NCBI GenBank assembly: GCA_964509605.1
Contig: CAZDXF010000002.1
Span: 89,514-153,513, forward strand
Reading direction: 5' to 3'
DNA from: an uncultured Candidatus Saccharibacteria bacterium
GTDB taxonomy: Bacteria; Patescibacteriota; Minisyncoccia; Phycocordibacterales; Zambryskibacteraceae
DNA length: 64,000 nucleotides
Of the stretch, positions 1-64,000 are shown piece by piece. The position numbers were made by a program, and so were the translations under genes. Position 1 is the stretch's first letter. The number at the start of each line of letters is the position of its first letter. Below the pieces are notes generated by a model. The model had not been told where the DNA came from. It ran no database searches and saw only the letters and a list, made by a program, of their open reading frames with translations.

Positions 1-1115
1 ATGACTCTACTGTTTCTAAAAAACTTAGAGAAAAAGGAGTTGTCTTTTTGGGCCGAGCGAATATGGACGAGTTTGCGATGGGGAGCTCCACAGAAAATTC
101 TGCGTATGGCCCCACAAAAAATCCCCACGATTTAAGCAGGGTCCCAGGGGGCTCTTCTGGTGGCTCTGTTGCTTCTGTTGCTGGAAATTTGGCTCTTGTA
201 GCCCTAGGATCGGACACGGGGGGTTCTGTAAGACAACCAGCGAGCTTTTGTGGGGTAGTGGGTCTAAAGCCTACATACGGCTCTGTATCAAGGTATGGCC
301 TGATTGCGTTAGGTTCATCGCTTGATCAGATTGGCCCGATAGGAAAAACTGTGGATGATGTAGAGATTTTGTTTGATGCAATTTCCGGAAAAGATGATAT
401 GGATTCTACTTCTAGGGACGGAGTCTCTGACTTCAAAGAGCCAAAGAGAGTGGGGGTACCCAGAAAACTTTTGGAAGGAGACGGAATACATCCCGATGTT
501 TTAAAAAATTTTGAAGAATCTATTTCTAAGTTAAAAGATTTAGGTTTTGAAATAAAAGATGTTGAACTTCCAAATGCTAAATATTCTTTGCCCGCTTATT
601 ATGTTATTCAGCCAGCTGAAACCTCATCAAACTTGGCAAGATTTGATGGAGTAAAATATGGGCTTCACAAAGATGGTAAAGATCTTTTAGAGGATTATCT
701 TTTGACCAGAGGCGAAGGTTTTGGGAAAGAACCTCGCAGAAGAATAATGCTCGGTACTTTTGTTTTGTCATCTGGCTACTACGATGCATATTACGGCAAA
801 GCAAATATTGCTCGTTCTATGATTGAAAATGATTTCAAACAAGTATTTTCAGAAGTTGATGCTGTGGTTTTGCCGACCACCCCTACTCCGGCTTTTAAAA
901 TAGGAGAGAAATCAGAAAACCCTTTAGAGATGTATATGGCGGATATTTTTACTGTGCCGGCAAATATTGCTGGTATCCCAGCTATTTCGGTGCCGTCCGG
1001 TTTTTCAATTTCTGGTGAAGGAAAAAATCTTCCTTTAGGTATACAATTTATGTCAGGTCATTTTGAAGAAAAAAAATTGTTTTATATCGGTAAGAAATTT
1101 TTAGGAGAAAATTAA
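1..1115 (+). CDS. gatA: Glutamyl-tRNA(Gln) amidotransferase subunit A (5' end truncated by window edge)
   Basis: Frame open from base 3; amidase-signature region LGRANMDEFAMGSS and GGSSGGS motifs; track start at 48 is an internal TTG. Confidence 0.85.
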   Translation, partial: DSTVSKKLREKGVVFLGRANMDEFAMGSSTENSAYGPTKNPHDLSRVPGGSSGGSVASVAGNLALVALGSDTGGSVRQPASFCGVVGLKPTYGSVSRYGLIALGSSLDQIGPIGKTVDDVEILFDAISGKDDMDSTSRDGVSDFKEPKRVGVPRKLLEGDGIHPDVLKNFEESISKLKDLGFEIKDVELPNAKYSLPAYYVIQPAETSSNLARFDGVKYGLHKDGKDLLEDYLLTRGEGFGKEPRRRIMLGTFVLSSGYYDAYYGKANIARSMIENDFKQVFSEVDAVVLPTTPTPAFKIGEKSENPLEMYMADIFTVPANIAGIPAISVPSGFSISGEGKNLPLGIQFMSGHFEEKKLFYIGKKFLGEN

Positions 1116-1117
1116 AT

Positions 1118-1774
1118 ATGGCCGAAAAGGAAAAAAAAGAGGCACCAAAAAAAGTAGATCCAATAGAAGAGTTTGCTTTTCTATTTTTAATACTACTCAT
1201 CTTAAGTGCGCTCGTGGCGAGATTTGTAGCTGTTTTCAACTCAACTGATTTTAATGAGGGAGGTTTTCTTTCCTCTGTTTCTGCTTTTTGGGACAACCTT
1301 TTGCCAACCTTGAAAATGATTTCTTTGGTTGTTTCTGGCCTGTCTGTGGCGGGAATTATTTACAGCTTAAAACAGCTTACAGCTTTGAATACTGCGCTCA
1401 ACGCTTTTTATGGCGTTGTGCCGACTGCTTTAACAGATGAATCTCAAACATATCTTCCAAAAAACAAGAAGTGGGATAGGGTCTTGGTCCATATGGCCTC
1501 AAACAATCCAAGCGATTGGAAACTTGCCATTTTGGAAGCGGACATAATGCTTGAAGAGCTTTTGGATGCGTCTGGATATAAGGGAGAGACAATGTCGGAC
1601 AAACTTAAGAGTGTGGAAAAAAGTGATTTTGAGACAATAGAAGCGGCGTGGGAAGCGCACAAGATTAGAAATACGATAGCTCACGAGGGTTCAGATTTTA
1701 CTTTAACAAGACAGGAGGCAGATAGAGTTATAAATCTTTACAGAATTGTTTTTGAAGAATTTCATTATATTTGA
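1118..1774 (+). CDS. Hypothetical membrane protein with C-terminal HEPN-like (DUF4145-like) region
   Basis: N-terminal hydrophobic helices; C-terminal AHKIRNTIAHEG matches the Rx4H HEPN-type motif; starts 3 nt after gatA stop. Confidence 0.45.
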   Translation: MAEKEKKEAPKKVDPIEEFAFLFLILLILSALVARFVAVFNSTDFNEGGFLSSVSAFWDNLLPTLKMISLVVSGLSVAGIIYSLKQLTALNTALNAFYGVVPTALTDESQTYLPKNKKWDRVLVHMASNNPSDWKLAILEADIMLEELLDASGYKGETMSDKLKSVEKSDFETIEAAWEAHKIRNTIAHEGSDFTLTRQEADRVINLYRIVFEEFHYI

Positions 1775-1868
1775 TATTTGCTACTGATGTAGCGAATATC
1801 AAACATTGAATAGTAAAAGGTGAGTACTTGAAATCTCTTAAAAATAAGTATAGTGTACTTGAGTATAT

Positions 1869-1939
1869 AGCGGGATGGAGTAACAGTAACTCACGAGGCT
1901 CATAACCTCGGGACCCAGGTGCGAATCCTGGTCCCGCAA
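1869..1939 (+). tRNA. tRNA with CAU anticodon (Met or Ile2/lysidine type)
   Basis: Cloverleaf: D-stem GAGT/ACTC, anticodon stem CGAGG/CCTCG with loop CTCATAA, T-arm CCAGG-TGCGAAT-CCTGG, acceptor AGCGGGA/TCCCGCA with A1:A72 mismatch. Confidence 0.65.
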
Positions 1940-1950
1940 CAAGGAGAAAA

Positions 1951-1979
1951 CCGCCCCGCGTTTGCGCGGGGCGGTTTTA
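1951..1979 (+). terminator. Rho-independent terminator
   Basis: CCGCCCCGCG-TTTG-CGCGGGGCGG followed by TTTT. Confidence 0.7.
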
Positions 1980-2000
1980 TTAGGGTATATTGTTATCCAT

Positions 2001-2073
2001 GTCGGGATAGCTCAGTCGGTAGAGCACGGGACTCATAAGCCCGGGGTCGTGGGTTCAATCCCCACTCCCGACA
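2001..2073 (+). tRNA. tRNA with CAU anticodon (elongator Met or Ile2)
   Basis: GTCGGGA acceptor paired with TCCCGAC; D-arm GCTC-AGTCGGTA-GAGC; anticodon loop CTCATAA; T-arm GTGGG-TTCAATC-CCCAC; discriminator A. Confidence 0.85.
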
Positions 2074-2097
2074 CAATATTTATTAAATCTGTATTTA
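2056..2097. repeat. 42-bp direct repeat copy 1 (tRNA 3' end plus 25 bp downstream)
   Basis: caatccccactcccgacacaatatttattaaatctgtattta, identical to 2205..2246; also part of AT-rich palindrome TTAAATCTGTA-TTTA-TACAGATTTAA. Confidence 0.9.
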
Positions 2098-2204
2098 TAC
2101 AGATTTAATTGGGGATTGAAAGCTGGAGCGATGTTTCGATAGCAATCGGAACCGCGAGGCGGGGTCGCGGGGGAGGCGAGCGACGGCGAGCCGAAACCTG
2201 TGAC

Positions 2205-2246
2205 CAATCCCCACTCCCGACACAATATTTATTAAATCTGTATTTA
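2205..2246. repeat. 42-bp direct repeat copy 2 (orphan duplicate of tRNA 3' end)
   Basis: Exact 42/42 identity to 2056..2097; the two copies flank a 107-bp GC-rich insert (2098..2204) with terminal 8-bp inverted repeat ggggattg/caatcccc. Confidence 0.9.
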
Positions 2247-2362
2247 AGGGGCGCAATCTTTTAAATTTTTGGTTAGTAAATACTCCTGTCACTTGATATT
2301 ATGTATTTGTGCCTATATATAGGAAAGTTAACAAGGACTTTTTTAAAGTATGGACGGCCGAA

Positions 2363-2971
2363 ATGGCTTACGTTTTAGGCTTCTTTGTTGCAGATGGAAA
2401 TATGATGGAGACAAATCGTGGAACATATTTTATTTCCTTTTATTCTGCAGATAGAGAGCTTATTCAGACAATCAAGAAGGCAATGGGTTCTGGGCATAAA
2501 ATTTCCGAAAGAAAAAGTGATATTGGTTCTGTATTTCGTATCCAAATAGGCAGTAAGGAAATATTTGAAGATTTTTTAAATTTAGGTCTGTGTCCGAGCA
2601 AGAGCCATCGTATTGAAATACCTAATGTTCCAAGAAAATTTGTGAAAGATTTTATTAGGGGGTATTTTGATGGAGATGGAAATGTTTGGGTTGGATATGT
2701 AAATAAGTATCGTAAAAAACCAACCCTTACAATACAAGTTTCTTTTACAAGTGTATCTTATGATTTCTTGTCTAATTTTCTGGGGCTTTTATGTTGTGGT
2801 GGAGTGAAGGGGGGTTACATTTATAGATCGAAAACAAAAAATTTTAGCAGGATATCTTTGAGTATTTTGGACTCTTTGAAACTTTATGAATTAATGTATA
2901 ATGTGCCTTGCCACTTGTTTTTAAAGAGGAAAAAGGTGGTTTTTGAAAAATTCATAAAAATGCGATCGTAG
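2363..2971 (+). CDS. LAGLIDADG-family homing endonuclease (double-motif)
   Basis: Two LAGLIDADG-type motifs: LGFFVADGN near the N-terminus and IRGYFDGDGNVWV mid-protein. Likely ATG start at 2363 (track start 2309 is an upstream GTG). TAG stop at 2969-2971 lies within positions 8-10 of the downstream tRNA. Confidence 0.8.
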   Translation: MAYVLGFFVADGNMMETNRGTYFISFYSADRELIQTIKKAMGSGHKISERKSDIGSVFRIQIGSKEIFEDFLNLGLCPSKSHRIEIPNVPRKFVKDFIRGYFDGDGNVWVGYVNKYRKKPTLTIQVSFTSVSYDFLSNFLGLLCCGGVKGGYIYRSKTKNFSRISLSILDSLKLYELMYNVPCHLFLKRKKVVFEKFIKMRS

Positions 2972-3243
2972 CTCAACTGGTTAGAGCACCCGCCTGTAGA
3001 TAATTGCAGCTTTTTATCGAAAGATAGATTGAAACTCTCTGGGATAACGGTGAAGGCTAAGTTTACCAATCGGTGAATATGCGAATACCGTGGGAACTCG
3101 TCATTATTAGACGAGAGCGCCGTAGAGACTAGATACCAGAGCGCCTAACAGGAAACTTAAGGTGAAGATATAGTCCACGCCATTATGAAAATAGTGGATC
3201 ACGTGCACGCGGGAGGTTGCCGGTTCAAGTCCGGTCGGTCGCG
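2962..3243 (+). tRNA. tRNA-Asp (anticodon GUC) interrupted by a 208-nt group I intron in the anticodon loop
   Basis: 5' exon GCGATCG-TA-GCTC-AACTGGTTA-GAGC-A-CCCGC-CTGT (2962-2997). 3' exon CAC-GCGGG-AGGTT-GCCGG-TTCAAGT-CCGGT-CGGTCGC-G (3206-3243). Spliced loop CTGTCAC gives anticodon GTC; G73 and G10 fit Asp identity; the G3:C70 pair argues against Ala. Confidence 0.8.
2998..3205 (+). ncRNA. Group I self-splicing intron (compact, tRNA-type; no internal ORF)
   Basis: 5' exon ends in U pairing with an IGS GCAG (P1); intron ends in G. R-like GAGACTAGA and exact S-element consensus AAGATATAGTCC form P7 (GACTA/TAGTC). A GAAA-tetraloop hairpin TATCGAAAGATA is present. Confidence 0.8.
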
Positions 3244-4845
3244 CATCAAGGGACGGAGTGAGGCGAAAGCTTCACTCTGTCTTTGTTTATCAAGGGTTTT
3301 TTCCAGTTCTAACCGTTTATATTCTTTTTCTATCGCTGGATAGTGATTTTGAATTGGAATAAACCATTCGTTAGGCAAAATAACGAGATTTCCGTCTTTT
3401 AGCGTGTAGTTCTGACCGAGTGCAGACAGTATCTCTCTTTTGGTCTCAAGACCGCCTTTACGGAACTCATTGAGAGCGTGGCAGGCAAAGATAAAGGTTT
3501 TCTCTGTGAGCTCAATCCAGTTCTCGGCTCTTTTCTCTGTGTCTCTCATTCTCTGGGATATTTCAGCCATCTGGCTTTGTAGTATTTTTCTTTCCTTCAA
3601 GAACTCCTCATCACTTATAAGCTCTCGGTATCTCATCTTGGTGAGGGTATCAAGCTGTTTTTGAGTATCAGCCAGTGTTTTGTGTTGGGTTTCGTATATA
3701 CGGGTCCTTTCCTCTATTTCCTTATCATTGTTTTTATTGAGTATCTCCAGAGCCCAGTCCTTGAATTGAGGAAGTATGGTTATTTTGGCAATCTCTTTTT
3801 CAATCTCTTCCTCAACTTTGCCTACAGGGACATATTTCTTCTGGGTGCATACGCAACCTTTCTTCCTTCTTGTGCAGTAGTAATACACGAAGGTTTTTAC
3901 TTCTCCTGTTTTCTTTATGATTTTTGTTTTCTCAATGGCTGTAATTGCACTCCCGCACTCGCCACACCTTATAATCCCAGTAAAAGGAAACTCGTGGGTC
4001 TTTGGTCTCGGCTTACCATCTCTACCAAGAAGCATTTGAACTCTGTCATACTCCTCAAGAGTAATCATTGGTTTGTGTTTACCTTGATATGTCCGTCCTC
4101 TGTATTGGAACAAGCCCGCATAGAATGGGTCTGTGAAGATGCGGTAAATAGTGCTTCTTGAAAGAGGTTTGCCACCCCTTCTTTTCATTTTCCTTGTTTG
4201 AAGACCCCACTCGTTAGTTGCGATTTCAAGTATTTTTGGAGGTGTATAGTTTCCAGTAAGCATAAGGTCCCACATCTTTCTGATGAGAGAAAATCTCTCT
4301 GGGTCATCTGTGATGTAGTTTTCTCCTCGGGCTTCTATTTTGGTATTCAAATATCCCAAAGGAGCTAAAATGGGAGCTTGTCCTTTCTCAAGCTTGCTAT
4401 CAATACCTCTTCGCACACCTTTCTTTAGGTCCAAGATAAACTGATTAGCAGAACCGCTCTCTACACTCAAAAGGAGAGCGTTGTCATCTGGTTTATATTC
4501 ACGATTGATTGTTCGGATAGATTTGATGATGCTTTGTTGTAGGAGCCATTGGATTTTTCCGCTATCAACTGGATTTCTGGATAAGCGGTTAATCTCCCAG
4601 CACAGGATGCCGTTCGCTTCTCCCGTCTCAATCCTCCTCAACATTTCATCAAAGATGGGTCGGTTATTTGGTTGCTTTGCAGATTTTGCCTCCGAAAGTA
4701 TTTCAACAATTTCCAGTCCAGCATCTTTGGCTAGTTTTGAAATATGATTTGTCTGGTCTCCTATGGATTGGACCTGTCTATCTTCGCTCTCTGATGATTT
4801 ACGAGCGTAGAGAAAGTATTTTATTGTTTCAGTGTCATTTTTCAT
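3199..4845 (-). CDS. Large serine recombinase (phage-type serine integrase)
   Basis: N-terminal resolvase catalytic domain (YARKSSESEDRQVQSIGDQ with catalytic Ser); recombinase domain; zinc ribbon CGECGS...C..C; C-terminal coiled coil. The last ~15 codons are antisense to the tRNA 3' exon. Confidence 0.85.
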   Translation of the reverse strand: MKNDTETIKYFLYARKSSESEDRQVQSIGDQTNHISKLAKDAGLEIVEILSEAKSAKQPNNRPIFDEMLRRIETGEANGILCWEINRLSRNPVDSGKIQWLLQQSIIKSIRTINREYKPDDNALLLSVESGSANQFILDLKKGVRRGIDSKLEKGQAPILAPLGYLNTKIEARGENYITDDPERFSLIRKMWDLMLTGNYTPPKILEIATNEWGLQTRKMKRRGGKPLSRSTIYRIFTDPFYAGLFQYRGRTYQGKHKPMITLEEYDRVQMLLGRDGKPRPKTHEFPFTGIIRCGECGSAITAIEKTKIIKKTGEVKTFVYYYCTRRKKGCVCTQKKYVPVGKVEEEIEKEIAKITILPQFKDWALEILNKNNDKEIEERTRIYETQHKTLADTQKQLDTLTKMRYRELISDEEFLKERKILQSQMAEISQRMRDTEKRAENWIELTEKTFIFACHALNEFRKGGLETKREILSALGQNYTLKDGNLVILPNEWFIPIQNHYPAIEKEYKRLELEKTLDKQRQSEAFASLRPLMRDRPDLNRQPPACT

Positions 4846-4984
4846 ATTAAAAACCCGAAAGGGACGGTCTGGTTGACCCAGATTACTTGCTCCAAAGGAG
4901 TAGCAATACTGGCAGACCGCCCCTCTCGGGTCAGTATTGTAATAAAAAATCCTTTGAACGCTTGTATCTGGGTCAACATAATCA

Positions 4985-5590
4985 TTATATCAATTTTTTA
5001 CGCTCAAGTTGAGTAAAGTGTCTATAAGATAAACTGGCTTGACCATATAGCTTATCAAGCTGTCTTTGTCTTCTGGTTGGCTTGCCTCTGTAATAAGGGC
5101 GTTTAATCTGGCTATTAAGCTCGTCAATTTTCTGCTCAAGAGTAAGAACATTAAATAAATGGAACATATTGTATCGGCGGTTCACATTTCTTGAGTTATA
5201 TGTGAGCTCGTAGCAATGGCGACAGGCAAAGTAATCTCCATCCTTGTAGAGAGTGCCTACTCGCTTGCCACAATATACGCCGTTTTTATACCACGGGCAG
5301 ATAAACCAGTATCGTTTGCCTCCGTATCGGCAAGGGGTAGAGGCGAGAGGTATCTTGTAGTCAAAGTTTTTCTTCTCGCCAGAGTAATTGTCTGTTTGGG
5401 TGTAATGGATACGGAGATAGTCATCACCATTCATTACAGACACCTCAATACCTACACTACTTTTGTTTTCACCCCACATACCGCTTCTGGTCCAAGTAAT
5501 CGTCCCAGACCTCCAGCCACAGAAGTAATCGTGCTTTTTGAGAAAGCTGGTGGCTATCTTTTTTACATCGTCTGCTTCGCTCTTGCTCAT
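4985..5590 (-). CDS. Hypothetical Cys-rich (putative zinc-binding) protein
   Basis: ORF of 201 aa with CxxC-like clusters (CPWYKNGVYCGK..CRHC); co-oriented with the integrase. Confidence 0.4.
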   Translation of the reverse strand: MSKSEADDVKKIATSFLKKHDYFCGWRSGTITWTRSGMWGENKSSVGIEVSVMNGDDYLRIHYTQTDNYSGEKKNFDYKIPLASTPCRYGGKRYWFICPWYKNGVYCGKRVGTLYKDGDYFACRHCYELTYNSRNVNRRYNMFHLFNVLTLEQKIDELNSQIKRPYYRGKPTRRQRQLDKLYGQASLSYRHFTQLERKKLI

Positions 5591-5716
5591 ATTCTTGCCG
5601 AAATCATTTGAGATTTACTCTTGTTATTTTTCTGGTAAAACGACCTTTTGTCTTTATGTTGCTTATTATTTTATCTATTCTGGCTCTTCCGATAAAATCC
5701 GATAACTTCTACAGTT

Positions 5717-6280
5717 TTACGAAACGAACCCATTTTCATTATCTATGGAGATGTCCGCATCTAATGCGAGGGGAGGTAAGACCTTCTCTCCATTTCTGGC
5801 TGACTGTAAACGCTGGAGCTCGTGTAGGGCTTTATACAACCTATTCTCAATCGCTATCTCATATCGCAAATATACGCTGGATAGCTTTTCCACCTCATCA
5901 TCGTGGATGCGTGGGATGTAGCCCTCATTTTCTACTATCGTTTCCGTTAAGCTTGGTAATAGTTCTTTGATTACTACCTTCCTGCGGTTAAGCTTGGACT
6001 GCATATACTCATTTTCTGCCTTTGCTACTCTGTGCAGTTTTAGGTAGTAAACTCCTATGCGGTCCACAAGCATCTTCTCCAACACTCCTACTGGGCTGAA
6101 ATGGTCATTGAGGCGTTCATTGATTTCCTTGTAGTAATCTCCTTCATATTCAGATACCAGTTCGTTCAGTATGCCGTGTTTGATGGCATTGTATTTGCTT
6201 ACAGCTTTACCTTCATCGGTTTTGACTCCGCCTTTTTTGGCGTTCTCTCGGTTAGCTTCAATCTGTTTTTGTGTTGTCAT
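5717..6280 (-). CDS. Hypothetical protein
   Basis: 187-aa ORF, co-directional, abuts the primase gene stop. Confidence 0.4.
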   Translation of the reverse strand: MTTQKQIEANRENAKKGGVKTDEGKAVSKYNAIKHGILNELVSEYEGDYYKEINERLNDHFSPVGVLEKMLVDRIGVYYLKLHRVAKAENEYMQSKLNRRKVVIKELLPSLTETIVENEGYIPRIHDDEVEKLSSVYLRYEIAIENRLYKALHELQRLQSARNGEKVLPPLALDADISIDNENGFVS

Positions 6281-6291
6281 ATTCTTATTTT

Positions 6292-8475
6292 TTAACTGTT
6301 ATTAAACTGTTTATCAGTATCATTTTCTTCCTCTGTGTTTTTCACCCCACTCTCTATTTCACTATTTTTATTGGTTTCAGAAAGCTGATATAGGGAGGAG
6401 GGGAAAATCATCATTTTGCGTTTGTCATTTGGGTCCTGTTCTTGAACGATAAGCCCTGCTGTCTCCAGCATAGGAAGTATCTGTTGTCGTAGCTGATGGC
6501 TATCAAGCATCCTTCCATACACCTCAAAATGTTTCTCAAGGAGCTCTTGGCGGGATAATCCAAGCTTGCCTGTAAGCTCTTCAAATACTTCGTTTCTGCC
6601 ATCATTCTTCGCCTCCCAAGCGGGTAGGATGACCTCTTTGTAGAGATTGTAGATGTAGGGTGGCAGGTTGAGCTCTTGGCTGACGGCTATCTTGTCCCAG
6701 AGCTTGAAAGCTTGATTGATGTCATCTTCATTGGCGATGATTGTGGACCCACTTCTTTCTCTCCACCAGACATTGAGAAGTGCAAACGATTTTATGAGAG
6801 ACAGAAGACGTTTGATGTCTCTTTGGTGTCTTGGTTTGAGCGTCTTGTTATTCCTCAAGAACCTTTCCTTGATTGTTTCGTGTGAGGCGATGTTTATATC
6901 TCTGATACCTTCCAGTTTGATGGCACGGATACGCTCTTTGAGTAGGGCTCGGTCTGGGTTTTCATCAAGCCAACTCACAAAACTCTCACTGTCTGCCTCT
7001 TTTCTGATTGTAGCGGTAATGCCTTGTTGTATTTTGTCTTGATTAACTTCTGGAGAAAGAAGTAAAAATCTCGTTGCTTCTTGCTCATCAATTTTTAGCC
7101 CTGCGGTGCAGAAGATGACCGATGGATAACCTCGCAAAAGAATGTTCTTTGTTTTCATCCCGAACTTCTGCGATTTATCAGTTATCTTCAAAGTAATCTC
7201 TTTCTTGTCGTGAGATAGGAGCGGTCTCAATCTGGCGAGGAGCTCATTGTGTGGCTGGTCCAGAAAGATAAGTATCTTGTGGGATAGGTCTACTAAGTAG
7301 CCATTCTTCTCTTTGTCGTATTGACCCGCATCGTGGAAGAAGGCGGTTGGAGAGCAGTAAGCAATCTCCATCACATCGTCTTGTGGGAATAGGCGGGCAA
7401 TCTCGGTTGGTATGTAGCTTTTACCTGTTGATGATGGGGCGTTGTAGCTGATGTTGAACTGCGAGTTCTCTGTATACGCTGATAGCTGACAGAGAAATGT
7501 CGCCAGCTTATTTTCTGCATCGTATTTAATGGTAAGACCGAGTGTCTCAATGAGTTTCTCGGAACTTATCGGAGCGAACTGGGCGGTATCAATTTTCTCT
7601 GGATACTCTTTTGCATATTTCTCAAACAAGTCATCAGCGGACCTTCCGAGTTTTATGATGTAATCGGTAATGTCTCCGTGTTCTCCAACTTCTTCTGGTA
7701 GCGTAATGATATAGGTCTCGTTTCCACCATTTTCCACCATTTTCGCCACACGCTCCGCTCCTTTCTTTCCAGCTTCGTCATTGTCAAAGCAGATGTAGAC
7801 CTTACTACCGTTCAGTATCTTTTTAACCCATTCTTCCTTGAAGGTCATCGCTCCGTGGGTAGAAGTGATTGCTGGCACTCCTTTAGCAAGTAGTAGTAAG
7901 CGGTCTAGCTCACCCTCACAGATTACGATTATTTTGTTCGCTTTTTCCGCAATCTCCCAATCATAGAGCTGTGCTTCTACTCCTTTCGGATAAGTTATTT
8001 TTTCATTGCCGAAAGCTGGGTCCTGTCGCAATTTGAAGAAGACATAATTGCCATAGACATCCTTAATAGGGATGGTAATCCACGGTTTGCGATAGAACTG
8101 TCCGTAGCCGATTTTGTATTCGTCTATCAGTGCATCAGTAAGTCCTCGTTTATGTAGATATTCTCTTATGCTTGGAGGTAGTGCTTTATGGCACTTCTCT
8201 ACAAGTTCTGCTGTAAATACATTTGTCTTGCGGGTTCTGGCTTCTGCTGTGTCGCCGAAATGTTTAGCTAATGTAGACAGGTTTCCTTTCTCTCCGCATT
8301 TCTTACAGTCATATTGTCCTGTCTCTGTGCTGAAATACAGGTGAGCTTCTTCGCCCTTACTATCCTTGTCGCAATCGTTGAAGAGGCATTTACTAATAAG
8401 CTCCTTACCACTCTCACGAAAGGGGATGCCTTTCTCGGTGAGATATTCTCGGATGTTAGTTTTAGTTAGGTTCAT
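6292..8475 (-). CDS. DNA primase-type replication protein (DnaG-like Zn finger + TOPRIM + P-loop NTPase)
   Basis: N-terminal CLFNDCDKDSKG..H..YDCKKCGEKG zinc-binding motif; TOPRIM IIVICEGELD...ICFDNDEAGKKG; Walker A APSSTGKSY. Confidence 0.75.
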   Translation of the reverse strand: MNLTKTNIREYLTEKGIPFRESGKELISKCLFNDCDKDSKGEEAHLYFSTETGQYDCKKCGEKGNLSTLAKHFGDTAEARTRKTNVFTAELVEKCHKALPPSIREYLHKRGLTDALIDEYKIGYGQFYRKPWITIPIKDVYGNYVFFKLRQDPAFGNEKITYPKGVEAQLYDWEIAEKANKIIVICEGELDRLLLLAKGVPAITSTHGAMTFKEEWVKKILNGSKVYICFDNDEAGKKGAERVAKMVENGGNETYIITLPEEVGEHGDITDYIIKLGRSADDLFEKYAKEYPEKIDTAQFAPISSEKLIETLGLTIKYDAENKLATFLCQLSAYTENSQFNISYNAPSSTGKSYIPTEIARLFPQDDVMEIAYCSPTAFFHDAGQYDKEKNGYLVDLSHKILIFLDQPHNELLARLRPLLSHDKKEITLKITDKSQKFGMKTKNILLRGYPSVIFCTAGLKIDEQEATRFLLLSPEVNQDKIQQGITATIRKEADSESFVSWLDENPDRALLKERIRAIKLEGIRDINIASHETIKERFLRNNKTLKPRHQRDIKRLLSLIKSFALLNVWWRERSGSTIIANEDDINQAFKLWDKIAVSQELNLPPYIYNLYKEVILPAWEAKNDGRNEVFEELTGKLGLSRQELLEKHFEVYGRMLDSHQLRQQILPMLETAGLIVQEQDPNDKRKMMIFPSSLYQLSETNKNSEIESGVKNTEEENDTDKQFNNS

Positions 8476-8677
8476 CTTGTTTAATGTTGTTTATAAGTTG
8501 TTGTTGGTCCTTTGAGATTTGCTCGTATTCTTTGTGGGTCATCGGCGTGTAGACGATAGACATCAACCGCAAGAGCTTGATGCCTTTGTCATAAGCATCT
8601 TCTCTGCTGATTTCTTTTCCAAAATGGCTCTTGTAGAGAGCTTGGAACTTTGCGATGTCTTCGTCTGCCAAAACCAT
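8462..8677 (-). CDS. Hypothetical small protein
   Basis: 71-aa ORF whose stop overlaps the primase start by 14 nt. Confidence 0.35.
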   Translation of the reverse strand: MVLADEDIAKFQALYKSHFGKEISREDAYDKGIKLLRLMSIVYTPMTHKEYEQISKDQQQLINNIKQDEPN

Positions 8678-8679
8678 AA

Positions 8680-9099
8680 CTATTCTGAATAGAGTTTATT
8701 TTTCAGTGCCTTGAGATGGTCAAAGAACGACCTTGCTTTGACTTCTAATCGGTCCGAGAAGTAGCGGTCTGCCACCTCTTCAATCCCATCTGCTTTCTGG
8801 AAGATAAAGAGGGCTTTTCTTGGGTTCTCTTTGTCCACGGATAAAAGCACAAAACCCGCACACAAAAGTGCGGTGGACACGCCGAGGTCATAGGTGGTCC
8901 ATACCACCGATGGGTCATCAAGTGGAATGTATCTCCACTCCTCGTCTCCAGATGACTTCCTTACTTTCTTATTTGTCATAGTAATTTGAGGTTTACTGAT
9001 AAACCAAAAAAGCCAACAAGTGTCGTCTTGTCGGCGTTGTGCGTTTGGAGATAAACAAAAAACCAAAGCAACAAACGCCAGTTCAAAACTGACATTCAT
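8680..9099 (-). CDS. Hypothetical protein with N-terminal hydrophobic/signal segment
   Basis: 139-aa ORF; MNVSFELAFVALVFCLSPNA signal-like start. Confidence 0.35.
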   Translation of the reverse strand: MNVSFELAFVALVFCLSPNAQRRQDDTCWLFWFISKPQITMTNKKVRKSSGDEEWRYIPLDDPSVVWTTYDLGVSTALLCAGFVLLSVDKENPRKALFIFQKADGIEEVADRYFSDRLEVKARSFFDHLKALKNKLYSE

Positions 9100-9260
9100 T
9101 GCTTTGGTCTCTTTAGTCGCCCATTAGACGGGCGAATTACCTATAAATCCTCTGCAAGTTTTTCCACCCACCATTCCCATAAAACGGGTATGCTTGGGTT
9201 TCAAAGATATTTAGCTTTCAAGGTGCATAGTAATTATAGGTGCTCTTGATTGCGTGTCAA

Positions 9261-10121
9261 CTACTTTGCTATCGTCTTGAAATCTACCCCTCCTTTCTGG
9301 GAGATGCTAAAAACATTTTTAGTTCTACATTTATGGCAAGTTTTATGTCCTCCTGCTTGAAATTCATCTAACAACTTCATAATTTCCTGTTCAGAAGTAT
9401 AAGTCCCAAGCCATCTACTACACTCTACACATCTCCAAATAAGCTCTTTTCTATCTTTTAATAAAGCTTTCACACCCTCTTCGTAGATTTCCTCTATCGT
9501 CTTTTTAACAGTATAGAAAATATCTTCCAACTTCTCTTTGTTGTTGATTACTATAAAGCTAGGAAAATAACCTCCTCCTGATGCATAAACCTCTCCGCTT
9601 TCATCCTTCTCAAAATCTACTTCAAGAGTTTCTTCAATCTGAATAGCTCCAGAAAAATCTGAAATTTTTCTTAAAATCTCATTACCGTATTTCTTTTCAT
9701 TAAATTTTTTAATATCGGCATTTCCTCCTGATATTAAGCTTCCTAAAATTTCTATAAGCTCCCTTCTGTATACTTCGTCTGAAAGCTTAAATCCATAGAG
9801 GTTATTTTTTGCGTCTGATATAAACCTGACTATCTCGCTTTTTTTCGGAGTTATATCAAAAAACTTTATCTTATCGTAGTCCTCACGGTGCGTGTCTTTC
9901 CAGTTCTCATATTCCAAAACCCCCTGCCTTTCCAAAGATAGAAATCCTTGAGCAATGTCAGATTTAGCCATCTCACCAAATAGTTTTGGAAGAAATTGGT
10001 CAGAGAGCGTGAGTGTCTCATTAGGTTCGGTGGGAAGGAAGATAACCAGATTAGGTCTTGTCTCTATAAACTCCAATATCTTTTCAGCCAGAAAGAGGTT
10101 TCTATTTTGAGTAATTGTCAT
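9261..10121 (-). CDS. Hypothetical protein with C-terminal zinc ribbon
   Basis: 286 aa; C-terminal CVECSRW...CHKCRTKN; divergent from the R-M operon. Confidence 0.4.
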   Translation of the reverse strand: MTITQNRNLFLAEKILEFIETRPNLVIFLPTEPNETLTLSDQFLPKLFGEMAKSDIAQGFLSLERQGVLEYENWKDTHREDYDKIKFFDITPKKSEIVRFISDAKNNLYGFKLSDEVYRRELIEILGSLISGGNADIKKFNEKKYGNEILRKISDFSGAIQIEETLEVDFEKDESGEVYASGGGYFPSFIVINNKEKLEDIFYTVKKTIEEIYEEGVKALLKDRKELIWRCVECSRWLGTYTSEQEIMKLLDEFQAGGHKTCHKCRTKNVFSISQKGGVDFKTIAK

Positions 10122-10289
10122 AGTAATTTTCTCAAATTTACCCCTTTTGATGACACTTCACAATAGTGAGTAGGAAGAGGGGCAAAAATACCTTAAATCT
10201 GCTATTCTTTCATAGTAAGAGAAAAGACCATTTACGAAGCCATTTTTAGGTAAATCGTGGATGTCTACTGCGGAAACATTACAATTACT

Positions 10290-12092
10290 ATGAAAAACGA
10301 ATATCAAAAAGTAGAACAAGCAAAAGGTCGTCCGCTTCTCCAGTGGGTAGGCAAGAAACCACTTGAGAGTGTGCAGTTCTATCCCGCCCAAGAAATTGAA
10401 GTATATGGCGACAAGACCGCAAAGGATTTCAATAAACTATTTTGGGGAGATAATCTCCAAGTGCTCTCTCATCTTCTCAAGGACTATCGTGGAAAAATTG
10501 ATTTGATATACATTGACCCTCCGTTTGATAGCAAGGCAGATTATGTAAAAAAAGTAAAAGTTCGTGGGGAGCAGGTTGAAGGCATTGGACAAGGTCTACT
10601 TGAGGAAAAACAATACTCTGACATTTGGGAGAGAGATGAATACCTCCAATTTATGTATGAGCGATTATCGCTAATGAGGGAACTTTTATCTGAAACAGGC
10701 AGTGTCTATGTTCATATGGACGAGAAACGCTCCCACTATGTGAAAATCATCCTTGATGAAGTATTTGGTATTGAGAACTTCCAAAGAGAGATTGTGTGGG
10801 ATATTACAGTTTTGTCTGGTTTTAAGACGCAGGCAAATAACTGGATACGAGGACACGACACGATACTTTTTTACTCAAAATCACCTAACAAAAACTTCAA
10901 TAAACTATTTCTTCCACACCGAAAAGAGTATTTGGACCGTTTTAACAAAAAAGATAAAGATGGACGGCTCTACTTTGATGGACGAGGAGAAATTGTGTAT
11001 TTGGATGATGTCGTAAAAAAAGGTAAAAACATTGGAGATGTATGGAGTGATGTTATGTCCTTCCAACAAATACCCACTGCAAAAGAAAGAGTTGATTATC
11101 CTACTCAAAAACCTGAAGCTTTGCTTGAACGCATCATCAATGCTTCGTCAAAGGAGGGTGATATTGTTGCAGATTTTTTCTGTGGTTCTGGAACTACTCA
11201 AGTGGTGGCTCAAAAGCTCGGACGAAGATGGATTGGGTGCGACATAAACAAGGGAGCCATTCAGACATCTACAAAGCGTCTCAATCAAATCATTGAGGAA
11301 CAGCAGAGAGAGAAAATAAAGAACTTCAAGGGTTCTTACGGCTTCAAGGTTCTCAATGTGAACGATTATGATGTGTTCAAGAATGAGCTTATTGCGAAGG
11401 ATATTGTTATGGAGATGTATGGAGTGGAGCAAATAAAGCGAAGCTACTTTGACGGGCTGATGGGTAGAGATTTGGTGAAGATAATGCCGATGAACAGAGT
11501 GCTCAACAAAATGGATATAAGGAGTATCTTGAAAAACATCCAAGACAACATAAGCAACTTCACTGTGAAGACGAAATCAAAAGCGAAGGAAGCCGTATAC
11601 GAAGAGAAAGTCCGCATTATCTGTTCTGGAGTTGAATATGATGTCCCTCACTTCTTGAGAAAGGAAAATAAAACTGGAGTAGTGGTGGAAATCAACGATG
11701 TGCTCTCTGCTACGAAGGAACTTGTTTTCAAGGAATACCCAGAGTCAAAAATTGAGCTCAAGGTTAAGAATAAGAAGCTCTCTGTTGATATAAAAGAGTT
11801 CTACTCTCCGCTTCTGATGAGAAAGCTTGAGATTGAAAACCAGAAGGCGCTTAAAAAAGAAAGCCAGACGAAGGTAAAGGACTTCAAGCAAATCATTGAT
11901 AGCGTAGCTATTGATGTGGACTACAACGGCAAGCTGTTCAACGCAGAGATAATGGACCTGCCAGACAAGAAGGAGGTTATCAAAGCCAAGTATTCTTGGG
12001 ATTATCCAAAGAAGGGCAAATATACTGTCGCCATAAAAATTGTTGATGTGCTCGGAGAAGAATACTTTGAGACATTTGATGTAAACGCATAA
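10290..12092 (+). CDS. Type III restriction-modification methyltransferase (Mod), beta-class N6A/N4C MTase
   Basis: Motif IV IDLIYIDPPFDS precedes motif I DIVADFFCGSGTT (beta-class order). Likely ATG at 10290 (track start 10257 is GTG). Immediately followed by a Res-like gene. Confidence 0.8.
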   Translation: MKNEYQKVEQAKGRPLLQWVGKKPLESVQFYPAQEIEVYGDKTAKDFNKLFWGDNLQVLSHLLKDYRGKIDLIYIDPPFDSKADYVKKVKVRGEQVEGIGQGLLEEKQYSDIWERDEYLQFMYERLSLMRELLSETGSVYVHMDEKRSHYVKIILDEVFGIENFQREIVWDITVLSGFKTQANNWIRGHDTILFYSKSPNKNFNKLFLPHRKEYLDRFNKKDKDGRLYFDGRGEIVYLDDVVKKGKNIGDVWSDVMSFQQIPTAKERVDYPTQKPEALLERIINASSKEGDIVADFFCGSGTTQVVAQKLGRRWIGCDINKGAIQTSTKRLNQIIEEQQREKIKNFKGSYGFKVLNVNDYDVFKNELIAKDIVMEMYGVEQIKRSYFDGLMGRDLVKIMPMNRVLNKMDIRSILKNIQDNISNFTVKTKSKAKEAVYEEKVRIICSGVEYDVPHFLRKENKTGVVVEINDVLSATKELVFKEYPESKIELKVKNKKLSVDIKEFYSPLLMRKLEIENQKALKKESQTKVKDFKQIIDSVAIDVDYNGKLFNAEIMDLPDKKEVIKAKYSWDYPKKGKYTVAIKIVDVLGEEYFETFDVNA

Positions 12093-12096
12093 TCAT

Positions 12097-14640
12097 ATGG
12101 ATAGTTTTTTCTTACAAAATATCCAGAAACAAGTAGCTGACTGGCGAGCTGGTGGCTACGATGGCGTGCAGAAAGAGACAGAGACGATACTAAACCACAT
12201 CCGAAGGGTTGCTTTCTTGCACGAGCCACAGATAGAGGCGTTGGAGACATACATCTACCTCAAAGAGATAGTTGGCAACAAGCCATCCGTTGAGGTGTTC
12301 AAGAAGTCCTTTGAAAGTGAGTTGGATTTTATCCGTGCTCTGGGTCTTTCTGATAAAGAGGCGTTTGAACTTGCTTACGATAAAAAGAAGGACGAAAAGA
12401 TACAAGCAATTCTGGATGAGAAGTTCGGGACCTCCGACTATGCAAATCAGGTCTACGCTCTCACTATGGGTTCGGGCAAAACGATTTTGATGGCGGTGAT
12501 GATGCTGTATGATTTTGTTCTTTCCTTCTATCACAAAGATGACGAACGCTTTGCCAAGAACGCCCTTATTTTTGCTCCAGATACAACAATCATAGAGAGC
12601 TTGAAAGAGATAAAGACATTTGATTACTCACGGGTTCTGCCGAGAGAGTATGAGAACATCATTTTGAATATAAAGTATCACTATCTTGAAAGCACAGACA
12701 CCGCTCTGGCTCCAGTCGGAAACTATAATGTCATTGTCTCTAACTCACAGAAAATAATCCTCAAGACAAGAAATGGTAATGGCGATAATCATTCAGCACG
12801 GCTTTTTGGAGACAGAAATGAGATGGAGAAACGAGAGGTTGAAAATATGCGTTTGCAAGCCATTCGCCAACTCTCATCTCTCCAGATTTTTGTAGATGAA
12901 GCTCACCACTCATATGGAAAGACACTTGAGGGAACTTTGAAGAAGACGAGACAAACGATTGATTATCTTCACAAGCATACTCCTCTTGTTTCCGTTATAA
13001 ACCTCACTGGAACGCCTTATGTAAACAATAAGATGATTTCCGATGTGGTCTATCACTTCGGTCTTAAAGCAGGTATTGAAAAAGGTATTTTGAAGCAGGT
13101 CCGCATTTTGGATTATGGAACAGTAAGGTCCCAGAAGTTCGTTGAGGAAGTCGTTGATACCTTCATTTCTGAATACGGGACGAAACGGCTTGAAGGGCGA
13201 TTGCCGAAGATAGCTTTCTATGCACCAAGCATTAGTGATTTGCGAGAGGATTTGAAGCCGAAGCTGGAGCGTATCCTTTCTGAAAAAGGTATGTCTACAC
13301 AATCCATTTTGGAGTATCACACCGAAGCAGAAGATAATGCCGATGATTTCAAACAGCTTGATACAGCCGAAAGCAAAAAGCAGTTTATTCTTCTTGTCGG
13401 CAAAGGGACCGAAGGATGGAACTGCCGTTCTCTTGTCTCTGTGGCTCTGTATAGGAAGCCAAAGAGCACAATCCTTGTCCTACAATCAACTACAAGATGT
13501 CTGCGTGCCATTGGAGATAACTCCACTCGTGCCAGCATCTTCTTATCAAAAGACAATTATAAAATCCTTGATAAAGAGCTCAAGAATAACTTTGCCTCAA
13601 GCATCAGTGAGCTGAATGCTCAAGACCAGAAAATGGTTGAACACACTCTTGAGGTTGAGAAGCGGACTACCATCAAAGTAAAGAAGGTTCTCAAGGATAT
13701 TTTGGCTGTTAAGGAAACAAGCCCAGAGAAAATAAAAATTGATTTCAAGAAGTTTGATGCTGGACAGTATCAATCATTTGTAAGTGAGGGAGGTGTATTT
13801 ATCGGAGACGAAGGTAAGGCAAGATATTCAGAAGCTCGTGCTAAAGGAAGAATAAAAGATAGAGCAGATTTTACCTTTTATGAAATAGCCGAAATAATAA
13901 ACCGCTATACTCATCTACCTTGTTTATCCATAGAAGCTATTATCACTGGGAGTGGAAAGAAGCGTGAGCAATTTGTTGAGATGGTAAACGAGACCCCAGC
14001 TCTGCTTACATTTGTTATTCAAGAAATACTCAACAGTGCTTTCAAATATGAAGAGAAGACCGAAACAGTGGAAGAAGAGCTTGAGCTGACTAAACTGTTT
14101 CCATTCAAAATCAGTGTTCAGCAAGGCAGAAGTGGACTTGTAGTATATAGAGAAGCCGAAGCAGAAGAAGGGCGAAAGGGTCGTCTTGGTTTCCACATCA
14201 ATCCATACGCATTTGATAGCGGTGATGAGAAGGATTTGTTCAGATACTTGAGGGATGTTCTTGATAAGAAGGAGGTTATCAAGGATATTTATTTCACAGG
14301 TGCTCGTGTTTGCTCGGACCCAAGCAGAACTGATTTCTATTTTGAATACTGGAGCCCAGAACAAAACAGAGTAGCCAGATACTTTCCAGATTTTCTTATT
14401 GAGACAAACAAACGCTTTATTGTTGTAGAGACAAAGGGTGGAGATGAGAAAGCGGATTATGAGGCAAATAAGAAATCATATAAGGGTAAAGTGGAAGATG
14501 TAAGAAATGAAGTGTTTGCGAAAGAGCTTGGATTTAACGAGTTTCAGAGCATAAATAAAAACTTTGAGTATCGCATTATCTTTGATGCTACTCTCCAGCG
14601 AGAACAGGTGAGATTGTATGAGGAGCTAATAAATAGATAA
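12097..14640 (+). CDS. Type III restriction enzyme (Res): SF2 helicase + C-terminal PD-(D/E)xK nuclease
   Basis: Walker A TMGSGKT, DEAH box FVDEAHHS, motif LTGTPY; C-terminal YFPDFLIETNKRFIVVETKG nuclease motif. Confidence 0.8.
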   Translation: MDSFFLQNIQKQVADWRAGGYDGVQKETETILNHIRRVAFLHEPQIEALETYIYLKEIVGNKPSVEVFKKSFESELDFIRALGLSDKEAFELAYDKKKDEKIQAILDEKFGTSDYANQVYALTMGSGKTILMAVMMLYDFVLSFYHKDDERFAKNALIFAPDTTIIESLKEIKTFDYSRVLPREYENIILNIKYHYLESTDTALAPVGNYNVIVSNSQKIILKTRNGNGDNHSARLFGDRNEMEKREVENMRLQAIRQLSSLQIFVDEAHHSYGKTLEGTLKKTRQTIDYLHKHTPLVSVINLTGTPYVNNKMISDVVYHFGLKAGIEKGILKQVRILDYGTVRSQKFVEEVVDTFISEYGTKRLEGRLPKIAFYAPSISDLREDLKPKLERILSEKGMSTQSILEYHTEAEDNADDFKQLDTAESKKQFILLVGKGTEGWNCRSLVSVALYRKPKSTILVLQSTTRCLRAIGDNSTRASIFLSKDNYKILDKELKNNFASSISELNAQDQKMVEHTLEVEKRTTIKVKKVLKDILAVKETSPEKIKIDFKKFDAGQYQSFVSEGGVFIGDEGKARYSEARAKGRIKDRADFTFYEIAEIINRYTHLPCLSIEAIITGSGKKREQFVEMVNETPALLTFVIQEILNSAFKYEEKTETVEEELELTKLFPFKISVQQGRSGLVVYREAEAEEGRKGRLGFHINPYAFDSGDEKDLFRYLRDVLDKKEVIKDIYFTGARVCSDPSRTDFYFEYWSPEQNRVARYFPDFLIETNKRFIVVETKGGDEKADYEANKKSYKGKVEDVRNEVFAKELGFNEFQSINKNFEYRIIFDATLQREQVRLYEELINR

Positions 14641-14644
14641 AGCT

Positions 14645-15469
14645 ATGGACGAGGAAAAGAAAATAACTAAAAAGAAGGCAGTCATTTATACCATTGTAAT
14701 TGGGGTTGTCGCTTTTATAGCTGGAACTTTTATCGTGGATTACTCGGAATACGAAGAATACGGCTCTTATAGCACTGACAACTGCAATGTTTTAGCTTTT
14801 TCTGTAAACGGCTACTTAAGCACTTATATGCCACAGAACCCAGAAGAGTATATGACAGACATTTCTTCATCAGAGGATATTGTGGATGGCATACAAATTG
14901 CACAAGATGACCCAGATATAAAAGCAGTCATATTATCAGTGGACTCTGGTGGAGGAGATGGTGTTGCTGGAGAAGAGGTTGCTAATGCATTGAAATGGTT
15001 GAGTAAACCCAGTGTCGCAGTGATAAGAGGGTTAGGTGCTTCCTCGGCATATTGGGCATCTACTGGAGCTGACAAGATATACGCATCCAAGATATCCGAT
15101 GTCGGAAGTATCGCTATCACAATGTCTTATCTTGATGAGACAAAAAAGATAGAGCGTGAGGGTTATCAATACACAGAACTGTCATCGGCAAAGTATAAGG
15201 ATTTAGGAGACCCAAGCAGACCTCTAACTGCCGAAGAGAGAGCGATAATAATGTCTGATTTGCAGAAGGCACACAAAGTTTTTGTTGAAAGTGTTTCTGT
15301 AAACAGAGGTTTGGATATAAAAGAGATTGAAAAATTGGCAAACGGGCTGACCTATATAGGCGAAGATGCTTTGAGATATGGGTTGATTGATGAGATTGGA
15401 GATTTTCTATCTGCTAAAAAGTATATTGAGGAGCAAATAGGAGAAAAAGCAGAGATTTGCTGGTATTGA
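14645..15469 (+). CDS. S49-family serine peptidase (SppA/ClpP-like), membrane-anchored
   Basis: N-terminal TM helix; AVILSVDSGGGDGVAGEEVANAL and GLIDEIGDF S49 hallmarks; starts 4 nt after Res stop. Confidence 0.7.
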   Translation: MDEEKKITKKKAVIYTIVIGVVAFIAGTFIVDYSEYEEYGSYSTDNCNVLAFSVNGYLSTYMPQNPEEYMTDISSSEDIVDGIQIAQDDPDIKAVILSVDSGGGDGVAGEEVANALKWLSKPSVAVIRGLGASSAYWASTGADKIYASKISDVGSIAITMSYLDETKKIEREGYQYTELSSAKYKDLGDPSRPLTAEERAIIMSDLQKAHKVFVESVSVNRGLDIKEIEKLANGLTYIGEDALRYGLIDEIGDFLSAKKYIEEQIGEKAEICWY

Positions 15470-15990
15470 TAAACACAATGACAAAACTTTACATACTAAT
15501 TGGAATACTTATTGCTCTCGGGGTTGTAATTGAACTCTTTAGGAGCGGAGGCAAAGAAGAGAGAAGGTATCAATATAAGCAGAAGAACTTTTTTATGTCT
15601 CGGGCAGAGCACGAGTGCTACGATGCCCTTACTATTGCCGTTGGAGAGAAGTATCACATCTTTCCTCAAGTTCATCTGCCGTCAATCGTAGACAATAAGG
15701 TTGTGGGTCAAAATTGGCACGGAGCCTTCCGCCACATAAGCCAGAAGTCGGTTGATTTCGTTTTGTGCGACAAAGCTTACATATCACCGAAACTTGCTAT
15801 TGAGCTTGATGATAGAACTCACGAAAGAAGGGACCGAAAGGAAAGGGATGTTGAGGTTGAGAGGGTCCTAAAGGATGCTGAACTACCTCTTTTGAGATTG
15901 GAAAATCACGGACGATTTAACCCCAGCGAGCTTACTGAAAAAATAAATACCATCCTAAACAATGGTGAAAACAAGGGTGGGGTGAAATAA
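15457..15990 (+). CDS. DUF2726/DUF559-like (Vsr/PD-(D/E)xK-fold) domain protein with N-terminal TM helix
   Basis: Motif pattern VDFVLCD...AIELDDRTH typical of the DUF2726/Vsr-like fold; overlaps the S49 gene by 13 nt. Confidence 0.55.
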   Translation: MLVLINTMTKLYILIGILIALGVVIELFRSGGKEERRYQYKQKNFFMSRAEHECYDALTIAVGEKYHIFPQVHLPSIVDNKVVGQNWHGAFRHISQKSVDFVLCDKAYISPKLAIELDDRTHERRDRKERDVEVERVLKDAELPLLRLENHGRFNPSELTEKINTILNNGENKGGVK

Positions 15991-15992
15991 AG

Positions 15993-16184
15993 ATGGTTCA
16001 TATAAACCCAGAGACAGTTCAAGAGTTCAAACAAACAATTAAAGAGGAGTATGGAGTTGAGTATTCTGATAAGGAAGCTTGGGAAGCTATGCACAACCTT
16101 GTCGGATTTTTTGACCTACTTTTGAAAATGGATAGGAGACAAAACCCAGAGCTTTATAAAAGAAAAGATACTAAAGATGGATGA
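15993..16184 (+). CDS. Hypothetical small acidic protein
   Basis: 63-aa ORF packed between neighbours (2-nt gap upstream, 8-nt overlap downstream). Confidence 0.35.
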   Translation: MVHINPETVQEFKQTIKEEYGVEYSDKEAWEAMHNLVGFFDLLLKMDRRQNPELYKRKDTKDG

Positions 16185-16968
16185 TTATCTCGTTATATAC
16201 ACAGATGGCTCTTCTGCTCCAAAACCAAGACGGGGTGGAGTTGGTTTCAGAATGATTTTCCCAAGTGGAAAAGTTAGGGATTTTTCTCCGTATGGATATT
16301 CTGGAGCGACTAATAATGAGATGGAGTTGCAAGCGTGCATACTGTCTTTAAGAGAGGTGGTAAAACTTGATGATTTGGAAGGAGCAAAGGGTGTCGTTGT
16401 ATGCACTGACTCTCAATATGTTGTTAGCAACTATAAAAACGCAATGTTTTCTTGGGTAAATCAGAAATGGATGAGAAGCAATGGAGAGCCCGTATTAAAT
16501 GCACAGCAGTGGAAAGAGCTTTTGAGATTGATGAAGCGTATAGGAGACCGTTTTCGCATTTATGTCTCTTTTGAAAAAGTAGAAGCCCATTCGGGAGTTG
16601 AGGATAATGAAGCGGTAGACAAGCTTGCCAAGCGTTCTCGCAAGGGTCCATTATCTACAATTAAAATATCGGTGAGCAATGTTCGCAGAAGTAAAACAAA
16701 AAGTAAAACTATAAAAGGTAGTATTAGGGGAGAAGGTCAACGGCTTCGTATTCGTGTCGTAAGCGGGAGTTGGTTGAGTGTGCAAAAATTGTATCGCTTG
16801 AGGTGTGAGGTGCTTTCAAAGAAAAGTGAATATTTCAGTAAAATGGATTTTATTCTTTCAGAGGAGATGATGAGAGCTGGTCATATTTATGATGTTGTCT
16901 TGATGGACGGGCTGGACCATTGCCGTGTAAAAAAGTTAATAGGCGAAGTTAAAACCCCTACTAAATAG
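16177..16968 (+). CDS. rnhA: Ribonuclease HI domain fused to a ~110-aa basic C-terminal domain of unknown function
   Basis: RNase H catalytic residues in YTDGS, NNEMELQA, CTDSQYV and EAHSGVEDNEAVDKLA; the C-terminal half is Lys/Arg-rich with no recognisable domain. Confidence 0.7.
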   Translation: MDDYLVIYTDGSSAPKPRRGGVGFRMIFPSGKVRDFSPYGYSGATNNEMELQACILSLREVVKLDDLEGAKGVVVCTDSQYVVSNYKNAMFSWVNQKWMRSNGEPVLNAQQWKELLRLMKRIGDRFRIYVSFEKVEAHSGVEDNEAVDKLAKRSRKGPLSTIKISVSNVRRSKTKSKTIKGSIRGEGQRLRIRVVSGSWLSVQKLYRLRCEVLSKKSEYFSKMDFILSEEMMRAGHIYDVVLMDGLDHCRVKKLIGEVKTPTK

Positions 16969-17053
16969 TGAAATCAAAGGTGGGTATATAGATGGTTGTA
17001 TCATTTCCTCTCTCAAATCCAGTTCTGATGTTGTTCACTAGCCCGCGCAAGCG

Positions 17054-17091
17054 AAAATCCGAGTATCGTGTGATACTCGGATTTTTGTTTT
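17054..17091 (+). terminator. Rho-independent terminator
   Basis: AATCCGAGTATC-GTGT-GATACTCGGATT followed by TTTGTTTT. Confidence 0.7.
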
Positions 17092-17142
17092 GCAAAAAGG
17101 CTCAATATTCTATAATATTTAAGCCGTTCTTTTGAATTATGT

Positions 17143-17218
17143 GCCAATGTAGCTCCCCGAAGGAGTCGCTATGCGCGACTCTACGGGGCAGGCAGTAGAC
17201 TTTTTAGTACACTGCCTG
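17143..17218. repeat. Orphan 13-nt copy of the tRNA-Thr 5' end followed by two perfect hairpins
   Basis: gccaatgtagctc (17143-17155) equals the first 13 nt of the tRNA at 17240. Followed by CCCCG-aag-GAGTCGC-tat-GCGACTC-ta-CGGGG (17155-17188) and CAGGCAGT...ACTGCCTG (17189-17218). Confidence 0.6.
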
Positions 17219-17239
17219 AATCTGAATTTGTCAGATTAA

Positions 17240-17495
17240 GCCAATGTAGCTCAGTTGGTAGAGCACCCCCATGGTGGATCGTATGATTCTGCCCAGCCAA
17301 GAGGCAACTTTTGGATGAATCCCGAATAACGGTTAAAGTCCTATTAAGATGGATCAGACCGTGGCGCCAAGGCGCCCGAACGACTGACAAGGGTTCGCCC
17401 AGCGCGAAAAGATACAGTCTAGTCTTCTCATATAAAGAAAAGAGAAGTGTAAACGAAGGGGGAGGTCATCGGTTCAATCCCGATCATTGGCTCCA
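17240..17495 (+). tRNA. tRNA-Thr (anticodon GGU) interrupted by a 180-nt group I intron; CCA encoded
   Basis: 5' exon GCCAATG-TA-GCTC-AGTTGGTA-GAGC-A-CCCCC-ATGGT. 3' exon AA-GGGGG-AGGTC-ATCGG-TTCAATC-CCGAT-CATTGGC-T-CCA. Spliced anticodon loop ATGGTAA. Confidence 0.75.
17276..17455 (+). ncRNA. Group I intron (very compact, 180 nt), homologous to the intron at 2998..3205
   Basis: Exon-terminal U pairs with an IGS GCCA. P7 pairing GACTG/CAGTC within R-like cgACTGAcaa and S-like AAGATACAGTCT. Shares the ATAACGGT.AA motif with the first intron. GGCGCC-AA-GGCGCC hairpin. Ends in G. Confidence 0.65.
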
Positions 17496-17505
17496 AGATT
17501 ATTCT

Positions 17506-17580
17506 GGCCACCTTAGCTCAGTTGGTAGAGCGACGGTATCGTAAACCGTAGGTCCGCAGTTCGATCCTGCGAGGTGGCTC
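17506..17580 (+). tRNA. tRNA-Thr (anticodon CGU)
   Basis: GGCCACC acceptor paired with GGTGGCT; anticodon arm ACGGT-ATCGTAA-ACCGT; T-arm CGCAG-TTCGATC-CTGCG. Confidence 0.85.
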
Positions 17581-26510: not shown

Positions 26511-26807
26511 TTGAATTGCTATAGACTGAACAATCGCAAGGGAGGGTTTGTGTGCGAAGTAGAGACCAATAGGCACGGCATATCTCTTGCCGAATGGGAT
26601 GAGAAGGCGAGAGAGCTTGGAGCGCCAGAGGAGTTTTTCCTATCGGAAAAGAGGGAAGAGCATTGGAGAAAAGGTCACAGCCCACGCTGGGCGTTGAGAC
26701 ATTTTATAAATGTTTCAATCGTGAGAGAGGTGATGAAGAAGGAAAAAGATTTTCGCCTGGGGAATCATCGCATTATGGGCAGAAAGACACCTTACCGTAA
26801 AAAGTAA
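26511..26807 (+). CDS. Hypothetical small basic protein (start uncertain)
   Basis: 98-aa ORF; possible GTG start after AAGGGAGG near 26551. Confidence 0.3.
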   Translation: MNCYRLNNRKGGFVCEVETNRHGISLAEWDEKARELGAPEEFFLSEKREEHWRKGHSPRWALRHFINVSIVREVMKKEKDFRLGNHRIMGRKTPYRKK

Positions 26808-26828
26808 TGGTGTCTTTTTTGTTTTGTA

Positions 26829-27245
26829 TTGTTGTATAATCAAAATATGAAAGGATATAAAGAAAATATTGAGAAACTTACTTTAGAAAACAATAATTTT
26901 AGAAAAGTTTTATACACCTCAAAACACAGCCAGCTTGTGCTTATGTCTTTAAAGCCAAAAGAAGAGATTGGAAAAGAAATTCACGAAGATAACGATCAAT
27001 TTTTCAGGTTTGAAAGCGGTGTAGGAGAAGTTTTGATTAATGAAGTAGTTTATCAAGTTGCAGATGGAGATTGTGTGGTCGTGCCGGCTGGAGCGGAACA
27101 CAATGTTATAAACACATCTGAAACAGAAATGTTGAAGTTTTATACAATATATTCACCAGCCCACCACAAGGACAAAACTATGCATAAAACAAAAGAGGAG
27201 GCAGAAAGTGATAACGAGCATTTTGACGGAATAACTAGCGAATAA
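26829..27245 (+). CDS. Cupin-domain protein
   Basis: VVVPAGAEHNVINTSETEMLKFYTIYSP cupin beta-barrel motifs. Confidence 0.6.
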   Translation: MLYNQNMKGYKENIEKLTLENNNFRKVLYTSKHSQLVLMSLKPKEEIGKEIHEDNDQFFRFESGVGEVLINEVVYQVADGDCVVVPAGAEHNVINTSETEMLKFYTIYSPAHHKDKTMHKTKEEAESDNEHFDGITSE

Positions 27246-27317
27246 TTTTTCCAAACAAAAAGGAGCTGGTCAGGCTCCTTTTTCTGCACATGGCAGATGT
27301 TTAACGACCGATTTGGT

Positions 27318-29126
27318 TTACGCGAGAGTCTGGCTTTCAACTAGCTCGCGATATTTTTCAGAGGTCTCCATGAGTTCATCATGGGTCCCTTGAGCAACCA
27401 CCTGCCCCTTGTCAAAGAGGAAGATGGTATCAACATCTCGCACTGTTGAAAGCCGATGGGCGATGATGATCGTCGTCCTTCCTTGAGAGGCATTGTGAAG
27501 CGATTCCTTGATGAGTCTCTCGACCTTGCCGTCAAGACTCGAGGTGGCCTCGTCAAAGATGAGAATCGCTGGATTCTTGGCTAGAGCTCTGGCGATCCCG
27601 ATCCTCTGGCGTTCTCCGCCAGAAAGCTGAACACCATTCTCTCCGACCGGAGTGTCCCATCCCTTGGTCAAGCGATGGGAGAACCGATCTATGAGTGAGA
27701 GTTTGGCAAGCCCATCTAGATATTCATCCGACAGACTATCTCTATCCCTCGCTCCAAAGAGGATGTTGTAACGCAAGGTTTCGTCAAAAAGCGAAACCAT
27801 TTGCTCAACCACCCCCACATGTTCGCGGAAATGGTGAAGATCAAGAAGCCGAATATCGTGACCGTCTACGAAGATTTGCCCTTGATCTGGGTCGTATCCT
27901 CGCAAAAGAAGATTCACGATCGTTGACTTCCCAGCTCCTGACTCTCCCACAAGAGCGACCCGCGTTCCACTTTTGATGGAAAAGTTCACTTGAGAAAGGG
28001 CAGGAAGTTTAGGCTTAGTCGCCCTTACTTCTTCCTTTTCCTCAAGAGTCTCGTCCACCTCTATGTAGCGAGTGAGTGGGTAGGTGAAAGATACATCACG
28101 GAACTCAATATCTCCGTGGAATCTGTTTGGCCGAACCGGATTGCCAATCGTCTTGACCGCCGGTTCAACAGAAAGAACGCTGAGGTATTTACTCACCGAG
28201 TTTATCTGAAGCATCCATCGACGGTGAATCTCACTCAACATTCCCAGTCCAGCAACTGCTTGACTTGTCCACATTGTCATGATGACGAGGTCGCCGGGCT
28301 GGTGGTCTCCACGATAGATGAGAAGAATACCAGTTACAAGAACTGCGAAACGCAGAGCGTGTGAGATCAGGTTTCTCTCGGCCGCTATCTTAACGAAATC
28401 CAACCAGAGCTTCTTCAGGAAATTGGCATAACCATCCAACCGACTGCCATGTTCGTCATGGATTCTTTCTTCTTGCGCATTGAATTGTACAAGAGAAAGA
28501 TTACCAACAATTTCAAGGTGACGCTTCCCGATAAGCTGGCTTCGGTCTTCCGACTCTCTCAGTCGGCCTCTGAACTTCTTGTTAACATAGATTGAAACCA
28601 GTAAGAAGAGGACGACACCGACGAGGGCTATCATACCGACTCGCCACTCAAAAAAGAGAAGAGCGATTACTGCCGCCAAAGTTTGAAGTATGATGGGCAG
28701 CACTTCGTAGAGCACTGAATCGACAAGGTTTCTTATTGAACCTTGCCCTTTGTTTATGACACCTATGGTGAGCCCCGAATGCTGGCTCCTATGTTGACCA
28801 ACTGATAGCGACAACAATTTGTCCAATGTCTTCTTGGACAAATAGTGCGCAACATTCCAGTCCAAGTGGCGAATCTCGTTCCTTGCTCTGAAGTACGCTA
28901 GTCCAATGGTTGAAACACCAATGGCAAAAGAAAGCCAAGCATACTTCATCACATCACTTAGTGGTGCCTGCTCGGTGACAAGGTTAATGATCTTCCCGAA
29001 GATGTACGGGAAAGCCAGATCAATCACCTCGCTTACCATTAGCAAGACCAGTGCAACAGCGAAGTACTTCTTGAATGGGGAGAAAATACCCCAAACTTTC
29101 CTCAAGAACTCCCGTTTGTCTTCCAA
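27318..29126 (-). CDS. ABC transporter, fused permease/ATP-binding exporter (MsbA-like)
   Basis: 6-TM N-terminal domain; Walker A GESGAGKST, signature LSGGERQR, Walker B ILIFDEATS. Confidence 0.85.
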   Translation of the reverse strand: MEDKREFLRKVWGIFSPFKKYFAVALVLLMVSEVIDLAFPYIFGKIINLVTEQAPLSDVMKYAWLSFAIGVSTIGLAYFRARNEIRHLDWNVAHYLSKKTLDKLLSLSVGQHRSQHSGLTIGVINKGQGSIRNLVDSVLYEVLPIILQTLAAVIALLFFEWRVGMIALVGVVLFLLVSIYVNKKFRGRLRESEDRSQLIGKRHLEIVGNLSLVQFNAQEERIHDEHGSRLDGYANFLKKLWLDFVKIAAERNLISHALRFAVLVTGILLIYRGDHQPGDLVIMTMWTSQAVAGLGMLSEIHRRWMLQINSVSKYLSVLSVEPAVKTIGNPVRPNRFHGDIEFRDVSFTYPLTRYIEVDETLEEKEEVRATKPKLPALSQVNFSIKSGTRVALVGESGAGKSTIVNLLLRGYDPDQGQIFVDGHDIRLLDLHHFREHVGVVEQMVSLFDETLRYNILFGARDRDSLSDEYLDGLAKLSLIDRFSHRLTKGWDTPVGENGVQLSGGERQRIGIARALAKNPAILIFDEATSSLDGKVERLIKESLHNASQGRTTIIIAHRLSTVRDVDTIFLFDKGQVVAQGTHDELMETSEKYRELVESQTLA

Positions 29127-29303
29127 AGCGTGTCTCCTTATCTGAGGTTTACGGATTTTTTGGCAAAGATCAGGTCAAACCATATTATATCATATATAAA
29201 ATAAAAAATCAAGTCTTTTTATGGCTTTAAACAAGGGTTTTTGCGGGCACATCTCTATTGTGAGATAATTGGCTCATTGTCAGAATAATTTGAAATTTTA
29301 GAG

Positions 29304-29966
29304 ATGATTAAATACATTTTAGCTTTAATTTTAATAGGTGTAGTGGCTTTCTTTGTTTTCAAAGGAGACGGCAAAAAATCCGAAGAGGAAATGGCTCCTG
29401 TCTCCAACGAACCTTCTGTGGAAGCGCTTGAAGACGGCTCTTATTCAGTGGTCCTTGCAGAAAGCAGTGTTAATTGGGAGGGAAGAAGACCTCTTATTCC
29501 AAATTACAGAGACAGAGGAACAATATCAATCAAAGAAGGAGCTTTTGTTGTTGCAGATGGTAATGTCTCACAAGGAAATATAGTTTTTGATATGAATTCA
29601 ATTACTGTTATTTCAACCGGAGCTGGTGCTGGCCAAACAACTTTGCAAAATCATTTAAAGTCGGACGACTTTTTCTCCGTATCAACTTTTCCTGAAACCA
29701 CACTTTTGCTTTTAGAAGTTTCTGGTGATCAAAGTGGATACAATGTTCGTGCAAACTTGACCATGAAAGGGCAGACTCACGAAATAAATATTCCAGTCTC
29801 TGTTTCCGAAGAAGATGGAAAGTTGAGAATTGTTGGAACGGTTGAGGTGGATAGAACAATCTGGGGTGTCAGATACGGATCAGGAAAGTTTTTTACAGAT
29901 ATGGCCGACAAAGTGATAGACGACTTTTTCACAGTTTCCTTTAATCTTGTTGCTCAAAAAAGTTAG
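29304..29966 (+). CDS. YceI-like periplasmic protein
   Basis: Signal/TM N-terminus; YceI-family beta-barrel pattern (VNWEGRR..., NLTMKGQTHEINIPV). Confidence 0.6.
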   Translation: MIKYILALILIGVVAFFVFKGDGKKSEEEMAPVSNEPSVEALEDGSYSVVLAESSVNWEGRRPLIPNYRDRGTISIKEGAFVVADGNVSQGNIVFDMNSITVISTGAGAGQTTLQNHLKSDDFFSVSTFPETTLLLLEVSGDQSGYNVRANLTMKGQTHEINIPVSVSEEDGKLRIVGTVEVDRTIWGVRYGSGKFFTDMADKVIDDFFTVSFNLVAQKS

Positions 29967-30005
29967 AATTATTTCTAATCAAAATTATTGGTTTAATTTT
30001 AGAAA

Positions 30006-30434
30006 ATGGAAACAAATAAAAACAAACAATATTTAATTTGGGGTCTTTTAATTTTAGTAATAATTCTTTTGTTTATGTGGATCGGCAAGGGAAGCGACAC
30101 AGAGTCTCCAGTGCCACAACCACAAGATGAAACGCCCATTACTTCAAACGATGGCAATGCACCAGAAGGTTCAGTCCACAATCAACCAGTTTCTCCAGCG
30201 GTAGCAGCAGCTAGAGTTTTGTTGGCTTCAAGGTTAGATATGAAGGTGCTTGATGTGGTCGTCTTGAGCGAAAAAGCGGTAGAGTGGCCAGATGCATGTC
30301 TCGGAATTTCAAGCCCAGGTCTGTTGTGCGCTCAGGTTATTACTTCTGGATATGAGGTAAAAATGCTTGCTCAGGGCAATGAGTATACTTATAGAACGAA
30401 TGCTAATGGGTCTTTGGTAAAAGCTGAGAATTAA
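30006..30434 (+). CDS. Hypothetical secreted/membrane-anchored protein
   Basis: 142-aa ORF with N-terminal TM segment. Confidence 0.4.
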   Translation: METNKNKQYLIWGLLILVIILLFMWIGKGSDTESPVPQPQDETPITSNDGNAPEGSVHNQPVSPAVAAARVLLASRLDMKVLDVVVLSEKAVEWPDACLGISSPGLLCAQVITSGYEVKMLAQGNEYTYRTNANGSLVKAEN

Positions 30435-30441
30435 TTTTTGT

Positions 30442-30481
30442 AAAACAGCTCGTCCTAGTTTTTACTAGGACGAGCTGTTTT
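30442..30481. terminator. Bidirectional rho-independent terminator
   Basis: Perfect 18-bp palindrome AAAACAGCTCGTCCTAGT-tttt-ACTAGGACGAGCTGTTTT. Confidence 0.75.
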
Positions 30482-30505
30482 ATTTTGTGGTGTATAATTT
30501 TACAA

Positions 30506-33190
30506 ATGATTTGGTATAAACTTGCACCCGAAAAGGTTTTAGAAAAGCTAGAAACAAAAAGAGAAGGTTTGTCTCTCTTTGAAGCCGAAGAGAAACTCCG
30601 TATTCACGGGCCAAACGCTCTGCCGACAAAAAAGCCCGATCCGTTAATAAAAATAATTTTTGAGCAGTTTAAAAGCCCTGTCATTTATCTTCTTCTCATT
30701 GCCGCCCTCATAGTTCTTGTTCTTGGAGATGTGGTGGACGCGATTGTTATTGTGTCTGTTTTGGTAATAAATGCTGGAATAGGTGCATATCAAGAAGGAA
30801 AAGCTCAAAATACTTTGCGGGCACTTGAAAATTTTGTGAAAACGGAAGCTACTGTGGTGAGAGGCGGAGATGAATTGGTTGTTTCTGATGAAAATATTGT
30901 TCCGGGAGATATTGTCTTTCTAAAAGAAGGAGATAAGGTGCCAGCAGACGCAAGAATATTGGAAGCGTATTCTTTTCGTGTGGATGAATCGGCTTTAACG
31001 GGAGAATCTGTGCCAGTATCAAAAACAACTGAAGCTTTGGAAGCAGATGAAATTCCTCCCGCTGATCAAAAAAATATGGTTTTTAGAGGCACTTTTGTTG
31101 TTGGCGGAAACGCTCATGTTGTAGTGGTGAAGACAGGACTCGATACTGTTATAGGAGAAATTTCTCAAGAACTGAAGCAAATAGATACCGATGTTCCGTT
31201 AAAAGAAAACATAAGGAAACTTTCCAGAGTGATAATAATAGGTGTCATTGGTGTTTGTTTGGCGCTTTTCTTCCTTGGAATATTTAAAAATTTTGGAATT
31301 AGGGAAATGTTTGCGACAGTTGTGGCTATTTCAGTTTCTGCAATACCCTCAGGTCTTCCTATGGTGGTCACAATCATCCTAGCTTCTGGAGTTCACAGGA
31401 TGAGCAAAAGAAACGCTTTGGTCAGAAAACTCCAAGCGGTTGAAGCGCTCGGTCAAGCTTCTGTTATTGCGGTAGACAAAACAGGAACGATTACCTTAAA
31501 CCAAATGATGGTCTCAAAGTTTTATTCAGACGGGCGTATTTTTGATGTTTCAGGCTCTGGTTATAACCCTGAGGGTGAGATAATTTACGACAAGAAAAAA
31601 ATTGATTTTAAAAAAGAAAAACTTTTTGAGCTATTTGGAAAAGTTTCTGTACTAACTGCTTCTGCGGAGGTTGCTTATTCTGAAGGAGATAAAATTTGGA
31701 AAAGGGTATATGGTGATCCCACAGAAGCAGCTTTGTTGGTTTTTGCTCAAAAACTGGGTTTTCATCGGGAAAGTTTTCTGCGAGAAAATCCGATTTTGGT
31801 TGAAATTCCTTTCGATTCTTCCAGTCGTTATCATGCTGTTGTTAGCAGGGTTGGCGAAAAGGACTTTCTGGCAACGGCTGGAGCTCCGGAAATGATCGTT
31901 CAAATTTGTGGCAAGTTTTTGAAATCAGACAAGACTGAAAAATTTTTAGAAAAAGGCAAAGAAGAAATTTTGTCGGAAGTTTCTAATCTTTCAAAACAGG
32001 GTTTGAGAGTCATTGCTCTTGCCTATAATGAAAATCCGCCTGAAAAAATTGATCCACAAAATCTTCCGGATATGATTTTTCTCGGGCTTGTCGCTATTGA
32101 AGATACTTTAAGGGAAGAAGTTCATTTAGCAGTAGACAAAGCTCATGAAGCCGGAATCAGGACGGTAATGATTACAGGTGATCACAAAGAAACAGCAAAA
32201 GCTTTGGCACAAAGATCGGGAATTTGGAAAGAAGGAGACTCGGTGGTTTCTGGTGATGAAATAAAGAGCAAGACGATACCCGAGCTTAAAGATATGATTC
32301 CAAAAACATCTGTGTTTGCCAGAATTGCACCAGAGCATAAATTAAAAATTATAGAAGCTTACAGAGCAAACGGGGAAATTGTGGCCATGACTGGAGACGG
32401 GGTAAACGATGCTTTATCTCTAGCTGCGGCCGATTTAGGTGTTTCAATGGGTAAAATTGGAACAGAGGTTGCAAAAGAAGCATCGGACATAATTTTGCTT
32501 GACGACAATTTTCTATCTATTGTTTCTGCTGTTGAAGAGGGGAGAAGTATTTATGCCACAATAAAAAAAGTGGTGCTTTATCTATTTTCTACGAGTATTG
32601 GAGAGATTTTGGCAATTTCAGCCGCTATGCTTTTGGACCTCCCGCTTCCTTTGGTTGCCAGTCAAATAATCTGGCTAAATTTTGTGACAGATGGCTTTTT
32701 GGTAATTGCTTTGGCGATGGAGCCTAAAGAAAATATTGATGGGAAAATTAAACCTGGTCCGAAAAATCTGATTGATAAGCCAATGTTGGAAAGGATGCTT
32801 ATTCAAGGTTCTGTAATGATGATTGGTACAATAATTTTGTTTAAGTATTTTTTGCCGTTTGGATATGCACACGCTTCTACTGTTGCACTGACGCTTCTCG
32901 CTGTATTCCAATGGTTTAATGTTTGGAATTGCAGAACAGATAAACTGTCAAAAAATAAATTAAAAATAACCCCTGCTTTATTTTGGACTATTTTAATTGT
33001 TTTCGTACTTCAATTGTTGGCAGTTTATACACCAGCACTGCAATCTGTTTTGAGAACTGTTCCTTTGAATTTAGTAGATTGGGCCCTGATCTTTCTAATG
33101 GGTAGCTTTATAGTTTTTGCTGATCTGCTTTGGAAAGAATTTAATTATTTGCGCAATATAAAACCCATGATTCCTTTAACATTTACCTAA
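30506..33190 (+). CDS. P-type cation-transporting ATPase (Ca2+/Mg2+ type IIA-like)
   Basis: DKTGTIT phosphorylation motif, MITGDHKETA, GDGVNDALSL; 10 TM. ATG at 30506 preferred over the TTG at 30485. Confidence 0.85.
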   Translation: MIWYKLAPEKVLEKLETKREGLSLFEAEEKLRIHGPNALPTKKPDPLIKIIFEQFKSPVIYLLLIAALIVLVLGDVVDAIVIVSVLVINAGIGAYQEGKAQNTLRALENFVKTEATVVRGGDELVVSDENIVPGDIVFLKEGDKVPADARILEAYSFRVDESALTGESVPVSKTTEALEADEIPPADQKNMVFRGTFVVGGNAHVVVVKTGLDTVIGEISQELKQIDTDVPLKENIRKLSRVIIIGVIGVCLALFFLGIFKNFGIREMFATVVAISVSAIPSGLPMVVTIILASGVHRMSKRNALVRKLQAVEALGQASVIAVDKTGTITLNQMMVSKFYSDGRIFDVSGSGYNPEGEIIYDKKKIDFKKEKLFELFGKVSVLTASAEVAYSEGDKIWKRVYGDPTEAALLVFAQKLGFHRESFLRENPILVEIPFDSSSRYHAVVSRVGEKDFLATAGAPEMIVQICGKFLKSDKTEKFLEKGKEEILSEVSNLSKQGLRVIALAYNENPPEKIDPQNLPDMIFLGLVAIEDTLREEVHLAVDKAHEAGIRTVMITGDHKETAKALAQRSGIWKEGDSVVSGDEIKSKTIPELKDMIPKTSVFARIAPEHKLKIIEAYRANGEIVAMTGDGVNDALSLAAADLGVSMGKIGTEVAKEASDIILLDDNFLSIVSAVEEGRSIYATIKKVVLYLFSTSIGEILAISAAMLLDLPLPLVASQIIWLNFVTDGFLVIALAMEPKENIDGKIKPGPKNLIDKPMLERMLIQGSVMMIGTIILFKYFLPFGYAHASTVALTLLAVFQWFNVWNCRTDKLSKNKLKITPALFWTILIVFVLQLLAVYTPALQSVLRTVPLNLVDWALIFLMGSFIVFADLLWKEFNYLRNIKPMIPLTFT

Positions 33191-33244
33191 TTTCTAATTA
33201 TAAATTACGCTTGATATGTATTATGGCGGGGTTATAATAGGCAA

Positions 33245-34390
33245 ATGAAAGGAAAAATATTCTTTGTAGTTTCGTTTTTGTTGTTTTTTTTAATCTTTTT
33301 TCCCCAGCTATCTATTTCTGCCGACTTCAAATTTGCACAAGACTACTCTTTAAAAAGGGGGGATGTTATTGATGGAGATTTTTATTTTGGTGGCGGTAAT
33401 TTAACATTATCGGGCTCTGTCTCTGGAGACCTTTTTGCTTTCGGAGTGTTTAATGTTTTTTCAAATGAAAATGTTGGCAAGGACGCTTTACTCATTGGAA
33501 GAACTGTAAACAGTTTAGCTGACACAAATGGAAATTTGAGGATTGTTGCGGGCAATGCTTTAGTTGGTGGCAATATTAATGGTGATTTTGTTTCTGCTAT
33601 CGCAGATTTGAAGATTCACCCAGAGACTTTGATTGAAAAAAATGTATATATAATTGCTAGAAAAGCGATTGTTGATGGTGTTGTCTCTGGTAGCACTCTT
33701 ATTTCTGGAGGCGAGATATTTTTAAATGGAACTTTCAAGGGACCTGTTGAAATAAACGCTAATGAAGTAAGCATTAGTTCTGGAGCCGTGCTGGAACAAG
33801 GACTTTCTTACACCTCTCCTTTCCCAGCTTCTGTTGAGGAAGGCGCTGTTATTAATGGAGAAGTTGTTTTTAAGGAATCTTCCATGACTCCAAAAAGTGA
33901 AAGGTATATACCGACATTCTGGGGAGTGTGGTTTTTGGTAAAAGTAGTAATTCTTTTGGTCGGAGCTTTAGTTTTACATGGAATTTTTAGAAGAATTTCT
34001 GATAGATTTGTTTCGGAGGGATCACAGAATTATCTAACTTCTTTCTTGTGGGGTTTTCTCTTTGTTTTAGCTATTCCAGTTTCACTTGCGCTCATAACTC
34101 TCACTTTTGTGGGCATACCTTTTGTTCTCTTAGGAATTTCAATCTTTGTCTTTATGCTTGTGCTTGCATTCTTTTATTCCCCAATCCTTATTGGTTCAGT
34201 AGCCAAGAAAATTATTTTTAAAGAAAAGAGTCTGGTTGTGACTTGGAAAACAATAATTTTGGGAATTGCAATACTGACAGTTCTGTCTTACTTGCCTTAT
34301 GTCGGAGCTCTGGCTCGAGGTGTTATTTTTCTAACTGTTTTGGGGGCGATACTTAAGGTTTTGATTCACAAATTCTCGGAAGTCAGATAG
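33245..34390 (+). CDS. Hypothetical membrane protein (N-terminal Gly/Asn-rich beta-repeat domain + C-terminal TM helices)
   Basis: Signal peptide; repetitive G/N/V-rich segments; 4 C-terminal TM helices. Confidence 0.4.
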   Translation: MKGKIFFVVSFLLFFLIFFPQLSISADFKFAQDYSLKRGDVIDGDFYFGGGNLTLSGSVSGDLFAFGVFNVFSNENVGKDALLIGRTVNSLADTNGNLRIVAGNALVGGNINGDFVSAIADLKIHPETLIEKNVYIIARKAIVDGVVSGSTLISGGEIFLNGTFKGPVEINANEVSISSGAVLEQGLSYTSPFPASVEEGAVINGEVVFKESSMTPKSERYIPTFWGVWFLVKVVILLVGALVLHGIFRRISDRFVSEGSQNYLTSFLWGFLFVLAIPVSLALITLTFVGIPFVLLGISIFVFMLVLAFFYSPILIGSVAKKIIFKEKSLVVTWKTIILGIAILTVLSYLPYVGALARGVIFLTVLGAILKVLIHKFSEVR

Positions 34391-34407
34391 AGGTGTTATA
34401 ATTACAA

Positions 34408-35037
34408 GTGATGAAAAACCCTCTTTCTTACGCTATTGCTTTGTTGGTAGTTTTTTTTGCTATTTACGCCATATTTTTTTCAGGAGATGTTAGAACTATA
34501 AAAAACTTTCCCTCTCATGGAAGCGGAATTTTGGTTTTGGGTGACAGTCTGGTAGAAGGTGTAGGAGCAACAAAGGGGAATGATCTTTTTTCTGTATTAG
34601 CTAAAAAAATTGGAGAGCCGATAAAAAATTATGGTAGAGGTGGAGATACCACCGCTCTTGCTTTGGAGAGGTTGCCAAGGGTACTTGAGGAAAATCCCAG
34701 TCCAAGAGTAGCTATAATTTTGTTGGGTGGAAACGATTTTTTGAGAAAGGTTCCAAAAGAGGAGACATTTTCAAATCTTGCAACTATAATAGAATCTTTC
34801 CAAGAAAAAGGAGCTGTTGTTTTATTGATAGGAGTGCGAGGCGGGGTTTTTAAAGATAATTTTGAGGCGGAATTTGAAGAACTTCACAGGAGGTACCAGA
34901 CAGCATATATTCCGAATATTTTAAGAGGTCTCATAACTGACAGAACTCTTATGTTTGACTCAATCCATCCAAATGATTTGGGTTATGCAAAAATAGCCGA
35001 AAGAATTTATCCAACTTTAAAAAAAATAAATCAATAA
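34408..35037 (+). CDS. SGNH/GDSL-family hydrolase
   Basis: GDSL block VLGDSLVEGVG, LLGGNDF block, C-terminal D..H. Confidence 0.7.
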   Translation: MMKNPLSYAIALLVVFFAIYAIFFSGDVRTIKNFPSHGSGILVLGDSLVEGVGATKGNDLFSVLAKKIGEPIKNYGRGGDTTALALERLPRVLEENPSPRVAIILLGGNDFLRKVPKEETFSNLATIIESFQEKGAVVLLIGVRGGVFKDNFEAEFEELHRRYQTAYIPNILRGLITDRTLMFDSIHPNDLGYAKIAERIYPTLKKINQ

Positions 35038-35038
35038 T

Positions 35039-35566
35039 ATGAAACTAAGAATATTTATTGCCCTTATACTGACGATTATCGCGGTCTTTCTTTGGAAGTC
35101 TTTTAGCTCTGAAAATTTAAAATCAGCTAATAGTTTTGCAGAATGTGTAAATTTGTCAGGCGTCGTTATGGAGTCTTATCCAAGAAGGTGTAATTTTAAC
35201 GGACAGACTTTTGTTGAGAATATAGGCAATGAAATGGAGAGGTTGGATTTAATAAGGATTGCTTATCCCAGACCAAACGCTTCGGTAAAAAATTCTTTTA
35301 CTATTACAGGAGAAGCTCGCGGTTATTGGTTTTTTGAAGCAAGTTTCCCTGTGGAGATCTTGGACGCAAACGGCAATAGAATTTTTATGGGTTTTGCCAC
35401 CGCTCAAGGGGAATGGATGACAGAAGATTTTGTACCTTTTGTTTCTGAAGTTAGCTTTCCAAATCCAAGCACCAAAACAGGAACTCTTATTCTCCACAAA
35501 GACAATCCGTCTGGTTTGCCAGAAAATGAAGATAGTCTCATCGTTCCAATCAGCTTTGATTTTTAG
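35039..35566 (+). CDS. Hypothetical secreted protein
   Basis: 175 aa with N-terminal TM/signal. Confidence 0.4.
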   Translation: MKLRIFIALILTIIAVFLWKSFSSENLKSANSFAECVNLSGVVMESYPRRCNFNGQTFVENIGNEMERLDLIRIAYPRPNASVKNSFTITGEARGYWFFEASFPVEILDANGNRIFMGFATAQGEWMTEDFVPFVSEVSFPNPSTKTGTLILHKDNPSGLPENEDSLIVPISFDF

Positions 35567-35765
35567 TGTATAATCAAAATCTAATAAAACTAATATAAAA
35601 ATTATGATTCACTATGTCTGCCAAGGAGATTGTAAAGCGGTTTCCGACAAAGAAGGTGTCTGTGAAGCCGATTTCTGCAATCGCAAAGGGGAGGAATTAA
35701 AAATTTGTGGCTGTGAAGACGGAGCTCACCAAGAAGAACAAAATTCAGAAACGGAAAACTCTTAA

Positions 35766-36944
35766 CTATCTGGTATCTTTAAGTTTGTATAGAAATACTC
35801 CACTCAATAGGACGATGGCTGACAGGACAAAGTAGGCTTTTCCAAATCCCAATAAGAATATTGAAATACTGGCTATGGCTGGTCCAAACATAAATGATGC
35901 GGGTCGGGTTATTCTGAATATACTTATCAAATTGGCATCCTTGCCTTTAACTTGTTTAAAGAAATAACTTTCGGTTCCTATTTCTATTAGGCTAGCACCC
36001 ACTCTAGTTAGAAAAAGTATTCCTGCCCAAACAAAAAATATAGAGGAATTTACAAAAGGAATCATGAAAGTAGCAAGCGAGGCTATTATAATTCCCATTG
36101 CCACCACCTCTTTTTCTCCTGTCTTGGTGTCAGCGACTATTCCGGCCGGTATTTCAAATAGTAGAAATGGAATTAGCATTATCGTAAAAATTAGCCCCAG
36201 CTCCTTCCAAGCTATCCCCATACTTTCGTGCAAATACAGGGGGGTGTACACAATCATCCATGCGTAAAAAAACTGAAGTATAAAATTTATTAAGGTTATT
36301 TTTACTATATTTGGGTGAGTCATTAAATCGGACAGCGTTTCTCCTATGTTCAAGTGCTCAAAAAACGGTCTTTCAATATTTCCAAAATTTTTCTTCACCA
36401 ATAAAAATGCGGGAATAAGTAGCAATAGGGAAGCGAGATAAACTTTCCAATAAGAATTTGTGCCAACAAGAAAACCGACTATGGTGGGAGAAATTATGAG
36501 GGTGATGTTTGCAAATGTCAGAAACGACCCTCTCAAAAGTCCTGTTCCAGACTCATCTTTTGTAATTGTTTCCAAGAAAACATCCAAGCTGTAAGCCATC
36601 ATAAAGACAGCCACCTGGTGAAAAATAAAGAATGGAACGATAAGAAGAGGGTTGTTTGTTATAACTAGGCCCAAAAGCGCAATAATTTCTCCAGAAATGA
36701 AAAAAAGCAAAAAGGCAAAATTTCCCACCAGGTTTAATATTCTTGGTGCCAATATAAACATTACTGTGCTCATTATTGAGCCCGCAATATACAAGATGCT
36801 CAGTGTTTTTTCGGAGAAATACTCGTTTAAAAAAGACGAGTTTATGTATATCACTAAATAGTAGTGAAATGATGTTAAGAGGTTGACCAAAAAAACCAAA
36901 GACAGCGTTCGGTTTCCTCTGATGTGATGAATTAGTTCTCCCAT
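35766..36944 (-). CDS. MFS-family transporter
   Basis: 12 predicted TM helices; MFS-like loop motifs. Confidence 0.65.
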   Translation of the reverse strand: MGELIHHIRGNRTLSLVFLVNLLTSFHYYLVIYINSSFLNEYFSEKTLSILYIAGSIMSTVMFILAPRILNLVGNFAFLLFFISGEIIALLGLVITNNPLLIVPFFIFHQVAVFMMAYSLDVFLETITKDESGTGLLRGSFLTFANITLIISPTIVGFLVGTNSYWKVYLASLLLLIPAFLLVKKNFGNIERPFFEHLNIGETLSDLMTHPNIVKITLINFILQFFYAWMIVYTPLYLHESMGIAWKELGLIFTIMLIPFLLFEIPAGIVADTKTGEKEVVAMGIIIASLATFMIPFVNSSIFFVWAGILFLTRVGASLIEIGTESYFFKQVKGKDANLISIFRITRPASFMFGPAIASISIFLLGFGKAYFVLSAIVLLSGVFLYKLKDTR

Positions 36945-36953
36945 AGGAGATTA

Positions 36954-38801
36954 TTATACTCCCAAAACGACAGGTATTACTATTGGCCTTTTTGCTGTTT
37001 TTTGAAATAAGAACTTCCCCACTTCATCTGATATGTTGTTTTTAACATAATCAAAGTTTATCGGATTCATTCCTGCTGTTGTTTTTTCTACAGACCTTTT
37101 TATCACATTCCTTGCTTGCTGTAGAAGCTCTTGAGACTCTCTTAGATAAACAAACCCTCTTGAAATAATGTCGGGGGATTTTTTGAGTTTGCCAGTTTTT
37201 ACATCAATGGAAGCTATGATTACAAACATTCCGTCTTCAGCCAGCATTTTTCTATCTCTCATTACGACTTCTTGCACTCCACCGATTGAGAAGCCATCAA
37301 CCATTACATCTTCAGATGGCGCCTTTTCTTTCAAAACTTTTATAGACTTTCCTTCATTGCCAATTTCTATAATGCTTCCGTTGTCAGGAATTATTATATT
37401 TTCTTTCGGCACACCTAAAGTTCGTGCAAGTTCTGCGTGTTGTCGGAGCATATAGTGATGACCGTGAAGTGGCATAAAAAATCGGTAAGGAATTTGCTGG
37501 TGAATCCACTTCAACTCGTCTCTGTTTCCGTGACCACTAGCATGGATATCAGAATCTAAATAAGTAATTATTTTTGCGCCAGATCTATAAAGGTTATCTT
37601 TGAGTTTGATAACCATATTGTAGTTGGTCGGGATTATTGAAGAAGACAAAAGAACTGTGTCATTTTCTCTCAACTGGACTTTCTTGTGTCCCTTATTAGC
37701 TATTCTCATGAGAGCCGCAAACTCTTCTCCTTGGGCTCCTGTTACCAGCATTACAATTTTGTCCGGAGGATAATTGTCCATCTCTTCAACTGGAACTACA
37801 TTTTTTGTTTCTACCAGCTTCAAGTGTTTTATGATTTCAAGGTTTGTTTTCATACTGCGACCTTCAACTACAACTTTTTTACCGTATCTATCGGCAGCTT
37901 TAACTATTGCAATGATGCGCTCAACTTGGGAAGCAAATGTTCCGATTATTAGTCTGCCAGGAACATCTTTCACAAATTTTTCTATGTTTTTTATAACTAC
38001 ACTTTCAGACAAAGAAAAACCAGGTTTTTCAATTGAAGTAGAGTCCATTGTCAAAAGCAGAGCTTCTTTTCCTTTGAATTGTTTGTATTGCTCTATTTCT
38101 TCTTCAGTCGGCACTCCTTCTATATTGTCCACTCTGACATCTTCAATAAAAACTATTTCTCCATAAGGGGTTTCAACAACAAGTCCCATTGAGTCTGGAA
38201 TTGTGTGCGAAATTGGAAATGTTCTGACTTTGAGAGATCCACAAGTTATTCTTTCTGGTCCTTCTATTACTCTGATGTCCAGTTTTTTTAAGTGAGGAAA
38301 TTCTTCCTGTCTTTTCGTAACCATTATCGCTCCAAACTGCCTCGTATATATTGGCGGGTATCCTATGCGGTCTATTATGTATGGAATCGCTCCAATGTGG
38401 TCCAAGTGCCCATGTGTAATAAAAAGAGCCCTTATTTTTTCCTGTCTTTCCTCAAGATATCTTGTATTCGGAAGAATATAATCTATGCCCGGAGTGCTTT
38501 CTTCTCTAAATTGGAAACCAGCATCAATGACAATGATGTCATCTTTGTATTCGATGATTGTCATGTTTCGTCCGATTTCTTCAACACCTCCCAAAGGGAT
38601 TATTCTTATATTTTCTCCAGGCGGAGGTATTTTTATACTAGTTTCATTTTTACCTCTCCTGTCTTCAAAAGCGGAACCACCAGATCTTGTCCTTGGGGGT
38701 TTTCTAAATTGTGATGGTCTTCTTGGCCCCATTCTTCTGCCTGCTGGTCTCTGTGAGTTGGGTCTTCTGTTTAAGCCACCTGTCGGTTTGTTTTCTGTCA
38801 T
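36954..38801 (-). CDS. rnj: Ribonuclease J (metallo-beta-lactamase/beta-CASP) with Arg/Pro-rich N-terminal extension
   Basis: HGHLDHIGA zinc motif, beta-CASP region, RNase J C-terminal domain; first ~65 aa are R/P/G-rich low complexity. Confidence 0.8.
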   Translation of the reverse strand: MTENKPTGGLNRRPNSQRPAGRRMGPRRPSQFRKPPRTRSGGSAFEDRRGKNETSIKIPPPGENIRIIPLGGVEEIGRNMTIIEYKDDIIVIDAGFQFREESTPGIDYILPNTRYLEERQEKIRALFITHGHLDHIGAIPYIIDRIGYPPIYTRQFGAIMVTKRQEEFPHLKKLDIRVIEGPERITCGSLKVRTFPISHTIPDSMGLVVETPYGEIVFIEDVRVDNIEGVPTEEEIEQYKQFKGKEALLLTMDSTSIEKPGFSLSESVVIKNIEKFVKDVPGRLIIGTFASQVERIIAIVKAADRYGKKVVVEGRSMKTNLEIIKHLKLVETKNVVPVEEMDNYPPDKIVMLVTGAQGEEFAALMRIANKGHKKVQLRENDTVLLSSSIIPTNYNMVIKLKDNLYRSGAKIITYLDSDIHASGHGNRDELKWIHQQIPYRFFMPLHGHHYMLRQHAELARTLGVPKENIIIPDNGSIIEIGNEGKSIKVLKEKAPSEDVMVDGFSIGGVQEVVMRDRKMLAEDGMFVIIASIDVKTGKLKKSPDIISRGFVYLRESQELLQQARNVIKRSVEKTTAGMNPINFDYVKNNISDEVGKFLFQKTAKRPIVIPVVLGV

Positions 38802-38818
38802 GTTTAATTAATTATTTT

Positions 38819-40564
38819 TTATCTTGCAAATATTTTCCAAACTTTACTTGTTTCTATAAACCACTGATGAACATTAGAAAATCTTTCACTTGGTATTGTC
38901 AGTTTACTCAATTGCACATTTCCGATTTTTTCCGGCAATAAGTACAGGAAGTGAGGAGAATAAACAAAAACCGCCGGTTTATCATTTCTAACTTCTTGAG
39001 CAAAGGATTCAAGAGCGCTTTTTCTAACTTCAGTATCGTTGGTGGACCTCAGATCCTCTAACGCTTTGTCTGCAACATTGTTTACATATACCGCAATGTT
39101 GAGGCCGGGATCATTCCTTTGCGAAGAGTGCCAAAATGGATACAAATCAAGATCTCTGCCGATTACCTCTCCGAAAAACAGAGCATCATATCTTCTTGGT
39201 CTTATTACATTTTGGTTTAGATCGCCTGTTTCAAATATTTGTATATCAACTCTTGCTCCGAGCTCTTCCCACTGTCTTTTTATTTCTTCCACAGCTCTTT
39301 TTAGTTCTGGAGAGTCTCCTGTAGATATTGAGAACGATAGAGATGCGCTGTCTGTCTTGGTTTTCTTTTCATACATATTTGTTGAAGTAGAAAACTCCCA
39401 ACCATTTCTTTCTAAAATGTCTCTTGCTTCTTGAATGCGATCTGTCTCTCCTGCGGTTTCTTCTTCGGTTTGAGAGTCAAATGGCATTGGGCTTTCAATT
39501 GATTCGCCAAAACCAAAAAGCACTGCGTCAATAATCTTGTCTTTATCCAGTGCTGTATTTAGAGCAGATCTAACTTCTATATTTGTAAATACAGACGCTT
39601 GATTGTGGTTGAAAAATACACCAAAGATTCTCGGTAGCAAAACAGTTTCTACTCTTTTGCCAGAATTTTTTAGTTCCAGCATGTTCTCTGGAGATAGTCC
39701 GTTTAGGCTATCAACACTTTTCTTTTTAAAAGCGTTTGTTAGTTCCTTCTCATTCTGGAAAAACATTAGTTTAATTTTTGATATAAAGGGTTCTCCCAAA
39801 GCATAATCTTTGAATGGGCCAAGCTCATACTCTACAGGTATCCCTCCGGAGTTTTTCTTCATTGATTTTATTTTGTATGGTCCAGAGCCTATTGGTTCTA
39901 TATTGTATTGACTGAAAGAAAATTCGTCTGAAGTGGCGTTTTTCCAAATATGTTTTGGCAATATTCCTAGGGTTGTATTCTCTAAAAATGGGGAATAGGG
40001 CTGTTTTAATATAAAACGAATTTCTCTGGAATCTATTTTTTCTATAGCAACACCTTCCCAGTTTCCTCTTCTCGGACTTTTGAGAGATGGGTCCTGGGCT
40101 TTTGTTATTGTAAATTCGACATCGTCTGCTGTTAATGGTTTACCGTCATGAAATTTTAAATCAGATTTAAGTTTGAATGTGTAAACAAGTCCGTCTTCCG
40201 ATACTTCATAGTTTTCTGCTAGGTCTTCTATAAGATATCCGTCGGGTCCCAGCTTCATTAGTCCAGAGTAGACAATGGCCGTCATGTCCCTATCAGCGTC
40301 TGATATGGAAAGAAGCGGGTTTATAAATCTTGGCGTTCCAACCACTCCCTCCACAAGACCACCACCCTTTTGAGGAATTTCAACTAAAAAGTTCTCGTTT
40401 ACTTTCCAAAGCATAAAAACTGCGCTTATGATGAAAAGTGCAGACAAAGAAAAAAATATCAATTTTTCAGTAGGTGAAAAATTTTTTAACACTTCTGAAA
40501 CAGATCTTTCTCCAGGAATAGAAAAACGCTTGCTGGAGAATTTCTTCAGGAAATCTTTATTCAC
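38819..40564 (-). CDS. ABC transporter substrate-binding protein (family 5, peptide/nickel type)
   Basis: N-terminal TM anchor; SBP_bac_5-like length and motifs. Confidence 0.65.
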   Translation of the reverse strand: MNKDFLKKFSSKRFSIPGERSVSEVLKNFSPTEKLIFFSLSALFIISAVFMLWKVNENFLVEIPQKGGGLVEGVVGTPRFINPLLSISDADRDMTAIVYSGLMKLGPDGYLIEDLAENYEVSEDGLVYTFKLKSDLKFHDGKPLTADDVEFTITKAQDPSLKSPRRGNWEGVAIEKIDSREIRFILKQPYSPFLENTTLGILPKHIWKNATSDEFSFSQYNIEPIGSGPYKIKSMKKNSGGIPVEYELGPFKDYALGEPFISKIKLMFFQNEKELTNAFKKKSVDSLNGLSPENMLELKNSGKRVETVLLPRIFGVFFNHNQASVFTNIEVRSALNTALDKDKIIDAVLFGFGESIESPMPFDSQTEEETAGETDRIQEARDILERNGWEFSTSTNMYEKKTKTDSASLSFSISTGDSPELKRAVEEIKRQWEELGARVDIQIFETGDLNQNVIRPRRYDALFFGEVIGRDLDLYPFWHSSQRNDPGLNIAVYVNNVADKALEDLRSTNDTEVRKSALESFAQEVRNDKPAVFVYSPHFLYLLPEKIGNVQLSKLTIPSERFSNVHQWFIETSKVWKIFAR

Positions 40565-40597
40565 GATTGTTAGTTATTTTAGAAACTTCTTAAAGTT

Positions 40598-40834
40598 TTA
40601 GAGTATTAGCGTGATGAACGCAGAAAGTGCAAAGAGTATTGCTAATGCTATCGTAATTCTAAAAAGTACTTTTTCTGCTCCTCTTCTTGCGTAGTTGCCA
40701 GAGCTAAATCCATCTCCACCACCAAAAGCTCCGCCTAGGCCAGCTTCTGATCTTTGCAAAAGAATGCCCCCAATTAGGAGGACAGCTAGAGCAATTTGGA
40801 TATAAGGCAAAATGCCAGAAATACTCATTGGCAT
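40598..40834 (-). CDS. secG: Preprotein translocase subunit SecG
   Basis: 78 aa, two TM helices with a Gly-rich linker (GLGGAFGGGDGFSSG). Confidence 0.7.
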   Translation of the reverse strand: MPMSISGILPYIQIALAVLLIGGILLQRSEAGLGGAFGGGDGFSSGNYARRGAEKVLFRITIALAILFALSAFITLIL

Positions 40835-41002
40835 ATAGTATACATTTTATTTTTTAATAAGCAATGGTCGGAAATAGGCGGATTTGTAGCTATTTTTGGG
40901 TCCTTTTTAACCTATTGACAAAAAATATAGATTTGGTATAATGAAAGGTAGAAGTTCGTCGCAGTTTAATTCCAATCAGCCCCTCGGGGCAAGGAGGACA
41001 GT

Positions 41003-41689
41003 ATGGCAAAGCAGGACAACCGCGGTTTCATCCTTGACGGCATCAGCCGTCTCCTCGCTCTCTTGCAGAGCGAGGTGCAGTACGCCACGGAGCTCGTCGG
41101 CTTCGTGGTCAAGGACGATCTCCTCCAGAGGTTGGAGGTCGTCCAGCGCTTCGAGCGCCACCTCTCCGATATTTCGGAGTGGTGGCAGCTCCCCGAAGGC
41201 CGTCTCAAGGACGCCTTCGCGGAGATCGAGAGTGTTCTGGGTGGCTTTCGGGCCACTCAGATGGGGTACCTCCGTAAGGCGGTGCCCTGGATGCTCACAG
41301 AGCGCCTGAAGGCGCTTCGTGGGCAGGCGTGGTTCTCCTATCGGCGAGCACAGGATCTCGCCGACGGGCTGGAGAGGTACATCTATCTCTCCAAAGGTTC
41401 GTCCCTTGCGGAGCTTCGCTCAAGCTACATCGATCTCGAGCGGAAGTTTTCCTCGGCGGAGGATCCCTCCACTGAAGAGCGGATTCATGCGGTCATGGAT
41501 TCGACTCCGGCCAGCCCTCGTCCTGACCGTAAGCGCGACAAGCGTTTGCGGGACCAGGCTCTTCGGCAGGAGCTGAAGGGTCCCGGTGGTTCCAAGCCCC
41601 AGAGGGGCTCGAATCCGAAGACCGTTGCCAAGCGCGAGCGCAAGCTCGCTCAGGTGAAGGGGAAGAAGGTTCGTCAGGCGACTGCCTGA
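41003..41689 (+). CDS. Hypothetical GC-rich (about 60% GC) charged coiled-coil protein, likely horizontally acquired
   Basis: Strong SD GGGGCAAGGAGG 6 nt upstream. GC content and codon usage unlike the flanking secG/groES. Basic C-terminal tail. Confidence 0.55.
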   Translation: MAKQDNRGFILDGISRLLALLQSEVQYATELVGFVVKDDLLQRLEVVQRFERHLSDISEWWQLPEGRLKDAFAEIESVLGGFRATQMGYLRKAVPWMLTERLKALRGQAWFSYRRAQDLADGLERYIYLSKGSSLAELRSSYIDLERKFSSAEDPSTEERIHAVMDSTPASPRPDRKRDKRLRDQALRQELKGPGGSKPQRGSNPKTVAKRERKLAQVKGKKVRQATA

Positions 41690-41707
41690 CGGGAACTGCA
41701 GAAGATT

Positions 41708-41740
41708 AGCGCGGAGAGGTTCACACCTCCCGCGCTTTTT
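41708..41740 (+). terminator. Rho-independent terminator
   Basis: AGCGCGGAG...CTCCCGCGCT followed by TTTTT. Confidence 0.6.
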
Positions 41741-41827
41741 GCTTGGAAACTTTTCTTTTGCACAAAGATATGTAAAATATTGGCACAAATATTATTAATA
41801 GAGTAATCGTGTTAGACTTGGATACTT

Positions 41828-42154
41828 ATGAAAAAGAAAACATCAAAACAAGTACAAAAAACACCGATTTCTCCTCTAGGAGACAGAGTTCTTATAAAGG
41901 AGGTGAAAGAAAAAGAAAGCCAAGGAAGGACTGATTCTGGAATTTATCTTCCTGAAACGGCAAAAGAAGATCGTGGAGCAAAAAAGGGTGAAGTCGTTGC
42001 TGTTGGCTCTGGAAGATACGAAGATGGAAAACTTATTCCTCCGACAGTTAAAGTGGGCGACAGAGTTCTTTTCCAATGGGGAGATAGCTTTTCATATAAA
42101 GGGGAAGACTATGTAGTTGTCCGTGAAAGCGAAATAATCGCAATTATCAGCTAA
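41828..42154 (+). CDS. groES: Co-chaperonin GroES
   Basis: ISPLGDRVLIKEV mobile-loop region, GroES fold; immediately upstream of groEL. Confidence 0.85.
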   Translation: MKKKTSKQVQKTPISPLGDRVLIKEVKEKESQGRTDSGIYLPETAKEDRGAKKGEVVAVGSGRYEDGKLIPPTVKVGDRVLFQWGDSFSYKGEDYVVVRESEIIAIIS

Positions 42155-42159
42155 CTTAA

Positions 42160-43797
<1,638 letters not shown>

Positions 43798-43812
43798 ATT
43801 TGAAATGAATTA

Positions 43813-43846
43813 GCCCCCGCTCCGGTATAACGGAGCGGGGGCTTTT
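43813..43846. terminator. Rho-independent terminator (bidirectional)
   Basis: GCCCCCGCTCCG-gtataa-CGGAGCGGGGGC followed by TTTT. Confidence 0.8.
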
Positions 43847-43847
43847 C

Positions 43848-43994
43848 TCACTTCGCGATATGCCCGATCGCTTGGCCAAGCAAGAAAGCCAAGCAGGCAA
43901 ACACAAGCAAACCAAGTGCAAGTAGGCCGAGAATAGAAGGCCAGTTTTGCACAATCCGGAAAAACTCTGATCGGACGAGCCTCCATGTGCTCAT
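43848..43994 (-). CDS. Possible small hydrophobic membrane peptide (about 48 aa)
   Basis: MSTWRLVRSEFFRIVQNWPSILGLLALGLLVFACLAFLLGQAIGHIAK; GAGGAGA SD-like sequence upstream; locally GC-rich. Confidence 0.3.
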   Translation of the reverse strand: MSTWRLVRSEFFRIVQNWPSILGLLALGLLVFACLAFLLGQAIGHIAK

Positions 43995-44132
43995 AGACAA
44001 CATAGTCTCCTCGGGTGGAAAGTTTTTGATTAAGTCCACTCACAACTATAACACACTTTATCTTTTTATTCAAATTATACGATAATAGTTTTTTTGTGCT
44101 AAAATCTAATTAAGTCTAATTTTTTAAAAAAT

Positions 44133-44687
44133 ATGTATATAATCATTGGAATTTTAGCGGTACTTGTTTTGTGGGCGATATTTGCTTACAACAAATTTAT
44201 CCGCCTTACAAACCGCGCAAAAGAAGCTTGGGCAGATATTGATGTTCAGCTAAAGCGTCGATACGATCTCATCCCAAACTTGGTGAATACTGTAAAGGGT
44301 TATGCTACTCACGAGCAGACAGCTTTTGAAAATGTTACGAAAGCAAGAAGCATGGCAATAGGCGCGCAGAGTTTGGAAGAAAAGGGGAAAGCGGAAAATA
44401 TGCTGACAGGAGCACTGAAGTCTCTTTTCGCTGTTGCTGAAGCCTATCCTGATTTGAAAGCCAATCAAAACTTTCTTGAACTTCAGCGTGAGCTTTCTGA
44501 TACGGAAAATAAAATTCAGGCAGCCCGCAGGTTTTACAACACAAATGTGCGCGATCTAAACACTGGAGTAGAATCTTTTCCTGCAAACATAATTGCTGGA
44601 ATATTTAGATTTGCAAAAATGGAATTTTTCCAACTTGAAGAAGGGGATGCCGCAGCTCGCAATCCAGTTGAAGTAAAGTTCAACTAG
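44133..44687 (+). CDS. lemA: LemA-family protein
   Basis: N-terminal TM plus conserved LemA core (AWADIDVQLKRRYDLIPNLV). Confidence 0.8.
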   Translation: MYIIIGILAVLVLWAIFAYNKFIRLTNRAKEAWADIDVQLKRRYDLIPNLVNTVKGYATHEQTAFENVTKARSMAIGAQSLEEKGKAENMLTGALKSLFAVAEAYPDLKANQNFLELQRELSDTENKIQAARRFYNTNVRDLNTGVESFPANIIAGIFRFAKMEFFQLEEGDAAARNPVEVKFN

Positions 44688-44728
44688 TTCAGATTTCTAG
44701 GTTTTAGGTTTTAGCTGGTGATTAAAAT

Positions 44729-45643
44729 ATGACTGGCAATATTTATTCTCAACAGGATGCAAATGTGAGAAAAACTTGGTTTTTTGTGTCCTCGTTTTTT
44801 GTTCTTGTCGTACTTGTTGGCTGGGTGTTTAGTCTATATTGGGGTGATTCTAGTATTTTGTATATCTTTGTTTTTTTTGCTGTGTTTATGAACATTTTCA
44901 GCTATTGGTTTTCCGACAAAATAGTTCTCAAAATGCACAAAGCTAAACCCGTGACTCGCGAAGAGCATTTTGACCTTTGGAATATTACAGAAAATTTAGC
45001 AATTACAGCAGGACTTCCAATGCCAAAGCTCTATATTATAGAAGACTCTTCTCCAAATGCATTTGCTACAGGCAGAAACAAGGAGAATGCTGTCGTAGCT
45101 GTTACAACAGGACTTTTGGGAATCTTGGATCGATCTGAAATTGAAGGTGTAATAGCTCACGAGCTTGCTCATATCGGAAACAAAGATATGTTGCTCTCTA
45201 CTCTCGTGGTTGTGATGGTCGGTTTTATAACCCTACTTTCAGATTTCTTTTTGCGTTCAGCTAGATTTGGAGGTGATAGCCGTGGAAAAGCCGGACAAAT
45301 TCAAGCTGTGGTTTTAATAGCGGGAATTGTTTTGGCCATTCTTTCTCCGCTCATAGCTAAGCTTATACAGTTGGCAATTTCAAGAAAAAGAGAGTTTTTA
45401 GCAGATGCATCTGGCGCATTACTTACTCGCTATCCAGAAGGTTTGGCAAATGCATTGCGAAAGATAAGCTCTGCACCGGTGAATATGAGGACGGCAAATC
45501 ATGCAACAGCTCATCTTTTTATATCAAGTCCGTTTAGTGGAGGAAAAAAGGAAGGTTTTTTGACAAAACTTTTTATGACACACCCGCCAACAGAAGAAAG
45601 AATTCAAGCTTTACTTGGCCAACAAAAAAATGAGCAATATTAA
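44729..45643 (+). CDS. htpX: HtpX-like M48 zinc metalloprotease
   Basis: HELAHIGN (HEXXH) zinc site, 4 TM; conserved lemA-htpX pairing. Confidence 0.8.
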   Translation: MTGNIYSQQDANVRKTWFFVSSFFVLVVLVGWVFSLYWGDSSILYIFVFFAVFMNIFSYWFSDKIVLKMHKAKPVTREEHFDLWNITENLAITAGLPMPKLYIIEDSSPNAFATGRNKENAVVAVTTGLLGILDRSEIEGVIAHELAHIGNKDMLLSTLVVVMVGFITLLSDFFLRSARFGGDSRGKAGQIQAVVLIAGIVLAILSPLIAKLIQLAISRKREFLADASGALLTRYPEGLANALRKISSAPVNMRTANHATAHLFISSPFSGGKKEGFLTKLFMTHPPTEERIQALLGQQKNEQY

Positions 45644-45751
45644 AATGCTTCTCGTCCCGTACGAAAAAGATCGCTTACGCACAACATTCTAACATTCTTG
45701 AGAATGTTAGAATGTTGTTGTGAATGGGTGACGGATTGATAAAATAAAAAA

Positions 45752-46339
45752 ATGGAAAAAGAAGAACTGGAAAAAAGAGTGGCTGAGCTTGAAGCGGAAG
45801 TTTTGAGACTTGAAAAAGATTTGATTCACGATTATTTGACTGGTCTTAAAACTAGAAAATTTTTTGAAGAAGAGGCAGAAATGTATTTGGATGCCGTTTC
45901 TAGATCGGAGGATTCCAGAAGACGACAATGGTTTGGTTTTAGAAATGTTAGCGTAATTATTTTTGACACGGATTATTTCAAAAAAGTAAACGATACATAC
46001 GGGCATTTGGTGGGAGATGAAGTTTTGAAAGTAGTTTCGGAAACGATTGAAAAGTCTCTTCGAGAAGGGGACACTGCATCTCGTTGGGGAGGTGAAGAGA
46101 TCGCGGTGCTTTTGCTAGGAGCGAATGAAAATGATGCGATAGCAAAAGCAAATGAGATACGCGAAGAGATTTCAGAATTAAAATTTTCAGTTTCTGATTT
46201 ACAAATTACGACTTCAGCCGGAGTAGCGTCTTCTGAAAAAGGTATTACTCTGACAGAGCTTATTGATAGAGCAGACAAGGCACTTTATAAAGCAAAAGAA
46301 TCTGGAAGAAATAAAGTTGTAGGGTACTCGCAAATATAA
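45752..46339 (+). CDS. GGDEF-domain protein (putative diguanylate cyclase) with N-terminal coiled coil
   Basis: GGEEI active-site variant (WGGEEIAVLL), RxxD-like region, FDTDYFKKVNDTYGH. Confidence 0.7.
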   Translation: MEKEELEKRVAELEAEVLRLEKDLIHDYLTGLKTRKFFEEEAEMYLDAVSRSEDSRRRQWFGFRNVSVIIFDTDYFKKVNDTYGHLVGDEVLKVVSETIEKSLREGDTASRWGGEEIAVLLLGANENDAIAKANEIREEISELKFSVSDLQITTSAGVASSEKGITLTELIDRADKALYKAKESGRNKVVGYSQI

Positions 46340-46343
46340 AAAA

Positions 46344-46374
46344 GACGGCAGGCGCAAGGCGCCTGCCGTTTGTT
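46344..46374. terminator. Bidirectional rho-independent terminator
   Basis: GACGGCAGGCGC-aag-GCGCCTGCCGT followed by TTTGTT. Confidence 0.7.
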
Positions 46375-46390
46375 CTGCACTTCTTCTTCA

Positions 46391-46897
46391 TCACCCTCCG
46401 CGACAAGTGATCGTCGCGGAGGAACTCACCTGGAACCCAGCGACAGGGTCCCAGGAAATCTCGAGCCCGAGCTCAAGGTTCTGCACGGGCCCTGAGCCCT
46501 TCGGCACCACCTTGAAAATGAAGGTTGACTGGGAGACAAAGCTCCCGTCCAACTCACTCTCATTGTGGTTTGATGCCCTCTGGATGAGGACATACTCGTT
46601 GCCGAGCACATCCTCTGCGGTTCCGCGAGCCGAATTCAGGTGCTCGCGGTAAGAGGTGGTTCCGTCGGGGTTCGTCACGAACCGGCCGACGATATGGACA
46701 TCAATCAGACCGTCCACCAGTGCGGGGCTCCCGCACATCGGCGGGAGGAAGAACGACCAGGTGTACCAGTCGCTTCTCGCCGGCTGGGCCTTTCCATTGC
46801 TGAAAGACACGCTCACCTCATCGGTGGGTGAGGTGGGCATGTCCGCGCAGGCGCTCACGAAGAGCACTGCGAGGAGAGCCAAGAGCTTCCGAAACAT
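46391..46897 (-). CDS. GC-rich (about 60%) putative lipoprotein, likely horizontally acquired
   Basis: Start at the second ATG (46897), preceded by GGGGCAAGGAGG SD. Signal peptide with lipobox LFVSAC. Confidence 0.55.
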   Translation of the reverse strand: MFRKLLALLAVLFVSACADMPTSPTDEVSVSFSNGKAQPARSDWYTWSFFLPPMCGSPALVDGLIDVHIVGRFVTNPDGTTSYREHLNSARGTAEDVLGNEYVLIQRASNHNESELDGSFVSQSTFIFKVVPKGSGPVQNLELGLEISWDPVAGFQVSSSATITCRGG

Positions 46898-47078
46898 GTT
46901 GCCTCCTTGCCCCATAGGGCGTTGTGGGTTTTACTGTACGACTAGTGCGAATATATAATATAAAAATATTTTGTCAAGCTGTTGCGGAGGGTGAGACCCG
47001 CCCGAACGACTGAATTGTTCAGTCGGGCGGGGATTCTAACTCTCGGTGGGTTTCCCCACGCCACATTTCTCCCGCCCA

Positions 47079-47166
47079 TGGCGGAGGAGACAGGATTCGA
47101 ACCTGCGGTACCTTTCGGTACACCCGCTTTCCAAGCGAGCGCATTCGACCGCTCTGCCACTCCTCC
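47079..47166 (-). tRNA. tRNA-Ser (anticodon GGA), long variable arm; CCA encoded
   Basis: Reverse complement GGAGGAG-TG-GCA...anticodon arm CTCGC-TTGGAAA-GCGGG, 17-nt variable stem-loop, T-arm CAGG-TTCGAAT-CCTG, acceptor CTCCTCC-G-CCA. Confidence 0.8.
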
Positions 47167-47371
47167 GCCATGGGCGGGATTGCAATTTACATTACAATCG
47201 CTCCGCTCTTGTGTAAATTGGGAACAATCTGGAGCACTCCCACTATGTTTACCTGTTCAGATTTTGTACTCAAAATCTGTTAGGGCGAACCTTCCTTATT
47301 TTGTTTGAAAATACTACAACAAAAGAAGGAATTTCGGAATAATCTGAAAATTTTTTTAATAGGAGTATAAT

Positions 47372-47773
47372 GTGAATATGACCAAGATTCCTAAAAATGA
47401 GGAAGAGTGGAAGAAAAAACTTTCAGAAGAAAAGTATCATATTTTGCGTGAAGGAGGTACGGAGTCTCCTTTTTCAGGAAAGTTTTTGAATTCAAAAGGA
47501 AAAGGAAAATTCAAATGTGCTGGTTGTGGTGCAAATCTTTTTTCTTCGGATGCCAAATTTGATTCGGGAACGGGGTGGCCGTCGTTTGAAGATGCTCTGC
47601 CGGGTGCTGTAGTTTTTCGTGAAGATGATAGTTTCGGAATGAAGAGGACAGAGGTTAGGTGTGCGAAATGCAAATCTCATTTGGGACACATTTTTGATGA
47701 TGGTCCAAAAGAGACGACAGGAAAAAGATATTGCATAAATTCTGTTTGTTTAGATTTTGAAAAAGAAAAATAA
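47372..47773 (+). CDS. msrB: Peptide-methionine (R)-S-oxide reductase MsrB
   Basis: Two CxxC zinc pairs plus catalytic RCAKCKSHLGHIFDDGP. Confidence 0.85.
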   Translation: MNMTKIPKNEEEWKKKLSEEKYHILREGGTESPFSGKFLNSKGKGKFKCAGCGANLFSSDAKFDSGTGWPSFEDALPGAVVFREDDSFGMKRTEVRCAKCKSHLGHIFDDGPKETTGKRYCINSVCLDFEKEK

Positions 47774-47774
47774 T

Positions 47775-48386
47775 ATGACAAATATTAAAAAAATATTAAT
47801 AGTTTTAGTTGTGGTCATTGTCGCAGTTGTTTTGCTCGCAGTTTTCTCCGGAAAATTTTCGGGAGAGAAAGAAGAAGATCTTTATGTGGCAGAAGTTGTT
47901 AAAGAGCAAGTTCCGGGATTTTACGAAAATGAAACTTTTGGATTTTCGTTCAGATATCCAGAAGAGCTTTTCTTGCAAGAGTCATCCACATCTTCAGTTG
48001 TTCTGATAGAAACACTTGAGTCAAAAGGGGTGATTGTTGAAATAGATGTTATTTCAGCAGAAGGTGTTGATATGCCATTTGAGCAGTTTGCTTTAGATGA
48101 ATCTCGTCTGCTCTGTGGGAAAATTTCACCACTGTTTTTCTGTTCGGAAGTGAGCGATATTTCCTCCTATACAAATGAAAATGGCAAATCGGCCATTAAA
48201 TTTTATGTGACTCTAGAAGAAGACACTTCAGAGGGAAAAACCTCTAGGGAAAAAGGCCCATTTTACGCCTTTAATATTTCAGAAAAGACCGCTGGGAAAA
48301 TGAGTTTTGTTTTGGTGCGTCCACCATTGCATAAAGCCGGCTCAGTAGAGGAAATCAACTTAGTCGCTAAAGAGCTTTCTTTTTAA
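47775..48386 (+). CDS. Hypothetical membrane-anchored protein
   Basis: N-terminal TM (ILIVLVVVIVAVVLLAVF); ATG 1 nt after msrB stop. Confidence 0.4.
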   Translation: MTNIKKILIVLVVVIVAVVLLAVFSGKFSGEKEEDLYVAEVVKEQVPGFYENETFGFSFRYPEELFLQESSTSSVVLIETLESKGVIVEIDVISAEGVDMPFEQFALDESRLLCGKISPLFFCSEVSDISSYTNENGKSAIKFYVTLEEDTSEGKTSREKGPFYAFNISEKTAGKMSFVLVRPPLHKAGSVEEINLVAKELSF

Positions 48387-48503
48387 ATCACTTTGTATTT
48401 TTATTCTTTATTCCTTATCCAAGTCTTTTGAGGTCAGAAGAGAGGTTTTCATGATAAACTATGAATAGAATGGTATTTTGTTGGTGAGCGATAAAATCTA
48501 ATT

Positions 48504-49070
48504 ATGAAAGAAATCGAAATTTTGATAGGAGTAAAAAGTGATAAGGAAACAGCCTTAAAAGCATTAGAAAAATTTGAATCTAAGGGCGTAAGCGAGGTTC
48601 TTGATGTGTATTTAACTAGCTCACTAATCAAAAAACTTGACCCAGATAAAAATGGGAGACTAAGTTACTGTTACCGTGTGAGAGTGCAAGACGGGTTTGG
48701 AAGCGTTGCATACAAAGAAGATGTTTTTAACGAATCAGGAGAATGGCTGTGTTCTAAAGAATATGAGACTGAAGTTAAAGATGTTCGCACCTTAGAGGAG
48801 ATAAACAAACAACTTTTTGGTATGCAAGAACTTGTAAGAATACATAATACAAAACATAAATATCAATTTCAGGACTACGAAATTGTACTAGAAGATGTTG
48901 TTGATCTCGGGCTATTTTTGGAAATTGAAAAACTAACTCAAGTATCTGACGATAAAATCTTAGAGACGAAAGAAGAAATTAGGAATTTTCTTAAAACTTT
49001 AGACATTGAATTTGGTGAGGAACAGAACGCAGGTAAGCCAGAGTTAATGCTGAGAAGGAAAAATAACTAA
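48504..49070 (+). CDS. CYTH-domain protein (triphosphate tunnel metalloenzyme family)
   Basis: N-terminal EIEILIGV (ExExK-type) CYTH signature. Confidence 0.55.
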   Translation: MKEIEILIGVKSDKETALKALEKFESKGVSEVLDVYLTSSLIKKLDPDKNGRLSYCYRVRVQDGFGSVAYKEDVFNESGEWLCSKEYETEVKDVRTLEEINKQLFGMQELVRIHNTKHKYQFQDYEIVLEDVVDLGLFLEIEKLTQVSDDKILETKEEIRNFLKTLDIEFGEEQNAGKPELMLRRKNN

Positions 49071-49180
49071 TACACGAGATCTGTTGTTTAGAGAAACTAA
49101 AACAGAGCCAAACAGAGCAGTTAAAGCTTAGTAGATAAGGATTCTATTTCAAATCGGCCACCACCTTTTCCGAAAGGTGG

Positions 49181-49208
49181 TTGACAAAAAGTGTGTATTT
49201 GCTATAAT
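49181..49208 (+). promoter_or_regulatory. Sigma70-type promoter (TTGACA -16 nt- TATAAT) with a ~115-nt 5' leader
   Basis: Consensus -35 TTGACA (49181-49186), 16-nt spacer and -10 TATAAT (49203-49208). Upstream hairpin CCACCTTTTCCGAAAGGTGG. Confidence 0.6.
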
Positions 49209-49321
49209 TGGGGGTATGTAGGAGGTCTCCCAGGTTTTTGTTTCGCGGTTGTGCCCGATAGAAAAAAGCAAGAGAGTTTTCGTCGCCTTACATCGTTAGA
49301 AGTTTTAGACGAGAAAATAGA

Positions 49322-49606
49322 ATGTCACAGAAATTGTATGTAGGTGGGATCCCGTATTCAAGTACGGAAGATGATCTTCGCACTACATTTGCAGAAGCTG
49401 GTAATGTTACATCTGCTTCTATCATTATTGATAGAATGAGCGGACGCTCAAAAGGATTCGGTTTCGTTGAAATGTCTTCTGAAGAAGAAGCGCAAAAGGC
49501 AATTGACCTTTTCAACGGAAAAGATTTTCAGGGCAGAAAGCTTACAGTAAACATTGCGCGACCTATGCAACCGCGCGCTCCTCGAGAAGGAGGAAACAAT
49601 TGGTAA
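49322..49606 (+). CDS. RRM-type RNA-binding protein
   Basis: RNP2 LYVGGI and RNP1 KGFGFVEM motifs. Confidence 0.85.
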   Translation: MSQKLYVGGIPYSSTEDDLRTTFAEAGNVTSASIIIDRMSGRSKGFGFVEMSSEEEAQKAIDLFNGKDFQGRKLTVNIARPMQPRAPREGGNNW

Positions 49607-49726
49607 TATAAACCACAAAAACTCTCTCCGCAAAAAGCGGAGAGAGTTTTTGTTTGTGATAAAATTTTAATAGAGTCAGTTCTTCGAAACATATTCAAAC
49701 TTCAATCAAATGCGGAGGATGTCACA

Positions 49727-50638
49727 ATGGGAGATCGCCTTTTGCCCGGCAGACTTTCTCTGCCGACCAGATCGCAACGGATAGCAATACTTTTCATTGT
49801 CATTGCTCCGTTTGTTCTCAATCTGTTCGCGCCACTCCTGTGGTATGGTTCGTGGGTTTCTTCGGCCGACTTGATCCAGCTTTTCGTCTGGTACATTGTC
49901 ACCGTTCAAGCAGTGACAGTGAGTTTCCACAGGGAGCTTACTCATCGCTCTCTAACCCTAAAGCCCGTCGCTAGGTATACGCAAGCAATACTCGCGTCCT
50001 TCTCAGTTGAAGGAAAACTTACCGACTGGTGTGCAAGACACAGGATGCATCACGAGTTTTCAGATACCGAGGAAGACCCGCATTCTCCTCACGGATTCGG
50101 TCATGGCGTAATGGCCGTAATCAAGGGCTTTTTCCACTCTCATGTGGGCTGGCTCTTTAAGGAGGGTAAGCCAGATTACAATCGCTACATTCCGGATCTG
50201 CTCAAGGACAGAGGTCTTATGTTGATAGACAAACTCTTTCCTCTTTGGGCAGTGTTGTCGTTTCTTCTGCCAGGTTTGATCGGCCTAATTTTTTCTTGGT
50301 CGGTCAAAGGATTCTTCCTTGGAGTTTTCTGGGGAGGATTCGTGCGAGTGTTTCTTGTTCACCACATAACTTGGAGCATCAACTCTGTCTGTCATCTGTG
50401 GGGAACGAAACCATTTCGTTCAGACGATGAGAGCGTCAACAATCCGGTGTTCGGAATTCTCGGAGGCGGAGAGGGTTGGCACAAGAATCATCACGCATTT
50501 CCTTGGTCCGCAAGAATCGGTTTGCGTTTCTGGGAAGTGGACCTGGGTTGGTATGTAATCAGACTTCTCAACTTCTTCGGGCTCGTTGAAAAACTTCGAG
50601 TGCCGAATGAGAGTCAGATATTGTTGAAGAAGGTGTAG
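49727..50638 (+). CDS. Membrane fatty-acid (acyl-lipid/acyl-CoA) desaturase
   Basis: Three His boxes HRELTH, HRMHHEF, HKNHHAF. Confidence 0.8.
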   Translation: MGDRLLPGRLSLPTRSQRIAILFIVIAPFVLNLFAPLLWYGSWVSSADLIQLFVWYIVTVQAVTVSFHRELTHRSLTLKPVARYTQAILASFSVEGKLTDWCARHRMHHEFSDTEEDPHSPHGFGHGVMAVIKGFFHSHVGWLFKEGKPDYNRYIPDLLKDRGLMLIDKLFPLWAVLSFLLPGLIGLIFSWSVKGFFLGVFWGGFVRVFLVHHITWSINSVCHLWGTKPFRSDDESVNNPVFGILGGGEGWHKNHHAFPWSARIGLRFWEVDLGWYVIRLLNFFGLVEKLRVPNESQILLKKV

Positions 50639-50739
50639 TTTGAATTGGGAAACGCCTCACGAAGTTGTGGGGCGTTTTTCTTTTAGCTCAAATTCTCGTG
50701 ATATGATTTACATTGTTTGCTTTAATATAAGATAAATTA

Positions 50740-51231
50740 ATGTTTCATTCTTTTTTTTACAAACTTGAAAGAGTCATTATTGGCCTCGTTGTTATTGTTT
50801 TTGTTTTTTCTTTATTTGCTCTTGTAAATCAGTTTAGTAAAAAAGAGTCCGTGGTTGAAATCAAAACTTTAGATTTTGTTTATCCGGCAAAAATTGGAGA
50901 AAAAAATATTTGGTTGGCAAAGGCAGAGACGGAAAAAGAAAGGATTACCGGGCTTTCTGGACAAAATCAACTGGAAGACAACCAAGGGCTTCTTTTTATT
51001 TTTGATTTTCCTGCAAAATATTCAATATGGATGAAGGATATGAAATTTTCAATAGATGTTTTTTGGTTGGATGAAGAAATGAGAATAATTTTTATAGAAA
51101 AAGGATTTTCTCCGAACTCTTTTCCCAGAGCCGTTGCTCCACCTGCTCCAGCCAAGTTTGTTTTGGAAACAAATAGCGGTTTTGCCGATTTGAATGAAAT
51201 TCAAATAGGGGACAGGTTGGAAATTTTTTAA
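50740..51231 (+). CDS. DUF192-family protein (COG1430)
   Basis: N-terminal TM; GLLFIFD...SIWMKDMKFSIDVFWLD pattern. Confidence 0.6.
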   Translation: MFHSFFYKLERVIIGLVVIVFVFSLFALVNQFSKKESVVEIKTLDFVYPAKIGEKNIWLAKAETEKERITGLSGQNQLEDNQGLLFIFDFPAKYSIWMKDMKFSIDVFWLDEEMRIIFIEKGFSPNSFPRAVAPPAPAKFVLETNSGFADLNEIQIGDRLEIF

Positions 51232-51501
51232 AATAGCCTCCAAAATTTTTTGTTTTTAAGCCGTAATTGAGGAGATGTTCTTTACACGAGGACTTTTTTG
51301 TTTCGTGAAGTCCTAAAAACCGTTATCCACATGATTAAATAGGGGAGCTTTTCGGTAAAATAATACTACTTAATTACCGGTTTTTGATAATTTTCAGAAA
51401 ATTCATTTTTTATTAATTTTTTACGAAAAATTAATAAAAAAAGTTTATTTTTGAAAATTTTTTACAACTTTATAAGCTTTTTTAATCGGATCAATAATTT
51501 T

Positions 51502-54045
51502 ATGCCACTTACAATTACCAAAAGAGACGGAACAAAAGAACCATTCAATGCGGATAGAATAAATAGATCGATTGAAAGAGCGTGTTTAGGTCTCACTGAT
51601 CCAATCGCAAAAGTTACACAGATTGCAACAGAAACAAATCTCACTTTATACGACGGGATTACAACCGAAGAAATGGATCAAGCGACAATAAACGCTTCGG
51701 TTCAAAACATAAAAGAAGATATTGAGTATGACAAAGTGGCGACCAGACTTCTTTTAAAAACAATTTATAAAAAAGTTGTTGGTGAATATGAGAACGAACA
51801 AAAACTTTTAGAAAAAAGACACAGAGAAGCTTTTGAAGAGTACATCACAAAAGGAATTGAGTTGGGTAAGCTCGATCCTCAGATGAAAGAAAAGTTTAAT
51901 CTCAAAGAGCTTTCTCAAAAAATAGATTTATCTCGCGACGAACTTTTTCTTTATGCAGGTCTTTCAAGTCTGTTGGACAGATACATTATTAAAGATGTAA
52001 AGAATGTTCCTTTGGAAACTCCACAATATTTTTTTATGAGAGTTGCGATGGGCCTTTCTTACAATGAAAAAAATCCCACAGAGTGGGCGAAAAAATTTTA
52101 CGACAAAATGTCTCGTATGGAATATCTTGCCGGAGGATCTTGCAATCTTGGTGCTGGAACGACGAGACCATCTCTTTCAAATTGTATTCTTCTTGAAATT
52201 CACGATGATATGGAGCATATTGCAAAGTCTGTTGCTGATGTAATGCTACTTTCAAAAGCTTCTGCGGGCATTGGAGCTTCAGTTACCAAGCTTCGTGCTT
52301 CCGGCTCACCTTTGCTTTCTGCAGGAGGGACTTCTACCGGACCAACGACTTTTGCAAAAATATTTGACACTGCTATCAGGGCAATTCAAAGGGGAGGAAA
52401 AAAGAAAGGAGCTCTTTGTTTTTATATGGAAAACTGGCATTTGGATTTTCCAGAATTTATTGACTGGAAACACAATGCTGGTGACGACTATTTGAGGATG
52501 AGAACAGCAAATACAGCGGCATTTATATCCGATGAATTTATGACAAGGGTGGAAAAGGGTGAAGAATGGTACCTTTTTGATCCAAAAGACGTTCCGGATC
52601 TAAACGAGCTCTATGGGCAAGAGTTTTCTAAAAGATACAGAGAATACATTGCTTTGGCGGAACAGGGCAAAATGCGAACATTTAAGAAAATGCCGGCAAC
52701 AGAGCTCTTTAGAAAGATGCTAGTATCTTTACAGACGACTTCTCATCCTTGGATTACTTGGAAAGACCCAATAAATGTGCGCGCGCTTAATAACAATACA
52801 GGCACAATTCATATGTCCAATTTGTGCACTGAGATTTGTCTACCACAAGACAGAGAAAATATCGCGGTTTGTAATCTCGCATCTCTAAATCTCTCTGCTC
52901 ATGTAAGTGATAAGCAAGTGAATTGGCAGAAACTTGAAGATACTGTGAGAACTGCTGTCAGGTTTTTAGACAATCTAATAGACATAAACAAACTTCCTCT
53001 CCCAGAAGCCAGAAAATCCGACAAAGAAAACCGCGCAGTCGGTCTAGGTGTGATGGGCCTTGCAGATGTTTTTGAAAAACTAGGCCTCGCTTATGACAGT
53101 GAGCACGCATACAATTTCACAGATAGGATTTTTGAGTTCATTAGTTATATGGCAATTGATGAAAGTGCAAATCTAGCAAAAGAAAGAGGAAACTATAAAA
53201 ATTTTGAAGGTTCACGCTGGTCAAAGGGACTTGTTCCATTTGATACTTTGGAAGTTTTAGAAAAAGAAAGAAAAATTATTTTAGATTTGGATAAGACTAG
53301 CCATCACAAAGGTCTTGATTGGAATCTTATTAGAGAAAAAGTTAAAAAGGGGATGAGAAATGCGACACTAATGGCTGTTGCGCCAAATGCAAACATCGGT
53401 CTTGTTGCTGGAACTGTGCCGGGAATGGATGCGAGATTTTCTCAAGTTTTTTCAAGAAATAAAACTTCCGGAAAATATTTGGATCTTAATCACAACTTGG
53501 TTAAAGATTTAAAAAATATGGGTCTTTGGGATGAGGTAAAAGAAGTTATTATTGAGCGACAAGGAGATATTTCTGGAATAGAAGGAATCCCTCAACACAT
53601 AAAAGAAATTTACAAAACTTCTTTCACAACTTCTCCGTATGCCTATATAGAAGTGGCGGCTCGAGCTCAGAAATGGGTTGATCAGGCAATTTCTAGGAAT
53701 ATGTATTTAGAGACTAGAGATATAGATGAGACTATAAAAATATACTCAACTGCTTGGAGAAAGGGAGTGAAGACTACATATTATCTCCATATGAAGCCGA
53801 GACACTCTGCCGAACAATCTACAATCAGAGTAAATAAGGCTGAAGCTATGGGTAAAAGGGGTTTTGCAGCTCTCTCTAGCTTGAAAGATTCCCCGTCCTT
53901 TAAGACGCCGGTTTCTGAACCGGTTGAGTCTGGCGTTGTGGTTTCTGTCGCTCCAAAACAGGCGGAAATGGTTAAAAAAACAAATCAAAAAGACGGAGCA
54001 CCGTCTGATCCGCAAGAGAGATTTGTGTGCGATAGTTGTCAGTAA
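51502..54045 (+). CDS. nrdA: Ribonucleoside-diphosphate reductase class I alpha subunit
   Basis: N-terminal ATP-cone (ITKRDGTKEPFNADRI); active-site NLCTEI; followed by nrdB. ATG at 51502 preferred over the TTG at 51451. Confidence 0.85.
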   Translation: MPLTITKRDGTKEPFNADRINRSIERACLGLTDPIAKVTQIATETNLTLYDGITTEEMDQATINASVQNIKEDIEYDKVATRLLLKTIYKKVVGEYENEQKLLEKRHREAFEEYITKGIELGKLDPQMKEKFNLKELSQKIDLSRDELFLYAGLSSLLDRYIIKDVKNVPLETPQYFFMRVAMGLSYNEKNPTEWAKKFYDKMSRMEYLAGGSCNLGAGTTRPSLSNCILLEIHDDMEHIAKSVADVMLLSKASAGIGASVTKLRASGSPLLSAGGTSTGPTTFAKIFDTAIRAIQRGGKKKGALCFYMENWHLDFPEFIDWKHNAGDDYLRMRTANTAAFISDEFMTRVEKGEEWYLFDPKDVPDLNELYGQEFSKRYREYIALAEQGKMRTFKKMPATELFRKMLVSLQTTSHPWITWKDPINVRALNNNTGTIHMSNLCTEICLPQDRENIAVCNLASLNLSAHVSDKQVNWQKLEDTVRTAVRFLDNLIDINKLPLPEARKSDKENRAVGLGVMGLADVFEKLGLAYDSEHAYNFTDRIFEFISYMAIDESANLAKERGNYKNFEGSRWSKGLVPFDTLEVLEKERKIILDLDKTSHHKGLDWNLIREKVKKGMRNATLMAVAPNANIGLVAGTVPGMDARFSQVFSRNKTSGKYLDLNHNLVKDLKNMGLWDEVKEVIIERQGDISGIEGIPQHIKEIYKTSFTTSPYAYIEVAARAQKWVDQAISRNMYLETRDIDETIKIYSTAWRKGVKTTYYLHMKPRHSAEQSTIRVNKAEAMGKRGFAALSSLKDSPSFKTPVSEPVESGVVVSVAPKQAEMVKKTNQKDGAPSDPQERFVCDSCQ

Positions 54046-54069
54046 TTATAATTTTTTAATTAAATAAAT

Positions 54070-55083
54070 ATGCTAATAGGAAAAGCTTCTCCGGAAGATA
54101 TGAATTTGCACCCCATAAGATATAAATGGGCTTACGACTTGTACAATCAGGCGGTCAGAAATACTTGGTTTCCTCACGAAATCGCGCTAAAAGAAGATAT
54201 TCACGATTGGGAAAAGATGACAGAAGATGAACGCCATGCAGTAAAGTTTTTGATGGCATTTTTTAATCCGGCAGAGCTTATTGTAAACAGATCCATAGCA
54301 CTTGGGATTTATCCATATCTCAAATCTCCAGAATGTCATCTTTATCTTGCTAAGCAAATGTGGGAAGAAGCAAATCACTGTGTTGCTTTTGAATATGTAT
54401 TGGAAACTTTTCCGTTTTTTGACAGAGACAAAATTTTCAATTTGCACCTAGATGTTCCTTCAATGCAAGCGAAAGAAAATTATATAAATCGCTATATGAA
54501 GAGGATGACGGAAGAGTCTCTAAATATTGAAACCCCTGATGGAAAAAAAGATTTTGTCAGAAATTTAGTCGCGACAAATATCGTGATGGAAGGTATTTGG
54601 TTTTACTCTGGTTTTATGGTTGCGCTTTCTTTTAGACAGAGAAATGTTTTGAGAAACTTTGGTTCGATGATCAACTGGGTTTTGAGAGATGAGTCTTTGC
54701 ATTTGAAATTTGGAATGAATTTAATTCACAATATTCTGGAAGAAAATCCTGAGCTTTTAACAGAAGAGTTTGCAAAAGAGATTAGAGATATTGTGATAGA
54801 AGGTGTTGATCTTGAAACTTTATACAATAAAGATTTATTTCCAAACGGAATTTTGGGGCTAAATGCCGACTATGTAAATCAGTATGTCCAATATGTTGCG
54901 GACAGACGCTTGGAAGAGCTCGGACTTCCAAAACACTATAATGTGACGAATCCTGCAAAATGGATGAGCGCGGCGACCGATGTGTTTGAACTGGTCAACT
55001 TTTTTGAATCCCAAAACACTAGCTATGAAGTAGATGTGCAGGCTCACACAGAAAAAAAGAAGGAAGATAAGAAAGACGAGTAG
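54070..55083 (+). CDS. nrdB: Ribonucleoside-diphosphate reductase class I beta subunit
   Basis: Ferritin-like di-iron ligands (EEANHCVAFEYVL region); C-terminal acidic tail. Confidence 0.85.
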   Translation: MLIGKASPEDMNLHPIRYKWAYDLYNQAVRNTWFPHEIALKEDIHDWEKMTEDERHAVKFLMAFFNPAELIVNRSIALGIYPYLKSPECHLYLAKQMWEEANHCVAFEYVLETFPFFDRDKIFNLHLDVPSMQAKENYINRYMKRMTEESLNIETPDGKKDFVRNLVATNIVMEGIWFYSGFMVALSFRQRNVLRNFGSMINWVLRDESLHLKFGMNLIHNILEENPELLTEEFAKEIRDIVIEGVDLETLYNKDLFPNGILGLNADYVNQYVQYVADRRLEELGLPKHYNVTNPAKWMSAATDVFELVNFFESQNTSYEVDVQAHTEKKKEDKKDE

Positions 55084-55140
55084 TTTACTTTTTCGTCTTT
55101 TTGGATAAATTTAATATAGAACCCTCACAAGGAGAAAGCT

Positions 55141-55341
55141 GTGTCCGAGAAGCGTTGTCGAGTTTGTGGAGGCAAGCTGATTTCCTCTGAAAGGTCTTTT
55201 GAGACCACTACGGAGAGACCTCTAGAGGGGATCAGGGCTGGAGTTGGCGGAATGAAACTTCGCGGAACTGTGGTTGTTGCCGTGATCTCATGCGTTTCTT
55301 GTGGGCTTATGTATGATCTCAAGGCAGTATCAGAAAAATAG
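55141..55341 (+). CDS. Small GC-rich zinc-ribbon protein (GTG start)
   Basis: CRVCGG...CVSCG zinc ribbon; AAGGAGA SD; followed by a terminator; GC-rich relative to flanks. Confidence 0.4.
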   Translation: MSEKRCRVCGGKLISSERSFETTTERPLEGIRAGVGGMKLRGTVVVAVISCVSCGLMYDLKAVSEK

Positions 55342-55346
55342 AACTG

Positions 55347-55371
55347 GGGCGAGCGCAAGCTCGCCTTTTGT
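55347..55371 (+). terminator. Rho-independent terminator
   Basis: GGCGAGC-gcaa-GCTCGCC followed by TTTTG. Confidence 0.75.
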
Positions 55372-55406
55372 TATAATATAAGACATATAATTTAATCGTT
55401 AAATAA

Positions 55407-56438
55407 ATGAAAAAAATCAGAGTTGCTATAAATGGAGCGGGTCGTATTGGTAGGGCTTTTATGAAAGTTGCTCACGAAAGACCTGAAATAGACATTGTTG
55501 CTATAAATGATTTGGGAGATGCGCAAAATATTGCATATCTAATAAAATACGATTCAGTTTATGGAAAAGCCCCCTTTGATGTGAGTGTGGGTGATGATGG
55601 AAAGAAAATTGTTTTGGGGAAAGACGAAACGATCTTTCTTTCCGAAAAAGAACCAGCAAATCTTCCTTGGAAAGATTTGGACATAGATGTTGTTGTTGAG
55701 TCCACGGGTTTTTTCACAAGTTTTGAAAAAGCAAAAGCACATCTTGATGCTGGCGCGAAGAAAGTGGTGGTAACAGCACCAATGAAAGATGATCCTAATC
55801 CTGAAGTTCCTGGCGCCACGATTCTTATGGGGGTAAATGAAGAAAAACTCTCAACATGTGTTATTAGTTCCAATGCATCTTGCACCACAAACTCTGCGAG
55901 CCCTCTTATTGCCATACTTGATGAAGCGCTGGGAATTGAAAAAGCGATTTTAAATACTGTCCATGGATATACAGCAACCCAGTCTCTTGTTGATGGTCCT
56001 GCAAAAAAAGGATTTCGTGAAGGCAGAGCGGCAGCACAAAACATCGTGCCGTCTTCAACGGGCGCTGCAATTGCTGTGACTAAAGCATTTCCAAAGCTTG
56101 AAGGACTTTTTGACGGGGTTTCTATGAGGGTTCCGGTAATTGCTGGCTCCATTGTTGATGTTACTTTCATTTCAAAAAAAGAAACGACAAAAGAAGAAGT
56201 AAATGAAATTTTGAAAAAAGCTTCTAAAGAAGAAAGATGGAAAGGGGTTTTCACTATCACAGAAGAAGAACTGGTCTCAAGCGATATATTGGGAAGTCCG
56301 TACGGCTCAATTGCTGATTTGGATTTAACTCGAGTTATTGGTGGAAATTTGGTAAAGGTTTGTGCTTGGTACGACAACGAAATGGGGTATACCTACACGC
56401 TCGTTGAACATGTGGTTAAGGCAGGAAAAAACTCCTAA
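55407..56438 (+). CDS. gap: Glyceraldehyde-3-phosphate dehydrogenase
   Basis: NAD-binding INGAGRIGR; catalytic SNASCTTN. Confidence 0.9.
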   Translation: MKKIRVAINGAGRIGRAFMKVAHERPEIDIVAINDLGDAQNIAYLIKYDSVYGKAPFDVSVGDDGKKIVLGKDETIFLSEKEPANLPWKDLDIDVVVESTGFFTSFEKAKAHLDAGAKKVVVTAPMKDDPNPEVPGATILMGVNEEKLSTCVISSNASCTTNSASPLIAILDEALGIEKAILNTVHGYTATQSLVDGPAKKGFREGRAAAQNIVPSSTGAAIAVTKAFPKLEGLFDGVSMRVPVIAGSIVDVTFISKKETTKEEVNEILKKASKEERWKGVFTITEEELVSSDILGSPYGSIADLDLTRVIGGNLVKVCAWYDNEMGYTYTLVEHVVKAGKNS

Positions 56439-56464
56439 TCTTCGTATATAATAAGGGAATGAAT

Positions 56465-56745
56465 CCCGTTAGAGATCAATAATTATTTATGTTTTCTTAT
56501 ATCTACATAATTAGAAATTCTAAGGGTCGTTTTTATACGGGAAGTACAAATAATCTACGGAAACGCTTGAGCCAGCATAATCAAGGAAAATCAACATATA
56601 CTAGAAGCCTTGGTCCTTGGAAATTGGTATACTTTGAAGGTGGTATAAACGAAGATGACACTCGGTCGAGAGAATTATTTCTTAAATCTGGGATGGGTAA
56701 GCGCCATGTCAAAAATAGACTCAAGCGTTTCCTATCTCTAACGGG
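56465..56745. mobile_element. 281-bp GIY-YIG-encoding mini element with 12-bp TIRs (copy A)
   Basis: TIRs CCCGTTAGAGAT / ATCTCTAACGGG. About 99% identical to the copy at 61419..61699. Right end abuts the rpiB ATG. Confidence 0.75.
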
Positions 56746-56749
56746 ATGA
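56489..56749 (+). CDS. GIY-YIG nuclease-superfamily small protein (element-encoded)
   Basis: YIYIIRNSKGRFYTGSTNNLRKRLSQHN GIY-YIG core. TGA stop at 56747-56749 overlaps the rpiB ATG (ATGA). Confidence 0.75.
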   Translation: MFSYIYIIRNSKGRFYTGSTNNLRKRLSQHNQGKSTYTRSLGPWKLVYFEGGINEDDTRSRELFLKSGMGKRHVKNRLKRFLSLTG

Positions 56750-57216
56750 AGATTTACATCGGTACAGACCACGCTGGTCTTGCCCAAAAGGAAAAAATAG
56801 CTGAATACTTGAGAGAAAACGGATATGATGTCGTAGATCAGGGGGCCCACGAATATGATGAAGAAGACGATTACCCCGACTACATAATTCCTGTTGCCAG
56901 AGAAGTTTCCAGAAACCCACAGAATGCCAAGGGTATAATTTTGGGTGGTTCCGGACAGGGAGAGGCAATATGCGCAAACAGGTTTGCGAATGTGAGAGCC
57001 GCTCTCTTTTATGGGCAAAGAATGTCTCTTACGAGCAATGTTTCAAATCTAGAGCTTTCGCGATCTCACAATGATGCGAATATTCTGGCCATAGGTTCAA
57101 GATTTGTCACGGACGAAGAAGCTCTTCAAGCGGTTCGCATTTGGCTAGATACTCCATTTTCAAATGGAGAAAGACATAAAAGAAGAATAAATAAAATAGA
57201 TTCACACCCCCATTAA
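56746..57216 (+). CDS. rpiB: Ribose-5-phosphate isomerase B
   Basis: MKIYIGTDHAGLAQKEKIAEYL RpiB/LacAB signature. Confidence 0.85.
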   Translation: MKIYIGTDHAGLAQKEKIAEYLRENGYDVVDQGAHEYDEEDDYPDYIIPVAREVSRNPQNAKGIILGGSGQGEAICANRFANVRAALFYGQRMSLTSNVSNLELSRSHNDANILAIGSRFVTDEEALQAVRIWLDTPFSNGERHKRRINKIDSHPH

Positions 57217-57217
57217 A

Positions 57218-57922
57218 ATGGCAGAGGTAATTCCAGCAATAATTCCCAGAAATTTTGATGATTTAAAAGAGAAGATGTCTCTTGTTGTTGGAACGGTGCC
57301 GCTTGTTCAAGTAGATGTTTTAGATGGAAAGCTTACATCCGGAAAATCTTGGCCGTACACCAAAGACCCAGACCCAGATTTTGTAAAAATTTTAAAAGAG
57401 GAAGAAGGTTTCCCATTTTGGGAAGATTTGGATTTTGAAGTTGATTTGATGGTTAGCAATCCGGAAATGATCTTAGGAGACTGGGTTATTGCAGGCGCAA
57501 GGAGAATAATAGTTCACATTGAATCTTTTGGAGATAATCAAAAAGCTTCAAAAGCGATTTCAGATTTTAAAGAAAAATTTGGAGTGCCCGGCTCTCCTTT
57601 GGATATTGAGATTGGTTTGGCTGTGGGTATTGAGACTGGGGAAGAGATGTATTTGAGTGTTTTAGAAAACGCGGACTTCGTGCAGTTTATGGGAATAGCC
57701 CAAATCGGAAAACAGGGCGAGCCTTTTGATGATCGAGTATTAGAAAAAATATCCTCACTTCGCAAGCAAAGTGGAAGTGTTATTATTAGCGTAGATGGTG
57801 GAGTAAATTTAGAATCCGCACCCCTTCTTGTGTCTGCTGGAGCCAACAGGCTTGTTGCAGGGTCTGCCATATTTGAAAGTGAAGACATATCTCTAGCGAT
57901 TGAAGATTTTAAAAATATATAA
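57218..57922 (+). CDS. rpe: Ribulose-phosphate 3-epimerase family protein
   Basis: TIM-barrel RPE-like pattern (VQVDVLDG...); context rpiB-rpe-tkt. Confidence 0.6.
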   Translation: MAEVIPAIIPRNFDDLKEKMSLVVGTVPLVQVDVLDGKLTSGKSWPYTKDPDPDFVKILKEEEGFPFWEDLDFEVDLMVSNPEMILGDWVIAGARRIIVHIESFGDNQKASKAISDFKEKFGVPGSPLDIEIGLAVGIETGEEMYLSVLENADFVQFMGIAQIGKQGEPFDDRVLEKISSLRKQSGSVIISVDGGVNLESAPLLVSAGANRLVAGSAIFESEDISLAIEDFKNI

Positions 57923-58801
57923 ATGCAAGAAAATCTTACTGACAAAAAAATCAAAGAGCTTGAAACCAAAGCTAATGAAATAAGACAGACGATAATAGAA
58001 GCTTTGCTTGAGGCAAAGTCTGGGCACACTGCCGGACCTTTGGGTATGGCTGATATTTTTACTCTTCTTTATTTTCATATTTTGAAGCACGATCCTAAAA
58101 AGCCCAGTTGGGAGGATAGGGACAGGGTTGTCTTGTCTAATGGGCATATTTGTCCCGTGCTTTACGCCACAATGGCACATGCTGGGTATTTTCCGGTTGA
58201 TGAATATAAGAAAACTTTAAGAAAATTTGGCAGTAGATTTCAGGGGCATCCACATAGAGAATTTATGCCAGCTCTTGAAACAAGTTCTGGTCCTTTAGGC
58301 TCAGGACTTTCTCAGACTGTTGGAATGGCGCTTGCTGACAGAATTGATAGAGGCAGATCTTCCGGAAAATTTTTTTATTGTTTAATGTCAGACGGTGAAC
58401 TCAATGCTGGAAATTCTTGGGAAGGAGCAATGCTCGCAGGTAAAGAGAAACTTCACAATTTAATTGCTGTTATAGATAGAAATAATATTCAAATAGATGG
58501 GTTTACAGAAGATATTATGCCTTTGGAACCATTAGTTGGAAAATGGAGATCTTGGAATTGGCATGTAATAGAAGCAAACGGACACGACTTTCAAGATTTA
58601 AATGATGCATTTCACGAAGCCAAAGCTATTTTTGAAAAACCAACAGTTATAATTGCTCACACAATTCCTGGCAAAGGGGTGAGTGAGTTTGAGAGAAAAT
58701 ATGAGTGGCACGGCAAACCGCCAAACAAAGAAGAAGCAGAGATGGCTCTAAAAGAGCTTCGTAGTTTGGGCGGTAAAATCGCTGGGTATCATAATGATTA
58801 A
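57923..58801 (+). CDS. Transketolase, N-terminal (TPP pyrophosphate-binding) subunit
   Basis: GHTAGPLGMADIF, GDGELNAGNSWE TPP-binding motifs; split-gene form. Confidence 0.85.
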   Translation: MQENLTDKKIKELETKANEIRQTIIEALLEAKSGHTAGPLGMADIFTLLYFHILKHDPKKPSWEDRDRVVLSNGHICPVLYATMAHAGYFPVDEYKKTLRKFGSRFQGHPHREFMPALETSSGPLGSGLSQTVGMALADRIDRGRSSGKFFYCLMSDGELNAGNSWEGAMLAGKEKLHNLIAVIDRNNIQIDGFTEDIMPLEPLVGKWRSWNWHVIEANGHDFQDLNDAFHEAKAIFEKPTVIIAHTIPGKGVSEFERKYEWHGKPPNKEEAEMALKELRSLGGKIAGYHND

Positions 58802-59057
58802 TTTATGAAAATCGCTTTGAAAAACACGTATAAAATTTTGGTAAATTTTTCCTCCGCTCGCGCCGTCGCGCTCCGCGAGGTTTTTCAAAGCGATTTTGAA
58901 GAAAAATAGGCAAAAAGCAAAATAATATAAATGCAAAAACTTAATCCAAAAATTTTTGATAAAGACCCCGTACAAAACAGCGAAACCAAGCTTTTAGTCG
59001 CTTCGCGAGTTTCTGTCTTGTACGGGGCGAGACACAATATTTAAAAATTAAAGTAAT

Positions 59058-60044
59058 ATGTTGAATTCCAATTTAAAACTCAATCAGAAGCTATTTAGCG
59101 ATGATATAGAGCAACAGCCTATTCGTAAAGGGTTTGGTGAAGGACTTTTAATTGCTGGAGAAAATGACAAAAGAGTTGTTGGGCTTTGCGCCGATCTTAC
59201 AGAGTCTACTCAAATGCATTTATTTAAAAACAAATTTCCAGAAAGATTTGTGGAGATTGGTGTTGCAGAGCAAAACTTGGCAACTGTTGCTTCTGGGATG
59301 TCCGCCATGGGCAAAATTCCATTCATAACTTCTTATGCAATGTTTAGTCCAGGGAGAAATTGGGAGCAAATTCGCACAACTATTTGCTACAACGATAGGC
59401 CTGTGAAAATTGCTGGAAGCCACGCTGGAATTTCTGTTGGCCCCGATGGGGGAACACATCAAGCAATAGAAGACATCGCTATAATGAGAGTAATTCCTAG
59501 AATGGTTGTTATTTCACCTTGTGATGCAATAGAGGCAAAAAAAGCAACAATAGAATCTGCGAGGGCAAACACTCCTGTATATATAAGATTGGGTAGAGAA
59601 AAAACTCCCATAATAACAACAGAAGAAACTCCATTTGAAATAGGGAAAGCGCAAATATTTTTTGAATCAAAAGATCCACAGGTGGTAATCATTGCTACAG
59701 GTTCTTTGGTGCACAAAGCTTTACTATCTGCAAAAAAACTTGAAGGAGAGGGAATAGGCACTATTGTTATAAATCTTTCTACCATAAAGCCTCTGGACAG
59801 TGAGACGATAATTTCCGCTGTTAAGCGAGCTCCGAGAGTCGTGACAGTTGAAGAACACCAAGTTGCTGGAGGAATGGGCTCTGCTGTTGCGGAGGTGCTT
59901 TCAGAAAATTTTCCAGTACCACACATTTTTGTTGGTGTTAGAGACCAGTTTGGTCAATCTGGAACTCCGGAAGAGTTAATTGAGCACTACGGTTTAGGAG
60001 AGAGCTCCATAATAGAAGCAGTAAAAACAGTTATTGAAAAATAA
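59058..60044 (+). CDS. Transketolase, C-terminal (pyrimidine-binding + C-terminal domain) subunit
   Basis: FVEIGVAEQNLATVASGMS and downstream transketolase C-domain. Confidence 0.85.
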   Translation: MLNSNLKLNQKLFSDDIEQQPIRKGFGEGLLIAGENDKRVVGLCADLTESTQMHLFKNKFPERFVEIGVAEQNLATVASGMSAMGKIPFITSYAMFSPGRNWEQIRTTICYNDRPVKIAGSHAGISVGPDGGTHQAIEDIAIMRVIPRMVVISPCDAIEAKKATIESARANTPVYIRLGREKTPIITTEETPFEIGKAQIFFESKDPQVVIIATGSLVHKALLSAKKLEGEGIGTIVINLSTIKPLDSETIISAVKRAPRVVTVEEHQVAGGMGSAVAEVLSENFPVPHIFVGVRDQFGQSGTPEELIEHYGLGESSIIEAVKTVIEK

Positions 60045-60049
60045 TATTT

Positions 60050-60089
60050 AAAACTATTCTACAATTCTGCAGAATTGTAGAATAGTTTT
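60050..60089. terminator. Bidirectional terminator (perfect 18-bp palindrome)
   Basis: AAAACTATTCTACAATTC-TGCA-GAATTGTAGAATAGTTTT. Confidence 0.75.
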
Positions 60090-60133
60090 AGTAAGAGAGC
60101 CAGACTCCAAACTTTTATTTTTTTGAAGACAAA

Positions 60134-60352
60134 ATGAAAAAGGGTATTTATAAACATTCTAAGTCGGGACGCGAATATAAAGTCATTGATATTGTGAAGC
60201 ATTCAGAAACACTAGAAGATATGGTGCTTTACGAGGCTTTGTATGAAAATGAAATATCAAAACTTTGGGTTAGACCAGTTGATATGTTTACCGAGGAAGT
60301 TGAAATTGATGGAAAAAAATTCCCAAGATTTGTTTTTGTGAGAGAAATTTAA
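60134..60352 (+). CDS. DUF1653-family small protein
   Basis: YKHSKSGREYKVIDIVKHSETLEDMVLYEALYEN pattern. Confidence 0.55.
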   Translation: MKKGIYKHSKSGREYKVIDIVKHSETLEDMVLYEALYENEISKLWVRPVDMFTEEVEIDGKKFPRFVFVREI

Positions 60353-60353
60353 T

Positions 60354-61352
60354 CTATTTTAAAACATTGGGTTTGTAGTTTTCAGGAGCTTCTTCTAGGA
60401 GTTTTTCCAAAGATTCTCTGGTTAAAAGACCTTTTTGCGCTCCAACTTGTTGGACAACAGACATTGAATTTATTGGCCCCCAAGAAAGAGCTTGGGGAAT
60501 GCTTAGACCCAGAGCTAGAGCAGAAGTAAAAGTTGAAGCAAATGCATCTCCAGCCCCAGTGCGTTCAAATGGTGGTTTTGGATCTGGGTATGTTGGCATA
60601 AACCATATTTCATTTCCGTCATATGCATAAGCACCCTTTGGTCCATCTGTTATTACAACTATCTTAGGGCCAAGCAAAGACATTTTGTTTATTAAATCTT
60701 TTATTTCAATTTGTCCATCTATTTCTAAAATTCTTTTCGCCTCTTCAACATTACAGAAAAATATTTCTGATAATTTATAGAGCCCATCAAGTTTTTCTTT
60801 GCCAAGTTTCATCTGAAATGTTCCTGGTTGAAATGCAAGTTTAACCGAAGGGTGAAGTTTGAGGTATTTGGCGATTTCTTCGTGGTAAGAAAGAGAATTT
60901 TCAGCTAAAGAAGAAAGATATAGCCATTTAGGATTTCCTATGTTTGGCATGGAGTACTCATATTCTTGGTGTTTTACCAAAATCGTTCTCTCATCTTCGT
61001 ACCACAGAACATAGTGATAATTAGTTTCTCTATCTTTGTGAACTTTTACAAATTCTGTTCCAACATTCTCTTTTTGAAGTGTTTCAATGCATTCTTTTCC
61101 GTTTATATCATCTCCAACATGAGCTACTAAAGCCGAAGAAAGCCCTAATCGTGAAGCTGAAACAACGGCGTTTGCACTATTTCCTACAGCTCGCACAACT
61201 TCTACAGATTCATAAGGAACTTTATCTCCAAAATTTACACAAAGTTGGCAATTTTCTTTGTCTATGTCGCAATGAACGCTTGCATCTTTTAGTCTTATAA
61301 AAGCATCTGTAACAATGTCTCCTATGGCAATAAAATCGTAATCTTTATTCAT
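60354..61352 (-). CDS. PfkB-family carbohydrate kinase (ribokinase-like)
   Basis: N-terminal IAIGDIVTDAF, C-terminal GAGDAFASTF motif. ATG at 61352 preferred over the track start at 61418, which abuts the element TIR. Confidence 0.75.
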   Translation of the reverse strand: MNKDYDFIAIGDIVTDAFIRLKDASVHCDIDKENCQLCVNFGDKVPYESVEVVRAVGNSANAVVSASRLGLSSALVAHVGDDINGKECIETLQKENVGTEFVKVHKDRETNYHYVLWYEDERTILVKHQEYEYSMPNIGNPKWLYLSSLAENSLSYHEEIAKYLKLHPSVKLAFQPGTFQMKLGKEKLDGLYKLSEIFFCNVEEAKRILEIDGQIEIKDLINKMSLLGPKIVVITDGPKGAYAYDGNEIWFMPTYPDPKPPFERTGAGDAFASTFTSALALGLSIPQALSWGPINSMSVVQQVGAQKGLLTRESLEKLLEEAPENYKPNVLK

Positions 61353-61418
61353 ATTTTTAGTATAACAGAAAGACTCTCTTTTTACGGAATAAAGCTGTGG
61401 TAAAATATGAATATGCAT

Positions 61419-61699
61419 CCCGTTAGAGATCTATAATTATTTATGTTTTATTACATCTACATAATTAGAAATCCTAAGGGTCGTTTTTATACGGGAAGTA
61501 CAAATAATCTACGGAAACGCTTGAGCCAGCATAATCAAGGAAAATCAACATATACTAGAAGCCTTGGTCCTTGGAAATTGGTATACTTTGAAGGTGGTAT
61601 AAACGAAGATGACACTCGGTCGAGAGAATTATTTCTTAAATCTGGGATGGGTAAGCGTTATGTCAAAAATAGACTCAAGCGTTTCCTATCTCTAACGGG
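61419..61699. mobile_element. 281-bp GIY-YIG-encoding mini element with 12-bp TIRs (copy B)
   Basis: Same TIRs; only about 5 substitutions versus copy A; right end abuts the fba ATG. Confidence 0.75.
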
Positions 61700-61703
61700 A
61701 TGA
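61443..61703 (+). CDS. GIY-YIG nuclease-superfamily small protein (element-encoded)
   Basis: 86 aa, 3 aa differences from the 56489..56749 product; TGA overlaps the fba ATG. Confidence 0.75.
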   Translation: MFYYIYIIRNPKGRFYTGSTNNLRKRLSQHNQGKSTYTRSLGPWKLVYFEGGINEDDTRSRELFLKSGMGKRYVKNRLKRFLSLTG

Positions 61704-62569
61704 GATCACTACGAGAATATATAGAAGAAGCGGAAAAAAACAGGAAAGCTTTGGGGCATTTTAATATTTCAAACCTTGAAGGTGTTTGGGCAATAGCTAG
61801 AGCTGGAAAAGAAGTTGGAGTACCAGTTGTTATAGGAGTTTCCGAAGGAGAAAGAGAGTTTGTTGGTGTCAGACAGATTAGAGCGTTAGTTGATAGTGTA
61901 AAAGAAGATCTTAAGCACCCGATATTTTTGAACGCAGATCATACATATTCTTTAGAGAAAATTAAGGAAGCGGTAGACGCAGGTTTTGATTCTGTGATAG
62001 TAGATGGAGCGAAACTTCCATTTGAGGAAAATGTGAAAATAACATATCAAGCGGTTAATTATGCTAAGTCAAAAAATCCAGATATTTTAGTAGAAGGAGA
62101 GCTTGGTTTTATAGGGCAGTCTTCAAAAATCCTAGATTCTTTGCCGGAGGGTGTAAATTTGGCTCCAGAAAATTTTACATCTGCAGAGGATTCAAAAAAG
62201 TTTGTAGAAGAAACTGGAATCGATCTGCTTGCTCCAGCGGTTGGGAATATGCACGGTATGATTAGGGGCGGAGCGCAAACACACCTTGATGCTGAAAGAA
62301 TTAAAATGATTAGAGATTCTGCGGGGGTCCCGCTAGTTTTGCACGGTGGTTCGGGAAACACGGATCAGGATTTTGTGAAAGCGATAGAAGCTGGAATATC
62401 AACTATTCACATAAATACAGAACTCAGACTTGCATTTAGAGATGCTCTCAAAAAAACTCTTCAAGATGATCCTGATGAAGTTGCGCCTTACAAAATTATG
62501 AAACCTTCGTTAATTGCTATGCAAAAGTTAGTAGAAGAGCGCCTAAAGCTCTTTAGTAGAATTTCTTAA
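61700..62569 (+). CDS. fba: Fructose-bisphosphate aldolase class II
   Basis: Class II aldolase length and motifs (FLNADHT, VLHGGSG). Confidence 0.8.
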   Translation: MRSLREYIEEAEKNRKALGHFNISNLEGVWAIARAGKEVGVPVVIGVSEGEREFVGVRQIRALVDSVKEDLKHPIFLNADHTYSLEKIKEAVDAGFDSVIVDGAKLPFEENVKITYQAVNYAKSKNPDILVEGELGFIGQSSKILDSLPEGVNLAPENFTSAEDSKKFVEETGIDLLAPAVGNMHGMIRGGAQTHLDAERIKMIRDSAGVPLVLHGGSGNTDQDFVKAIEAGISTIHINTELRLAFRDALKKTLQDDPDEVAPYKIMKPSLIAMQKLVEERLKLFSRIS

Positions 62570-62570
62570 T

Positions 62571-64000
62571 ATGGAGGGTTTGAAAGAAAATTTTGAAGGA
62601 GAGATTTTTTCTGATGACAAAACCCTGTCTCTTTACAGTAAAGATGCGAGCTTGTGTGAGGTCAGGCCATCTTTGGTTGCATTTCCAAAACACACAAAGG
62701 ATATTCAAAATGCTGTTCGTTTTGTTTTAGAAAATAAAAAATCTGATCCCGGTCTATCTCTTACGGTGCGAGCTGCTGGTTCGTGCATGGCAGGGGGATC
62801 TTTGTCCGAGTCTATAATTTTGGATATAACAAAAAATATGGGTGGAATAGAAGAGATTTCAGACGCTTCTGCGACTGTTTTACCCGGGACATTTTATAGG
62901 GATTTTGAGCCGGAAACCCTTAAAAAAGGTCTTATTTTGCCATGTTATACAGCTTCAAAAAATCTTTGCGCAATAGGAGGAATGATAGGGAACAATGCGG
63001 CTGGAGAGAAAACTTTGCAGTACGGTAAAATGGAAAATTTTATTGAATCATTAAATATTGTTTTTTCGGATGGCAATGAGTATGAAGTCAAACCTCTCAA
63101 TAAAAAAGAATTAGAAGCAAAAATTTCTAAAGGTGATTTTGAAGGAGAAATTTATAAAAAGATTTGGAATCTCATTGAGACAAATAAAGAGGAAATACAA
63201 AAAGCAAAACCAAAAGTTTCAAAAAATTCTGCGGGTTATTTTATTTGGAATGTTTGGGACGGAAAAACTTTTGATTTAAACAAGTTGATAGTTGGGTCTC
63301 AAGGAACTCTCGGGATTGTAACAAAAGCTAAACTCAAACTTGTGCCCGTAAAGAAAAAATCAAAACTTTTTGTTGTATTTCTAAAAGATTTGAAACCGTT
63401 GGCGAATCTTGTAAATGAAATTCTTTTGTTTAAACCCGAAAGCATTGAATCTTATGACGACGAAACAATGAAGCTAGCTGTTAGATTTTTTCCGGAGATG
63501 CTCAAATCAATGAAGGCCAAAAACTTTTTCAAAATGATACTTTCTTTTGTGCCGGAAGCGTGGCTTATGGCCACAGGAGGGATACCAAAGTTGATATTGC
63601 TTGTAGAATTTTCTGGCGATAATGATGAAGAGATTGATAAAAAAATGAATAGTCTGAAAGAAAAGATCGCTCACTTCAAATTGAAAACTCATATATCAAG
63701 CAGTGAAGAAGAATCTCAAAAATATTGGACTATTAGAAGGGAAAGTTTTAATTTGTTAAGAAAGCATGTCCGTGGGAAACGCACAGCTCCTTTTGTTGAT
63801 GATGTAATAGTTAGGCCCGAACATTTGCCAGAGTTTCTTCCAAAAATGAGGAAGATTTTAGATGACTATAAGCTCATATATACAATTGCGGGGCACGCTG
63901 GAAACGGTAATTTTCATATTATTCCGCTTATGGATATGAAAGACAGAAGAAATGTTCAGAAAATTCTTGAAGTGTCCGATAAGATATATGATTTAGTAGC
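62571..64000 (+). CDS. FAD-binding oxidoreductase (FAD-linked oxidase, GlcD-like), 3' end truncated by window edge
   Basis: FAD-binding PCMH-type N-terminal domain (VRAAGSCMAGGS). The frame stays open to the window end, so it is not in the ORF track. Confidence 0.65.
   Translation, partial: MEGLKENFEGEIFSDDKTLSLYSKDASLCEVRPSLVAFPKHTKDIQNAVRFVLENKKSDPGLSLTVRAAGSCMAGGSLSESIILDITKNMGGIEEISDASATVLPGTFYRDFEPETLKKGLILPCYTASKNLCAIGGMIGNNAAGEKTLQYGKMENFIESLNIVFSDGNEYEVKPLNKKELEAKISKGDFEGEIYKKIWNLIETNKEEIQKAKPKVSKNSAGYFIWNVWDGKTFDLNKLIVGSQGTLGIVTKAKLKLVPVKKKSKLFVVFLKDLKPLANLVNEILLFKPESIESYDDETMKLAVRFFPEMLKSMKAKNFFKMILSFVPEAWLMATGGIPKLILLVEFSGDNDEEIDKKMNSLKEKIAHFKLKTHISSSEEESQKYWTIRRESFNLLRKHVRGKRTAPFVDDVIVRPEHLPEFLPKMRKILDDYKLIYTIAGHAGNGNFHIIPLMDMKDRRNVQKILEVSDKIYDLV

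Follow-up and report, generated by a model that had tools for sequence, protein, structure and literature searches.

Within the window (the whole stretch of 64,000 nucleotides that was analysed), we observed that an element of roughly 13,804 bp is integrated at positions ~3246-17043, flanked by tRNA-Asp(GTC) and tRNA-Thr(GGT). Each of the sequence features listed in a first-pass annotation of this DNA is present, and both flanking tRNA genes do contain introns. On the plus strand, tRNA-Asp is split into exon 1 (2962-2997, read from the sequence in a region 92% identical to L017, the closest relative), a 208-nt group I intron in the anticodon loop at position 35/36 (2998-3205), and exon 2 (3206-3245), which comprises the T-arm, the acceptor 3' strand (3236-3242), the discriminator G (3243) and CA (3244-3245). 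The intron, a host feature outside the element, matched Rfam Intron_gpI (RF00028) with 47.2 bits and E = 6.5e-11, just missing the gathering score of 50, and the spliced exons gave a canonical cloverleaf, tRNA-Asp(gtc), with ARAGORN. The next host gene past the insertion site, tRNA-Thr(GGT) (17240-17495, plus strand; exons 17240-17275 and 17456-17495), carries a divergent group I intron of 180 nt at position 36/37 (17276-17455, plus strand). This intron was not detected by Rfam; it is proven by L017, in which the two exons are contiguous, and the spliced cloverleaf also folds. Both split tRNAs are missed by ARAGORN and Rfam at default thresholds, and therefore the earlier by-eye call was correct. 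Group I introns in tRNAs are already known in Patescibacteria, and those of tRNA-Asp and tRNA-Thr fit this (PMC13011429).

From 10121 downward all genes of the element are co-oriented on the minus strand, as had been described, and form a module that would supply replication, regulation and recombination. The first of them encodes a 286-aa protein (9261-10121) with a C-terminal CxxC...CxxC and a conserved ATTACTATTACTATG-type leader, without a Pfam match. It is followed by a DUF5659 protein (8680-9099; Pfam PF18903, 3.8e-10) that is conserved in the module and whose true start is probably internal, its homologues having 96-99 aa, and by a 71-aa protein (8462-8677) which has no Pfam match and ranks with the small module genes detected most widely, with tblastn matches in most family loci. 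The 727-aa replication protein (6292-8475) was confirmed to be a DnaG-type zinc-ribbon and Toprim primase (aa 1-290, the N-terminal half) fused to a C-terminal region with motifs resembling Walker A and B: it matched Pfam Toprim_2, PHROG DNA primase and primase/helicase families and DnaG structures in the PDB, and two of its motifs, NAPSxTGKS (like Walker A) and LIFLD (like Walker B), are invariant. The AlphaFold model is confident only at aa 1-290, pLDDT being below 50 in the C-terminal half. We counted 2,470 homologues of this primase, the best 120 of the 2,470 at 70-86% identity. Two conserved module proteins come next: one of 187 aa (5717-6280), with tblastn homologues in family loci and no Pfam match, and one of 201 aa (4985-5590), with tblastn homologues in many family loci and no match in Pfam, PHROG or NCBIfam. 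A 47-aa ORF (4842-4985) overlaps the integrase start; relatives have an ORF called in the same place (47-57 aa in L001, L003, L008 and L173), and Pfam gave no match. A role for it as a recombination directionality factor (RDF) would be pure speculation; we identified no such factor in the element, nor a partition system or an origin.

The last gene of the module (3199-4845, minus strand) encodes a large serine recombinase, 548 aa in the integrated state. As first noticed, it runs into the 3' exon of tRNA-Asp, spanning all 40 nt of exon 2 and 7 nt of the intron. Its domains are Resolvase, Recombinase and Zn_ribbon_recom (Pfam PF00239, PF07508, PF13408), it matched the integrase family phrog_95 at 7.5e-66, it resembles XisF/CcrB, and it matched the solved structures of the SPbeta SprA and A118 integrases. 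Taken with NCBIfam, these matches give the full architecture of a large serine recombinase, not of a housekeeping resolvase. The residues Y13, R15, S17, S18 and R23, invariant in a 12-sequence family alignment, are all kept. More than 4,500 homologues were found, and wherever the neighbour is identifiable they adjoin a tRNA 3' end (Asp, Asn, Gln, Glu, His, Ser, Trp). In 62 of the fetched loci, a tRNA T-arm of one of seven amino-acid classes lies at the integrase 3' junction, and integrase subclades track the target tRNA. This demonstrates that the recombinase family targets tRNA 3' ends; the element belongs, where the neighbour is identifiable, to a very large family of this kind, no description of which was found in the literature searched.

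A divergent intergenic region of 168 nt (10122-10289) separates the module from the cargo, an operon on the plus strand. Its first two genes are the proposed Type III restriction-modification pair. Mod (10290-12092), a Type III-like beta-class N6/N4 methyltransferase with DPPF before FxGxG, gave matches to Pfam N6_N4_Mtase (3e-53) and PADLOC MTase_III (2e-71). Res (12097-14640), a restriction subunit of the SF2 helicase type whose C-terminus has a PD-ExK-like motif, matched Pfam ResIII at 2.9e-8 and, weakly, the NCBIfam BPTD_3080 restriction-endonuclease family (1.3e-23, below its cut-off), and did not pass the PADLOC REase models. The pair probably serves in defence and/or addiction. It is followed by an SppA-type S49 peptidase that has a hydrophobic segment at its N-terminus (14645-15469; Pfam Peptidase_S49, 4.4e-30), a nuclease-like DUF2726 protein (15457-15990; Pfam PF10881, 2.3e-28), a 63-aa ORF with weak winged-helix similarity (15993-16184; Pfam HTH_33, E = 0.002, below cut-off) whose counterpart is called as a gene in L002, and an RNase HI domain protein with a C-terminal extension of ~100 aa (16177-16968; Pfam RNase_H, 6.4e-28; also RNase HI in NCBIfam).

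With a 218-aa host gene as anchor, the locus was compared in 80 related species-representative genomes. The host order is gatA-hyp-tRNA-Met-tRNA-Met-tRNA-Asp-tRNA-Thr(GGT)-tRNA-Thr(CGT)-(VTT)-RF2-ftsEX-pyrG. The empty tRNA-Asp to tRNA-Thr junctions that had been proposed as a check are present, the shortest spacers among the 80 measuring 120-138 nt (L019, L039), and homologues of Mod, Res, SppA, DUF2726 and RNase H were found at this locus in 0/80 genomes. These data demonstrate an insertion with respect to the ancestral synteny. L017 matches the window through 3244, with 92% identity, and takes up the match again from 17044 on.

The two ends of the homology with L017 coincide with a 6-mer, CGCGCA, present on the plus strand as the attL core (3240-3245) and again as the attR core (17044-17049). 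To the right of the attR core the L017 homology score was 102.5 (64.9 ± 6.7 in shuffles, z about 5.6), and to its left there was no similarity (56.0 vs. 55.3 ± 7.0 in shuffles). As the identity core is just 6 bp, the borders are placed by comparing other loci and not from a repeat. The attR P arm (17021-17043, plus strand), AGTTCTgatgTTGTTCACtagcc, fits the consensus drawn from the attP of the circular contig L114 and from eight further loci with attP-type junctions; the motif common to borders and family is AGTTCT-N5-TGTTCAC-N5 plus a core copying the tRNA 3' terminus, and the L114 attP matches the right border of the window in it. The window has a single copy of the P-arm motif ACTAGCCCGCG (expected number of matches, with one mismatch allowed, 0.19). 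The motif is shared with the attR at the far end of L131, which is an independent element of 7.9 kb located at this tRNA as well. In the family alignment the conserved element sequence starts 2-5 nt past the tRNA end. Both borders are demonstrated by these comparisons, and the attP of the element can be reconstructed as …TGTTCACTAGCC-CGCGCA-TCAAGGGACGG…; the crossover would fall within the core, at a dinucleotide that we infer to lie there. In the attL of the window, whose B arm is tRNA-Asp exon 2, the distance to the core end is 22 nt for the T-loop GTTCAAG, which starts at 3223; in the P arm of attR it is 27 nt for GTTCT. In CCA-ending B arms the T-loop GTTCRAA stands at 23 nt from the tRNA end (37/37), and in P arms with a CCA-type core GTTCTAA stands at 28 nt from the core end (9/9). 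This is the same geometry as the 5-bp shift of ZD motifs between attP and attB reported for the LI integrase (PMC3783163). The recombinase would have recombined the attP of the circular element with an attB that the tRNA-Asp(GTC) 3' end provides; the T-loop and acceptor strand would be the B arm of this attB and the final CGCGCA its core. The tRNA is kept intact because the attP core copies its last nucleotides.

The palindromes that the first-pass annotation had proposed as possible att arms at both borders exist, and the left one does sit inside the P' arm of the element (3246-3300, plus strand). The right one (17155-17188) is host DNA: a right border there or at the start of tRNA-Thr was rejected, since 17050-17239 aligns with L017. 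The left palindrome is disfavoured as a pair of GGAGTG half-sites, because it behaves as an RNA-type hairpin (3252-3281) with compensatory changes. A T-run (3282-3290) comes next, and on the tRNA-sense strand the two resemble a terminator. In the family alignment the hairpin is 86.7% paired (73.1% in shuffles), with 49 double-sided changes (14.2 in shuffles), and either value was reached by 0/500 shuffles. The opposite strand encodes the integrase C-terminus ...AFASLRPL. Hairpin and T-run are best read as a replacement terminator for the tRNA. Right of the attR core, on the B' side, a hairpin with a T-run (17050-17095, plus strand) aligns with L017 and represents the displaced native terminator of tRNA-Asp; the same arrangement, A followed by hairpin and T-run, is found 3' of tRNA-Asp in unoccupied genomes. 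The insertion would have moved this terminator 13.8 kb away, and the element would bring its substitute embedded in the 3' coding end of the integrase gene.

The circular product suggested as a further check was found for a sibling. L114 is a circular contig of 10,383 bp with an 88-nt exact terminal overlap, containing the integrase, DUF5659 and Mod/Res together with an intact attP, and demonstrates that circular relatives exist; its circularity could in principle stem from a tandem array. In place of the replication module it has a rolling-circle Rep. The backbone of the window element is found again in L169 and L175 at another tRNA (primase 84-86%, Res 83% identical), both with Mod-Res, and in L175 an SppA homologue (69% identity) follows Res. 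The module has Mod homologues (60-71% identical) linked to it in L099, L101, L109, L114, L126, L169 and L175, and Mod/Res at 60-69% identity adjoin it in the first five of these. The linkage of the restriction-modification and S49 cargo to the backbone is thereby demonstrated. DUF2726 and RNase H were not found in the other family members searched and are assigned to the element only by their position inside the P arm.

These data bear on whether the locus is composite, that is, a mobile ~7-kb integrase/primase element (3246-~10200) with a separately acquired, integrase-less restriction-modification/defence islet (10200-17043) accreted in tandem at one hotspot. The two halves are divergently transcribed, cargo differs completely among family members (a copper operon in L003, toxin-antitoxin-like genes in L131), the Asp-Thr interval varies in length among relatives and is a hotspot, and DUF2726 and RNase H are not seen in other elements. 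However, the P arm and core of the family are located past RNase H (17021-17049) and not near 10.2 kb; no CGCGCA, tRNA-like or att-like remnant was seen within 10122-10289; L114 holds Mod/Res between P arm and module; in L169 and L175, which lie at a different tRNA, this backbone likewise bears Mod-Res(-SppA); and the genes from Mod to RNase H follow each other closely, either overlapping or 0-8 nt apart. We consider a composite origin highly improbable. The window at ~3246-17043 very probably holds one 13.8-kb integrative element, plasmid-like, in a Paceibacteria-type (Patescibacteria/CPR) chromosome, as the empty junctions, the circular sibling and the recombinase architecture also support for the ~14-kb element first proposed.

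An old, vertically inherited insertion with an inactive or co-opted integrase would agree with the absence of evidence of excision for this copy, with a host-like composition (GC content 40.8% vs. 39.5%, no signal) and with decayed relics in relatives: L017 has ~150 nt of filler with an L003-type P arm, and L061 and L022 have P'/P-arm relics. Against it, all module ORFs are full-length with respect to their homologues and the invariant integrase residues are kept, attL and attR agree with the family consensus, and a close integrase homologue (at least 45% identity) was found at the locus in 0/80 genomes, which argues for recent, sporadic acquisition. Such a fixed remnant is therefore quite improbable, and we infer that this copy of the integrative element is still active.

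The likeness to a phage satellite raised in the first-pass annotation may still hold, but positive support was not found. Packaging and transfer by a helper phage (PICI/P4-like), with the S49 peptidase in capsid maturation, or a cryptic provirus, would suit an integrase and primase without structural genes, their matches to phage PHROG families, and the match of the peptidase to the PHROG 'head maturation protease' (1.7e-46). The same peptidase, however, scores as SppA (TIGR00706, 151 bits) and has its N-terminal hydrophobic segment; Pfam, PHROGs and NCBIfam gave no terminase, portal, capsid or capsid-redirecting genes; two scans of the viral contig collection, one with the primase and one with an integrase alignment, gave no relatives; and the rolling-circle Rep of L114 is typical of plasmids. 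A satellite or provirus is thus unlikely. With no capsid, relaxase or viral-database match found for it, the plasmid-like element can be likened in its mode of working to an integrative plasmid or tycheposon; it would probably replicate autonomously and presumably has a route of transfer from cell to cell. In sample SRR15237813, the Logan contigs end at the tRNA exons or close to them.

Genomes were searched with the clade-specific 218-aa host gene that lies just upstream of the tRNA cluster (window 1118-1774), and 80 loci from Paceibacterota and relatives were anchored in this way. Their ancestral gene order is gatA - hypothetical gene - tRNA-Met - tRNA-Met - tRNA-Asp - tRNA-Thr(GGT) - tRNA-Thr(CGT) - (VTT) - RF2 - ftsE - ftsX - pyrG. 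The spacer between tRNA-Asp and tRNA-Thr(GGT) measures 120 nt in locus L039, 138 nt in L019, 449-540 nt in L065 and L009, 1-7.7 kb in the other loci and 14 kb in the window. The two shortest spacers represent empty Asp-Thr junctions, as expected from the first-pass annotation, which had described this DNA as an integrated element of about 14 kb. At this site, homologues of the Mod, Res, SppA, DUF2726 and RNase H proteins of the window were found in 0 of the 80 anchored loci, and therefore the DNA between the two tRNAs is extra and is located at a known hotspot. A close homologue of the integrase (at least 45% identity) is also absent from all 80 anchored genomes. Exact look-ups of the window proteins returned only Logan contigs of one sample (SRR15237813); the ends of these contigs fall at or close to the tRNA exons, and they were uninformative on occupancy. 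GC skew, which the first-pass annotation had put forward as a check, and GC content gave no island signal with respect to the surroundings.

The borders were defined by comparison with L017, a Zambryskibacteria MAG that was the closest among the relatives retrieved. Through tRNA-Asp and its intron, up to window position 3244, the two sequences show 92% identity. About 150 nt further on, L017 contains a second, partial copy of the tRNA-Asp 3' end (…TCAAGTCCGGTCGGCCGCGCA), after which come a hairpin and TTTTGCAAA, and the stretch starting from this second copy aligns with the window from 17044 onward. Global alignment of window 17044-17239 with L017 gave a score of 102.5 (64.9 ± 6.7 for shuffled sequences), while the 200 nt to the left of the attR core showed no similarity to L017 (56.0 as compared to 55.3 ± 7.0). 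In unoccupied genomes tRNA-Asp is followed by an "A + hairpin + T-run" arrangement, and the same follows CGCGCA at 17044-17049. Taken together with the L017 match, this indicates that the native tRNA-Asp terminator is now at 17050-17095. The left and right borders (attL and attR) share the 6 bp CGCGCA (3240-3245 and 17044-17049), and the distance between the two cores gives an element size of about 13,804 bp. A repeat search over 2900-17600 revealed generic tRNA similarity only, the 6-bp core being too short to detect. The right border had previously been placed at tRNA-Thr or at 17155-17188; since homology to L017 resumes at 17044, it has to be moved there. The possibility that L017 is a virgin empty site was considered and rejected, because it holds a relic of about 150 nt of an element of the type found in L003, another tRNA-Asp locus. 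This integrase-less relic (L017 1410-1567) consists of a filler of about 150 nt that ends in an L003-type P arm (the element side of the att site) and a 21-nt repeat of the tRNA-Asp 3' end. Other relics of family elements without integrase are found just after tRNA-Asp in L061, as a P'-like hairpin, and in L022, as the P-arm-like motif AAACTAGCCC.

Both tRNA genes that flank the element are split. The exons of tRNA-Asp(GTC), read from the sequence, lie at 2962-2997 and 3206-3245 around a 208-nt insert, and those of tRNA-Thr(GGT), likewise read from the sequence, at 17240-17275 and 17456-17495 around a 180-nt insert. At default thresholds ARAGORN and Rfam detected no tRNA at either end of the element, both split genes being missed; when the exons were joined in silico, ARAGORN returned canonical tRNA-Asp(gtc) and tRNA-Thr(ggt). 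The tRNA-Asp insert matches the Rfam group I intron model RF00028 with 47.2 bits (E = 6.5e-11), just under the GA of 50. The tRNA-Thr insert gave no Rfam match; in L017 the Thr exons are contiguous, and this intron-less allele defines the Thr intron. In Patescibacteria, tRNA-Asp and tRNA-Asn have been reported with group I introns at position 35/36, and tRNA-Thr with "divergent" ones at 36/37 that escape both RF00028 and ARAGORN (PMC13011429, 2026). The window introns occupy the same positions (35/36 in tRNA-Asp and, in the divergent class, 36/37 in tRNA-Thr), and by its fit to that class the tRNA-Thr intron is probably a group I intron as well. Considering that exactly such cases are reported in Patescibacteria (PMC13011429), these introns are real, known, bacterial features of the host. 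The words recombinase and integrase have 0 occurrences in that paper, and with respect to the cases described there the window introns flank an element without being part of it. An archaeal origin of the DNA, which intron-containing tRNAs might evoke, was rejected: the Asp intron fits the group I model, the Thr intron fits the Patescibacteria class, and the fetched relatives are Patescibacteria genomes.

Directly upstream of the intron-containing tRNA-Asp there is a LAGLIDADG homing-endonuclease ORF (2309-2971, plus strand; PF14528, 2.3e-13). It is free-standing and outside the intron, with its 3' end 10 nt inside the tRNA-Asp 5' exon. Homologues occupy the same position in six other loci (L013, L131, L033, L035, L047 and L077), and in L017 the gene is mostly deleted. 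The tandem tRNA-Met(CAT) genes (1869-1940 and 2001-2074) are kept as part of the ancestral tRNA cluster and are separated by a strong hairpin (1947-1978) that resembles a minus-strand terminator.

The gene at 3199-4845 (minus strand) encodes a protein with Resolvase, Recombinase and Zn_ribbon_recom domains. The catalytic domain matches PF00239 (1.7e-15, aa 11-156), with Y13, R15, S17, S18 and R23 invariant in 12 homologues, and the C-terminal part matches PF07508 (4.1e-9) and PF13408 (3.4e-11). On the basis of these three domain matches the product is classified as a large serine recombinase, in agreement with the earlier assignment. Residues 218-430 align with the C-terminal domain of the A118 integrase (chains 4kis and 6dnw). 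The protein also matches the PHROG integrase family (7.5e-66), with XisF and CcrB giving weak matches, and the solved SPbeta SprA and A118 integrases, the E value of about 1e-9 to SprA denoting low similarity. The same resolvase, recombinase and zinc ribbon architecture is found in Listeria A118/LI, SPbeta SprA, phiC31, Bxb1, SCCmec CcrAB and XisF. Large serine integrases recombine attP with attB and need an RDF for excision; apart from small ORFs that are unannotated, the element yielded no RDF candidate.

More than 4,500 homologues of the integrase were retrieved, the top 120 being 59-83% identical, and almost all of the few named ones are labelled Patescibacteria or Parcubacteria. Their genomic contexts were obtained from look-ups and from a metagenome scan with 80 loci, and the position of the gene with respect to the tRNA terminus was checked on about 90 loci. 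In these contexts int meets an antisense tRNA gene (Asn, Asp, Gln, Glu, His, Ser or Trp), the 3' ends of the two genes being adjacent or overlapping, and the T-arm is at the junction in 62 loci. Homologue tails such as …RDRPDLNPQPP are explained by antisense translation of the T-arm. Starting 2-5 nt past the tRNA terminus, a conserved element sequence is found, consisting of GTGYACGAA (GGGACGRA in the Asp clade), a hairpin and a T-run. Because the int ORF runs antisense into the tRNA, the last residues of the integrase change on recombination (13 residues when integrated, 27 when excised): the integrated form would have 548 aa (…LRPLMRDRPDLNRQPPACT) and the excised form 562 aa (…LRPLMRGLVNN…).

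The att sites of the window were reconstructed by joining the left side of attR to the right side of attL. The resulting attP reads …AGTTCTgatgtTGTTCACtagcc-CGCGCA|TCAAGGGACGGAG…, also written …AGTTCTGATGTTGTTCACTAGCC-CGCGCA-TCAAGGGACGGAGTGAGG…, and the corresponding attB reads …GTTCAAGTCCGGTCGGT-CGCGCA-AGCGAAAATCCGAG…. In L114, a circular sibling element, attP was directly observed (…AGTTCTaacatTGTTCACagtgc-GGAGCCA|ATGTGCACGAATAG…), and attP-type junctions with the same P arm occur in 8 more loci. The cores of the attP-type junctions are tRNA 3' ends (GGAGCCA, CCAGCCA, CCCGCCA and GCGCCA), and the loci cluster with integrated relatives at matching tRNAs. The arms follow a regular spacing. In the B arm, on the tRNA side, the T-loop GTTCRAA lies 23 nt from the tRNA end in 37 of 37 CCA-ending tRNAs; in the P arm, GTTCTAA lies 28 nt from the core end in all 9 sites with a CCA-type core. 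In the window the two motifs are GTTCAAG at 22 nt and GTTCTGA at 27 nt, respectively, and the tRNA-Asp gene encodes …GCA, not …GCCA. In the LI integrase the ZD motif, located at half-site positions 16-24 in attP, is common to attP and attB and lies 5 bp closer to the centre in attB, a shift that was reported for most other LSR systems examined (PMC3783163). The window and its family show the same shift, with the attP motif 5 bp further from the centre. By analogy with the numbering of that study (PMC3783163), the crossover would take place within the core of 6-7 bp, slightly ahead of the end of the tRNA. With its T-loop motif, its offset of 5 bp between the P and B arms and its core copied from the tRNA terminus, the att architecture is regular and makes target prediction straightforward.

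The hairpin inside the int 3' end was analyzed as an explicit 9-pair structure on 45 distinct sequences; the automatic RNAalifold consensus left out two loop-proximal pairs. The fraction of paired cells was 86.7% as compared to 73.1% after shuffling, and 49 double-sided changes were counted with respect to 14.2, with 0 of 500 shuffles reaching the observed value in either case. The covariation score was 0.404 (0.156 in shuffled alignments and at most 0.192 in slid registers). On the tRNA-sense strand, G.U cells (about 37) exceed A.C cells (about 10), which suggests that the structure forms at the RNA level, in the transcript of the tRNA. This hairpin may thus act as a replacement terminator for the tRNA, encoded within the …AFASLRPL codons of the integrase. 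These results do not agree with the proposal that imperfect GGAGT(G/C) palindromes at 3252-3281 and 17155-17188 are paired att arms: the left one is the covarying hairpin, and the right one is host DNA that aligns with L017.

Beside the integrase, the leftward module of the element encodes a 727-aa protein with a DnaG-type zinc ribbon and a Toprim primase domain in the first 290 residues or so, where the AlphaFold model is confident. Its C-terminal half contains Walker A-like and Walker B-like motifs that are invariant in 26 homologues; this half gave no family match, and the AlphaFold model is unreliable at aa 294-520. About 2,500 homologues of the primase are present in public data. DUF5659 is the only other annotated gene of the module, and the small module proteins gave nothing useful in Pfam searches at E up to 1. 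A perfect sigma-70 consensus (TTGACA-16-TATAAT) is located at 9233-9260 on the minus strand, directly after the gene of a 286-aa protein, and a long hairpin (9062-9108) overlaps the start that is annotated for the DUF5659 ORF. There may thus be an internal promoter, and the DUF5659 gene may be shorter than annotated, since homologues are 96-99 aa long.

The rightward genes begin with the Type III-like restriction-modification (R-M) pair. Mod matches PADLOC MTase_III PDLC03633 (2e-71, profile positions 75-608 of 616) and PF01555 (3e-53); a DPPF motif preceding FCGSG, read from the sequence, denotes a beta-class N6/N4 methyltransferase, and by these sequence criteria Mod is a Type III-type methyltransferase. 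Res, encoded next to mod, matches PF04851 ResIII (2.9e-8) and contains GSGKT, DEAH and PD...ExK motifs, read from the sequence; its NCBIfam match is far below cut-off, and neither a PADLOC REase match nor a PDB relative was found. Therefore, of the Type III pair described in the first-pass annotation, the methyltransferase is well supported, whereas the family assignment of Res is weaker. Its other listed sequence features, namely the split tRNAs, the serine integrase, the primase and the R-M motifs, were confirmed by reading, domain searches and spliced cloverleafs. Downstream of Res, separated by gaps of 0-8 nt or overlapping, are the genes of an SppA-type S49 peptidase, a DUF2726 protein, a 63-aa ORF and an RNase HI-domain protein; PADLOC gave no match for SppA, DUF2726 or RNase H either. 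The DUF2726 and RNase H genes are assigned to the element by position only.

The R-M pair belongs to the element for several reasons. In the window it is placed between the module and the P arm, and Mod and Res are contained in the L114 circle; Mod and Res genes (60-69% identity), in divergent orientation to the module, adjoin it in L099, L101, L109, L114 and L126 (tRNA-Asn); and L169 and L175 share the backbone of the window. A boundary of the element between int module and R-M genes was accordingly rejected, since R-M is inside the L114 circle and Mod and Res occur on the same backbone elsewhere. L114 is a circular contig of 10,383 bp with an 88-nt exact terminal overlap, which contains int, DUF5659, a homologue of the 71-aa gene, a rolling-circle Rep-like gene, an HTH gene, Mod and Res; L109 is a permuted copy of it, 99.9% identical. 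The circular form and an intact attP were thus seen in sibling elements (L114 and the 8 further attP-type junctions), and the L114 circle provides the circular junction product that the first-pass annotation anticipated, in a sibling element. At the position of the primase, L114 encodes a 376-aa protein (7604-8734) that matches the filamentous-phage G2P rolling-circle initiator family PF05144 with 22.4 bits, just above cut-off.

Integrated relatives differ in their far ends and cargo. At tRNA-Asp, the L003 element (about 9.3 kb) ends in a 21-nt repeat of the tRNA end and carries a csoR/copA copper operon; the L007 element (about 10.5 kb, cargo not annotated) ends in an 18-nt repeat followed by the native terminator; and the L131 element (about 7.9 kb, TA-like and other cargo) ends in ACTAGCCCGCG, an 11-mer identical to window 17037-17047, where it occurs once in the window. 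At tRNA-Gln, the L175 element (about 14.5 kb) has a family-type attR and carries Mod, Res, SppA and two tRNA genes. L169 and L175 are similar to the window in Pri (84-86%), DUF5659 (71-88%), Res (83%), Mod (68-71%) and, for L175, SppA (69%); their integrase differs, being 38% identical to that of the window, and lies at tRNA-Gln in L170, L171 and L175. Sharing of backbone and cargo by elements with another integrase indicates that integrase, replication and cargo modules are exchangeable. The two tRNA genes of L175, tRNA-Arg(TCT) and tRNA-Phe(GAA), are inside the element (943-1091), with the S49 peptidase gene on one side and attR on the other. L129 has the same pair (132-280) at a distance of several kb upstream of the module; no attR was mapped in this locus.

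Based on these observations, we tentatively propose, as a reading that may well prove incorrect, that Patescibacteria harbour a very large and apparently undescribed clade of large serine integrases specialised on tRNA 3' termini. The tRNA T-loop would serve as the zinc-ribbon-domain motif of attB, and the attP core would mimic the cognate tRNA over its final 6-7 nt, in many cases with the CCA, so that retargeting between tRNAs would need only small changes. The 548-aa and 562-aa integrase tails could act as a sensor of the integration state, the covarying terminator hairpin within int would replace the displaced tRNA terminator, and elements would exchange modules among themselves, be it the integrase, the replication genes (primase or rolling-circle Rep) or the cargo.

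As for the kind of element, Pfam, PHROGs and NCBIfam searches revealed no capsid, terminase, portal or capsid-redirecting genes, the S49 peptidase of SppA type aside, and scans of viral contigs with the primase and with an integrase alignment found no relatives. Relaxase, coupling-protein and T4SS families were not found among the element ORFs, 4 of which are unannotated. The element is best described as plasmid-like and integrative; it would replicate autonomously, and its cargo comprises defence genes and others. The likeness to phage satellites noted in the first-pass annotation holds for the int and primase layout, and a satellite lifestyle is a possible alternative: P4-like satellites and PICIs have the same int and primase(-helicase) core, small size, defence cargo and often a tRNA-adjacent location. 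With respect to them, the element has a different integrase family, no packaging or capsid-remodelling genes and no relatives in viral databases, and in its family a rolling-circle Rep can take the place of the replication module.

Integrative islands at tRNA genes are classic, and integration there is usually carried out by tyrosine integrases. Serine integrases are seldom found at t(m)RNA genes (14 of 297, 4.9%, "not reported previously"; PMC7192596). Islander-type islands and pSAM2/SLP1-type elements share with the element integration at the tRNA 3' end with restoration of the gene, an int gene adjoining the tRNA, a piece of the tRNA displaced to the far end (18-21 nt long in L003 and L007) and the combination of integration, replication and variable cargo genes. 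In contrast to these tyrosine-integrase elements, the recombinase is of the serine type and the identity block is as short as 5-6 bp (window and L131); moreover, the conjugation and spread genes of pSAM2 were not detected. Prochlorococcus tycheposons show the same tRNA-specific targeting in streamlined genomes, the same association of integrase, primase/helicase replication module and ecological or defence cargo, integrase clades that track tRNA targets and relics that build up beside the tRNA; however, tyrosine recombinases are present in 910 of 937 elements of this type (bioRxiv 10.1101/2020.12.28.424599), whereas the family described here has large serine recombinases throughout, belongs to another host phylum and shows no PICI-like versions with capsid genes. 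The element belongs neither to tycheposons nor to actinomycete integrative plasmids, and its tRNA-specific integrase, replication module and cargo may be called tycheposon-like as a functional analogy only. As in known large serine integrase systems, core identity between attL and attR is short (6 bp in the window), and integration at a gene 3' end that leaves the gene intact resembles SCCmec at rlmH. Differently from those systems, the element targets the tRNA 3' terminus, its clade is spread over at least 7 tRNA classes, int runs antisense into the tRNA, and a structured hairpin/terminator lies within the int coding sequence.

In the literature we found no description of the Patescibacteria family, the tRNA-terminus rule, the embedded hairpin or the circular forms, although large automated island databases may contain members. 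Mobile elements of Patescibacteria (CPR) are poorly charted, and genetic tools are very few. The window provides a fully delimited example, with both att sites, reconstructed attP and attB, a module map and cargo, of a family that appears abundant and departs from the tyrosine-integrase rule for tRNA genes, and it illustrates movement of Type III R-M between CPR genomes. If the proposed reading of the clade is true, these elements may be a major vehicle of gene flow and of R-M and defence traffic in CPR bacteria, and their integrases and replicons could serve as genetic tools for the phylum. Compact serine integrases aimed at near-universal tRNA ends could also interest genome engineers, and two hypotheses on regulation that can be tested arise from the embedded terminator and from the integrase tail that depends on recombination.

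Segments of higher GC content (0.47-0.55 vs. about 0.39 in the background) are present in the window at 27000-29000, 41000-42000 and 46000-47000, and in these three segments no rRNA or other Rfam family was detected at gathering threshold. In the host DNA to the right of the element, the stretch 17146-17188 comprises a 13-nt copy of the tRNA-Thr(GGT) 5' end (GCCAATGTAGCTC), located just upstream of the right palindrome, and the palindrome itself, in which the tRNA-Asp acceptor end is repeated in inverted orientation (TGCGCGAC). Many relatives, such as L041, L067 and L085, have an inverted partial tRNA-Asp 3' end just after the native terminator. These inverted copies could be a relic, the B' arm of attB or a sequence that pairs within the precursor transcript. 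Serine recombinase genes or fragments with 36-38% identity to the gene of the window are also found next to or near tRNA-Thr(CGT), in the same tRNA cluster, in L009 (about 11640-13123) and L017 (about 2843-3139), and therefore the neighbouring tRNAs seem to be targeted by other clades.

Follow-up and report, generated by a model that had tools for sequence, protein, structure and literature searches.

A Patescibacteria tRNA-Asp(GUC) gene very probably split by an ORF-less group I intron and abutted by a LAGLIDADG endonuclease gene

Introduction

Group I introns located between positions 35 and 36 were described in tRNA-Asn, tRNA-Asp and tRNA-Tyr of Patescibacteria by Nakagawa, Amikura, Omae and Suzuki (bioRxiv 10.1101/2025.07.03.662931; mSystems 2026, PMC13011429). 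These introns were assigned to subgroup IA by covariance models, and tRNA-Asp accounted for three cases in 95 complete genomes (PMC13011429). Precise guanosine-dependent self-splicing in vitro was demonstrated for two introns, one of tRNA-Asn and one of tRNA-Asp, alongside an omega-G-to-C control, and the intron of GCA_001029755.1 was found to self-splice precisely at 35/36 (PMC13011429). The same authors scored bacterial tRNA introns with lower cut-offs and noted that misannotation as Ala or Thr arises with ARAGORN and tFind. In Williams (2020; bioRxiv 10.1101/2020.01.27.920355), lower cut-offs were likewise applied to bacterial tRNA introns and the known intron-split tRNA types were raised to 21 cases. 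The "Asn.4Ug" type of Williams, as cited in PMC13011429, would by its numbering correspond to position 35/36.

The window analyzed here is the whole 64-kb stretch of DNA. Its positions 2962-3243 almost certainly represent a tRNA-Asp(GUC) gene of Patescibacteria (Paceibacteria/Zambryskibacteria-like), which is split at U35/C36 by an ORF-less 208-nt group I intron. The gene is abutted by a free-standing LAGLIDADG endonuclease gene, an arrangement that is apparently unreported. The features of the locus are listed in Table 1.

Table 1. Features of the split tRNA-Asp locus, in window positions
Feature	Positions	Strand	Remarks
Free-standing two-motif LAGLIDADG endonuclease gene	2309-2971	+	220 aa, GTG start; Pfam LAGLIDADG_3 2.3e-13; outside the intron
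Promoter-like TTGAAA-15 nt-TATAAT	2905-2931	+	direct reading; inside the LAGLIDADG 3' end, 30 nt upstream of the tRNA
tRNA-Asp 5' exon	2962-2997	+	acceptor 5' strand, D arm, anticodon stem 5' strand, loop C32 U33 G34 U35
Group I intron, 208 nt	2998-3205	+	between tRNA positions 35 and 36; RF00028 match, covariation, homology to catalogued intron
P1	2994-2999 with 3004-3009	+	exon CUGU and intron AG paired with UUGCAG; 5' splice site U2997.G3006
P2 hairpin	3013-3018 with 3023-3028	+	GAAA loop 3019-3022; 6/6 pairs with compensatory changes
P3	3037-3042 (5' strand) with 3136-3141 (3' strand)	+	98% of cells paired; 5/6 pairs compensatory
P4	3047-3052 with 3086-3091	+	alignment pairing, RNAalifold
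P5	3056-3057 with 3081-3082	+	bears GCUAAG/UAUGC receptor-like motif
P5a	3061-3067 with 3072-3078	+	alignment pairing, RNAalifold
P6	3092-3093 with 3120-3121	+	alignment pairing, RNAalifold
P6a hairpin	3097-3102 with 3110-3115	+	length varies; RNAalifold gives better register
P7	3125-3131 with 3171-3176	+	A3126 bulged; 99.4% of cells paired, nearly invariant; aligned to RF00028 core
P8	3142-3145 with 3161-3164; inner pairs 3150-3151 with 3156-3157	+	CCUAA...UA(U/A)GG receptor-like motif
J8/7 and P7 3' strand	3165-3176	+	S element AAGAUAUAGUCC
P9.0	3177-3179 with 3202-3204	+	encloses P9; middle pair C-G 39, U-A 12, U-G 8
P9 hairpin	3180-3186 with 3191-3197	+	GAAA loop 3187-3190
omega-G	3205	+	last intron nucleotide; invariant G before CAC in 59/59
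tRNA-Asp 3' exon	3206-3243	+	C36 A37 C38, anticodon stem 3' strand, variable loop, T arm, acceptor 3' strand, G73

Results

Identification of the split tRNA gene

The 5' exon (GCGATCGTAGCTCAACTGGTTAGAGCACCCGCCTGT, 2962-2997) ends in CTGT and the 3' exon (CACGCGGGAGGTTGCCGGTTCAAGTCCGGTCGGTCGCG, 3206-3243) begins with CAC; a CCA end is absent from the coding sequence of the latter. When joined, the exons form a canonical 74-nt cloverleaf that ARAGORN called as tRNA-Asp(gtc). With the intron search switched on, ARAGORN reported tRNA-Asp i(37,208) at 2962-3244, and no further tRNA-Asp was detected within the 64-kb window. By default, that is without introns, a run over the whole window gave no call at this locus. 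The Asp identity nucleotides of E. coli are G73, G10, G34 U35 C36 and C38, and all of them could be read directly in the joined exons, while positions 2:71 are C-G here and G-C in E. coli. The first-pass annotation had described two halves of a canonical tRNA lying 208 nt apart, a spliced loop CTGTCAC with anticodon GUC, and a match of G73 and G10 to Asp identity; all three statements were upheld, the anticodon by the ARAGORN call on the joined exons.

The intron starts with AGAT, ends with G3205 and contains no ORF. In E-value mode, the Rfam model RF00028 (Intron_gpI) matched the 401-nt region 2900-3300 with 47.2 bits and E = 4.3e-11, and the alignment was full-length (model positions 1-253). 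The gathering score of this model is 50 bits, 2.8 bits above the score of the intron, and because of this shortfall the Rfam scan of the whole window at the gathering threshold did not report the intron. Thus, the covariance-model check that had been proposed for this locus gave a match in E-value mode and none at the default threshold. Considering the E-value and the covariation-backed fold described below, the match is not a chance one, and both agree with the earlier claim that a group I intron occupies the anticodon loop.

Fold of the intron

An alignment of 59 sequences was compiled from 58 distinct tRNA-Asp introns, obtained in the pattern scan and the metagenome scan described below, and the window copy. 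The P1-P9 model was drawn with the Rfam alignment as a guide. Across the alignment, 91.1% of the cells were standard pairs, compared with 37-43% in slid controls with the 3' partners moved by 1-3 columns. Compensatory changes were detected in 43 of the 68 pairs, and the observed pairing and compensatory values were reached in none of 500 shuffles. P2, P3, P4, P5a, P6a, P8 and P9 each covaried. RNAalifold, with no structure supplied, recovered all nested helices (P1-P6, P8, P9 and P9.0), and the same helices were present in the single-sequence MFE fold (z = -2.6). Hence the P3-P7 core, which was to be checked by manual P1-P9 folding, is supported by covariation.

In P1, GCAG (3006-3009) pairs with CUGU (2994-2997), the wobble being U2997.G3006. 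The U.G, G-C, U-A and C-G pairs were each found in 59/59 sequences, and the first intron pair covaried (A-U 51, C-G 4, G-C 3). The segments GAGACTAGA (3125-3133) and AAGATATAGTCC (3165-3176) together make up P7, in which G3125 pairs with C3176 and 3127-3131 pair with 3171-3175. The P7 5' strand with its bulged A3126 lies inside the R-like GAGACUAGA; G3125-C3176, the bulged A and G3127-C3175 were found in 58-59 of the 59 sequences. We take P7 to be the guanosine-binding helix, and in this model P3 and P7 form the core pseudoknot of the intron. The alignment thereby agreed with three further statements of the first-pass annotation, namely that the exon-terminal U pairs with an intron GCAG as the U:G of P1, that the R-like and S elements form P7, and that the intron ends in G.

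The RF00028 alignment stopped at G3197, after P9 and short of G3205. This is not the true 3' end, because the short P9.0 sits directly before G3205. J7/3 is 4 nt long (GAUA in 58/59), therefore leaving no room for P7.1/P7.2. No convincing P10 pairing could be drawn for the window intron. L9 was GAAA in 57/59 sequences, and the L2 loops contained GAAA in most homologues. The P5 (GCUAAG/UAUGC) and P8 (CCUAA.../UAUGG) motifs presumably resemble the classical GAAA-tetraloop receptor; in the window copy the P8 motif is a variant, CCUAAC...UAAGG. In the model, L9 and the GAAA-type L2 probably dock on these motifs in P5 and P8, and the modelled fold looks like a compact IC3-type architecture.

Relatives and host range

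The nearest relative found was the Zambryskibacteria MAG L027 (94% over the precursor), and the nearest loci belonged to Zambryskibacteria, Paceibacteria and Parcubacteria MAGs. The window intron and the tRNA-Asp intron of GCA_023898525.1 (Paceibacteria; Table S3 of PMC13011429) shared 80% identity over aligned columns, and identity to the in vitro-spliced intron of GCA_001029755.1 was 63%.

A pattern scan with both P7 strands, using one genome per species, yielded at least 120 loci, and those among the matches listed were nearly all from Patescibacteria MAGs. The hosts among these matches were Asp (at least 47), Tyr (at least 19), Asn (at least 16), Leu (at least 2) and Met (at least 2), with a single spurious Val and 34 loci left unassigned. 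On inspection, the spurious Val(33/34) call, from L031, proved to be a tRNA-Asp; among the unassigned loci, at least 10 were by eye also tRNA-Asp, most of them with an odd T loop. The first-pass annotation had considered it unusual for a CPR-like genome to have tRNA-Asp as the host, a view that is out of date given the published cases (PMC13011429) and the intron-split tRNA-Asp genes seen here in at least 47 species-level genomes. For the same reasons, the 35/36 tRNA-Asp intron is already known as a kind and its host is common, so that the window adds one member.

The adjacent endonuclease gene

The stop codon TAG of the LAGLIDADG gene coincides with U8-A9-G10 of the tRNA-Asp. Both catalytic Asp residues were invariant in an alignment of 20 LAGLIDADG sequences, and 2dch, I-HjeMI and I-AniI were the PDB relatives of the protein. 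The TTGAAA-15-TATAAT element within the 3' end of the gene is a plausible promoter of the tRNA. It is kept in L027, in which the body of the endonuclease gene is lost, and a tRNA promoter inside the gene would explain the survival of such 3' remnants. A scan for consensus promoters and terminators, which required a 16-18 nt spacer, found nothing useful near the tRNA-Asp.

A full-length LAGLIDADG homologue was located directly upstream of an intron-split tRNA-Asp at no fewer than 22 loci among the matches listed (21/22 intact). The 43 intron-bearing tRNA-Asp loci among these matches comprised 21 with the full gene, about 19 with a remnant, identified using an nhmmer model of the last 140 nt of the gene, and three with neither. 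Among the matches listed, this LAGLIDADG gene was found at none of the 35 intron loci of tRNA-Asn and tRNA-Tyr. Intronless tRNA-Asp genes were also sought as a control among the listed matches of the at least 120 intron-selected loci, and none was found.

Upstream of intron-split tRNA-Tyr genes, a family of ORFs of about 200 aa was observed. This family displayed no Pfam match, shared no similarity at the profile level with the LAGLIDADG family found beside tRNA-Asp, and matched I-DmoI weakly (E 0.013).

A metagenome scan with the LAGLIDADG protein alignment gave more than 556 relatives, from which 80 loci were kept. The gene lay directly upstream of a tRNA-Asp at about 72 of these 80 loci, and the adjacent tRNA-Asp genes were intronless in about 57 and split in about 15. 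The anticodon arms of the intronless genes were identical to those of the intron-bearing alleles. Since the gene stands beside many intronless tRNA-Asp genes with intact anticodon arms, the intron site is not its target. Cutting of the intron insertion site by this endonuclease, as in classical collaborative homing, is thereby refuted, if by an indirect test, on the loci kept.

Sampling bias may lie behind the association of gene and intron. In order to remove ascertainment bias, loci were sampled through a neighbouring gene (window 1118-1774), which gave nine usable species-level loci with the gene order LigA-GatC-GatA-X-tRNA-Met-tRNA-Met-tRNA-Asp. Endonuclease gene and intron were both present in two of the nine and both absent, with no remnant of the gene, in seven. 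Vertical co-inheritance of the two with repeated loss is another possible explanation of such a pattern. Across 2.3 kb of flanking genes, the closest genome found, L220, shares 80.5% nucleotide identity with the window. Both the endonuclease gene and the intron are missing from L220, yet its exons are identical; compared with it, the window has two inserted stretches, namely the endonuclease segment (2236-2960) and the intron, which are separated by 36 nt. The flanking genes of L027 are about 70% identical to those of the window, and the stretch 2862-3244, from the 3' end of the gene through the tRNA and intron, is 92% identical. This conservation might also be explained by stronger constraint on the stretch. 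In our reading, the endonuclease gene can occur with no intron beside it, but the intron is almost always found where the gene is or was.

Any link between intron and endonuclease would run through co-conversion that starts from a cut at another site, probably the 5' end of the tRNA or the upstream junction. It is conceivable, and we propose it tentatively as somewhat less probable than its alternatives taken together, that the ORF-less intron spreads as a passenger of the abutting LAGLIDADG gene. The enzyme would cut naive alleles near the 5' end of tRNA-Asp, and repair from the donor would co-convert the endonuclease gene together with the nearby intron, as the gene abuts the tRNA and lies 36 nt from the insertion site. 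The gene would later decay to a promoter-bearing 3' remnant, and the intron would stay, being hard to delete precisely. Hitch-hiking of this kind is consistent with the distribution of gene and intron described above.

Island and second split tRNA downstream

L220 and L027 both lack the stretch that separates tRNA-Asp from tRNA-Thr in the window (about 3245-17087). Among the proteins encoded there are a Toprim primase-like protein, a DNA methylase, a ResIII helicase and a large serine recombinase, the last with an ORF that extends into the tRNA 3' exon. The stretch is probably an integrated island. Its limits were set by comparison with L220; a repeat of the tRNA-Asp 3' end that might bound the island downstream was not found within the window. 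The tRNA-Thr(GGU) gene (17240-17495) is a second split tRNA, with a 180-nt intron at 36/37. RF00028 did not match this intron even at E up to 10, and it agrees with the "divergent" tRNA-Thr introns of PMC13011429.

Splicing and the position of the junction

Homology to a relative that splices in vitro suggests that the window copy self-splices. A single RNA precursor would be transcribed, after which the intron would fold into the P1-P9 core. Pairing of exon CUGU to the internal guide UUGCAG would bring U2997.G3006 to the 5' splice site, which would be attacked by free guanosine bound in P7. G3205, set by the short P9.0, would then take the P7 site, and ligation of the exons would give the loop CUGUCAC. 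The spliced junction expected in the transcript is CCTGT/CACGCGGG.

It is very improbable that splicing depends on the adjacent LAGLIDADG protein as a maturase and is not purely autocatalytic. LAGLIDADG maturases exist, I-AniI being one example. I-AniI is among the PDB matches of the protein, the gene ends inside the tRNA gene, and the gene or a remnant is present at about 40 of the 43 intron-bearing tRNA-Asp loci among the matches listed. However, about half of the intron-bearing loci hold a mere remnant or nothing, the same gene stands beside about 57 intronless tRNA-Asp genes among the 80 metagenome loci kept, and the invariance of both catalytic Asp residues is that of active nucleases. 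Moreover, no protein was needed for a related intron to splice in vitro (PMC13011429).

Equally slim is the chance that the intron is a decayed, non-splicing relic in a tRNA pseudogene, with a functional tRNA-Asp elsewhere. A score under the Rfam gathering threshold and the variant P8 motif would fit decay, and the view covers 64 kb of the genome. Against this, every model position forms a standard pair in the window copy, no pair in the core or any other helix is broken, and all positions that are invariant across the 59 homologues are kept. The locus also occupies the conserved tRNA-Met/tRNA-Asp/tRNA-Thr position at which relatives keep their tRNA-Asp gene, and another tRNA-Asp is absent from the 64-kb window. 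Intron-bearing and intronless copies of one tRNA rarely coexist in a genome (PMC13011429).

The splice junction of the tRNA-Asp can be fixed at CUGU/CAC because the intronless tRNA-Asp of L220 (4673-4747), located at the same syntenic position, is identical to the joined exons (100% in both halves). As read from these sequences, the intron is placed between anticodon U35 and C36. A host tRNA-Ala(UGC) with the intron two bases over, at 33/34 (...CCU/GUAG...CACG/UGCAC...), has practically no chance of being correct: U2995 and G3203 would also fit the rule of a U before the intron and a G at its end, and in an enumeration of junctions the product folds as a cloverleaf, but this shift is effectively ruled out by the L220 allele, which reads CCTGTCACGCGGG and not CTTGCAC, by about 12 homologues that end in ...AUG/CAC without the G needed for it, by the invariant wobble at U2997.G3006, with U2995 paired to A3008 instead, and by P9.0, which ends directly before G3205. 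In addition, the acceptor stem has G3-C70, whereas that of tRNA-Ala bears G3.U70. ARAGORN and tFind give Ala 33/34 for some relatives, and sequencing in vitro of a relative put the intron at 35/36 (PMC13011429).

Discussion

The tRNA-Asp gene at 2962-3243 escapes default tRNA finders and also the Rfam gathering threshold. Without an intron-aware search the genome would seem to lack tRNA-Asp, and estimates of completeness would suffer; the same point on annotation has been made in published work (PMC13011429). The intron itself is one more member of a family, and what may add something is its endonuclease context. Little mobility was concluded for these introns, as endonuclease genes were absent (PMC13011429). 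If intron and endonuclease travel together, this conclusion would need revision, and the locus would offer, from a bacterial chromosome, a case in which an intron and an endonuclease have associated ahead of fusion.

Compared with the Patescibacteria 35/36 introns described previously (PMC13011429), the window intron comes from a different genome and shares the Asp GUC host, the site, the phylum, the 5' exon end CUGU and the lack of an ORF. The published subgroup is IA, while the window fold is without P7.1/P7.2 and has two pairs of GAAA loops and receptor-like motifs. The Ala 33/34 ambiguity of ARAGORN and tFind applies to the window intron as well. Its insertion also lies in a tRNA with a GUN anticodon, between 35 and 36.

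Bonocora and Shub, and Zeng, Bonocora and Shub in 2009, reportedly described "collaborative homing" in phages, in which an ORF-less group I intron is accompanied by a neighbouring free-standing homing endonuclease gene. The phage enzyme is said to cut the intron insertion site of intronless alleles, and the intron to protect the allele that carries it. The present locus is alike in that no more than about 40 nt separate the ORF-less intron from a free-standing gene of the homing endonuclease type, and in that close relatives have either both intron and gene or neither. It is unlike the phage system in that intact endonuclease genes occur in cis with anticodon arms that are intact and intronless at about 57 loci.

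The introns of Azoarcus tRNA-Ile and cyanobacterial tRNA-Leu(UAA), which we take to be of subgroup IC3, are presumably comparable with the window intron in being about 200 nt long, ORF-less and located in the anticodon loop of a bacterial tRNA. A GUAGAGACUAGA-type P7 strand and a compact P2-P9 architecture are, we assume, common to them all, and they are apparently stabilized by L2-P8 and L9-P5 tetraloop-receptor contacts. The insertion sites presumably differ, being 35/36 in the window, 34/35 in tRNA-Leu and 36/37 in tRNA-Ile and tRNA-Arg, as do the host tRNA and the phylum.

Hosts of the 35/36 introns and the shared 5' exon end

Among the at least 120 loci matched by the pattern scan, the frequent hosts of the group I intron type inserted between positions 35 and 36 were tRNA-Asp (GUC), tRNA-Asn (GUU) and tRNA-Tyr (GUA), all three with a GUN anticodon. 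Because of this, the 5' exon end C32-U33-G34-U35 is common to the three hosts, and it pairs with the intron guide GCAG. The common exon end and guide pairing may explain how one intron lineage occupies the same site in three different tRNAs.

In a subset of the intron-split tRNA-Asp genes, the GUUCAAAU-type T loop was replaced by the T arm GUGGG-GUCAGCA-CCCAU. These genes were missed by the ARAGORN intron search, and most of them were called as tRNA-Asp once the intron had been taken out.

Features in the window and loci sharing a feature
Feature	Position or loci	Strand	Remark
41-nt direct repeat	2057-2097 and 2207-2247		Last 18 nt of tRNA-Met plus 23 nt downstream
LAGLIDADG endonuclease gene, free-standing, two motifs	2309-2971	+	Stop codon at tRNA-Asp positions 8-10
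Region between tRNA-Asp and tRNA-Thr	about 3245-17087
Large serine recombinase ORF	3199-4845	minus	Last codons run through the tRNA-Asp 3' exon
GC-rich hairpin (GGGACGGAGUGAGGCGAAAGCUUCACUCUGUCUU) followed by UUGUUU	3250-3290	+	Just 3' of tRNA-Asp
Toprim primase-like protein	6292-8475		Between tRNA-Asp and tRNA-Thr
Second split tRNA, tRNA-Thr(GGU)	17240-17495	+	Insert of 180 nt at 36/37
Unusual T arm in tRNA-Asp 3' exons	L002, L007, L019, L025, L031, L041, L103, L115
ORF of about 200 aa, upstream of tRNA-Tyr	L015, L028, L040, L045, L049, L056, L057, L061, L066, L076, L109
Same ORF, downstream of tRNA-Tyr	L107
Same ORF, upstream of tRNA-Asn	L065

Endonuclease and possible endonuclease-like neighbors of the split tRNAs

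The LAGLIDADG gene of the window belongs to a family that, in hundreds of Patescibacteria contigs, immediately precedes tRNA-Asp, with the intron present or absent, and homologues were identified both in the pattern-scan loci (L001-L120) and in those kept from the metagenome scan (L121-L200). Among the matches listed, the gene or a 3' remnant of it was located at almost all intron-bearing tRNA-Asp loci. No description of a LAGLIDADG gene family adjoining the tRNA-Asp of Patescibacteria was found in the searchable literature.

Most intron-split tRNA-Tyr (GUA) genes among the matches listed had an ORF directly beside them, usually upstream; it is conserved, about 200 aa long, and encodes an N-terminal helix-turn-helix and a ...LMLYxGEGAK... 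motif. This ORF had no Pfam match, its profile matched I-DmoI only weakly (E 0.013), and it may represent a second endonuclease-like neighbor of a 35/36 intron. An HNH-like ORF was located upstream at some tRNA-Asn loci, and small GIY-YIG ORFs adjoined the tRNA in L006 and L202.

Apparent insertions at tRNA 3' ends

Some 13.8 kb of DNA separates tRNA-Asp from tRNA-Thr; this stretch is missing from the closest relatives and looks like an island integrated at the 3' end of tRNA-Asp. Besides the recombinase and the primase-like protein, it encodes DUF5659, an N6/N4 DNA methylase, a ResIII helicase, an S49 peptidase, DUF2726 and RNase H. Related recombinases also adjoin intron-split tRNAs in L116 and L008. 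The hairpin, located within the 3' end of the recombinase ORF, resembles a terminator; the consensus promoter/terminator scan made no call there, and its only Rfam match, a weak one to group II D5, was judged spurious.

The 41-nt repeats at tRNA-Met flank a GC-rich stretch of about 109 nt, an arrangement conserved in the closest genome found (L220), and look like a footprint left by a small element on insertion at the 3' end of a tRNA. In L002, L025, L083, L087 and L103, comparable duplications of the tRNA-Asp 3' end were located downstream of the gene.

The split tRNA-Thr

The tRNA-Thr (GGU) insert had no match to the Rfam group I intron model RF00028, even at E up to 10, and carries R- and S-like elements (ACGACUGA; AAGAUACAGUC). 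The same tRNA-Thr is without an intron in the Zambryskibacteria MAG L027 and contains one in L220. "Divergent group I introns" have been reported in tRNA-Thr (Nakagawa et al., mSystems 2026, PMC13011429), and the insert is probably one of these.

Follow-up and report, generated by a model that had tools for sequence, protein, structure and literature searches.

Why should the gene for a homing endonuclease lie beside the intron of a tRNA gene and not within it, and what ties the two together? This question is raised by a 64,000-nucleotide stretch of contig CAZDXF010000002.1 (the window), in which an earlier note had described such a gene directly upstream of an intron-containing tRNA-Asp, with its stop codon supplied by the tRNA itself. 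Our comparison of this locus with those of relatives suggests that the enzyme cuts intact tRNA-Asp genes, and that carriers are protected by a self-splicing intron or by D-loop variants of the tRNA.

An apparently intact LAGLIDADG endonuclease that ends inside tRNA-Asp

The gene (positions 2309..2971, forward strand, GTG start) is free-standing and encodes a monomeric, double-motif LAGLIDADG homing endonuclease of 220 aa. Two in-frame starts are available, GTG at 2309 and ATG at 2363, with the TAG stop at 2969-2971; the earlier note had taken the ATG, which lies 54 nt downstream of what is probably the true start. GTG 2309 is favoured because, of the 120 homologues listed, most have 217–225 aa and cover 98–100% of the 220-aa query (about a dozen shorter ones, of ~202 aa, cover 90–92%), and because a 39-sequence alignment shows almost no variation at F11, F12, K13 and W15, whose codons all lie upstream of 2363. 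The reading frame lacks its own stop codon, and direct coordinates bear out the earlier statement that its TAG corresponds to tRNA-Asp positions 8–10.

Both LAGLIDADG motifs are present (LGFFVADGN and IRGYFDGDGNVWV), and a Pfam search upheld the double-motif identification, returning LAGLIDADG_3 over two stretches (E=2.3e-13) along with a weak LAGLIDADG_1 match. Across the 39-sequence family alignment, which contains 27 invariant columns, the motifs appear as YVLGFFVADG and IRGYFDGDG, and each ends in a catalytic aspartate (D29 and D123). The earlier note had allowed that these acidic residues might turn out to be lost; both are retained in 95/95 homologues, despite pairwise identities down to 35–40%. 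An AlphaFold2 model (pLDDT 92.6, pTM 0.89) predicts two alpha-beta-beta-alpha-beta-beta-alpha halves arranged as a pseudo-dimer with a beta-sheet DNA saddle, and the top Foldseek matches in the PDB are all LAGLIDADG enzymes (E down to 6.5e-11), the best being I-AniI, I-HjeMI, I-SmaMI, E-DreI and I-Tsp061I; the bifunctional I-AniI and the bI3 maturase are among the structural neighbours. The nearest solved relative by sequence is I-Tsp061I (PDB 2DCH, E=2.5e-7, ~19% identity). The gene is under purifying selection, with synonymous sites saturated because even the closest pair of endonucleases among the studied loci is only 75% identical. The product thus appears to be a catalytically intact monomeric double-motif enzyme.

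The tRNA-Asp(GUC) gene that closes the reading frame is split, as had been claimed, into a 5' exon (2962..2997, forward strand) and a 3' exon (3206..3244, forward strand) by a 208-nt group I intron (2998..3205, forward strand), which Rfam and ARAGORN (i(37,208)) place between U35 and C36 of the anticodon loop. ARAGORN folds the spliced exons as tRNA-Asp(GUC). The intron scores 47.2 bits against Rfam RF00028, below the gathering threshold of 50 (E=2.7e-10), and direct reading shows that a U precedes the 5' splice site, that the last base is G and that P1 is a CUGU/GCAG helix containing a U.G pair; the intron also matches a profile of 31 tRNA-Asp introns (nhmmer E=1.8e-53), a profile that includes the window's own intron and is not independent of it. 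The intron contains no ORF, and the endonuclease gene, unlike an intron-encoded one, does not lie within it: the gene stops at tRNA position 10, directly upstream as the earlier note had stated. The Rfam and ARAGORN placements rule out both an endonuclease inside the intron and an intron that reaches upstream. On its left the cassette is flanked by a conserved tRNA-Met(CAU) (2001..2074, forward strand; ARAGORN and Rfam).

A recurrent gene arrangement in Paceibacteria

Relatives of the endonuclease are encoded by at least 522 GTDB species representatives, and the gene belongs to a large family of free-standing LAGLIDADG genes that occupy the leader of tRNA-Asp(GUC) in Paceibacteria (CPR). We compared 84 loci, comprising the 80 best matches to the window's endonuclease and four others, and found the ORF between tRNA-Met and tRNA-Asp, stopping inside the latter; the tRNA-Met is on the forward strand upstream in most of them. 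The overlap with tRNA-Asp occurs in ~75 of these 84 independent loci, and such recurrence makes chance an inadequate explanation; it measures 10 nt in ~55 loci, and a further ~14 use another frame and overlap by 15, 21 or 23 nt. The wider gene order is likewise conserved: GatA, a 218-aa protein, tRNA-Met, the ORF, tRNA-Asp, two tRNA-Thr genes, PrfA, FtsE and FtsX. What recurs is a cassette of a target-like motif, a predicted leaderless promoter and the ORF, whose right edge falls exactly at tRNA-Asp +1 in nearly all loci, and the ORF therefore borrows a TAG from within the tRNA as its stop.

Several inferences from the window alone change in this light. The stop-in-tRNA overlap is no trait of the intron-bearing allele, being equally present beside the intronless tRNA-Asp of locus L002. 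Nor does the locus appear caught in the midst of gaining or losing the element, as had been proposed, given a stable architecture in at least 522 species and an intronless tRNA-Asp beside the gene in about half of cases. The possibility of a degraded pseudogene with no conserved neighbour is not borne out either, as the association with the tRNA is conserved and the ORF is intact in 93/95 loci. Several other tRNAs at the compared loci also carry introns. In the literature, we found LAGLIDADG genes of CPR rRNA introns and group I introns of CPR tRNAs mentioned, and no description of the present tRNA-Asp cassette.

The gene comes and goes with its tRNA-Asp allele

In an anchor-based metagenome sample, chosen independently of endonuclease presence, the gene was found at 12 loci, while ~28 loci consisted of tRNA-Met, a promoter-like spacer of 42–140 nt and tRNA-Asp. 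Presence and absence are interleaved on a GatA tree (neighbour-joining on about 355 aa), with 15 parsimony changes in 67 taxa against 19.9 expected at random, and the gene is missing from 24 of the 67, near relatives included. An exchange is seen between loci L099 and L117. Their hosts share 91% identity in GatA and, over 5.5 kb of DNA, 79%; homology stops right after tRNA-Met and restarts ~36 nt past tRNA-Asp, and the two tRNA-Asp genes are of different sequence types, so that cassette and tRNA have been exchanged together. The nearest relative of the L099 endonuclease (75% identical) is located in another lineage, and hosts that are 81–83% identical in GatA carry endonucleases that are just 40% identical. 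Degenerate copies also occur, as C-terminal remnants in L158, L161, L146 and L156 and as internal stops in L015 and L082.

The endonuclease gene has thus been repeatedly gained and lost among close relatives, moving with the linked tRNA-Asp allele. Patchiness, degenerate copies and a tree incongruent with that of the hosts are the marks of a mobile homing endonuclease, and a position outside any intron, beside a conserved putative target gene and with flanks co-converted as in the L099/L117 swap, is that of the Seg/Mob type. The mobility suggested in the earlier note therefore gains support from the comparative data, with the intron tied to the gene or to its remnant. A vertically inherited domesticated gene, our first reading from the conserved synteny, was demoted by the empty alleles, the remnants and the incongruence. 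The transfers are not demonstrably recent, as no near-identical endonucleases were seen in distant hosts and the maximum identity across them is 75%. Endonuclease and GatA identities correlate weakly (Mantel r=0.25, and 0.16 in a second test), too weakly to argue for vertical descent and in a test limited by saturated divergence.

A copy of the tRNA sequence overlies the predicted promoter of the gene

Upstream of the ORF, at 2271..2292 on the forward strand and unremarked in the earlier note, lies the motif GGTTAG-TAAATACT-CCTGTCAC, which has the letters and spacing of tRNA-Asp positions 18–39 and matches the spliced tRNA-Asp of the window's genome at 16/22 positions. Its family form, TGGTTAG-N8-CCTGTCAC, is conserved upstream of the ORF in relatives, where it overlaps the predicted leaderless promoter of the gene. 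The motif copies the tRNA-Asp sequence from D-loop to anticodon loop, including an intact intron insertion junction (CCTGT^CAC), and the likeness extends to T-3 and to +1G/+3G. With at most two mismatches in the 14 specified positions, it is found at 42/92 loci compared with 10/3000 background windows (0.3%).

The motif ends 4 nt upstream of a -10-like hexamer, TATTAT (2297..2302, forward strand), which itself ends 6 nt before the GTG start, and a leaderless mRNA is predicted from this spacing. A TATAAT-like hexamer lies 5–9 nt before the start codon in 62/92 loci (at exactly 6 nt in 42), against a background of 2.3%. A generic sigma-70 two-hexamer scan did not call a promoter upstream of the ORF because the -35 element is weak, and it is the family-wide conservation of the -10 box that points to one. 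About 25 of the 92 loci have no motif and are apparently co-transcribed with tRNA-Met. Since the centre of the motif is itself TATAAT-like, its conservation may partly reflect promoter function alone. We take the motif at 2271-2292 for a putative operator, or else for what is left of a recognition site of the endonuclease; in its resemblance to the putative homing site and in its position, it corresponds to an operator of the I-TevI type.

Endonuclease-linked tRNA-Asp genes are depleted of the intact motif

Were this sequence the target of the enzyme, carriers should lack it in uninterrupted form. The earlier note had proposed comparing intron-plus and intron-minus alleles of relatives and looking for a plausible target on the empty allele. 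We scored two cores, both required to be uninterrupted: a strict one (GGTTAG-N8-CYTGTCAC) and a looser one (TAG-N8-CYTGTCAC). Among 25 endonuclease-free tRNA-Asp genes, 14 have the strict core, our candidate target, and 21 the looser one; for 49 endonuclease-linked intronless genes the figures are 4 and 17, and among 42 linked, intron-bearing genes there is none of either, 30 of them having the left part with the motif split by the intron. The strict motif is thus uninterrupted in 14/25 free and 4/91 linked alleles, being intron-split in 42 of the latter and altered in 45 of the 49 without intron. Fisher tests of free against linked intronless alleles give 1.4e-5 for the strict and 6.6e-5 for the looser core, on counts that are not phylogenetically independent. 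Sampling also differed between the two sets: 80 genome loci had been picked as the best matches to the window's endonuclease, and the endonuclease-free alleles came from the metagenome anchor scan. When the comparison is restricted to the anchor sample, the contrast weakens (Mann-Whitney p=0.014).

Among carriers, the canonical left part is retained in 30/42 intron-bearing and 4/49 intronless alleles (p=2e-10). In the window, the intron divides the putative target of 22 bp into a left portion of 19 bp (GGTTAGAGCACCCGCCTGT, 2979-2997, forward strand) and a right one of 3 bp, the CAC that opens the 3' exon. A tRNA-Asp intron accompanies the endonuclease at 44/95 carrier loci and persists beside a remnant in L158, where the gene has been lost; it was found in no other setting, and in none of the 25 endonuclease-free alleles. 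Some carriers do keep an uninterrupted site (4 by the strict and 17 by the looser core), and immunity is therefore not absolute or our site definition is imperfect; the D-loop type CGGTAG occurs in all three classes of tRNA-Asp. LAGLIDADG introns are usually found at the cleavage centre; here the intron alters just the last 3 bp, perhaps 6–7 bp, of the proposed site, ~9 bp off centre.

A model for homing on tRNA-Asp

The reading that we favour, with a probability of roughly 60%, is intronless or 'collaborative' homing on tRNA-Asp, with immunity through intron or variant and an operator that mimics the target. According to this model, which is built on sequence patterns, the enzyme would recognise ~22–27 bp of the tRNA-Asp gene, from D-loop to anticodon loop (TGGTTAG-N8-CCTGTCAC(GnG)), a stretch that takes in CCTGT^CAC, the point at which the group I intron is inserted. 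Genomes with the plain allele would be cut, and repair from a carrier donor, using homology in the conserved tRNA-Met and in tRNA-Asp and downstream sequences, would copy the nearby ORF (~20–30 bp away) together with the donor tRNA-Asp allele by co-conversion. Carriers could be immune by two routes. In the first, that of the window, the ORF-less group I intron, a putative immunity element, would split the site ('collaborative' or trans homing); in the second, the D-arm or anticodon stem would be altered (GGTTAGTAGC, GGCTAG, GGCTAA, GGTTAAC, an ATCCC stem and others). Through the motif that overlies its promoter, the gene is probably repressed by its own product, on the pattern of I-TevI; alternatively, the motif would be a relic of the founding insertion.

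More tentatively, and with somewhat less than even confidence, we picture a three-part selfish system co-evolving on one essential tRNA gene in hundreds of CPR species, in which the unusually diverse D-arms and anticodon stems of Paceibacteria tRNA-Asp, along with the very presence of the intron, would be products of an arms race with the endonuclease, and the whole a living intermediate toward mobile introns that carry their endonuclease.

Alternative explanations

Classical homing to an insertion site is unlikely. The enzyme would here recognise the empty junction between the tRNA-Asp promoter/leader and tRNA positions +1 to about +11, and insert there, with the intron and D-arm variants as hitch-hiking passengers and the upstream motif as a promoter only. 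The exact tRNA +1 boundary of the cassette fits this explanation, as do the joint swapping of cassette and tRNA-Asp allele and a semi-conserved leader that empty alleles share by the conserved tRNA 5' end (TTGATT-N17-TAATTTGTA...aTT|GCGG). However, the left half of this junction is weakly conserved and wholly replaced in L099, and the depletion of plain D-loop/anticodon sequence in carriers is left unexplained. So is the exactly spaced D-loop-to-anticodon-loop copy in the promoter spacer; sigma-70 promoter spacers are not sequence-constrained.

Similarly improbable is a domesticated LAGLIDADG protein kept by host selection, whether as a maturase of tRNA group I introns or as a DNA-binding regulator of the tRNA operon. 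Strong conservation with few broken ORFs, a locus that is always the same, the lack of near-identical copies in distant hosts, the structural likeness to I-AniI and bI3, the observed restriction of the tRNA-Asp intron to loci that have the gene or a remnant of it, and the further intron-bearing tRNAs at these loci are all compatible with a host function, and the protein may have a dual endonuclease/maturase role. Against domestication, the gene is dispensable, with at least 15 changes of state and near relatives without it; remnants and pseudogenes exist, and its tree is incongruent with that of its hosts; tRNA-Asp is intronless in half of the carriers, L158 retains an intron after gene loss, and both catalytic aspartates are kept in all 95 homologues, whereas maturase-only proteins such as bI3 have lost them.

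An inactive relic, inserted long ago, vertically inherited and now decaying, would accord with the two internal stops, the four remnants and the weak positive correlation with GatA divergence, but is very improbable in view of the invariant residues and catalytic pair, the conserved promoter and putative operator, the patchiness and incongruence, and the target depletion in carriers.

Relation to known homing systems

Collaborative homing, reported by Zeng et al. 2009, by Bonocora and Shub 2009 and by Wilson and Edgell 2009, pairs the free-standing F-CphI with an ORF-less psbA intron in cyanophage S-PM2, and mobE with the nrdB intron in T4-like phages (reviewed in PMC3984707, PMC2790892). The locus described here shares the ORF-less intron beside a free-standing gene (at the 44 intron-bearing carrier loci), an inferred target that spans the intron insertion site, with the intron as putative protection, and a presumed joint inheritance of endonuclease and intron by co-conversion. 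It differs in enzyme family (LAGLIDADG in place of Endo VII-like or HNH), in setting (a cellular chromosome as opposed to a phage) and in its putative target, which belongs to a tRNA where the known systems have protein-coding genes. The ORF also abuts and overlaps this tRNA gene, ~20–30 bp from the predicted cut, half of the carriers would use target variants in place of an intron, and cleavage is predicted from sequence patterns.

T4 SegB, a free-standing GIY-YIG phage endonuclease within a tRNA cluster, cuts a tRNA intergenic region, and Seg/Mob enzymes cut the corresponding region of genomes without them and spread with flanking markers, carriers being immune through target polymorphism (PMC2330249, PMC2988022). 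The position within a tRNA gene cluster is the same here, and the scarcity of uninterrupted strict sites in carriers (4/91, against 14/25 in non-carriers) would fit such an immunity, whereas the enzyme is LAGLIDADG, the setting is a bacterial chromosome, the ORF is fused to the tRNA 5' end and the inferred site lies inside the tRNA. The I-TevI operator resembles its homing site (15/20 matches), overlaps the enzyme's own promoter and mediates autorepression (Edgell et al. 2004; PMC2988022). Our motif is similarly placed, with 16/22 matches in the window and 14 specified positions conserved in the family; it belongs to another enzyme family, its centre is itself -10-like (TATAAT), and repression is suggested by analogy. 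Monomeric LAGLIDADG enzymes encoded in archaeal rRNA introns and in those of CPR (PMC11270868), such as I-Tsp061I (2DCH) and those of the I-DmoI type, have the same fold, two motifs and small size (about 200–220 aa); here the identity is ~19%, the gene lies outside any intron or intein, and it occupies a tRNA leader instead of rRNA.

If the model holds, a chromosomal, tRNA-targeting version exists in hundreds of species, and nature has sampled all of its allelic states; this would be a natural experiment on the way in which introns and endonucleases come to be partners, on the escape of hosts through variation of a structural RNA target and on the means by which such enzymes keep their own toxicity in check. 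To our knowledge, free-standing LAGLIDADG genes are rare, and the documented cases of collaborative homing are confined to a few protein-coding genes of phages. The model would also explain the frequent interruption and odd shape of Paceibacteria tRNA-Asp, which matters for CPR tRNA annotation and completeness estimates, and would enlarge the repertoire of monomeric meganucleases by a family of small enzymes (220 aa) whose specificity varies naturally.

A serine recombinase island on the other side of the tRNA

On the far side of tRNA-Asp from the ORF, where the earlier note had correctly placed a serine integrase, lies a large serine recombinase gene (3199..4845, reverse strand; Pfam Resolvase, Recombinase and Zn_ribbon_recom) that overlaps exon 2 by ~45 nt. 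It is a neighbour, outside the endonuclease system, and forms the left end of an island of ~14 kb (about 3245-17239) that is integrated at the tRNA-Asp 3' end. No att-like repeat of the tRNA-Asp 3' end of at least 14 nt was found at the far end of the island; long repeats of the att type are not expected for serine recombinases. Comparison with L002 shows that synteny resumes at tRNA-Thr (17240/17507), followed by PrfA, FtsE and FtsX. At L085, considered as a clean empty site and rejected, a serine-recombinase island of ~3 kb separates tRNA-Met from tRNA-Asp. This locus is the closest relative by the 218-aa anchor protein, and its tRNA-Asp has the same GCGATCG acceptor stem.

The endonuclease gene ends inside the adjoining tRNA-Asp

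Reading of positions 1800-3600 together with an ORF listing places the endonuclease gene of the window on the plus strand as 220 codons, from a GTG at 2309 to a TAG at 2969-2971, with an in-frame ATG at 2363. The earlier note had taken this ATG as the start, probably too late: most of the 120 homologues listed are 217-225 aa long and align to 98-100% of the query counted from 2309, with about a dozen at ~202 aa, and residues F11, F12, K13 and W15 are nearly invariant in a 39-sequence alignment. Pfam finds two LAGLIDADG_3 stretches in the ORF (E=2.3e-13), bearing out its assignment to the LAGLIDADG enzymes. ARAGORN with introns allowed, followed by manual splicing, resolves tRNA-Asp(GUC) on the plus strand into exon 1 (2962-2997), a 208-nt intron (2998-3205) and exon 2 (3206-3244). 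The final four ORF codons, ATG-CGA-TCG-TAG, run into exon 1, with the G of ATG as tRNA position 1 and TAG as positions 8-10; on this arrangement the ORF listing and ARAGORN agree with the earlier note, and the serine integrase that it placed beyond the tRNA is a large serine recombinase (3199-4845, minus strand; ORF listing and Pfam) overlapping exon 2. The intron scores 47.2 bits (E=2.7e-10) against the Rfam group I model, just below the gathering score of 50, and direct reading shows a U preceding the 5' splice site, a final G, and a P1 pairing CUGU/GCAG that includes a U.G pair.

Searching with the protein gave 771 relatives, every named one of them from Parcubacteria/Paceibacteria and the best 59% identical. 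Among GTDB species, sampled at one genome each, at least 522 encode a relative. The best 80 loci and four metagenome loci share a constant order of tRNA-Met(CAU), 2-580 nt, ORF and tRNA-Asp(GUC). In most of them the ORF lacks a stop of its own: ~55 use the TAG of tRNA positions 8-10, and ~14 more read another frame to a TAG deeper in the tRNA (overlaps of 15, 21 or 23 nt), while at six a TAA or TAG lying 1-75 nt before the tRNA closes the ORF. Termination inside the tRNA explains the family C-termini '...KMRx' and '...GRSSTG' in the 39-sequence alignment. The overlap is equally present with an intronless tRNA-Asp, as at locus L002, and is therefore not a trait of the intron allele. The wider synteny runs GatA, 218-aa protein, tRNA-Met, ORF, tRNA-Asp, two tRNA-Thr genes, PrfA, FtsE, FtsX and PyrG, which the window fits once a ~14-kb island (3245-17239) is taken out.

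At some relatives' loci (L029, 3663-3740; L064, 1075-1400; more weakly L046 and L083), the functional tRNA-Asp is separated from the end of the ORF by one or more copies of a 60-75 nt unit, in each of which the first 14 nt repeat the tRNA start (TTGCGGYTGTAGCT) and GTTTTGG... comes next. These could be tandem duplications or small insertions at tRNA position 12, and are possibly a repair footprint.

Gain, loss and exchange among relatives

Comparison of relatives establishes that the LAGLIDADG gene in the tRNA-Asp leader is free-standing and conserved, and that it has been gained and lost repeatedly along with its tRNA-Asp allele. Because our first sample had been picked through the endonuclease, we drew a second through the neighbouring 218-aa protein, comprising 80 metagenome loci (the anchor sample). 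The ORF is present in 12 of these, each time between tRNA-Met and tRNA-Asp, and absent from ~28. In most of the latter a 42-140 nt spacer containing a promoter-like TTGATT-N17-TAATTTGTA separates tRNA-Met from tRNA-Asp. Four 'empty' loci (L158, L161, L146 and L156) retain a remnant of the endonuclease C-terminus ('...LFLKRK..VFERF..'). L158 is a case of gene replacement at the endonuclease site: a 315-aa methyltransferase-like ORF (5610-6557) occupies the place of the endonuclease, whose last ~30 codons are left upstream of an intron-bearing tRNA-Asp.

The two states are intermingled in a neighbour-joining tree of GatA from 67 taxa, with 15 Fitch parsimony changes against 19.9 under random labelling. 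The closest contrast, between L099 (with) and L117 (without), has 91% identity in GatA and 79% in DNA over 5.5 kb; homology ends a few bases past tRNA-Met and restarts ~36 nt past tRNA-Asp, and the tRNA-Asp genes differ in sequence type, so that ORF and tRNA-Asp were exchanged as a single block. Endonuclease identity is 40% between L099 and L115 (GatA 81%) and again 40% between L032 and L091 (GatA 83%), and the endonuclease closest to that of L099, 75% identical, comes from another lineage. Endonuclease and host trees conflict, and their divergences correlate weakly (r=0.16-0.25). By these sequence comparisons, the gene behaves as a mobile element rather than a resident gene. Since no near-identical endonucleases were seen in distant hosts among the loci compared, the transfers are not demonstrably recent.

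The predicted promoter repeats part of tRNA-Asp

Alignment of the 110 nt upstream of start codons revealed a conserved block, (T)GGTTAG-N8-CCTGTCAC-GnGr-TATAAT-N6-ATG/GTG, represented in the window (plus strand) by GGTTAG (2271-2276), N8 (2277-2284), CCTGTCAC (2285-2292), a -10-like TATTAT (2297-2302) and the GTG start at 2309. At 62/92 loci a -10-like hexamer ends 5-9 nt ahead of the start codon, the distance being exactly 6 nt at 42 of them (2.3% at random positions); this predicts a leaderless mRNA. In an alternative layout, the start codon immediately follows ...ACTGTCAC and the -10 box lies within N8. About a quarter of loci have no promoter motif, and there read-through from tRNA-Met seems to operate.

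In its letters and in the exact distance between its two parts, GGTTAG-N8-CCTGTCAC equals the stretch of tRNA-Asp reaching from the D-loop (G18 G19 U U A G) into the anticodon loop (C31-C38), and so contains the unsplit intron insertion site CCTGT^CAC; a T at -3 and a G at both +1 and +3 are shared as well. No more than two of the 14 specified positions are mismatched in 42/92 upstream regions, compared with 10/3000 background windows. We infer that the block is a protein-binding site, because CCTGTCAC sits in the promoter spacer, which sigma-70 promoters leave unconstrained. The central N8 is itself TATAAT-like, and part of the conservation may therefore reflect promoter function.

At ~9 loci (L027, L028, L030, L031, L037, L068, L099, L120 and L130) a DnaA-box-like nonamer (TGTGGATAA / TTATCCACA or a close variant) lies 5-30 nt upstream of the GGTTAG motif and apparently marks the cassette's left end, as in L099 (...GTGTGGATAACTAGTTAGG).

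Carriers are depleted of the candidate target

If the promoter block mimics the target of the enzyme, carriers are expected to be without an intact target in their own tRNA-Asp, which matches what we observed. The unsplit GGTTAG-N8-CYTGTCAC is found in 14 of 25 endonuclease-free alleles, 4 of 49 linked intronless alleles and none of 42 linked intron-bearing alleles; for the looser TAG-N8-CYTGTCAC the counts are 21, 17 and 0. The first two classes differ by Fisher's test (p=1.4e-5 strict, 6.6e-5 loose), in statistics that ignore kinship and join two differently drawn samples; inside the anchor sample alone the contrast between carriers and non-carriers gives p=0.014. An intron profile search found the tRNA-Asp intron in 44/95 carrier loci and remnant locus L158, and in 0 of the 25 endonuclease-free alleles. 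At the window site, the intron separates GGTTAGAGCACCCGCCTGT (2979-2997) from CAC (3206-3208). Intronless carriers instead vary in the D-arm or stem: their variants are GGTTAGTAGC, which has a one-base insertion and occurs in no endonuclease-free allele, GGCTAG/GGCTAA combined with an ATCCC stem, GGTTAAC and GGTTCAG.

These patterns suggest, as the likeliest explanation, a mechanism in which the endonuclease would cut the plain tRNA-Asp gene within ~20-30 bp of its own insertion point, and repair of the break off a carrier would copy the ORF with the donor's immune tRNA-Asp allele, using homology in tRNA-Met on one side and in tRNA-Asp or downstream sequence on the other. Either the ORF-less group I intron would confer immunity, or changes tolerated in the D-arm or the anticodon stem would, and the promoter copy of the target could allow self-repression. 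Tentatively, because the stop codon of the ORF is within the tRNA, an RNase P cut at tRNA position 1 would leave a stop-less message, so that enzyme level could be limited further.

A rival reading is homing into the leader/+1 junction, with intron and variants as passengers. The proposed site has weak points: the intron changes no more than its final 3 bases (perhaps 6-7), at a place that is off-centre for a LAGLIDADG enzyme; the strict version is retained in four carriers and the looser core in 17; and the CGGTAG D-loop type is found in every class. The canonical left part GGTTAG-N8-CYTGT is kept in 30/42 intron-bearing carrier alleles, where the intron severs it, against 4/49 intronless ones (p=2e-10, kinship ignored).

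One tRNA-Asp type has an odd T-arm (GTGGGGTCAGCACCCAT), with a GGTCAGC T-loop instead of the usual TTCRANT, and a short D-loop (CAACGGTAGAGC); it occurs both with and without the endonuclease (L092, L097, L099, L105, L120, L038, L054 and L161).

Predicted activity and fold

An AlphaFold2 model (pLDDT 92.6, pTM 0.89) has a double alpha-beta-beta-alpha-beta-beta-alpha fold, and every one of its best matches in the PDB is a monomeric LAGLIDADG enzyme: I-AniI, I-HjeMI, I-SmaMI, E-DreI, I-Tsp061I (the closest sequence relative with a solved structure, E=2.5e-7), bI3 maturase and I-OnuI. Motifs, catalytic residues and predicted fold are those of the monomeric LAGLIDADG family; the ORF lies outside the intron, which sets it apart from intron-encoded enzymes. 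A host function such as that of a maturase has the bI3 match on its side and the many intronless carriers against it, and the protein may be bifunctional, endonuclease and maturase in one. The weakest reading, an inert relic, could point to single internal stops in two endonuclease genes (L015 and L082), and sits poorly with 27 invariant columns in the 39-sequence alignment and with the catalytic aspartates, whose loss the earlier note had named as telling against an endonuclease: D29 and D123 are kept in 95/95 homologues. Judged from alignment and model, the protein looks like an active enzyme.

Relation to known systems

Every element of the proposed mechanism has a precedent in phages: intronless homing in the Seg/Mob enzymes, among them SegB of the T4 tRNA cluster; collaborative homing in F-CphI, whose partner is the psbA intron, and in mobE, whose partner is the nrdB intron; and the operator in I-TevI, which overlaps its promoter and resembles the homing site at 15/20 positions (PMC2988022, PMC3984707, PMC2790892, PMC2330249). 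The tRNA-Asp endonuclease would work like a free-standing Seg/Mob-type enzyme collaborating with the intron. It differs from the phage systems in its LAGLIDADG family, its bacterial chromosomal host, its predicted tRNA-gene target, the ORF-tRNA fusion, the apparent use of target variants as alternative immunity and a scale of hundreds of species. LAGLIDADG genes in CPR rRNA introns (PMC11270868) and group I introns in CPR tRNAs (PMC8172020) have been described; the literature searched has no description of the tRNA-Asp endonuclease cassette.

Other elements at these loci

The ~14-kb island of the window (~3245-17239), integrated at the tRNA-Asp 3' end, has besides the serine recombinase a 727-aa Toprim primase-like protein (6292-8475, minus) and two longer ORFs, of 177 aa (15457-15990, plus) and 263 aa (16177-16968, plus); no flanking repeat of at least 14 nt was found around it. 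In L085 a similar recombinase (1550-3259, minus) overlaps tRNA-Met genes instead. At 17240-17495, ARAGORN with introns calls a tRNA-Thr(GGU) with a 180-nt insertion after U36. This insertion had no Rfam match at E<=0.01; its preceding U, terminal G and AAGATACAGTC core-like stretch point to a probable divergent group I intron. Among relatives, ARAGORN calls similar insertions in tRNA-Thr(GGU), tRNA-Met, tRNA-Arg(GCG), tRNA-Pro(GGG) and tRNA-Leu(CAA).

Upstream of the ORF, a perfect 42-nt direct repeat (2056-2097 and 2205-2246; 19 nt from the end of tRNA-Met and the 23 nt after it) encloses a 107-nt GC-rich insert (2098-2204) whose region has no match in Rfam. The insert holds GCGAGGCGGGGTCGCGG, its end ...CTGTGAC abuts the repeated tRNA 3' end, and its TGGGGATTG (2110-2118) is complementary to CAATCCCCA of the repeat. 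This motif recurs, again together with a duplicated tRNA 3' end, after tRNA-Asp in L001 (~5000-5230) and after tRNA-Met in L076 (~2750-2900) and L144 (~7970-8130). The insert looks like a miniature element, or the remnant of an integrated element, targeting tRNA T-loops.

Finally, L002 carries three copies of a ~140-nt palindromic element (146-298, 2240-2384 and 6769-6911) that score 42-49 bits on both strands against Rfam RF02625 (WsnRNA46), below the gathering score of 65; it is probably a MITE-like intergenic repeat.

Follow-up and report, generated by a model that had tools for sequence, protein, structure and literature searches.

We lean towards regarding the four genes that directly follow a Type III restriction-modification (R-M) system in an uncultured Candidatus Saccharibacteria bacterium as a mosaic and not as one system. 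They would form a variable arm beside an integrated element marked by a serine recombinase and a primase, in which each gene assorts independently. The genes lie in a 64,000-nucleotide stretch of contig CAZDXF010000002.1, hereafter the window, and encode an S49 peptidase, a DUF2726 protein, a 63-residue protein (orf63) and an RNase HI domain fused to a C-terminal OB fold (RNaseH-OB). The initial annotation had put them forward as a single candidate defence module.

The four open reading frames are present as described in that annotation, all on the forward strand and at agreeing coordinates (Table 1), and its domain assignments were recovered with Pfam (Peptidase_S49, 4e-30; DUF2726, 2e-28; RNase_H, 6e-28). 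Its arithmetic for the junctions is right for the 4-nt gap behind res, which ends at 14640, and for the later 2-nt gap and 8-nt overlap; the 13-nt overlap between the S49 and DUF2726 genes requires a TTG start. The DUF2726 gene likely begins instead at ATG 15478, because every homologue begins with MTKLxIL and the public gene call is of 170 aa, and this junction is then an 8-nt gap. Co-directional neighbours in the window have a median gap of 50 nt, and 31% of 48 pairs are separated by <=15 nt. The string mod-res-S49-DUF2726-orf63-RNaseH, with five successive junctions each of <=8 nt, is therefore packed more closely than is usual in the window (roughly 0.3^5). Five such junctions in a row suggest more than accidental neighbours, an observation that runs against the mosaic reading. 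The string is closed by a terminator-like hairpin of -29.8 kcal/mol (z -6.4; no fold as stable in 200 shuffles). This terminator lies, together with an interrupted tRNA-Thr, in the 540-nt "non-coding" gap 3' of the RNase H gene, where no Rfam family scored above threshold. The identical gene arrangement is found in L001, an assembly of this organism made from an independent set of reads. The six genes from mod to RNaseH-OB are probably co-transcribed up to the strong terminator at their end.

Table 1. Features of the integrated element, the R-M system and the four downstream genes (positions in the window)
Feature	Position	Strand	Length	Basis or remark
Large serine recombinase (Resolvase + Recombinase + Zn_ribbon_recom)	3199..4845	-		Pfam; one end of integrated element
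Toprim-domain primase-like protein	6292..8475	-		Pfam; element backbone
o71, paralogue of the orf63 family	8462..8677	-	71 aa	Family HMM E 1.9e-4; overlaps primase start
DUF5659 backbone protein	8680..9099	-		Pfam
mod, Type III methyltransferase	10257..12092	+		PADLOC MTase_III 2e-71; N6_N4_Mtase 3e-53
res, Type III restriction subunit, ResIII helicase domain	12097..14640	+		Pfam
S49 peptidase ORF	14645-15469	+	274 aa	
DUF2726 ORF	15478..15990 from likely ATG; 15457-15990 if TTG start	+	177 aa if TTG start	
orf63	15993-16184	+	63 aa	
RNase H-OB fusion ORF	16177-16968	+	263 aa	
RNase HI catalytic domain of fusion	16177..16647	+		Pfam, alignment, Foldseek
OB-fold C-terminal domain of fusion	16648..16968	+		
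Intrinsic terminator-like hairpin and U-run	17046..17092 (approx.)	+		Ends gene string

The backbone of the integrated element was followed through loci on metagenome contigs picked by a pattern search, designated here by L numbers. Homologues of the large serine recombinase, at 35-49% identity, are found 8 kb away from DUF2726 in L156/L157 and beside the S49 region in L090. The N-terminus of the primase is 58-81% identical, and the DUF5659 protein 61-85% identical, in L096, L105, L140 and L131. The pairing of a small ORF with a following primase gene is seen in L090, L002, L096, L105 and L140. No flanking direct repeat was found that connects the tRNA-Met region on the left with the element's right end; serine recombinases do not require such repeats. 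Upstream of the four genes, mod and res stand in tandem as a Type III R-M system. The mod gene, whose true start is probably ATG 10290, is 82-83% identical in L096/L105 and 72% in L256, and res is 82-83% identical in all three loci; no PADLOC model matched res, though Pfam ResIII does. L131 has the same backbone, but genes other than R-M occupy the position between backbone and DUF2726 that is held by R-M genes in the window, L096, L105 and L140. Hotspots of the P2/P4 type are variable defence hotspots between conserved element backbone genes, and the window resembles them in having backbone genes (primase, o71, DUF5659) on one side, DUF2726 on the other and variable genes between. It differs from them in being a large serine recombinase and Toprim primase element, and in that its conserved distal gene encodes a nuclease-fold protein with a predicted membrane tether. 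Genomic islands carrying R-M genes have been reported in Patescibacteria (PMC12455944).

The proposed four-gene module is contradicted by the distribution of RNaseH-OB. No S49, DUF2726 or orf63 gene was found within 10 kb of this fusion in any of more than 80 loci (80 from species genomes, plus L002-L004), those of its closest relatives (63-76% identity) included. The fusion is likewise encoded in 0 of 82 DUF2726 loci and is absent from the S49 loci examined (L085-L091, L256-L258). The check by guilt of association that had been suggested therefore divides the set: S49, DUF2726 and the small ORF recur behind R-M or defence genes, but the RNase H fusion does not travel with them. The order S49-DUF2726-orf63-like is found again in L175, L124 and L130, in different DUF2726 lineages. 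These are the three of 82 loci with S49 directly upstream of DUF2726; in L166 it lies two genes downstream. In a neighbour-joining tree, the DUF2726 genes adjacent to S49 fall into at least three branches.

Two natural variants of the island bear on the question. L096, L105 and L140 share the backbone (primase, o71, DUF5659) and have a mod-res pair of 82% identity, with DUF2726 straight after it and no S49 between. In L256, mod, res and S49 are followed by the first six DUF2726 codons only, joined to sequence that matches the window around the stop of the RNase H gene, which looks like a natural deletion of DUF2726 to RNase H with the R-M genes and S49 kept. The right chromosomal flanks are tRNA-Thr, DedA and prfB in the window and tRNA-Phe/Arg and CYTH in L256, and the shared segment extends through S49 as far as the RNase H stop. 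The variants res-DUF2726 without S49 and res-S49 without DUF2726 to RNase H show that each of the genes is dispensable to the R-M system. Since R-M is intact in both, the genes assort independently and constitute no obligate system. None of the four proteins matched a family of PADLOC-DB v2 at E<=0.1, in keeping with the initial statement that the set matches no known defence system. The alternative offered with that statement, a core sppA and rnhA in conserved synteny far from mobile genes, does not fit the relatives, whose contexts vary and abound in mobile or defence genes.

The RNase HI domain of the fusion protein is recognized by Pfam at 98.1 bits (RNase_H, cutoff 25.8, E 6e-28), and the N-terminal 155 aa of the protein align with E. 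coli RNase HI in Foldseek with a target TM-score of 0.80-0.84 at about 30% identity. The DEDD active site is in place, with D10, E50 and D78 invariant and D148 at least 90% conserved. With the NCBIfam rnhA equivalog PRK00203 it scores 91.2 bits against a cutoff of 160, and so falls short of a housekeeping orthologue. The C-terminal domain, to which no function had been assigned, proved on a fold check to be an OB fold: its five-stranded beta-barrel superposes on known OB folds, and searches of Pfam and of PDB sequences gave no match to it. The fusion thus shares the catalytic fold and DEDD residues of E. coli RNase HI and adds the OB fold. Eukaryotic RNase H1 has as its extra nucleic-acid-binding domain an N-terminal hybrid-binding domain, whereas the extra domain of the window protein is C-terminal and an OB fold. 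A literature search on RNase HI-OB fusions returned nothing relevant. A phage source was rejected after a scan of IMG/VR gave bare RNase H domains alone (about 30-37% identity), with no OB fusion. Full-length relatives with about 40% identity come from Actinomycetota, Chloroflexota, Ignavibacteria, Planctomycetota and Verrucomicrobiota, among other phyla. HTH, transposase and resolvase genes make up most of the neighbourhood of the RNaseH-OB loci, which also includes a few Type IIG R-M systems; 9 of 47 loci have a tyrosine integrase within 6 kb, and no neighbour gene is common to the loci. RNaseH-OB is a solitary mobile gene, scattered over many phyla. As an RNase HI with an intact active site, likely held on single-stranded DNA, it would remove RNA from RNA:DNA hybrids, and it would move between genomes alone.

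The DUF2726 protein presents a different picture. It matches DUF2726 (PF10881, PD-(D/E)XK clan) at 98.9 bits against a gathering cutoff of 24.7 (E 2e-28), with weak matches to DUF559 and MTES_1575 also. D93, E109, D111, D112 and H115 are invariant in 21 DUF2726 sequences, and include acidic residues of catalytic type; no solved homologue was found by sequence. The protein is predicted to be tethered to the membrane, with a Vsr/REase-fold domain in the cytoplasm. The Vsr/DUF559/DUF2726 branch of PD-(D/E)XK nucleases was described by Steczkiewicz et al. 2012 (PMC3424549), and the DUF2726 fold is documented in mobile-element neighbourhoods (PMC3424549) and in Abi-type domain fusions (PMC3710099). 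Unlike the known branch, the window protein is short (about 165 aa), has an N-terminal membrane anchor and is terminal in varied defence cassettes. Among the 47 loci with at least 3 kb of upstream sequence, a Type III-like res or mod lies just upstream of DUF2726 in 19; in other loci the upstream genes encode GmrSD, AAA_21, SNF2, SF1 or UvrD helicases, Schlafen or Eco57I/PLD proteins. In 28 of 32 loci the gene upstream runs in the same direction as DUF2726, the median gap being 15.5 nt; an ATGA overlap joins res to DUF2726 in L096 and L105, and no conserved gene was found downstream. In this bacterial group, DUF2726 is the habitual final gene of R-M and other defence cassettes. L113/L114 and some other DUF2726 loci appear core-like, and a scan of IMG/VR, again counting against a phage source, gave no DUF2726 of the Patescibacteria type. 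Identity across the Patescibacteria homologues is 60-85%; such conservation is unusual for a defence gene and fits a conserved hotspot flank as well as an effector. Under the mosaic reading, the protein would be a nuclease tethered on the cytoplasmic face of the membrane, most likely an add-on DNA nuclease expressed with whichever cassette lies upstream. PrrC is an accessory nuclease embedded in the EcoprrI hsd locus, and DUF2726 is like it an extra nuclease-fold gene co-oriented with a restriction operon and translationally coupled in some loci. Unlike PrrC, its fold is unrelated, it is tied to no single R-M type and latent-toxin behaviour is not indicated.

The S49 protein passes the gathering score of Pfam PF01343 (105.1 bits, cutoff 24.9) and reaches 151.1 bits with the NCBIfam equivalog SppA_dom (TIGR00706, cutoff 155.45). 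It matches B. subtilis SppA (PDB 3RST) at 6e-25 over the catalytic domain, where S133 aligns with the nucleophile region. Across 114 homologues, S133, K185, C47 and C272 each show conservation of at least 95%, and the Ser/Lys dyad is retained; pairwise alignment leaves the exact correspondence of the Lys with B. subtilis K199 ambiguous. Flanking charges predict a membrane-anchored protein with its catalytic domain outside the cell. As in B. subtilis SppA of the 36K type, there is a single S49 domain, one N-terminal membrane anchor, a nucleophile Ser and a conserved Lys; unlike B. subtilis SppA, the S49 genes of this bacterial group repeatedly lie directly behind restriction genes, and we know of no description of SppA in such a position. 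A prohead protease was ruled out by the SppA-type architecture, the membrane anchor, the match to B. subtilis SppA and the absence of nearby capsid genes. No second sppA or rnhA copy was found within the window. S49 stands directly 3' of a Type III res in L256 and, with an ATGA overlap, of a Type I hsdR in L258, where an orf63-like gene follows; in L257 the defence genes are instead downstream. R-M or defence-type genes occur within 5 kb in five of six S49-anchored contexts. These contexts, the S49-orf63-like pair behind hsdR in L258 and the recurring S49-DUF2726-orf63-like order (L175, L124/L130) sit uneasily with a mosaic. A 172-aa gene 3' of S49 in L090, considered as a divergent DUF2726, was rejected as not belonging to that family. 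Identity of S49 to the window protein is about 55-70% whatever the relatedness of the island, at 70% both in L085 (dnaG-rpoD context) and in L256 (same island). As part of the mosaic, S49 would be an SppA-type signal-peptide peptidase with housekeeping-type chemistry, because it has an intact Ser/Lys dyad and a catalytic domain that appears to face outward; its divergence would be that of a host gene bordering a defence or mobile hotspot.

No Pfam family matched orf63 above threshold. It is nevertheless a member of a real gene family, with 206 clusters at E<=1e-3 in a full-library search, and the family HMM matches both ORFs that precede primases and ORFs that follow S49 or DUF2726. This small-protein family otherwise occurs in front of the primase genes of these elements. 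The 63-aa ORF 3' of DUF2726 in L092 was dropped as a conserved partner, having no detectable homology to orf63.

Several other explanations of the locus were weighed. It is possible, though we think it doubtful, that S49, DUF2726 and the orf63-family protein, without RNaseH-OB, constitute a portable accessory module on the 3' end of Type I and III restriction genes, and provide a membrane-based second line of defence that combines a small regulator with a nuclease tethered on the inner side and a protease on the outer side. The shared order in the window, L175, L124 and L130, the occurrence of S49-adjacent DUF2726 in at least three tree branches, the hsdR-S49-orf63-like string of L258, res-S49 in L256 and the ATGA coupling of res to DUF2726 in L096 and L105 argue for it, as does the fusion of the DUF2726 REase fold to AbiJ N-terminal domains (PMC3710099) and its presence amid mobile elements (PMC3424549). 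However, members are often missing, with most DUF2726 loci devoid of S49 (present directly upstream in 3 of 82) and L256 having kept R-M and S49 while losing DUF2726. The partner cassettes are heterogeneous, L257 has its defence genes downstream of S49, the protease and nuclease domains are predicted on opposite sides of the membrane, PADLOC gave no match, and S49 and DUF2726 are far more conserved than typical defence proteins. This same conservation is what a purely flanking role would predict, in which sppA (S49) and DUF2726 are resident housekeeping genes, defence and integrative cassettes pile up upstream, and none of the four genes belongs to defence or to the element. We judge this unlikely. 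The independence of S49 identity from island relatedness, its position at borders between core-like and defence-like regions with defence genes on either side (and beside dnaG-rpoD in L085), core-like DUF2726 loci such as L113/L114 and a -10-like TATAAT in the res-S49 spacer of L256 are all in its favor. On the other hand, ATGA overlaps of res with DUF2726 and of hsdR with S49 are hard to obtain across an element boundary, and closely related islands differ by exactly the S49 gene. No conserved gene lies downstream of DUF2726, and the right flanks of the window and L256 differ even though their shared segment extends through S49 as far as the RNase H stop.

The remaining two possibilities assign RNaseH-OB a partner. 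It is improbable that orf63 and RNaseH-OB are what is left of the replication module of a second mobile element, with the small protein as partner of a primer-handling enzyme. Such a relationship is suggested by orf63-family ORFs that overlap the start of a Toprim primase or PrimPol in the window (o71), L090, L002, L096, L105 and L140, by the 8-nt overlap of orf63 with RNaseH-OB and by L002, where 6 kb separate RNaseH-OB from an o66-PrimPol-serine recombinase module; but the closest RNaseH-OB relatives have no orf63-like gene upstream, and several members of the orf63-like group stand last in their strings, followed by no enzyme gene (L175, L258). Least credible, to the point of being very improbable, is the original proposal of one uncharacterised defence system of all four genes with RNase H as effector. 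The tight packing in one string behind R-M on an island speaks for it, and the L256 deletion scar suggests that another lineage formerly had this block too; the separation of RNaseH-OB from the other three in the loci surveyed, its closest relatives included, its absence from the DUF2726 and examined S49 loci and the lack of a PADLOC match speak against it. The mosaic reading is retained.

Patescibacteria have tiny genomes, and their defence is thought to rest mostly on restriction-modification (PMC12455944). In such compact genomes, tight packing is by itself a poor guide to systems. DUF2726 could serve as a practical marker of defence hotspots, and of defence genes still uncharacterised, in these uncultured bacteria; alternatively, it could be an accessory component of defence that has gone unrecognised. 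The RNase HI-OB fusion has an architecture not described before; it is thinly spread over many phyla on mobile DNA and suggests a route for directing RNase H to single-stranded DNA intermediates. We would advance only tentatively that the predicted DUF2726 nuclease, optionally with an outward-facing S49 and an orf63-family protein, forms a portable "tail module" on the 3' end of diverse defence cassettes in Patescibacteria. If so, Type I, III and IV restriction and helicase-nuclease systems would carry a second, membrane-proximal activity against incoming DNA, and the tail module would represent a new type of accessory component in the defences of a lineage largely without CRISPR.

The four ORFs that follow the Type III res gene encode an SppA-type membrane peptidase (S49), a nuclease-fold protein (DUF2726), a 63-aa protein (orf63) and an RNase HI domain fused to a C-terminal OB fold (RNaseH-OB), and had been proposed to form one candidate defence module. 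Their layout is exactly that of the initial annotation, and the domain calls were upheld by Pfam (Peptidase_S49, DUF2726 and RNase_H), which returned no family above threshold for the 63-aa ORF. One junction was revised: since DUF2726 homologues and the public gene call start with 'MTKLxIL', the start is placed at the ATG listed in the table, and the 13-nt overlap formerly described with S49 becomes an 8-nt gap. The window (GC ~39%) is gene-dense (~87% coding by a longest-ORF estimate), with a median spacing of 50 nt between co-directional neighbours and ≤15 nt in 31% of the pairs. Between mod and the RNase H gene, every one of the five junctions is ≤8 nt, closer than this local norm. A strong hairpin followed by a U-run closes the string, and gene order is identical in L001, where the same organism was assembled independently. 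Database relatives are labelled Patescibacteria or Paceibacterota. No PADLOC model matched any of the four proteins, in agreement with the earlier statement that the set matches no known defence system. S49, DUF2726 and RNase H are each represented by a single gene in the window, and element ends were not found.

The existence of a four-gene system is refuted by the co-occurrence data, which were gathered on metagenome contigs obtained by pattern searches. Full-length RNaseH-OB homologues occur at 60-80% identity in Patescibacteria and at ~40% in Actinomycetota, Chloroflexota, Ignavibacteria, Planctomycetota, Verrucomicrobiota, Desulfobacterota and other phyla. In 80 species-genome loci and the related contigs L002-L004, neither S49, DUF2726 nor orf63 lies within 10 kb of this gene, so that the RNase H fusion does not travel with its three supposed partners. 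No conserved neighbour was found; HTH, transposase and resolvase-type genes make up most of the flanks, alongside occasional Type IIG R-M, Fic and IrrE genes. In 9 of 47 loci, tyrosine integrases are encoded no more than 6 kb away, and the fusion was not found in IMG/VR. On these grounds, RNaseH-OB is an accessory gene that occurs by itself in variable or mobile regions. It is most likely a self-contained enzyme that clears RNA from hybrids at single-stranded DNA.

The same island is present in relatives. The contigs L096, L105 and L140 share the backbone of the window (primase, the 71-aa orf63 paralogue o71, and DUF5659) together with mod-res (82-83% identity in L096 and L105; 57% for mod and 72% for res in L140), and DUF2726 directly follows res there, without S49. 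In L131, the same backbone accompanies DUF2726, the intervening genes being unrelated. A fifth relative, L256, whose backbone genes are 81% identical to those of L105, can be aligned to the window at 75-81% nucleotide identity over a segment that includes mod-res-S49. Right after S49 stands a decayed DUF2726 start of six codons ('MTKLYIN*'), then a 23-nt match to the stop region of the window RNase H gene (two mismatches and two single-base gaps), then tRNA-Phe, tRNA-Arg and genes unlike those of the window. This looks like a natural deletion of DUF2726 through RNaseH in a lineage that formerly carried the same block, and it shows that R-M and S49 persist without these genes.

DUF2726 belongs to the PD-(D/E)XK superfamily, is of unknown function and occurs in mobile-element neighbourhoods (PMC3424549); fusions with AbiJ N-terminal domains have been described (PMC3710099). 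Residues D93, E109, D111, D112 and H115 are invariant, and the hydrophobic N-terminus is followed by a strongly basic stretch, which should place the nuclease-fold domain in the cytoplasm. A metagenome scan yielded 80 further loci. The suspected association with defence genes was found: of the 47 loci whose upstream sequence extends over ≥3 kb, 19 (16/42 once near-identical contigs are merged) have a Type III-like res or mod within a few genes upstream, mostly co-directional; as a rough control, over 80 RNaseH-OB loci showed a mod-like gene in only 3 and a res-like gene in none. Elsewhere, the products of the upstream genes include GmrSD, a 1025-aa AAA_21 protein, SNF2, SF1 and UvrD-type helicases, Schlafen/AlbA_2, an Eco57I-type methylase with PLD/SNF2, HNH or Fic. 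The upstream gene is co-directional in 28/32 loci (median gap 15.5 nt), and four different gene types overlap DUF2726 by a 4-nt ATGA. An excisionase-type HTH is often the first gene of these cassettes, an opposite-strand tyrosine recombinase lies downstream in nine loci, and DUF488 adjoins in most. The most likely role of DUF2726 is that of a nuclease tethered to the membrane and expressed as the tail gene of the upstream defence cassette, whatever its type. Several large proteins without Pfam match directly upstream (818 aa in L102, 695 aa in L106, 752 aa in L169) are, by their position, candidate uncharacterised defence genes.

The S49 protein matches SppA models and Bacillus subtilis SppA (3RST, 6e-25), and S133, K185, C47 and C272 are conserved in ≥95% of 114 homologues. 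Its single hydrophobic segment has a lysine-rich N-terminal and an acidic C-terminal flank, from which the positive-inside rule predicts an extracytoplasmic protease domain like that of B. subtilis SppA. Six S49-anchored contexts, selected on contig size alone, are listed in the table; defence genes can occur on one side of S49 or the other, and the association with R-M recurs after res in L256 and after hsdR in L258. Identity to the window S49 (~55-70%) is independent of island relatedness, as would be expected of a host gene, and S49 is most likely a housekeeping-type SppA bordering the hotspot.

The 63-aa ORF is a member of a genuine protein family, with 206 clusters, and is an element-associated small protein. 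The family profile matches o71 and small ORFs before primases in L090, L002, L096, L105 and L140. In the window and these five contigs, such ORFs repeatedly overlap Toprim primase/PrimPol starts on serine-recombinase elements, and the small protein and primase may form a conserved pairing.

The order S49-DUF2726-orf63-like is seen again in L175, L124 and L130, with DUF2726 from other branches of a neighbour-joining tree than that of the window. These three genes could be a genuine add-on to restriction systems; this is unlikely, and an obligate module is contradicted by their high conservation, by the variety of their partners and by the fact that each gene can be dispensed with. Still less probable is a purely passive conserved flank made of S49 and DUF2726; two observations speak against it, namely that restriction genes share ATGA overlaps with these genes and that the window and L256 differ in their chromosomal flanks.

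Coordinates of features and genomic contexts of S49
Feature	Locus	Position (strand)	Observation
tRNA-Met, second	window	2001-2074	
42-nt direct repeat, copy 1	window	2056-2097	exact; starts within 3' end of second tRNA-Met; looks like att-type scar of small element, inserted or excised
42-nt direct repeat, copy 2	window	2205-2246	149 nt downstream, just ahead of LAGLIDADG ORF
LAGLIDADG ORF	window	2309-2971	free-standing
o71	window	8462-8677 (-)	overlaps start of island Toprim primase
Segment alignable to L256	window	10274-15495	
DUF2726 start	window	15478	ATG
Hairpin and U-run	window	~17046-17092	
Copy of tRNA-Thr(GGU) 5' end	window	17144-17156	13 nt (gccaatgtagctc)
tRNA-Thr(GGU)	window	17240-17495 (+)	180-nt insertion in anticodon loop (ARAGORN intron option); escapes default tRNA scan and Rfam gathering search; no group I intron model at E≤1
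tRNA-Thr(CGU)	window	17507-17580	directly after interrupted tRNA-Thr(GGU)
GIY-YIG-type ORFs, three paralogous	window	24395-24766 (-); 56489-56749 (+); 61443-61703 (+)	small; all match 82-aa GIY-YIG gene of L003; may be selfish endonuclease genes
GC-rich kilobase blocks	window	41001-42000; 46001-47000; 27001-29000	0.545; 0.516; 0.47 (window ~0.39); no rRNA or other Rfam family reported
Decayed DUF2726 start and adjoining sequence resembling RNase H stop region	L256	7826-7850	
bAvd-like gene and reverse transcriptase (RVT_1)	L092	7991-9413	with NYN-domain genes, just after R-M-DUF2726 cassette; looks like diversity-generating retroelement
S49	L256		immediately after Type III res
S49	L258		immediately after Type I hsdR, ATGA overlap; then orf63-family ORF (E 1e-10)
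S49	L090		4.7 kb from Type III R-M, Schlafen gene between; o62-primase-serine recombinase module two genes downstream
S49	L257		SF1 helicase-WYL pair and Schlafen gene directly downstream
S49	L087		adjoins methylases and a terminase
S49	L085		dnaG-rpoD surroundings

These data support a mosaic: next to a serine-recombinase/primase element lies a variable arm, within which R-M, S49, DUF2726, the orf63 family and RNaseH-OB assort independently.
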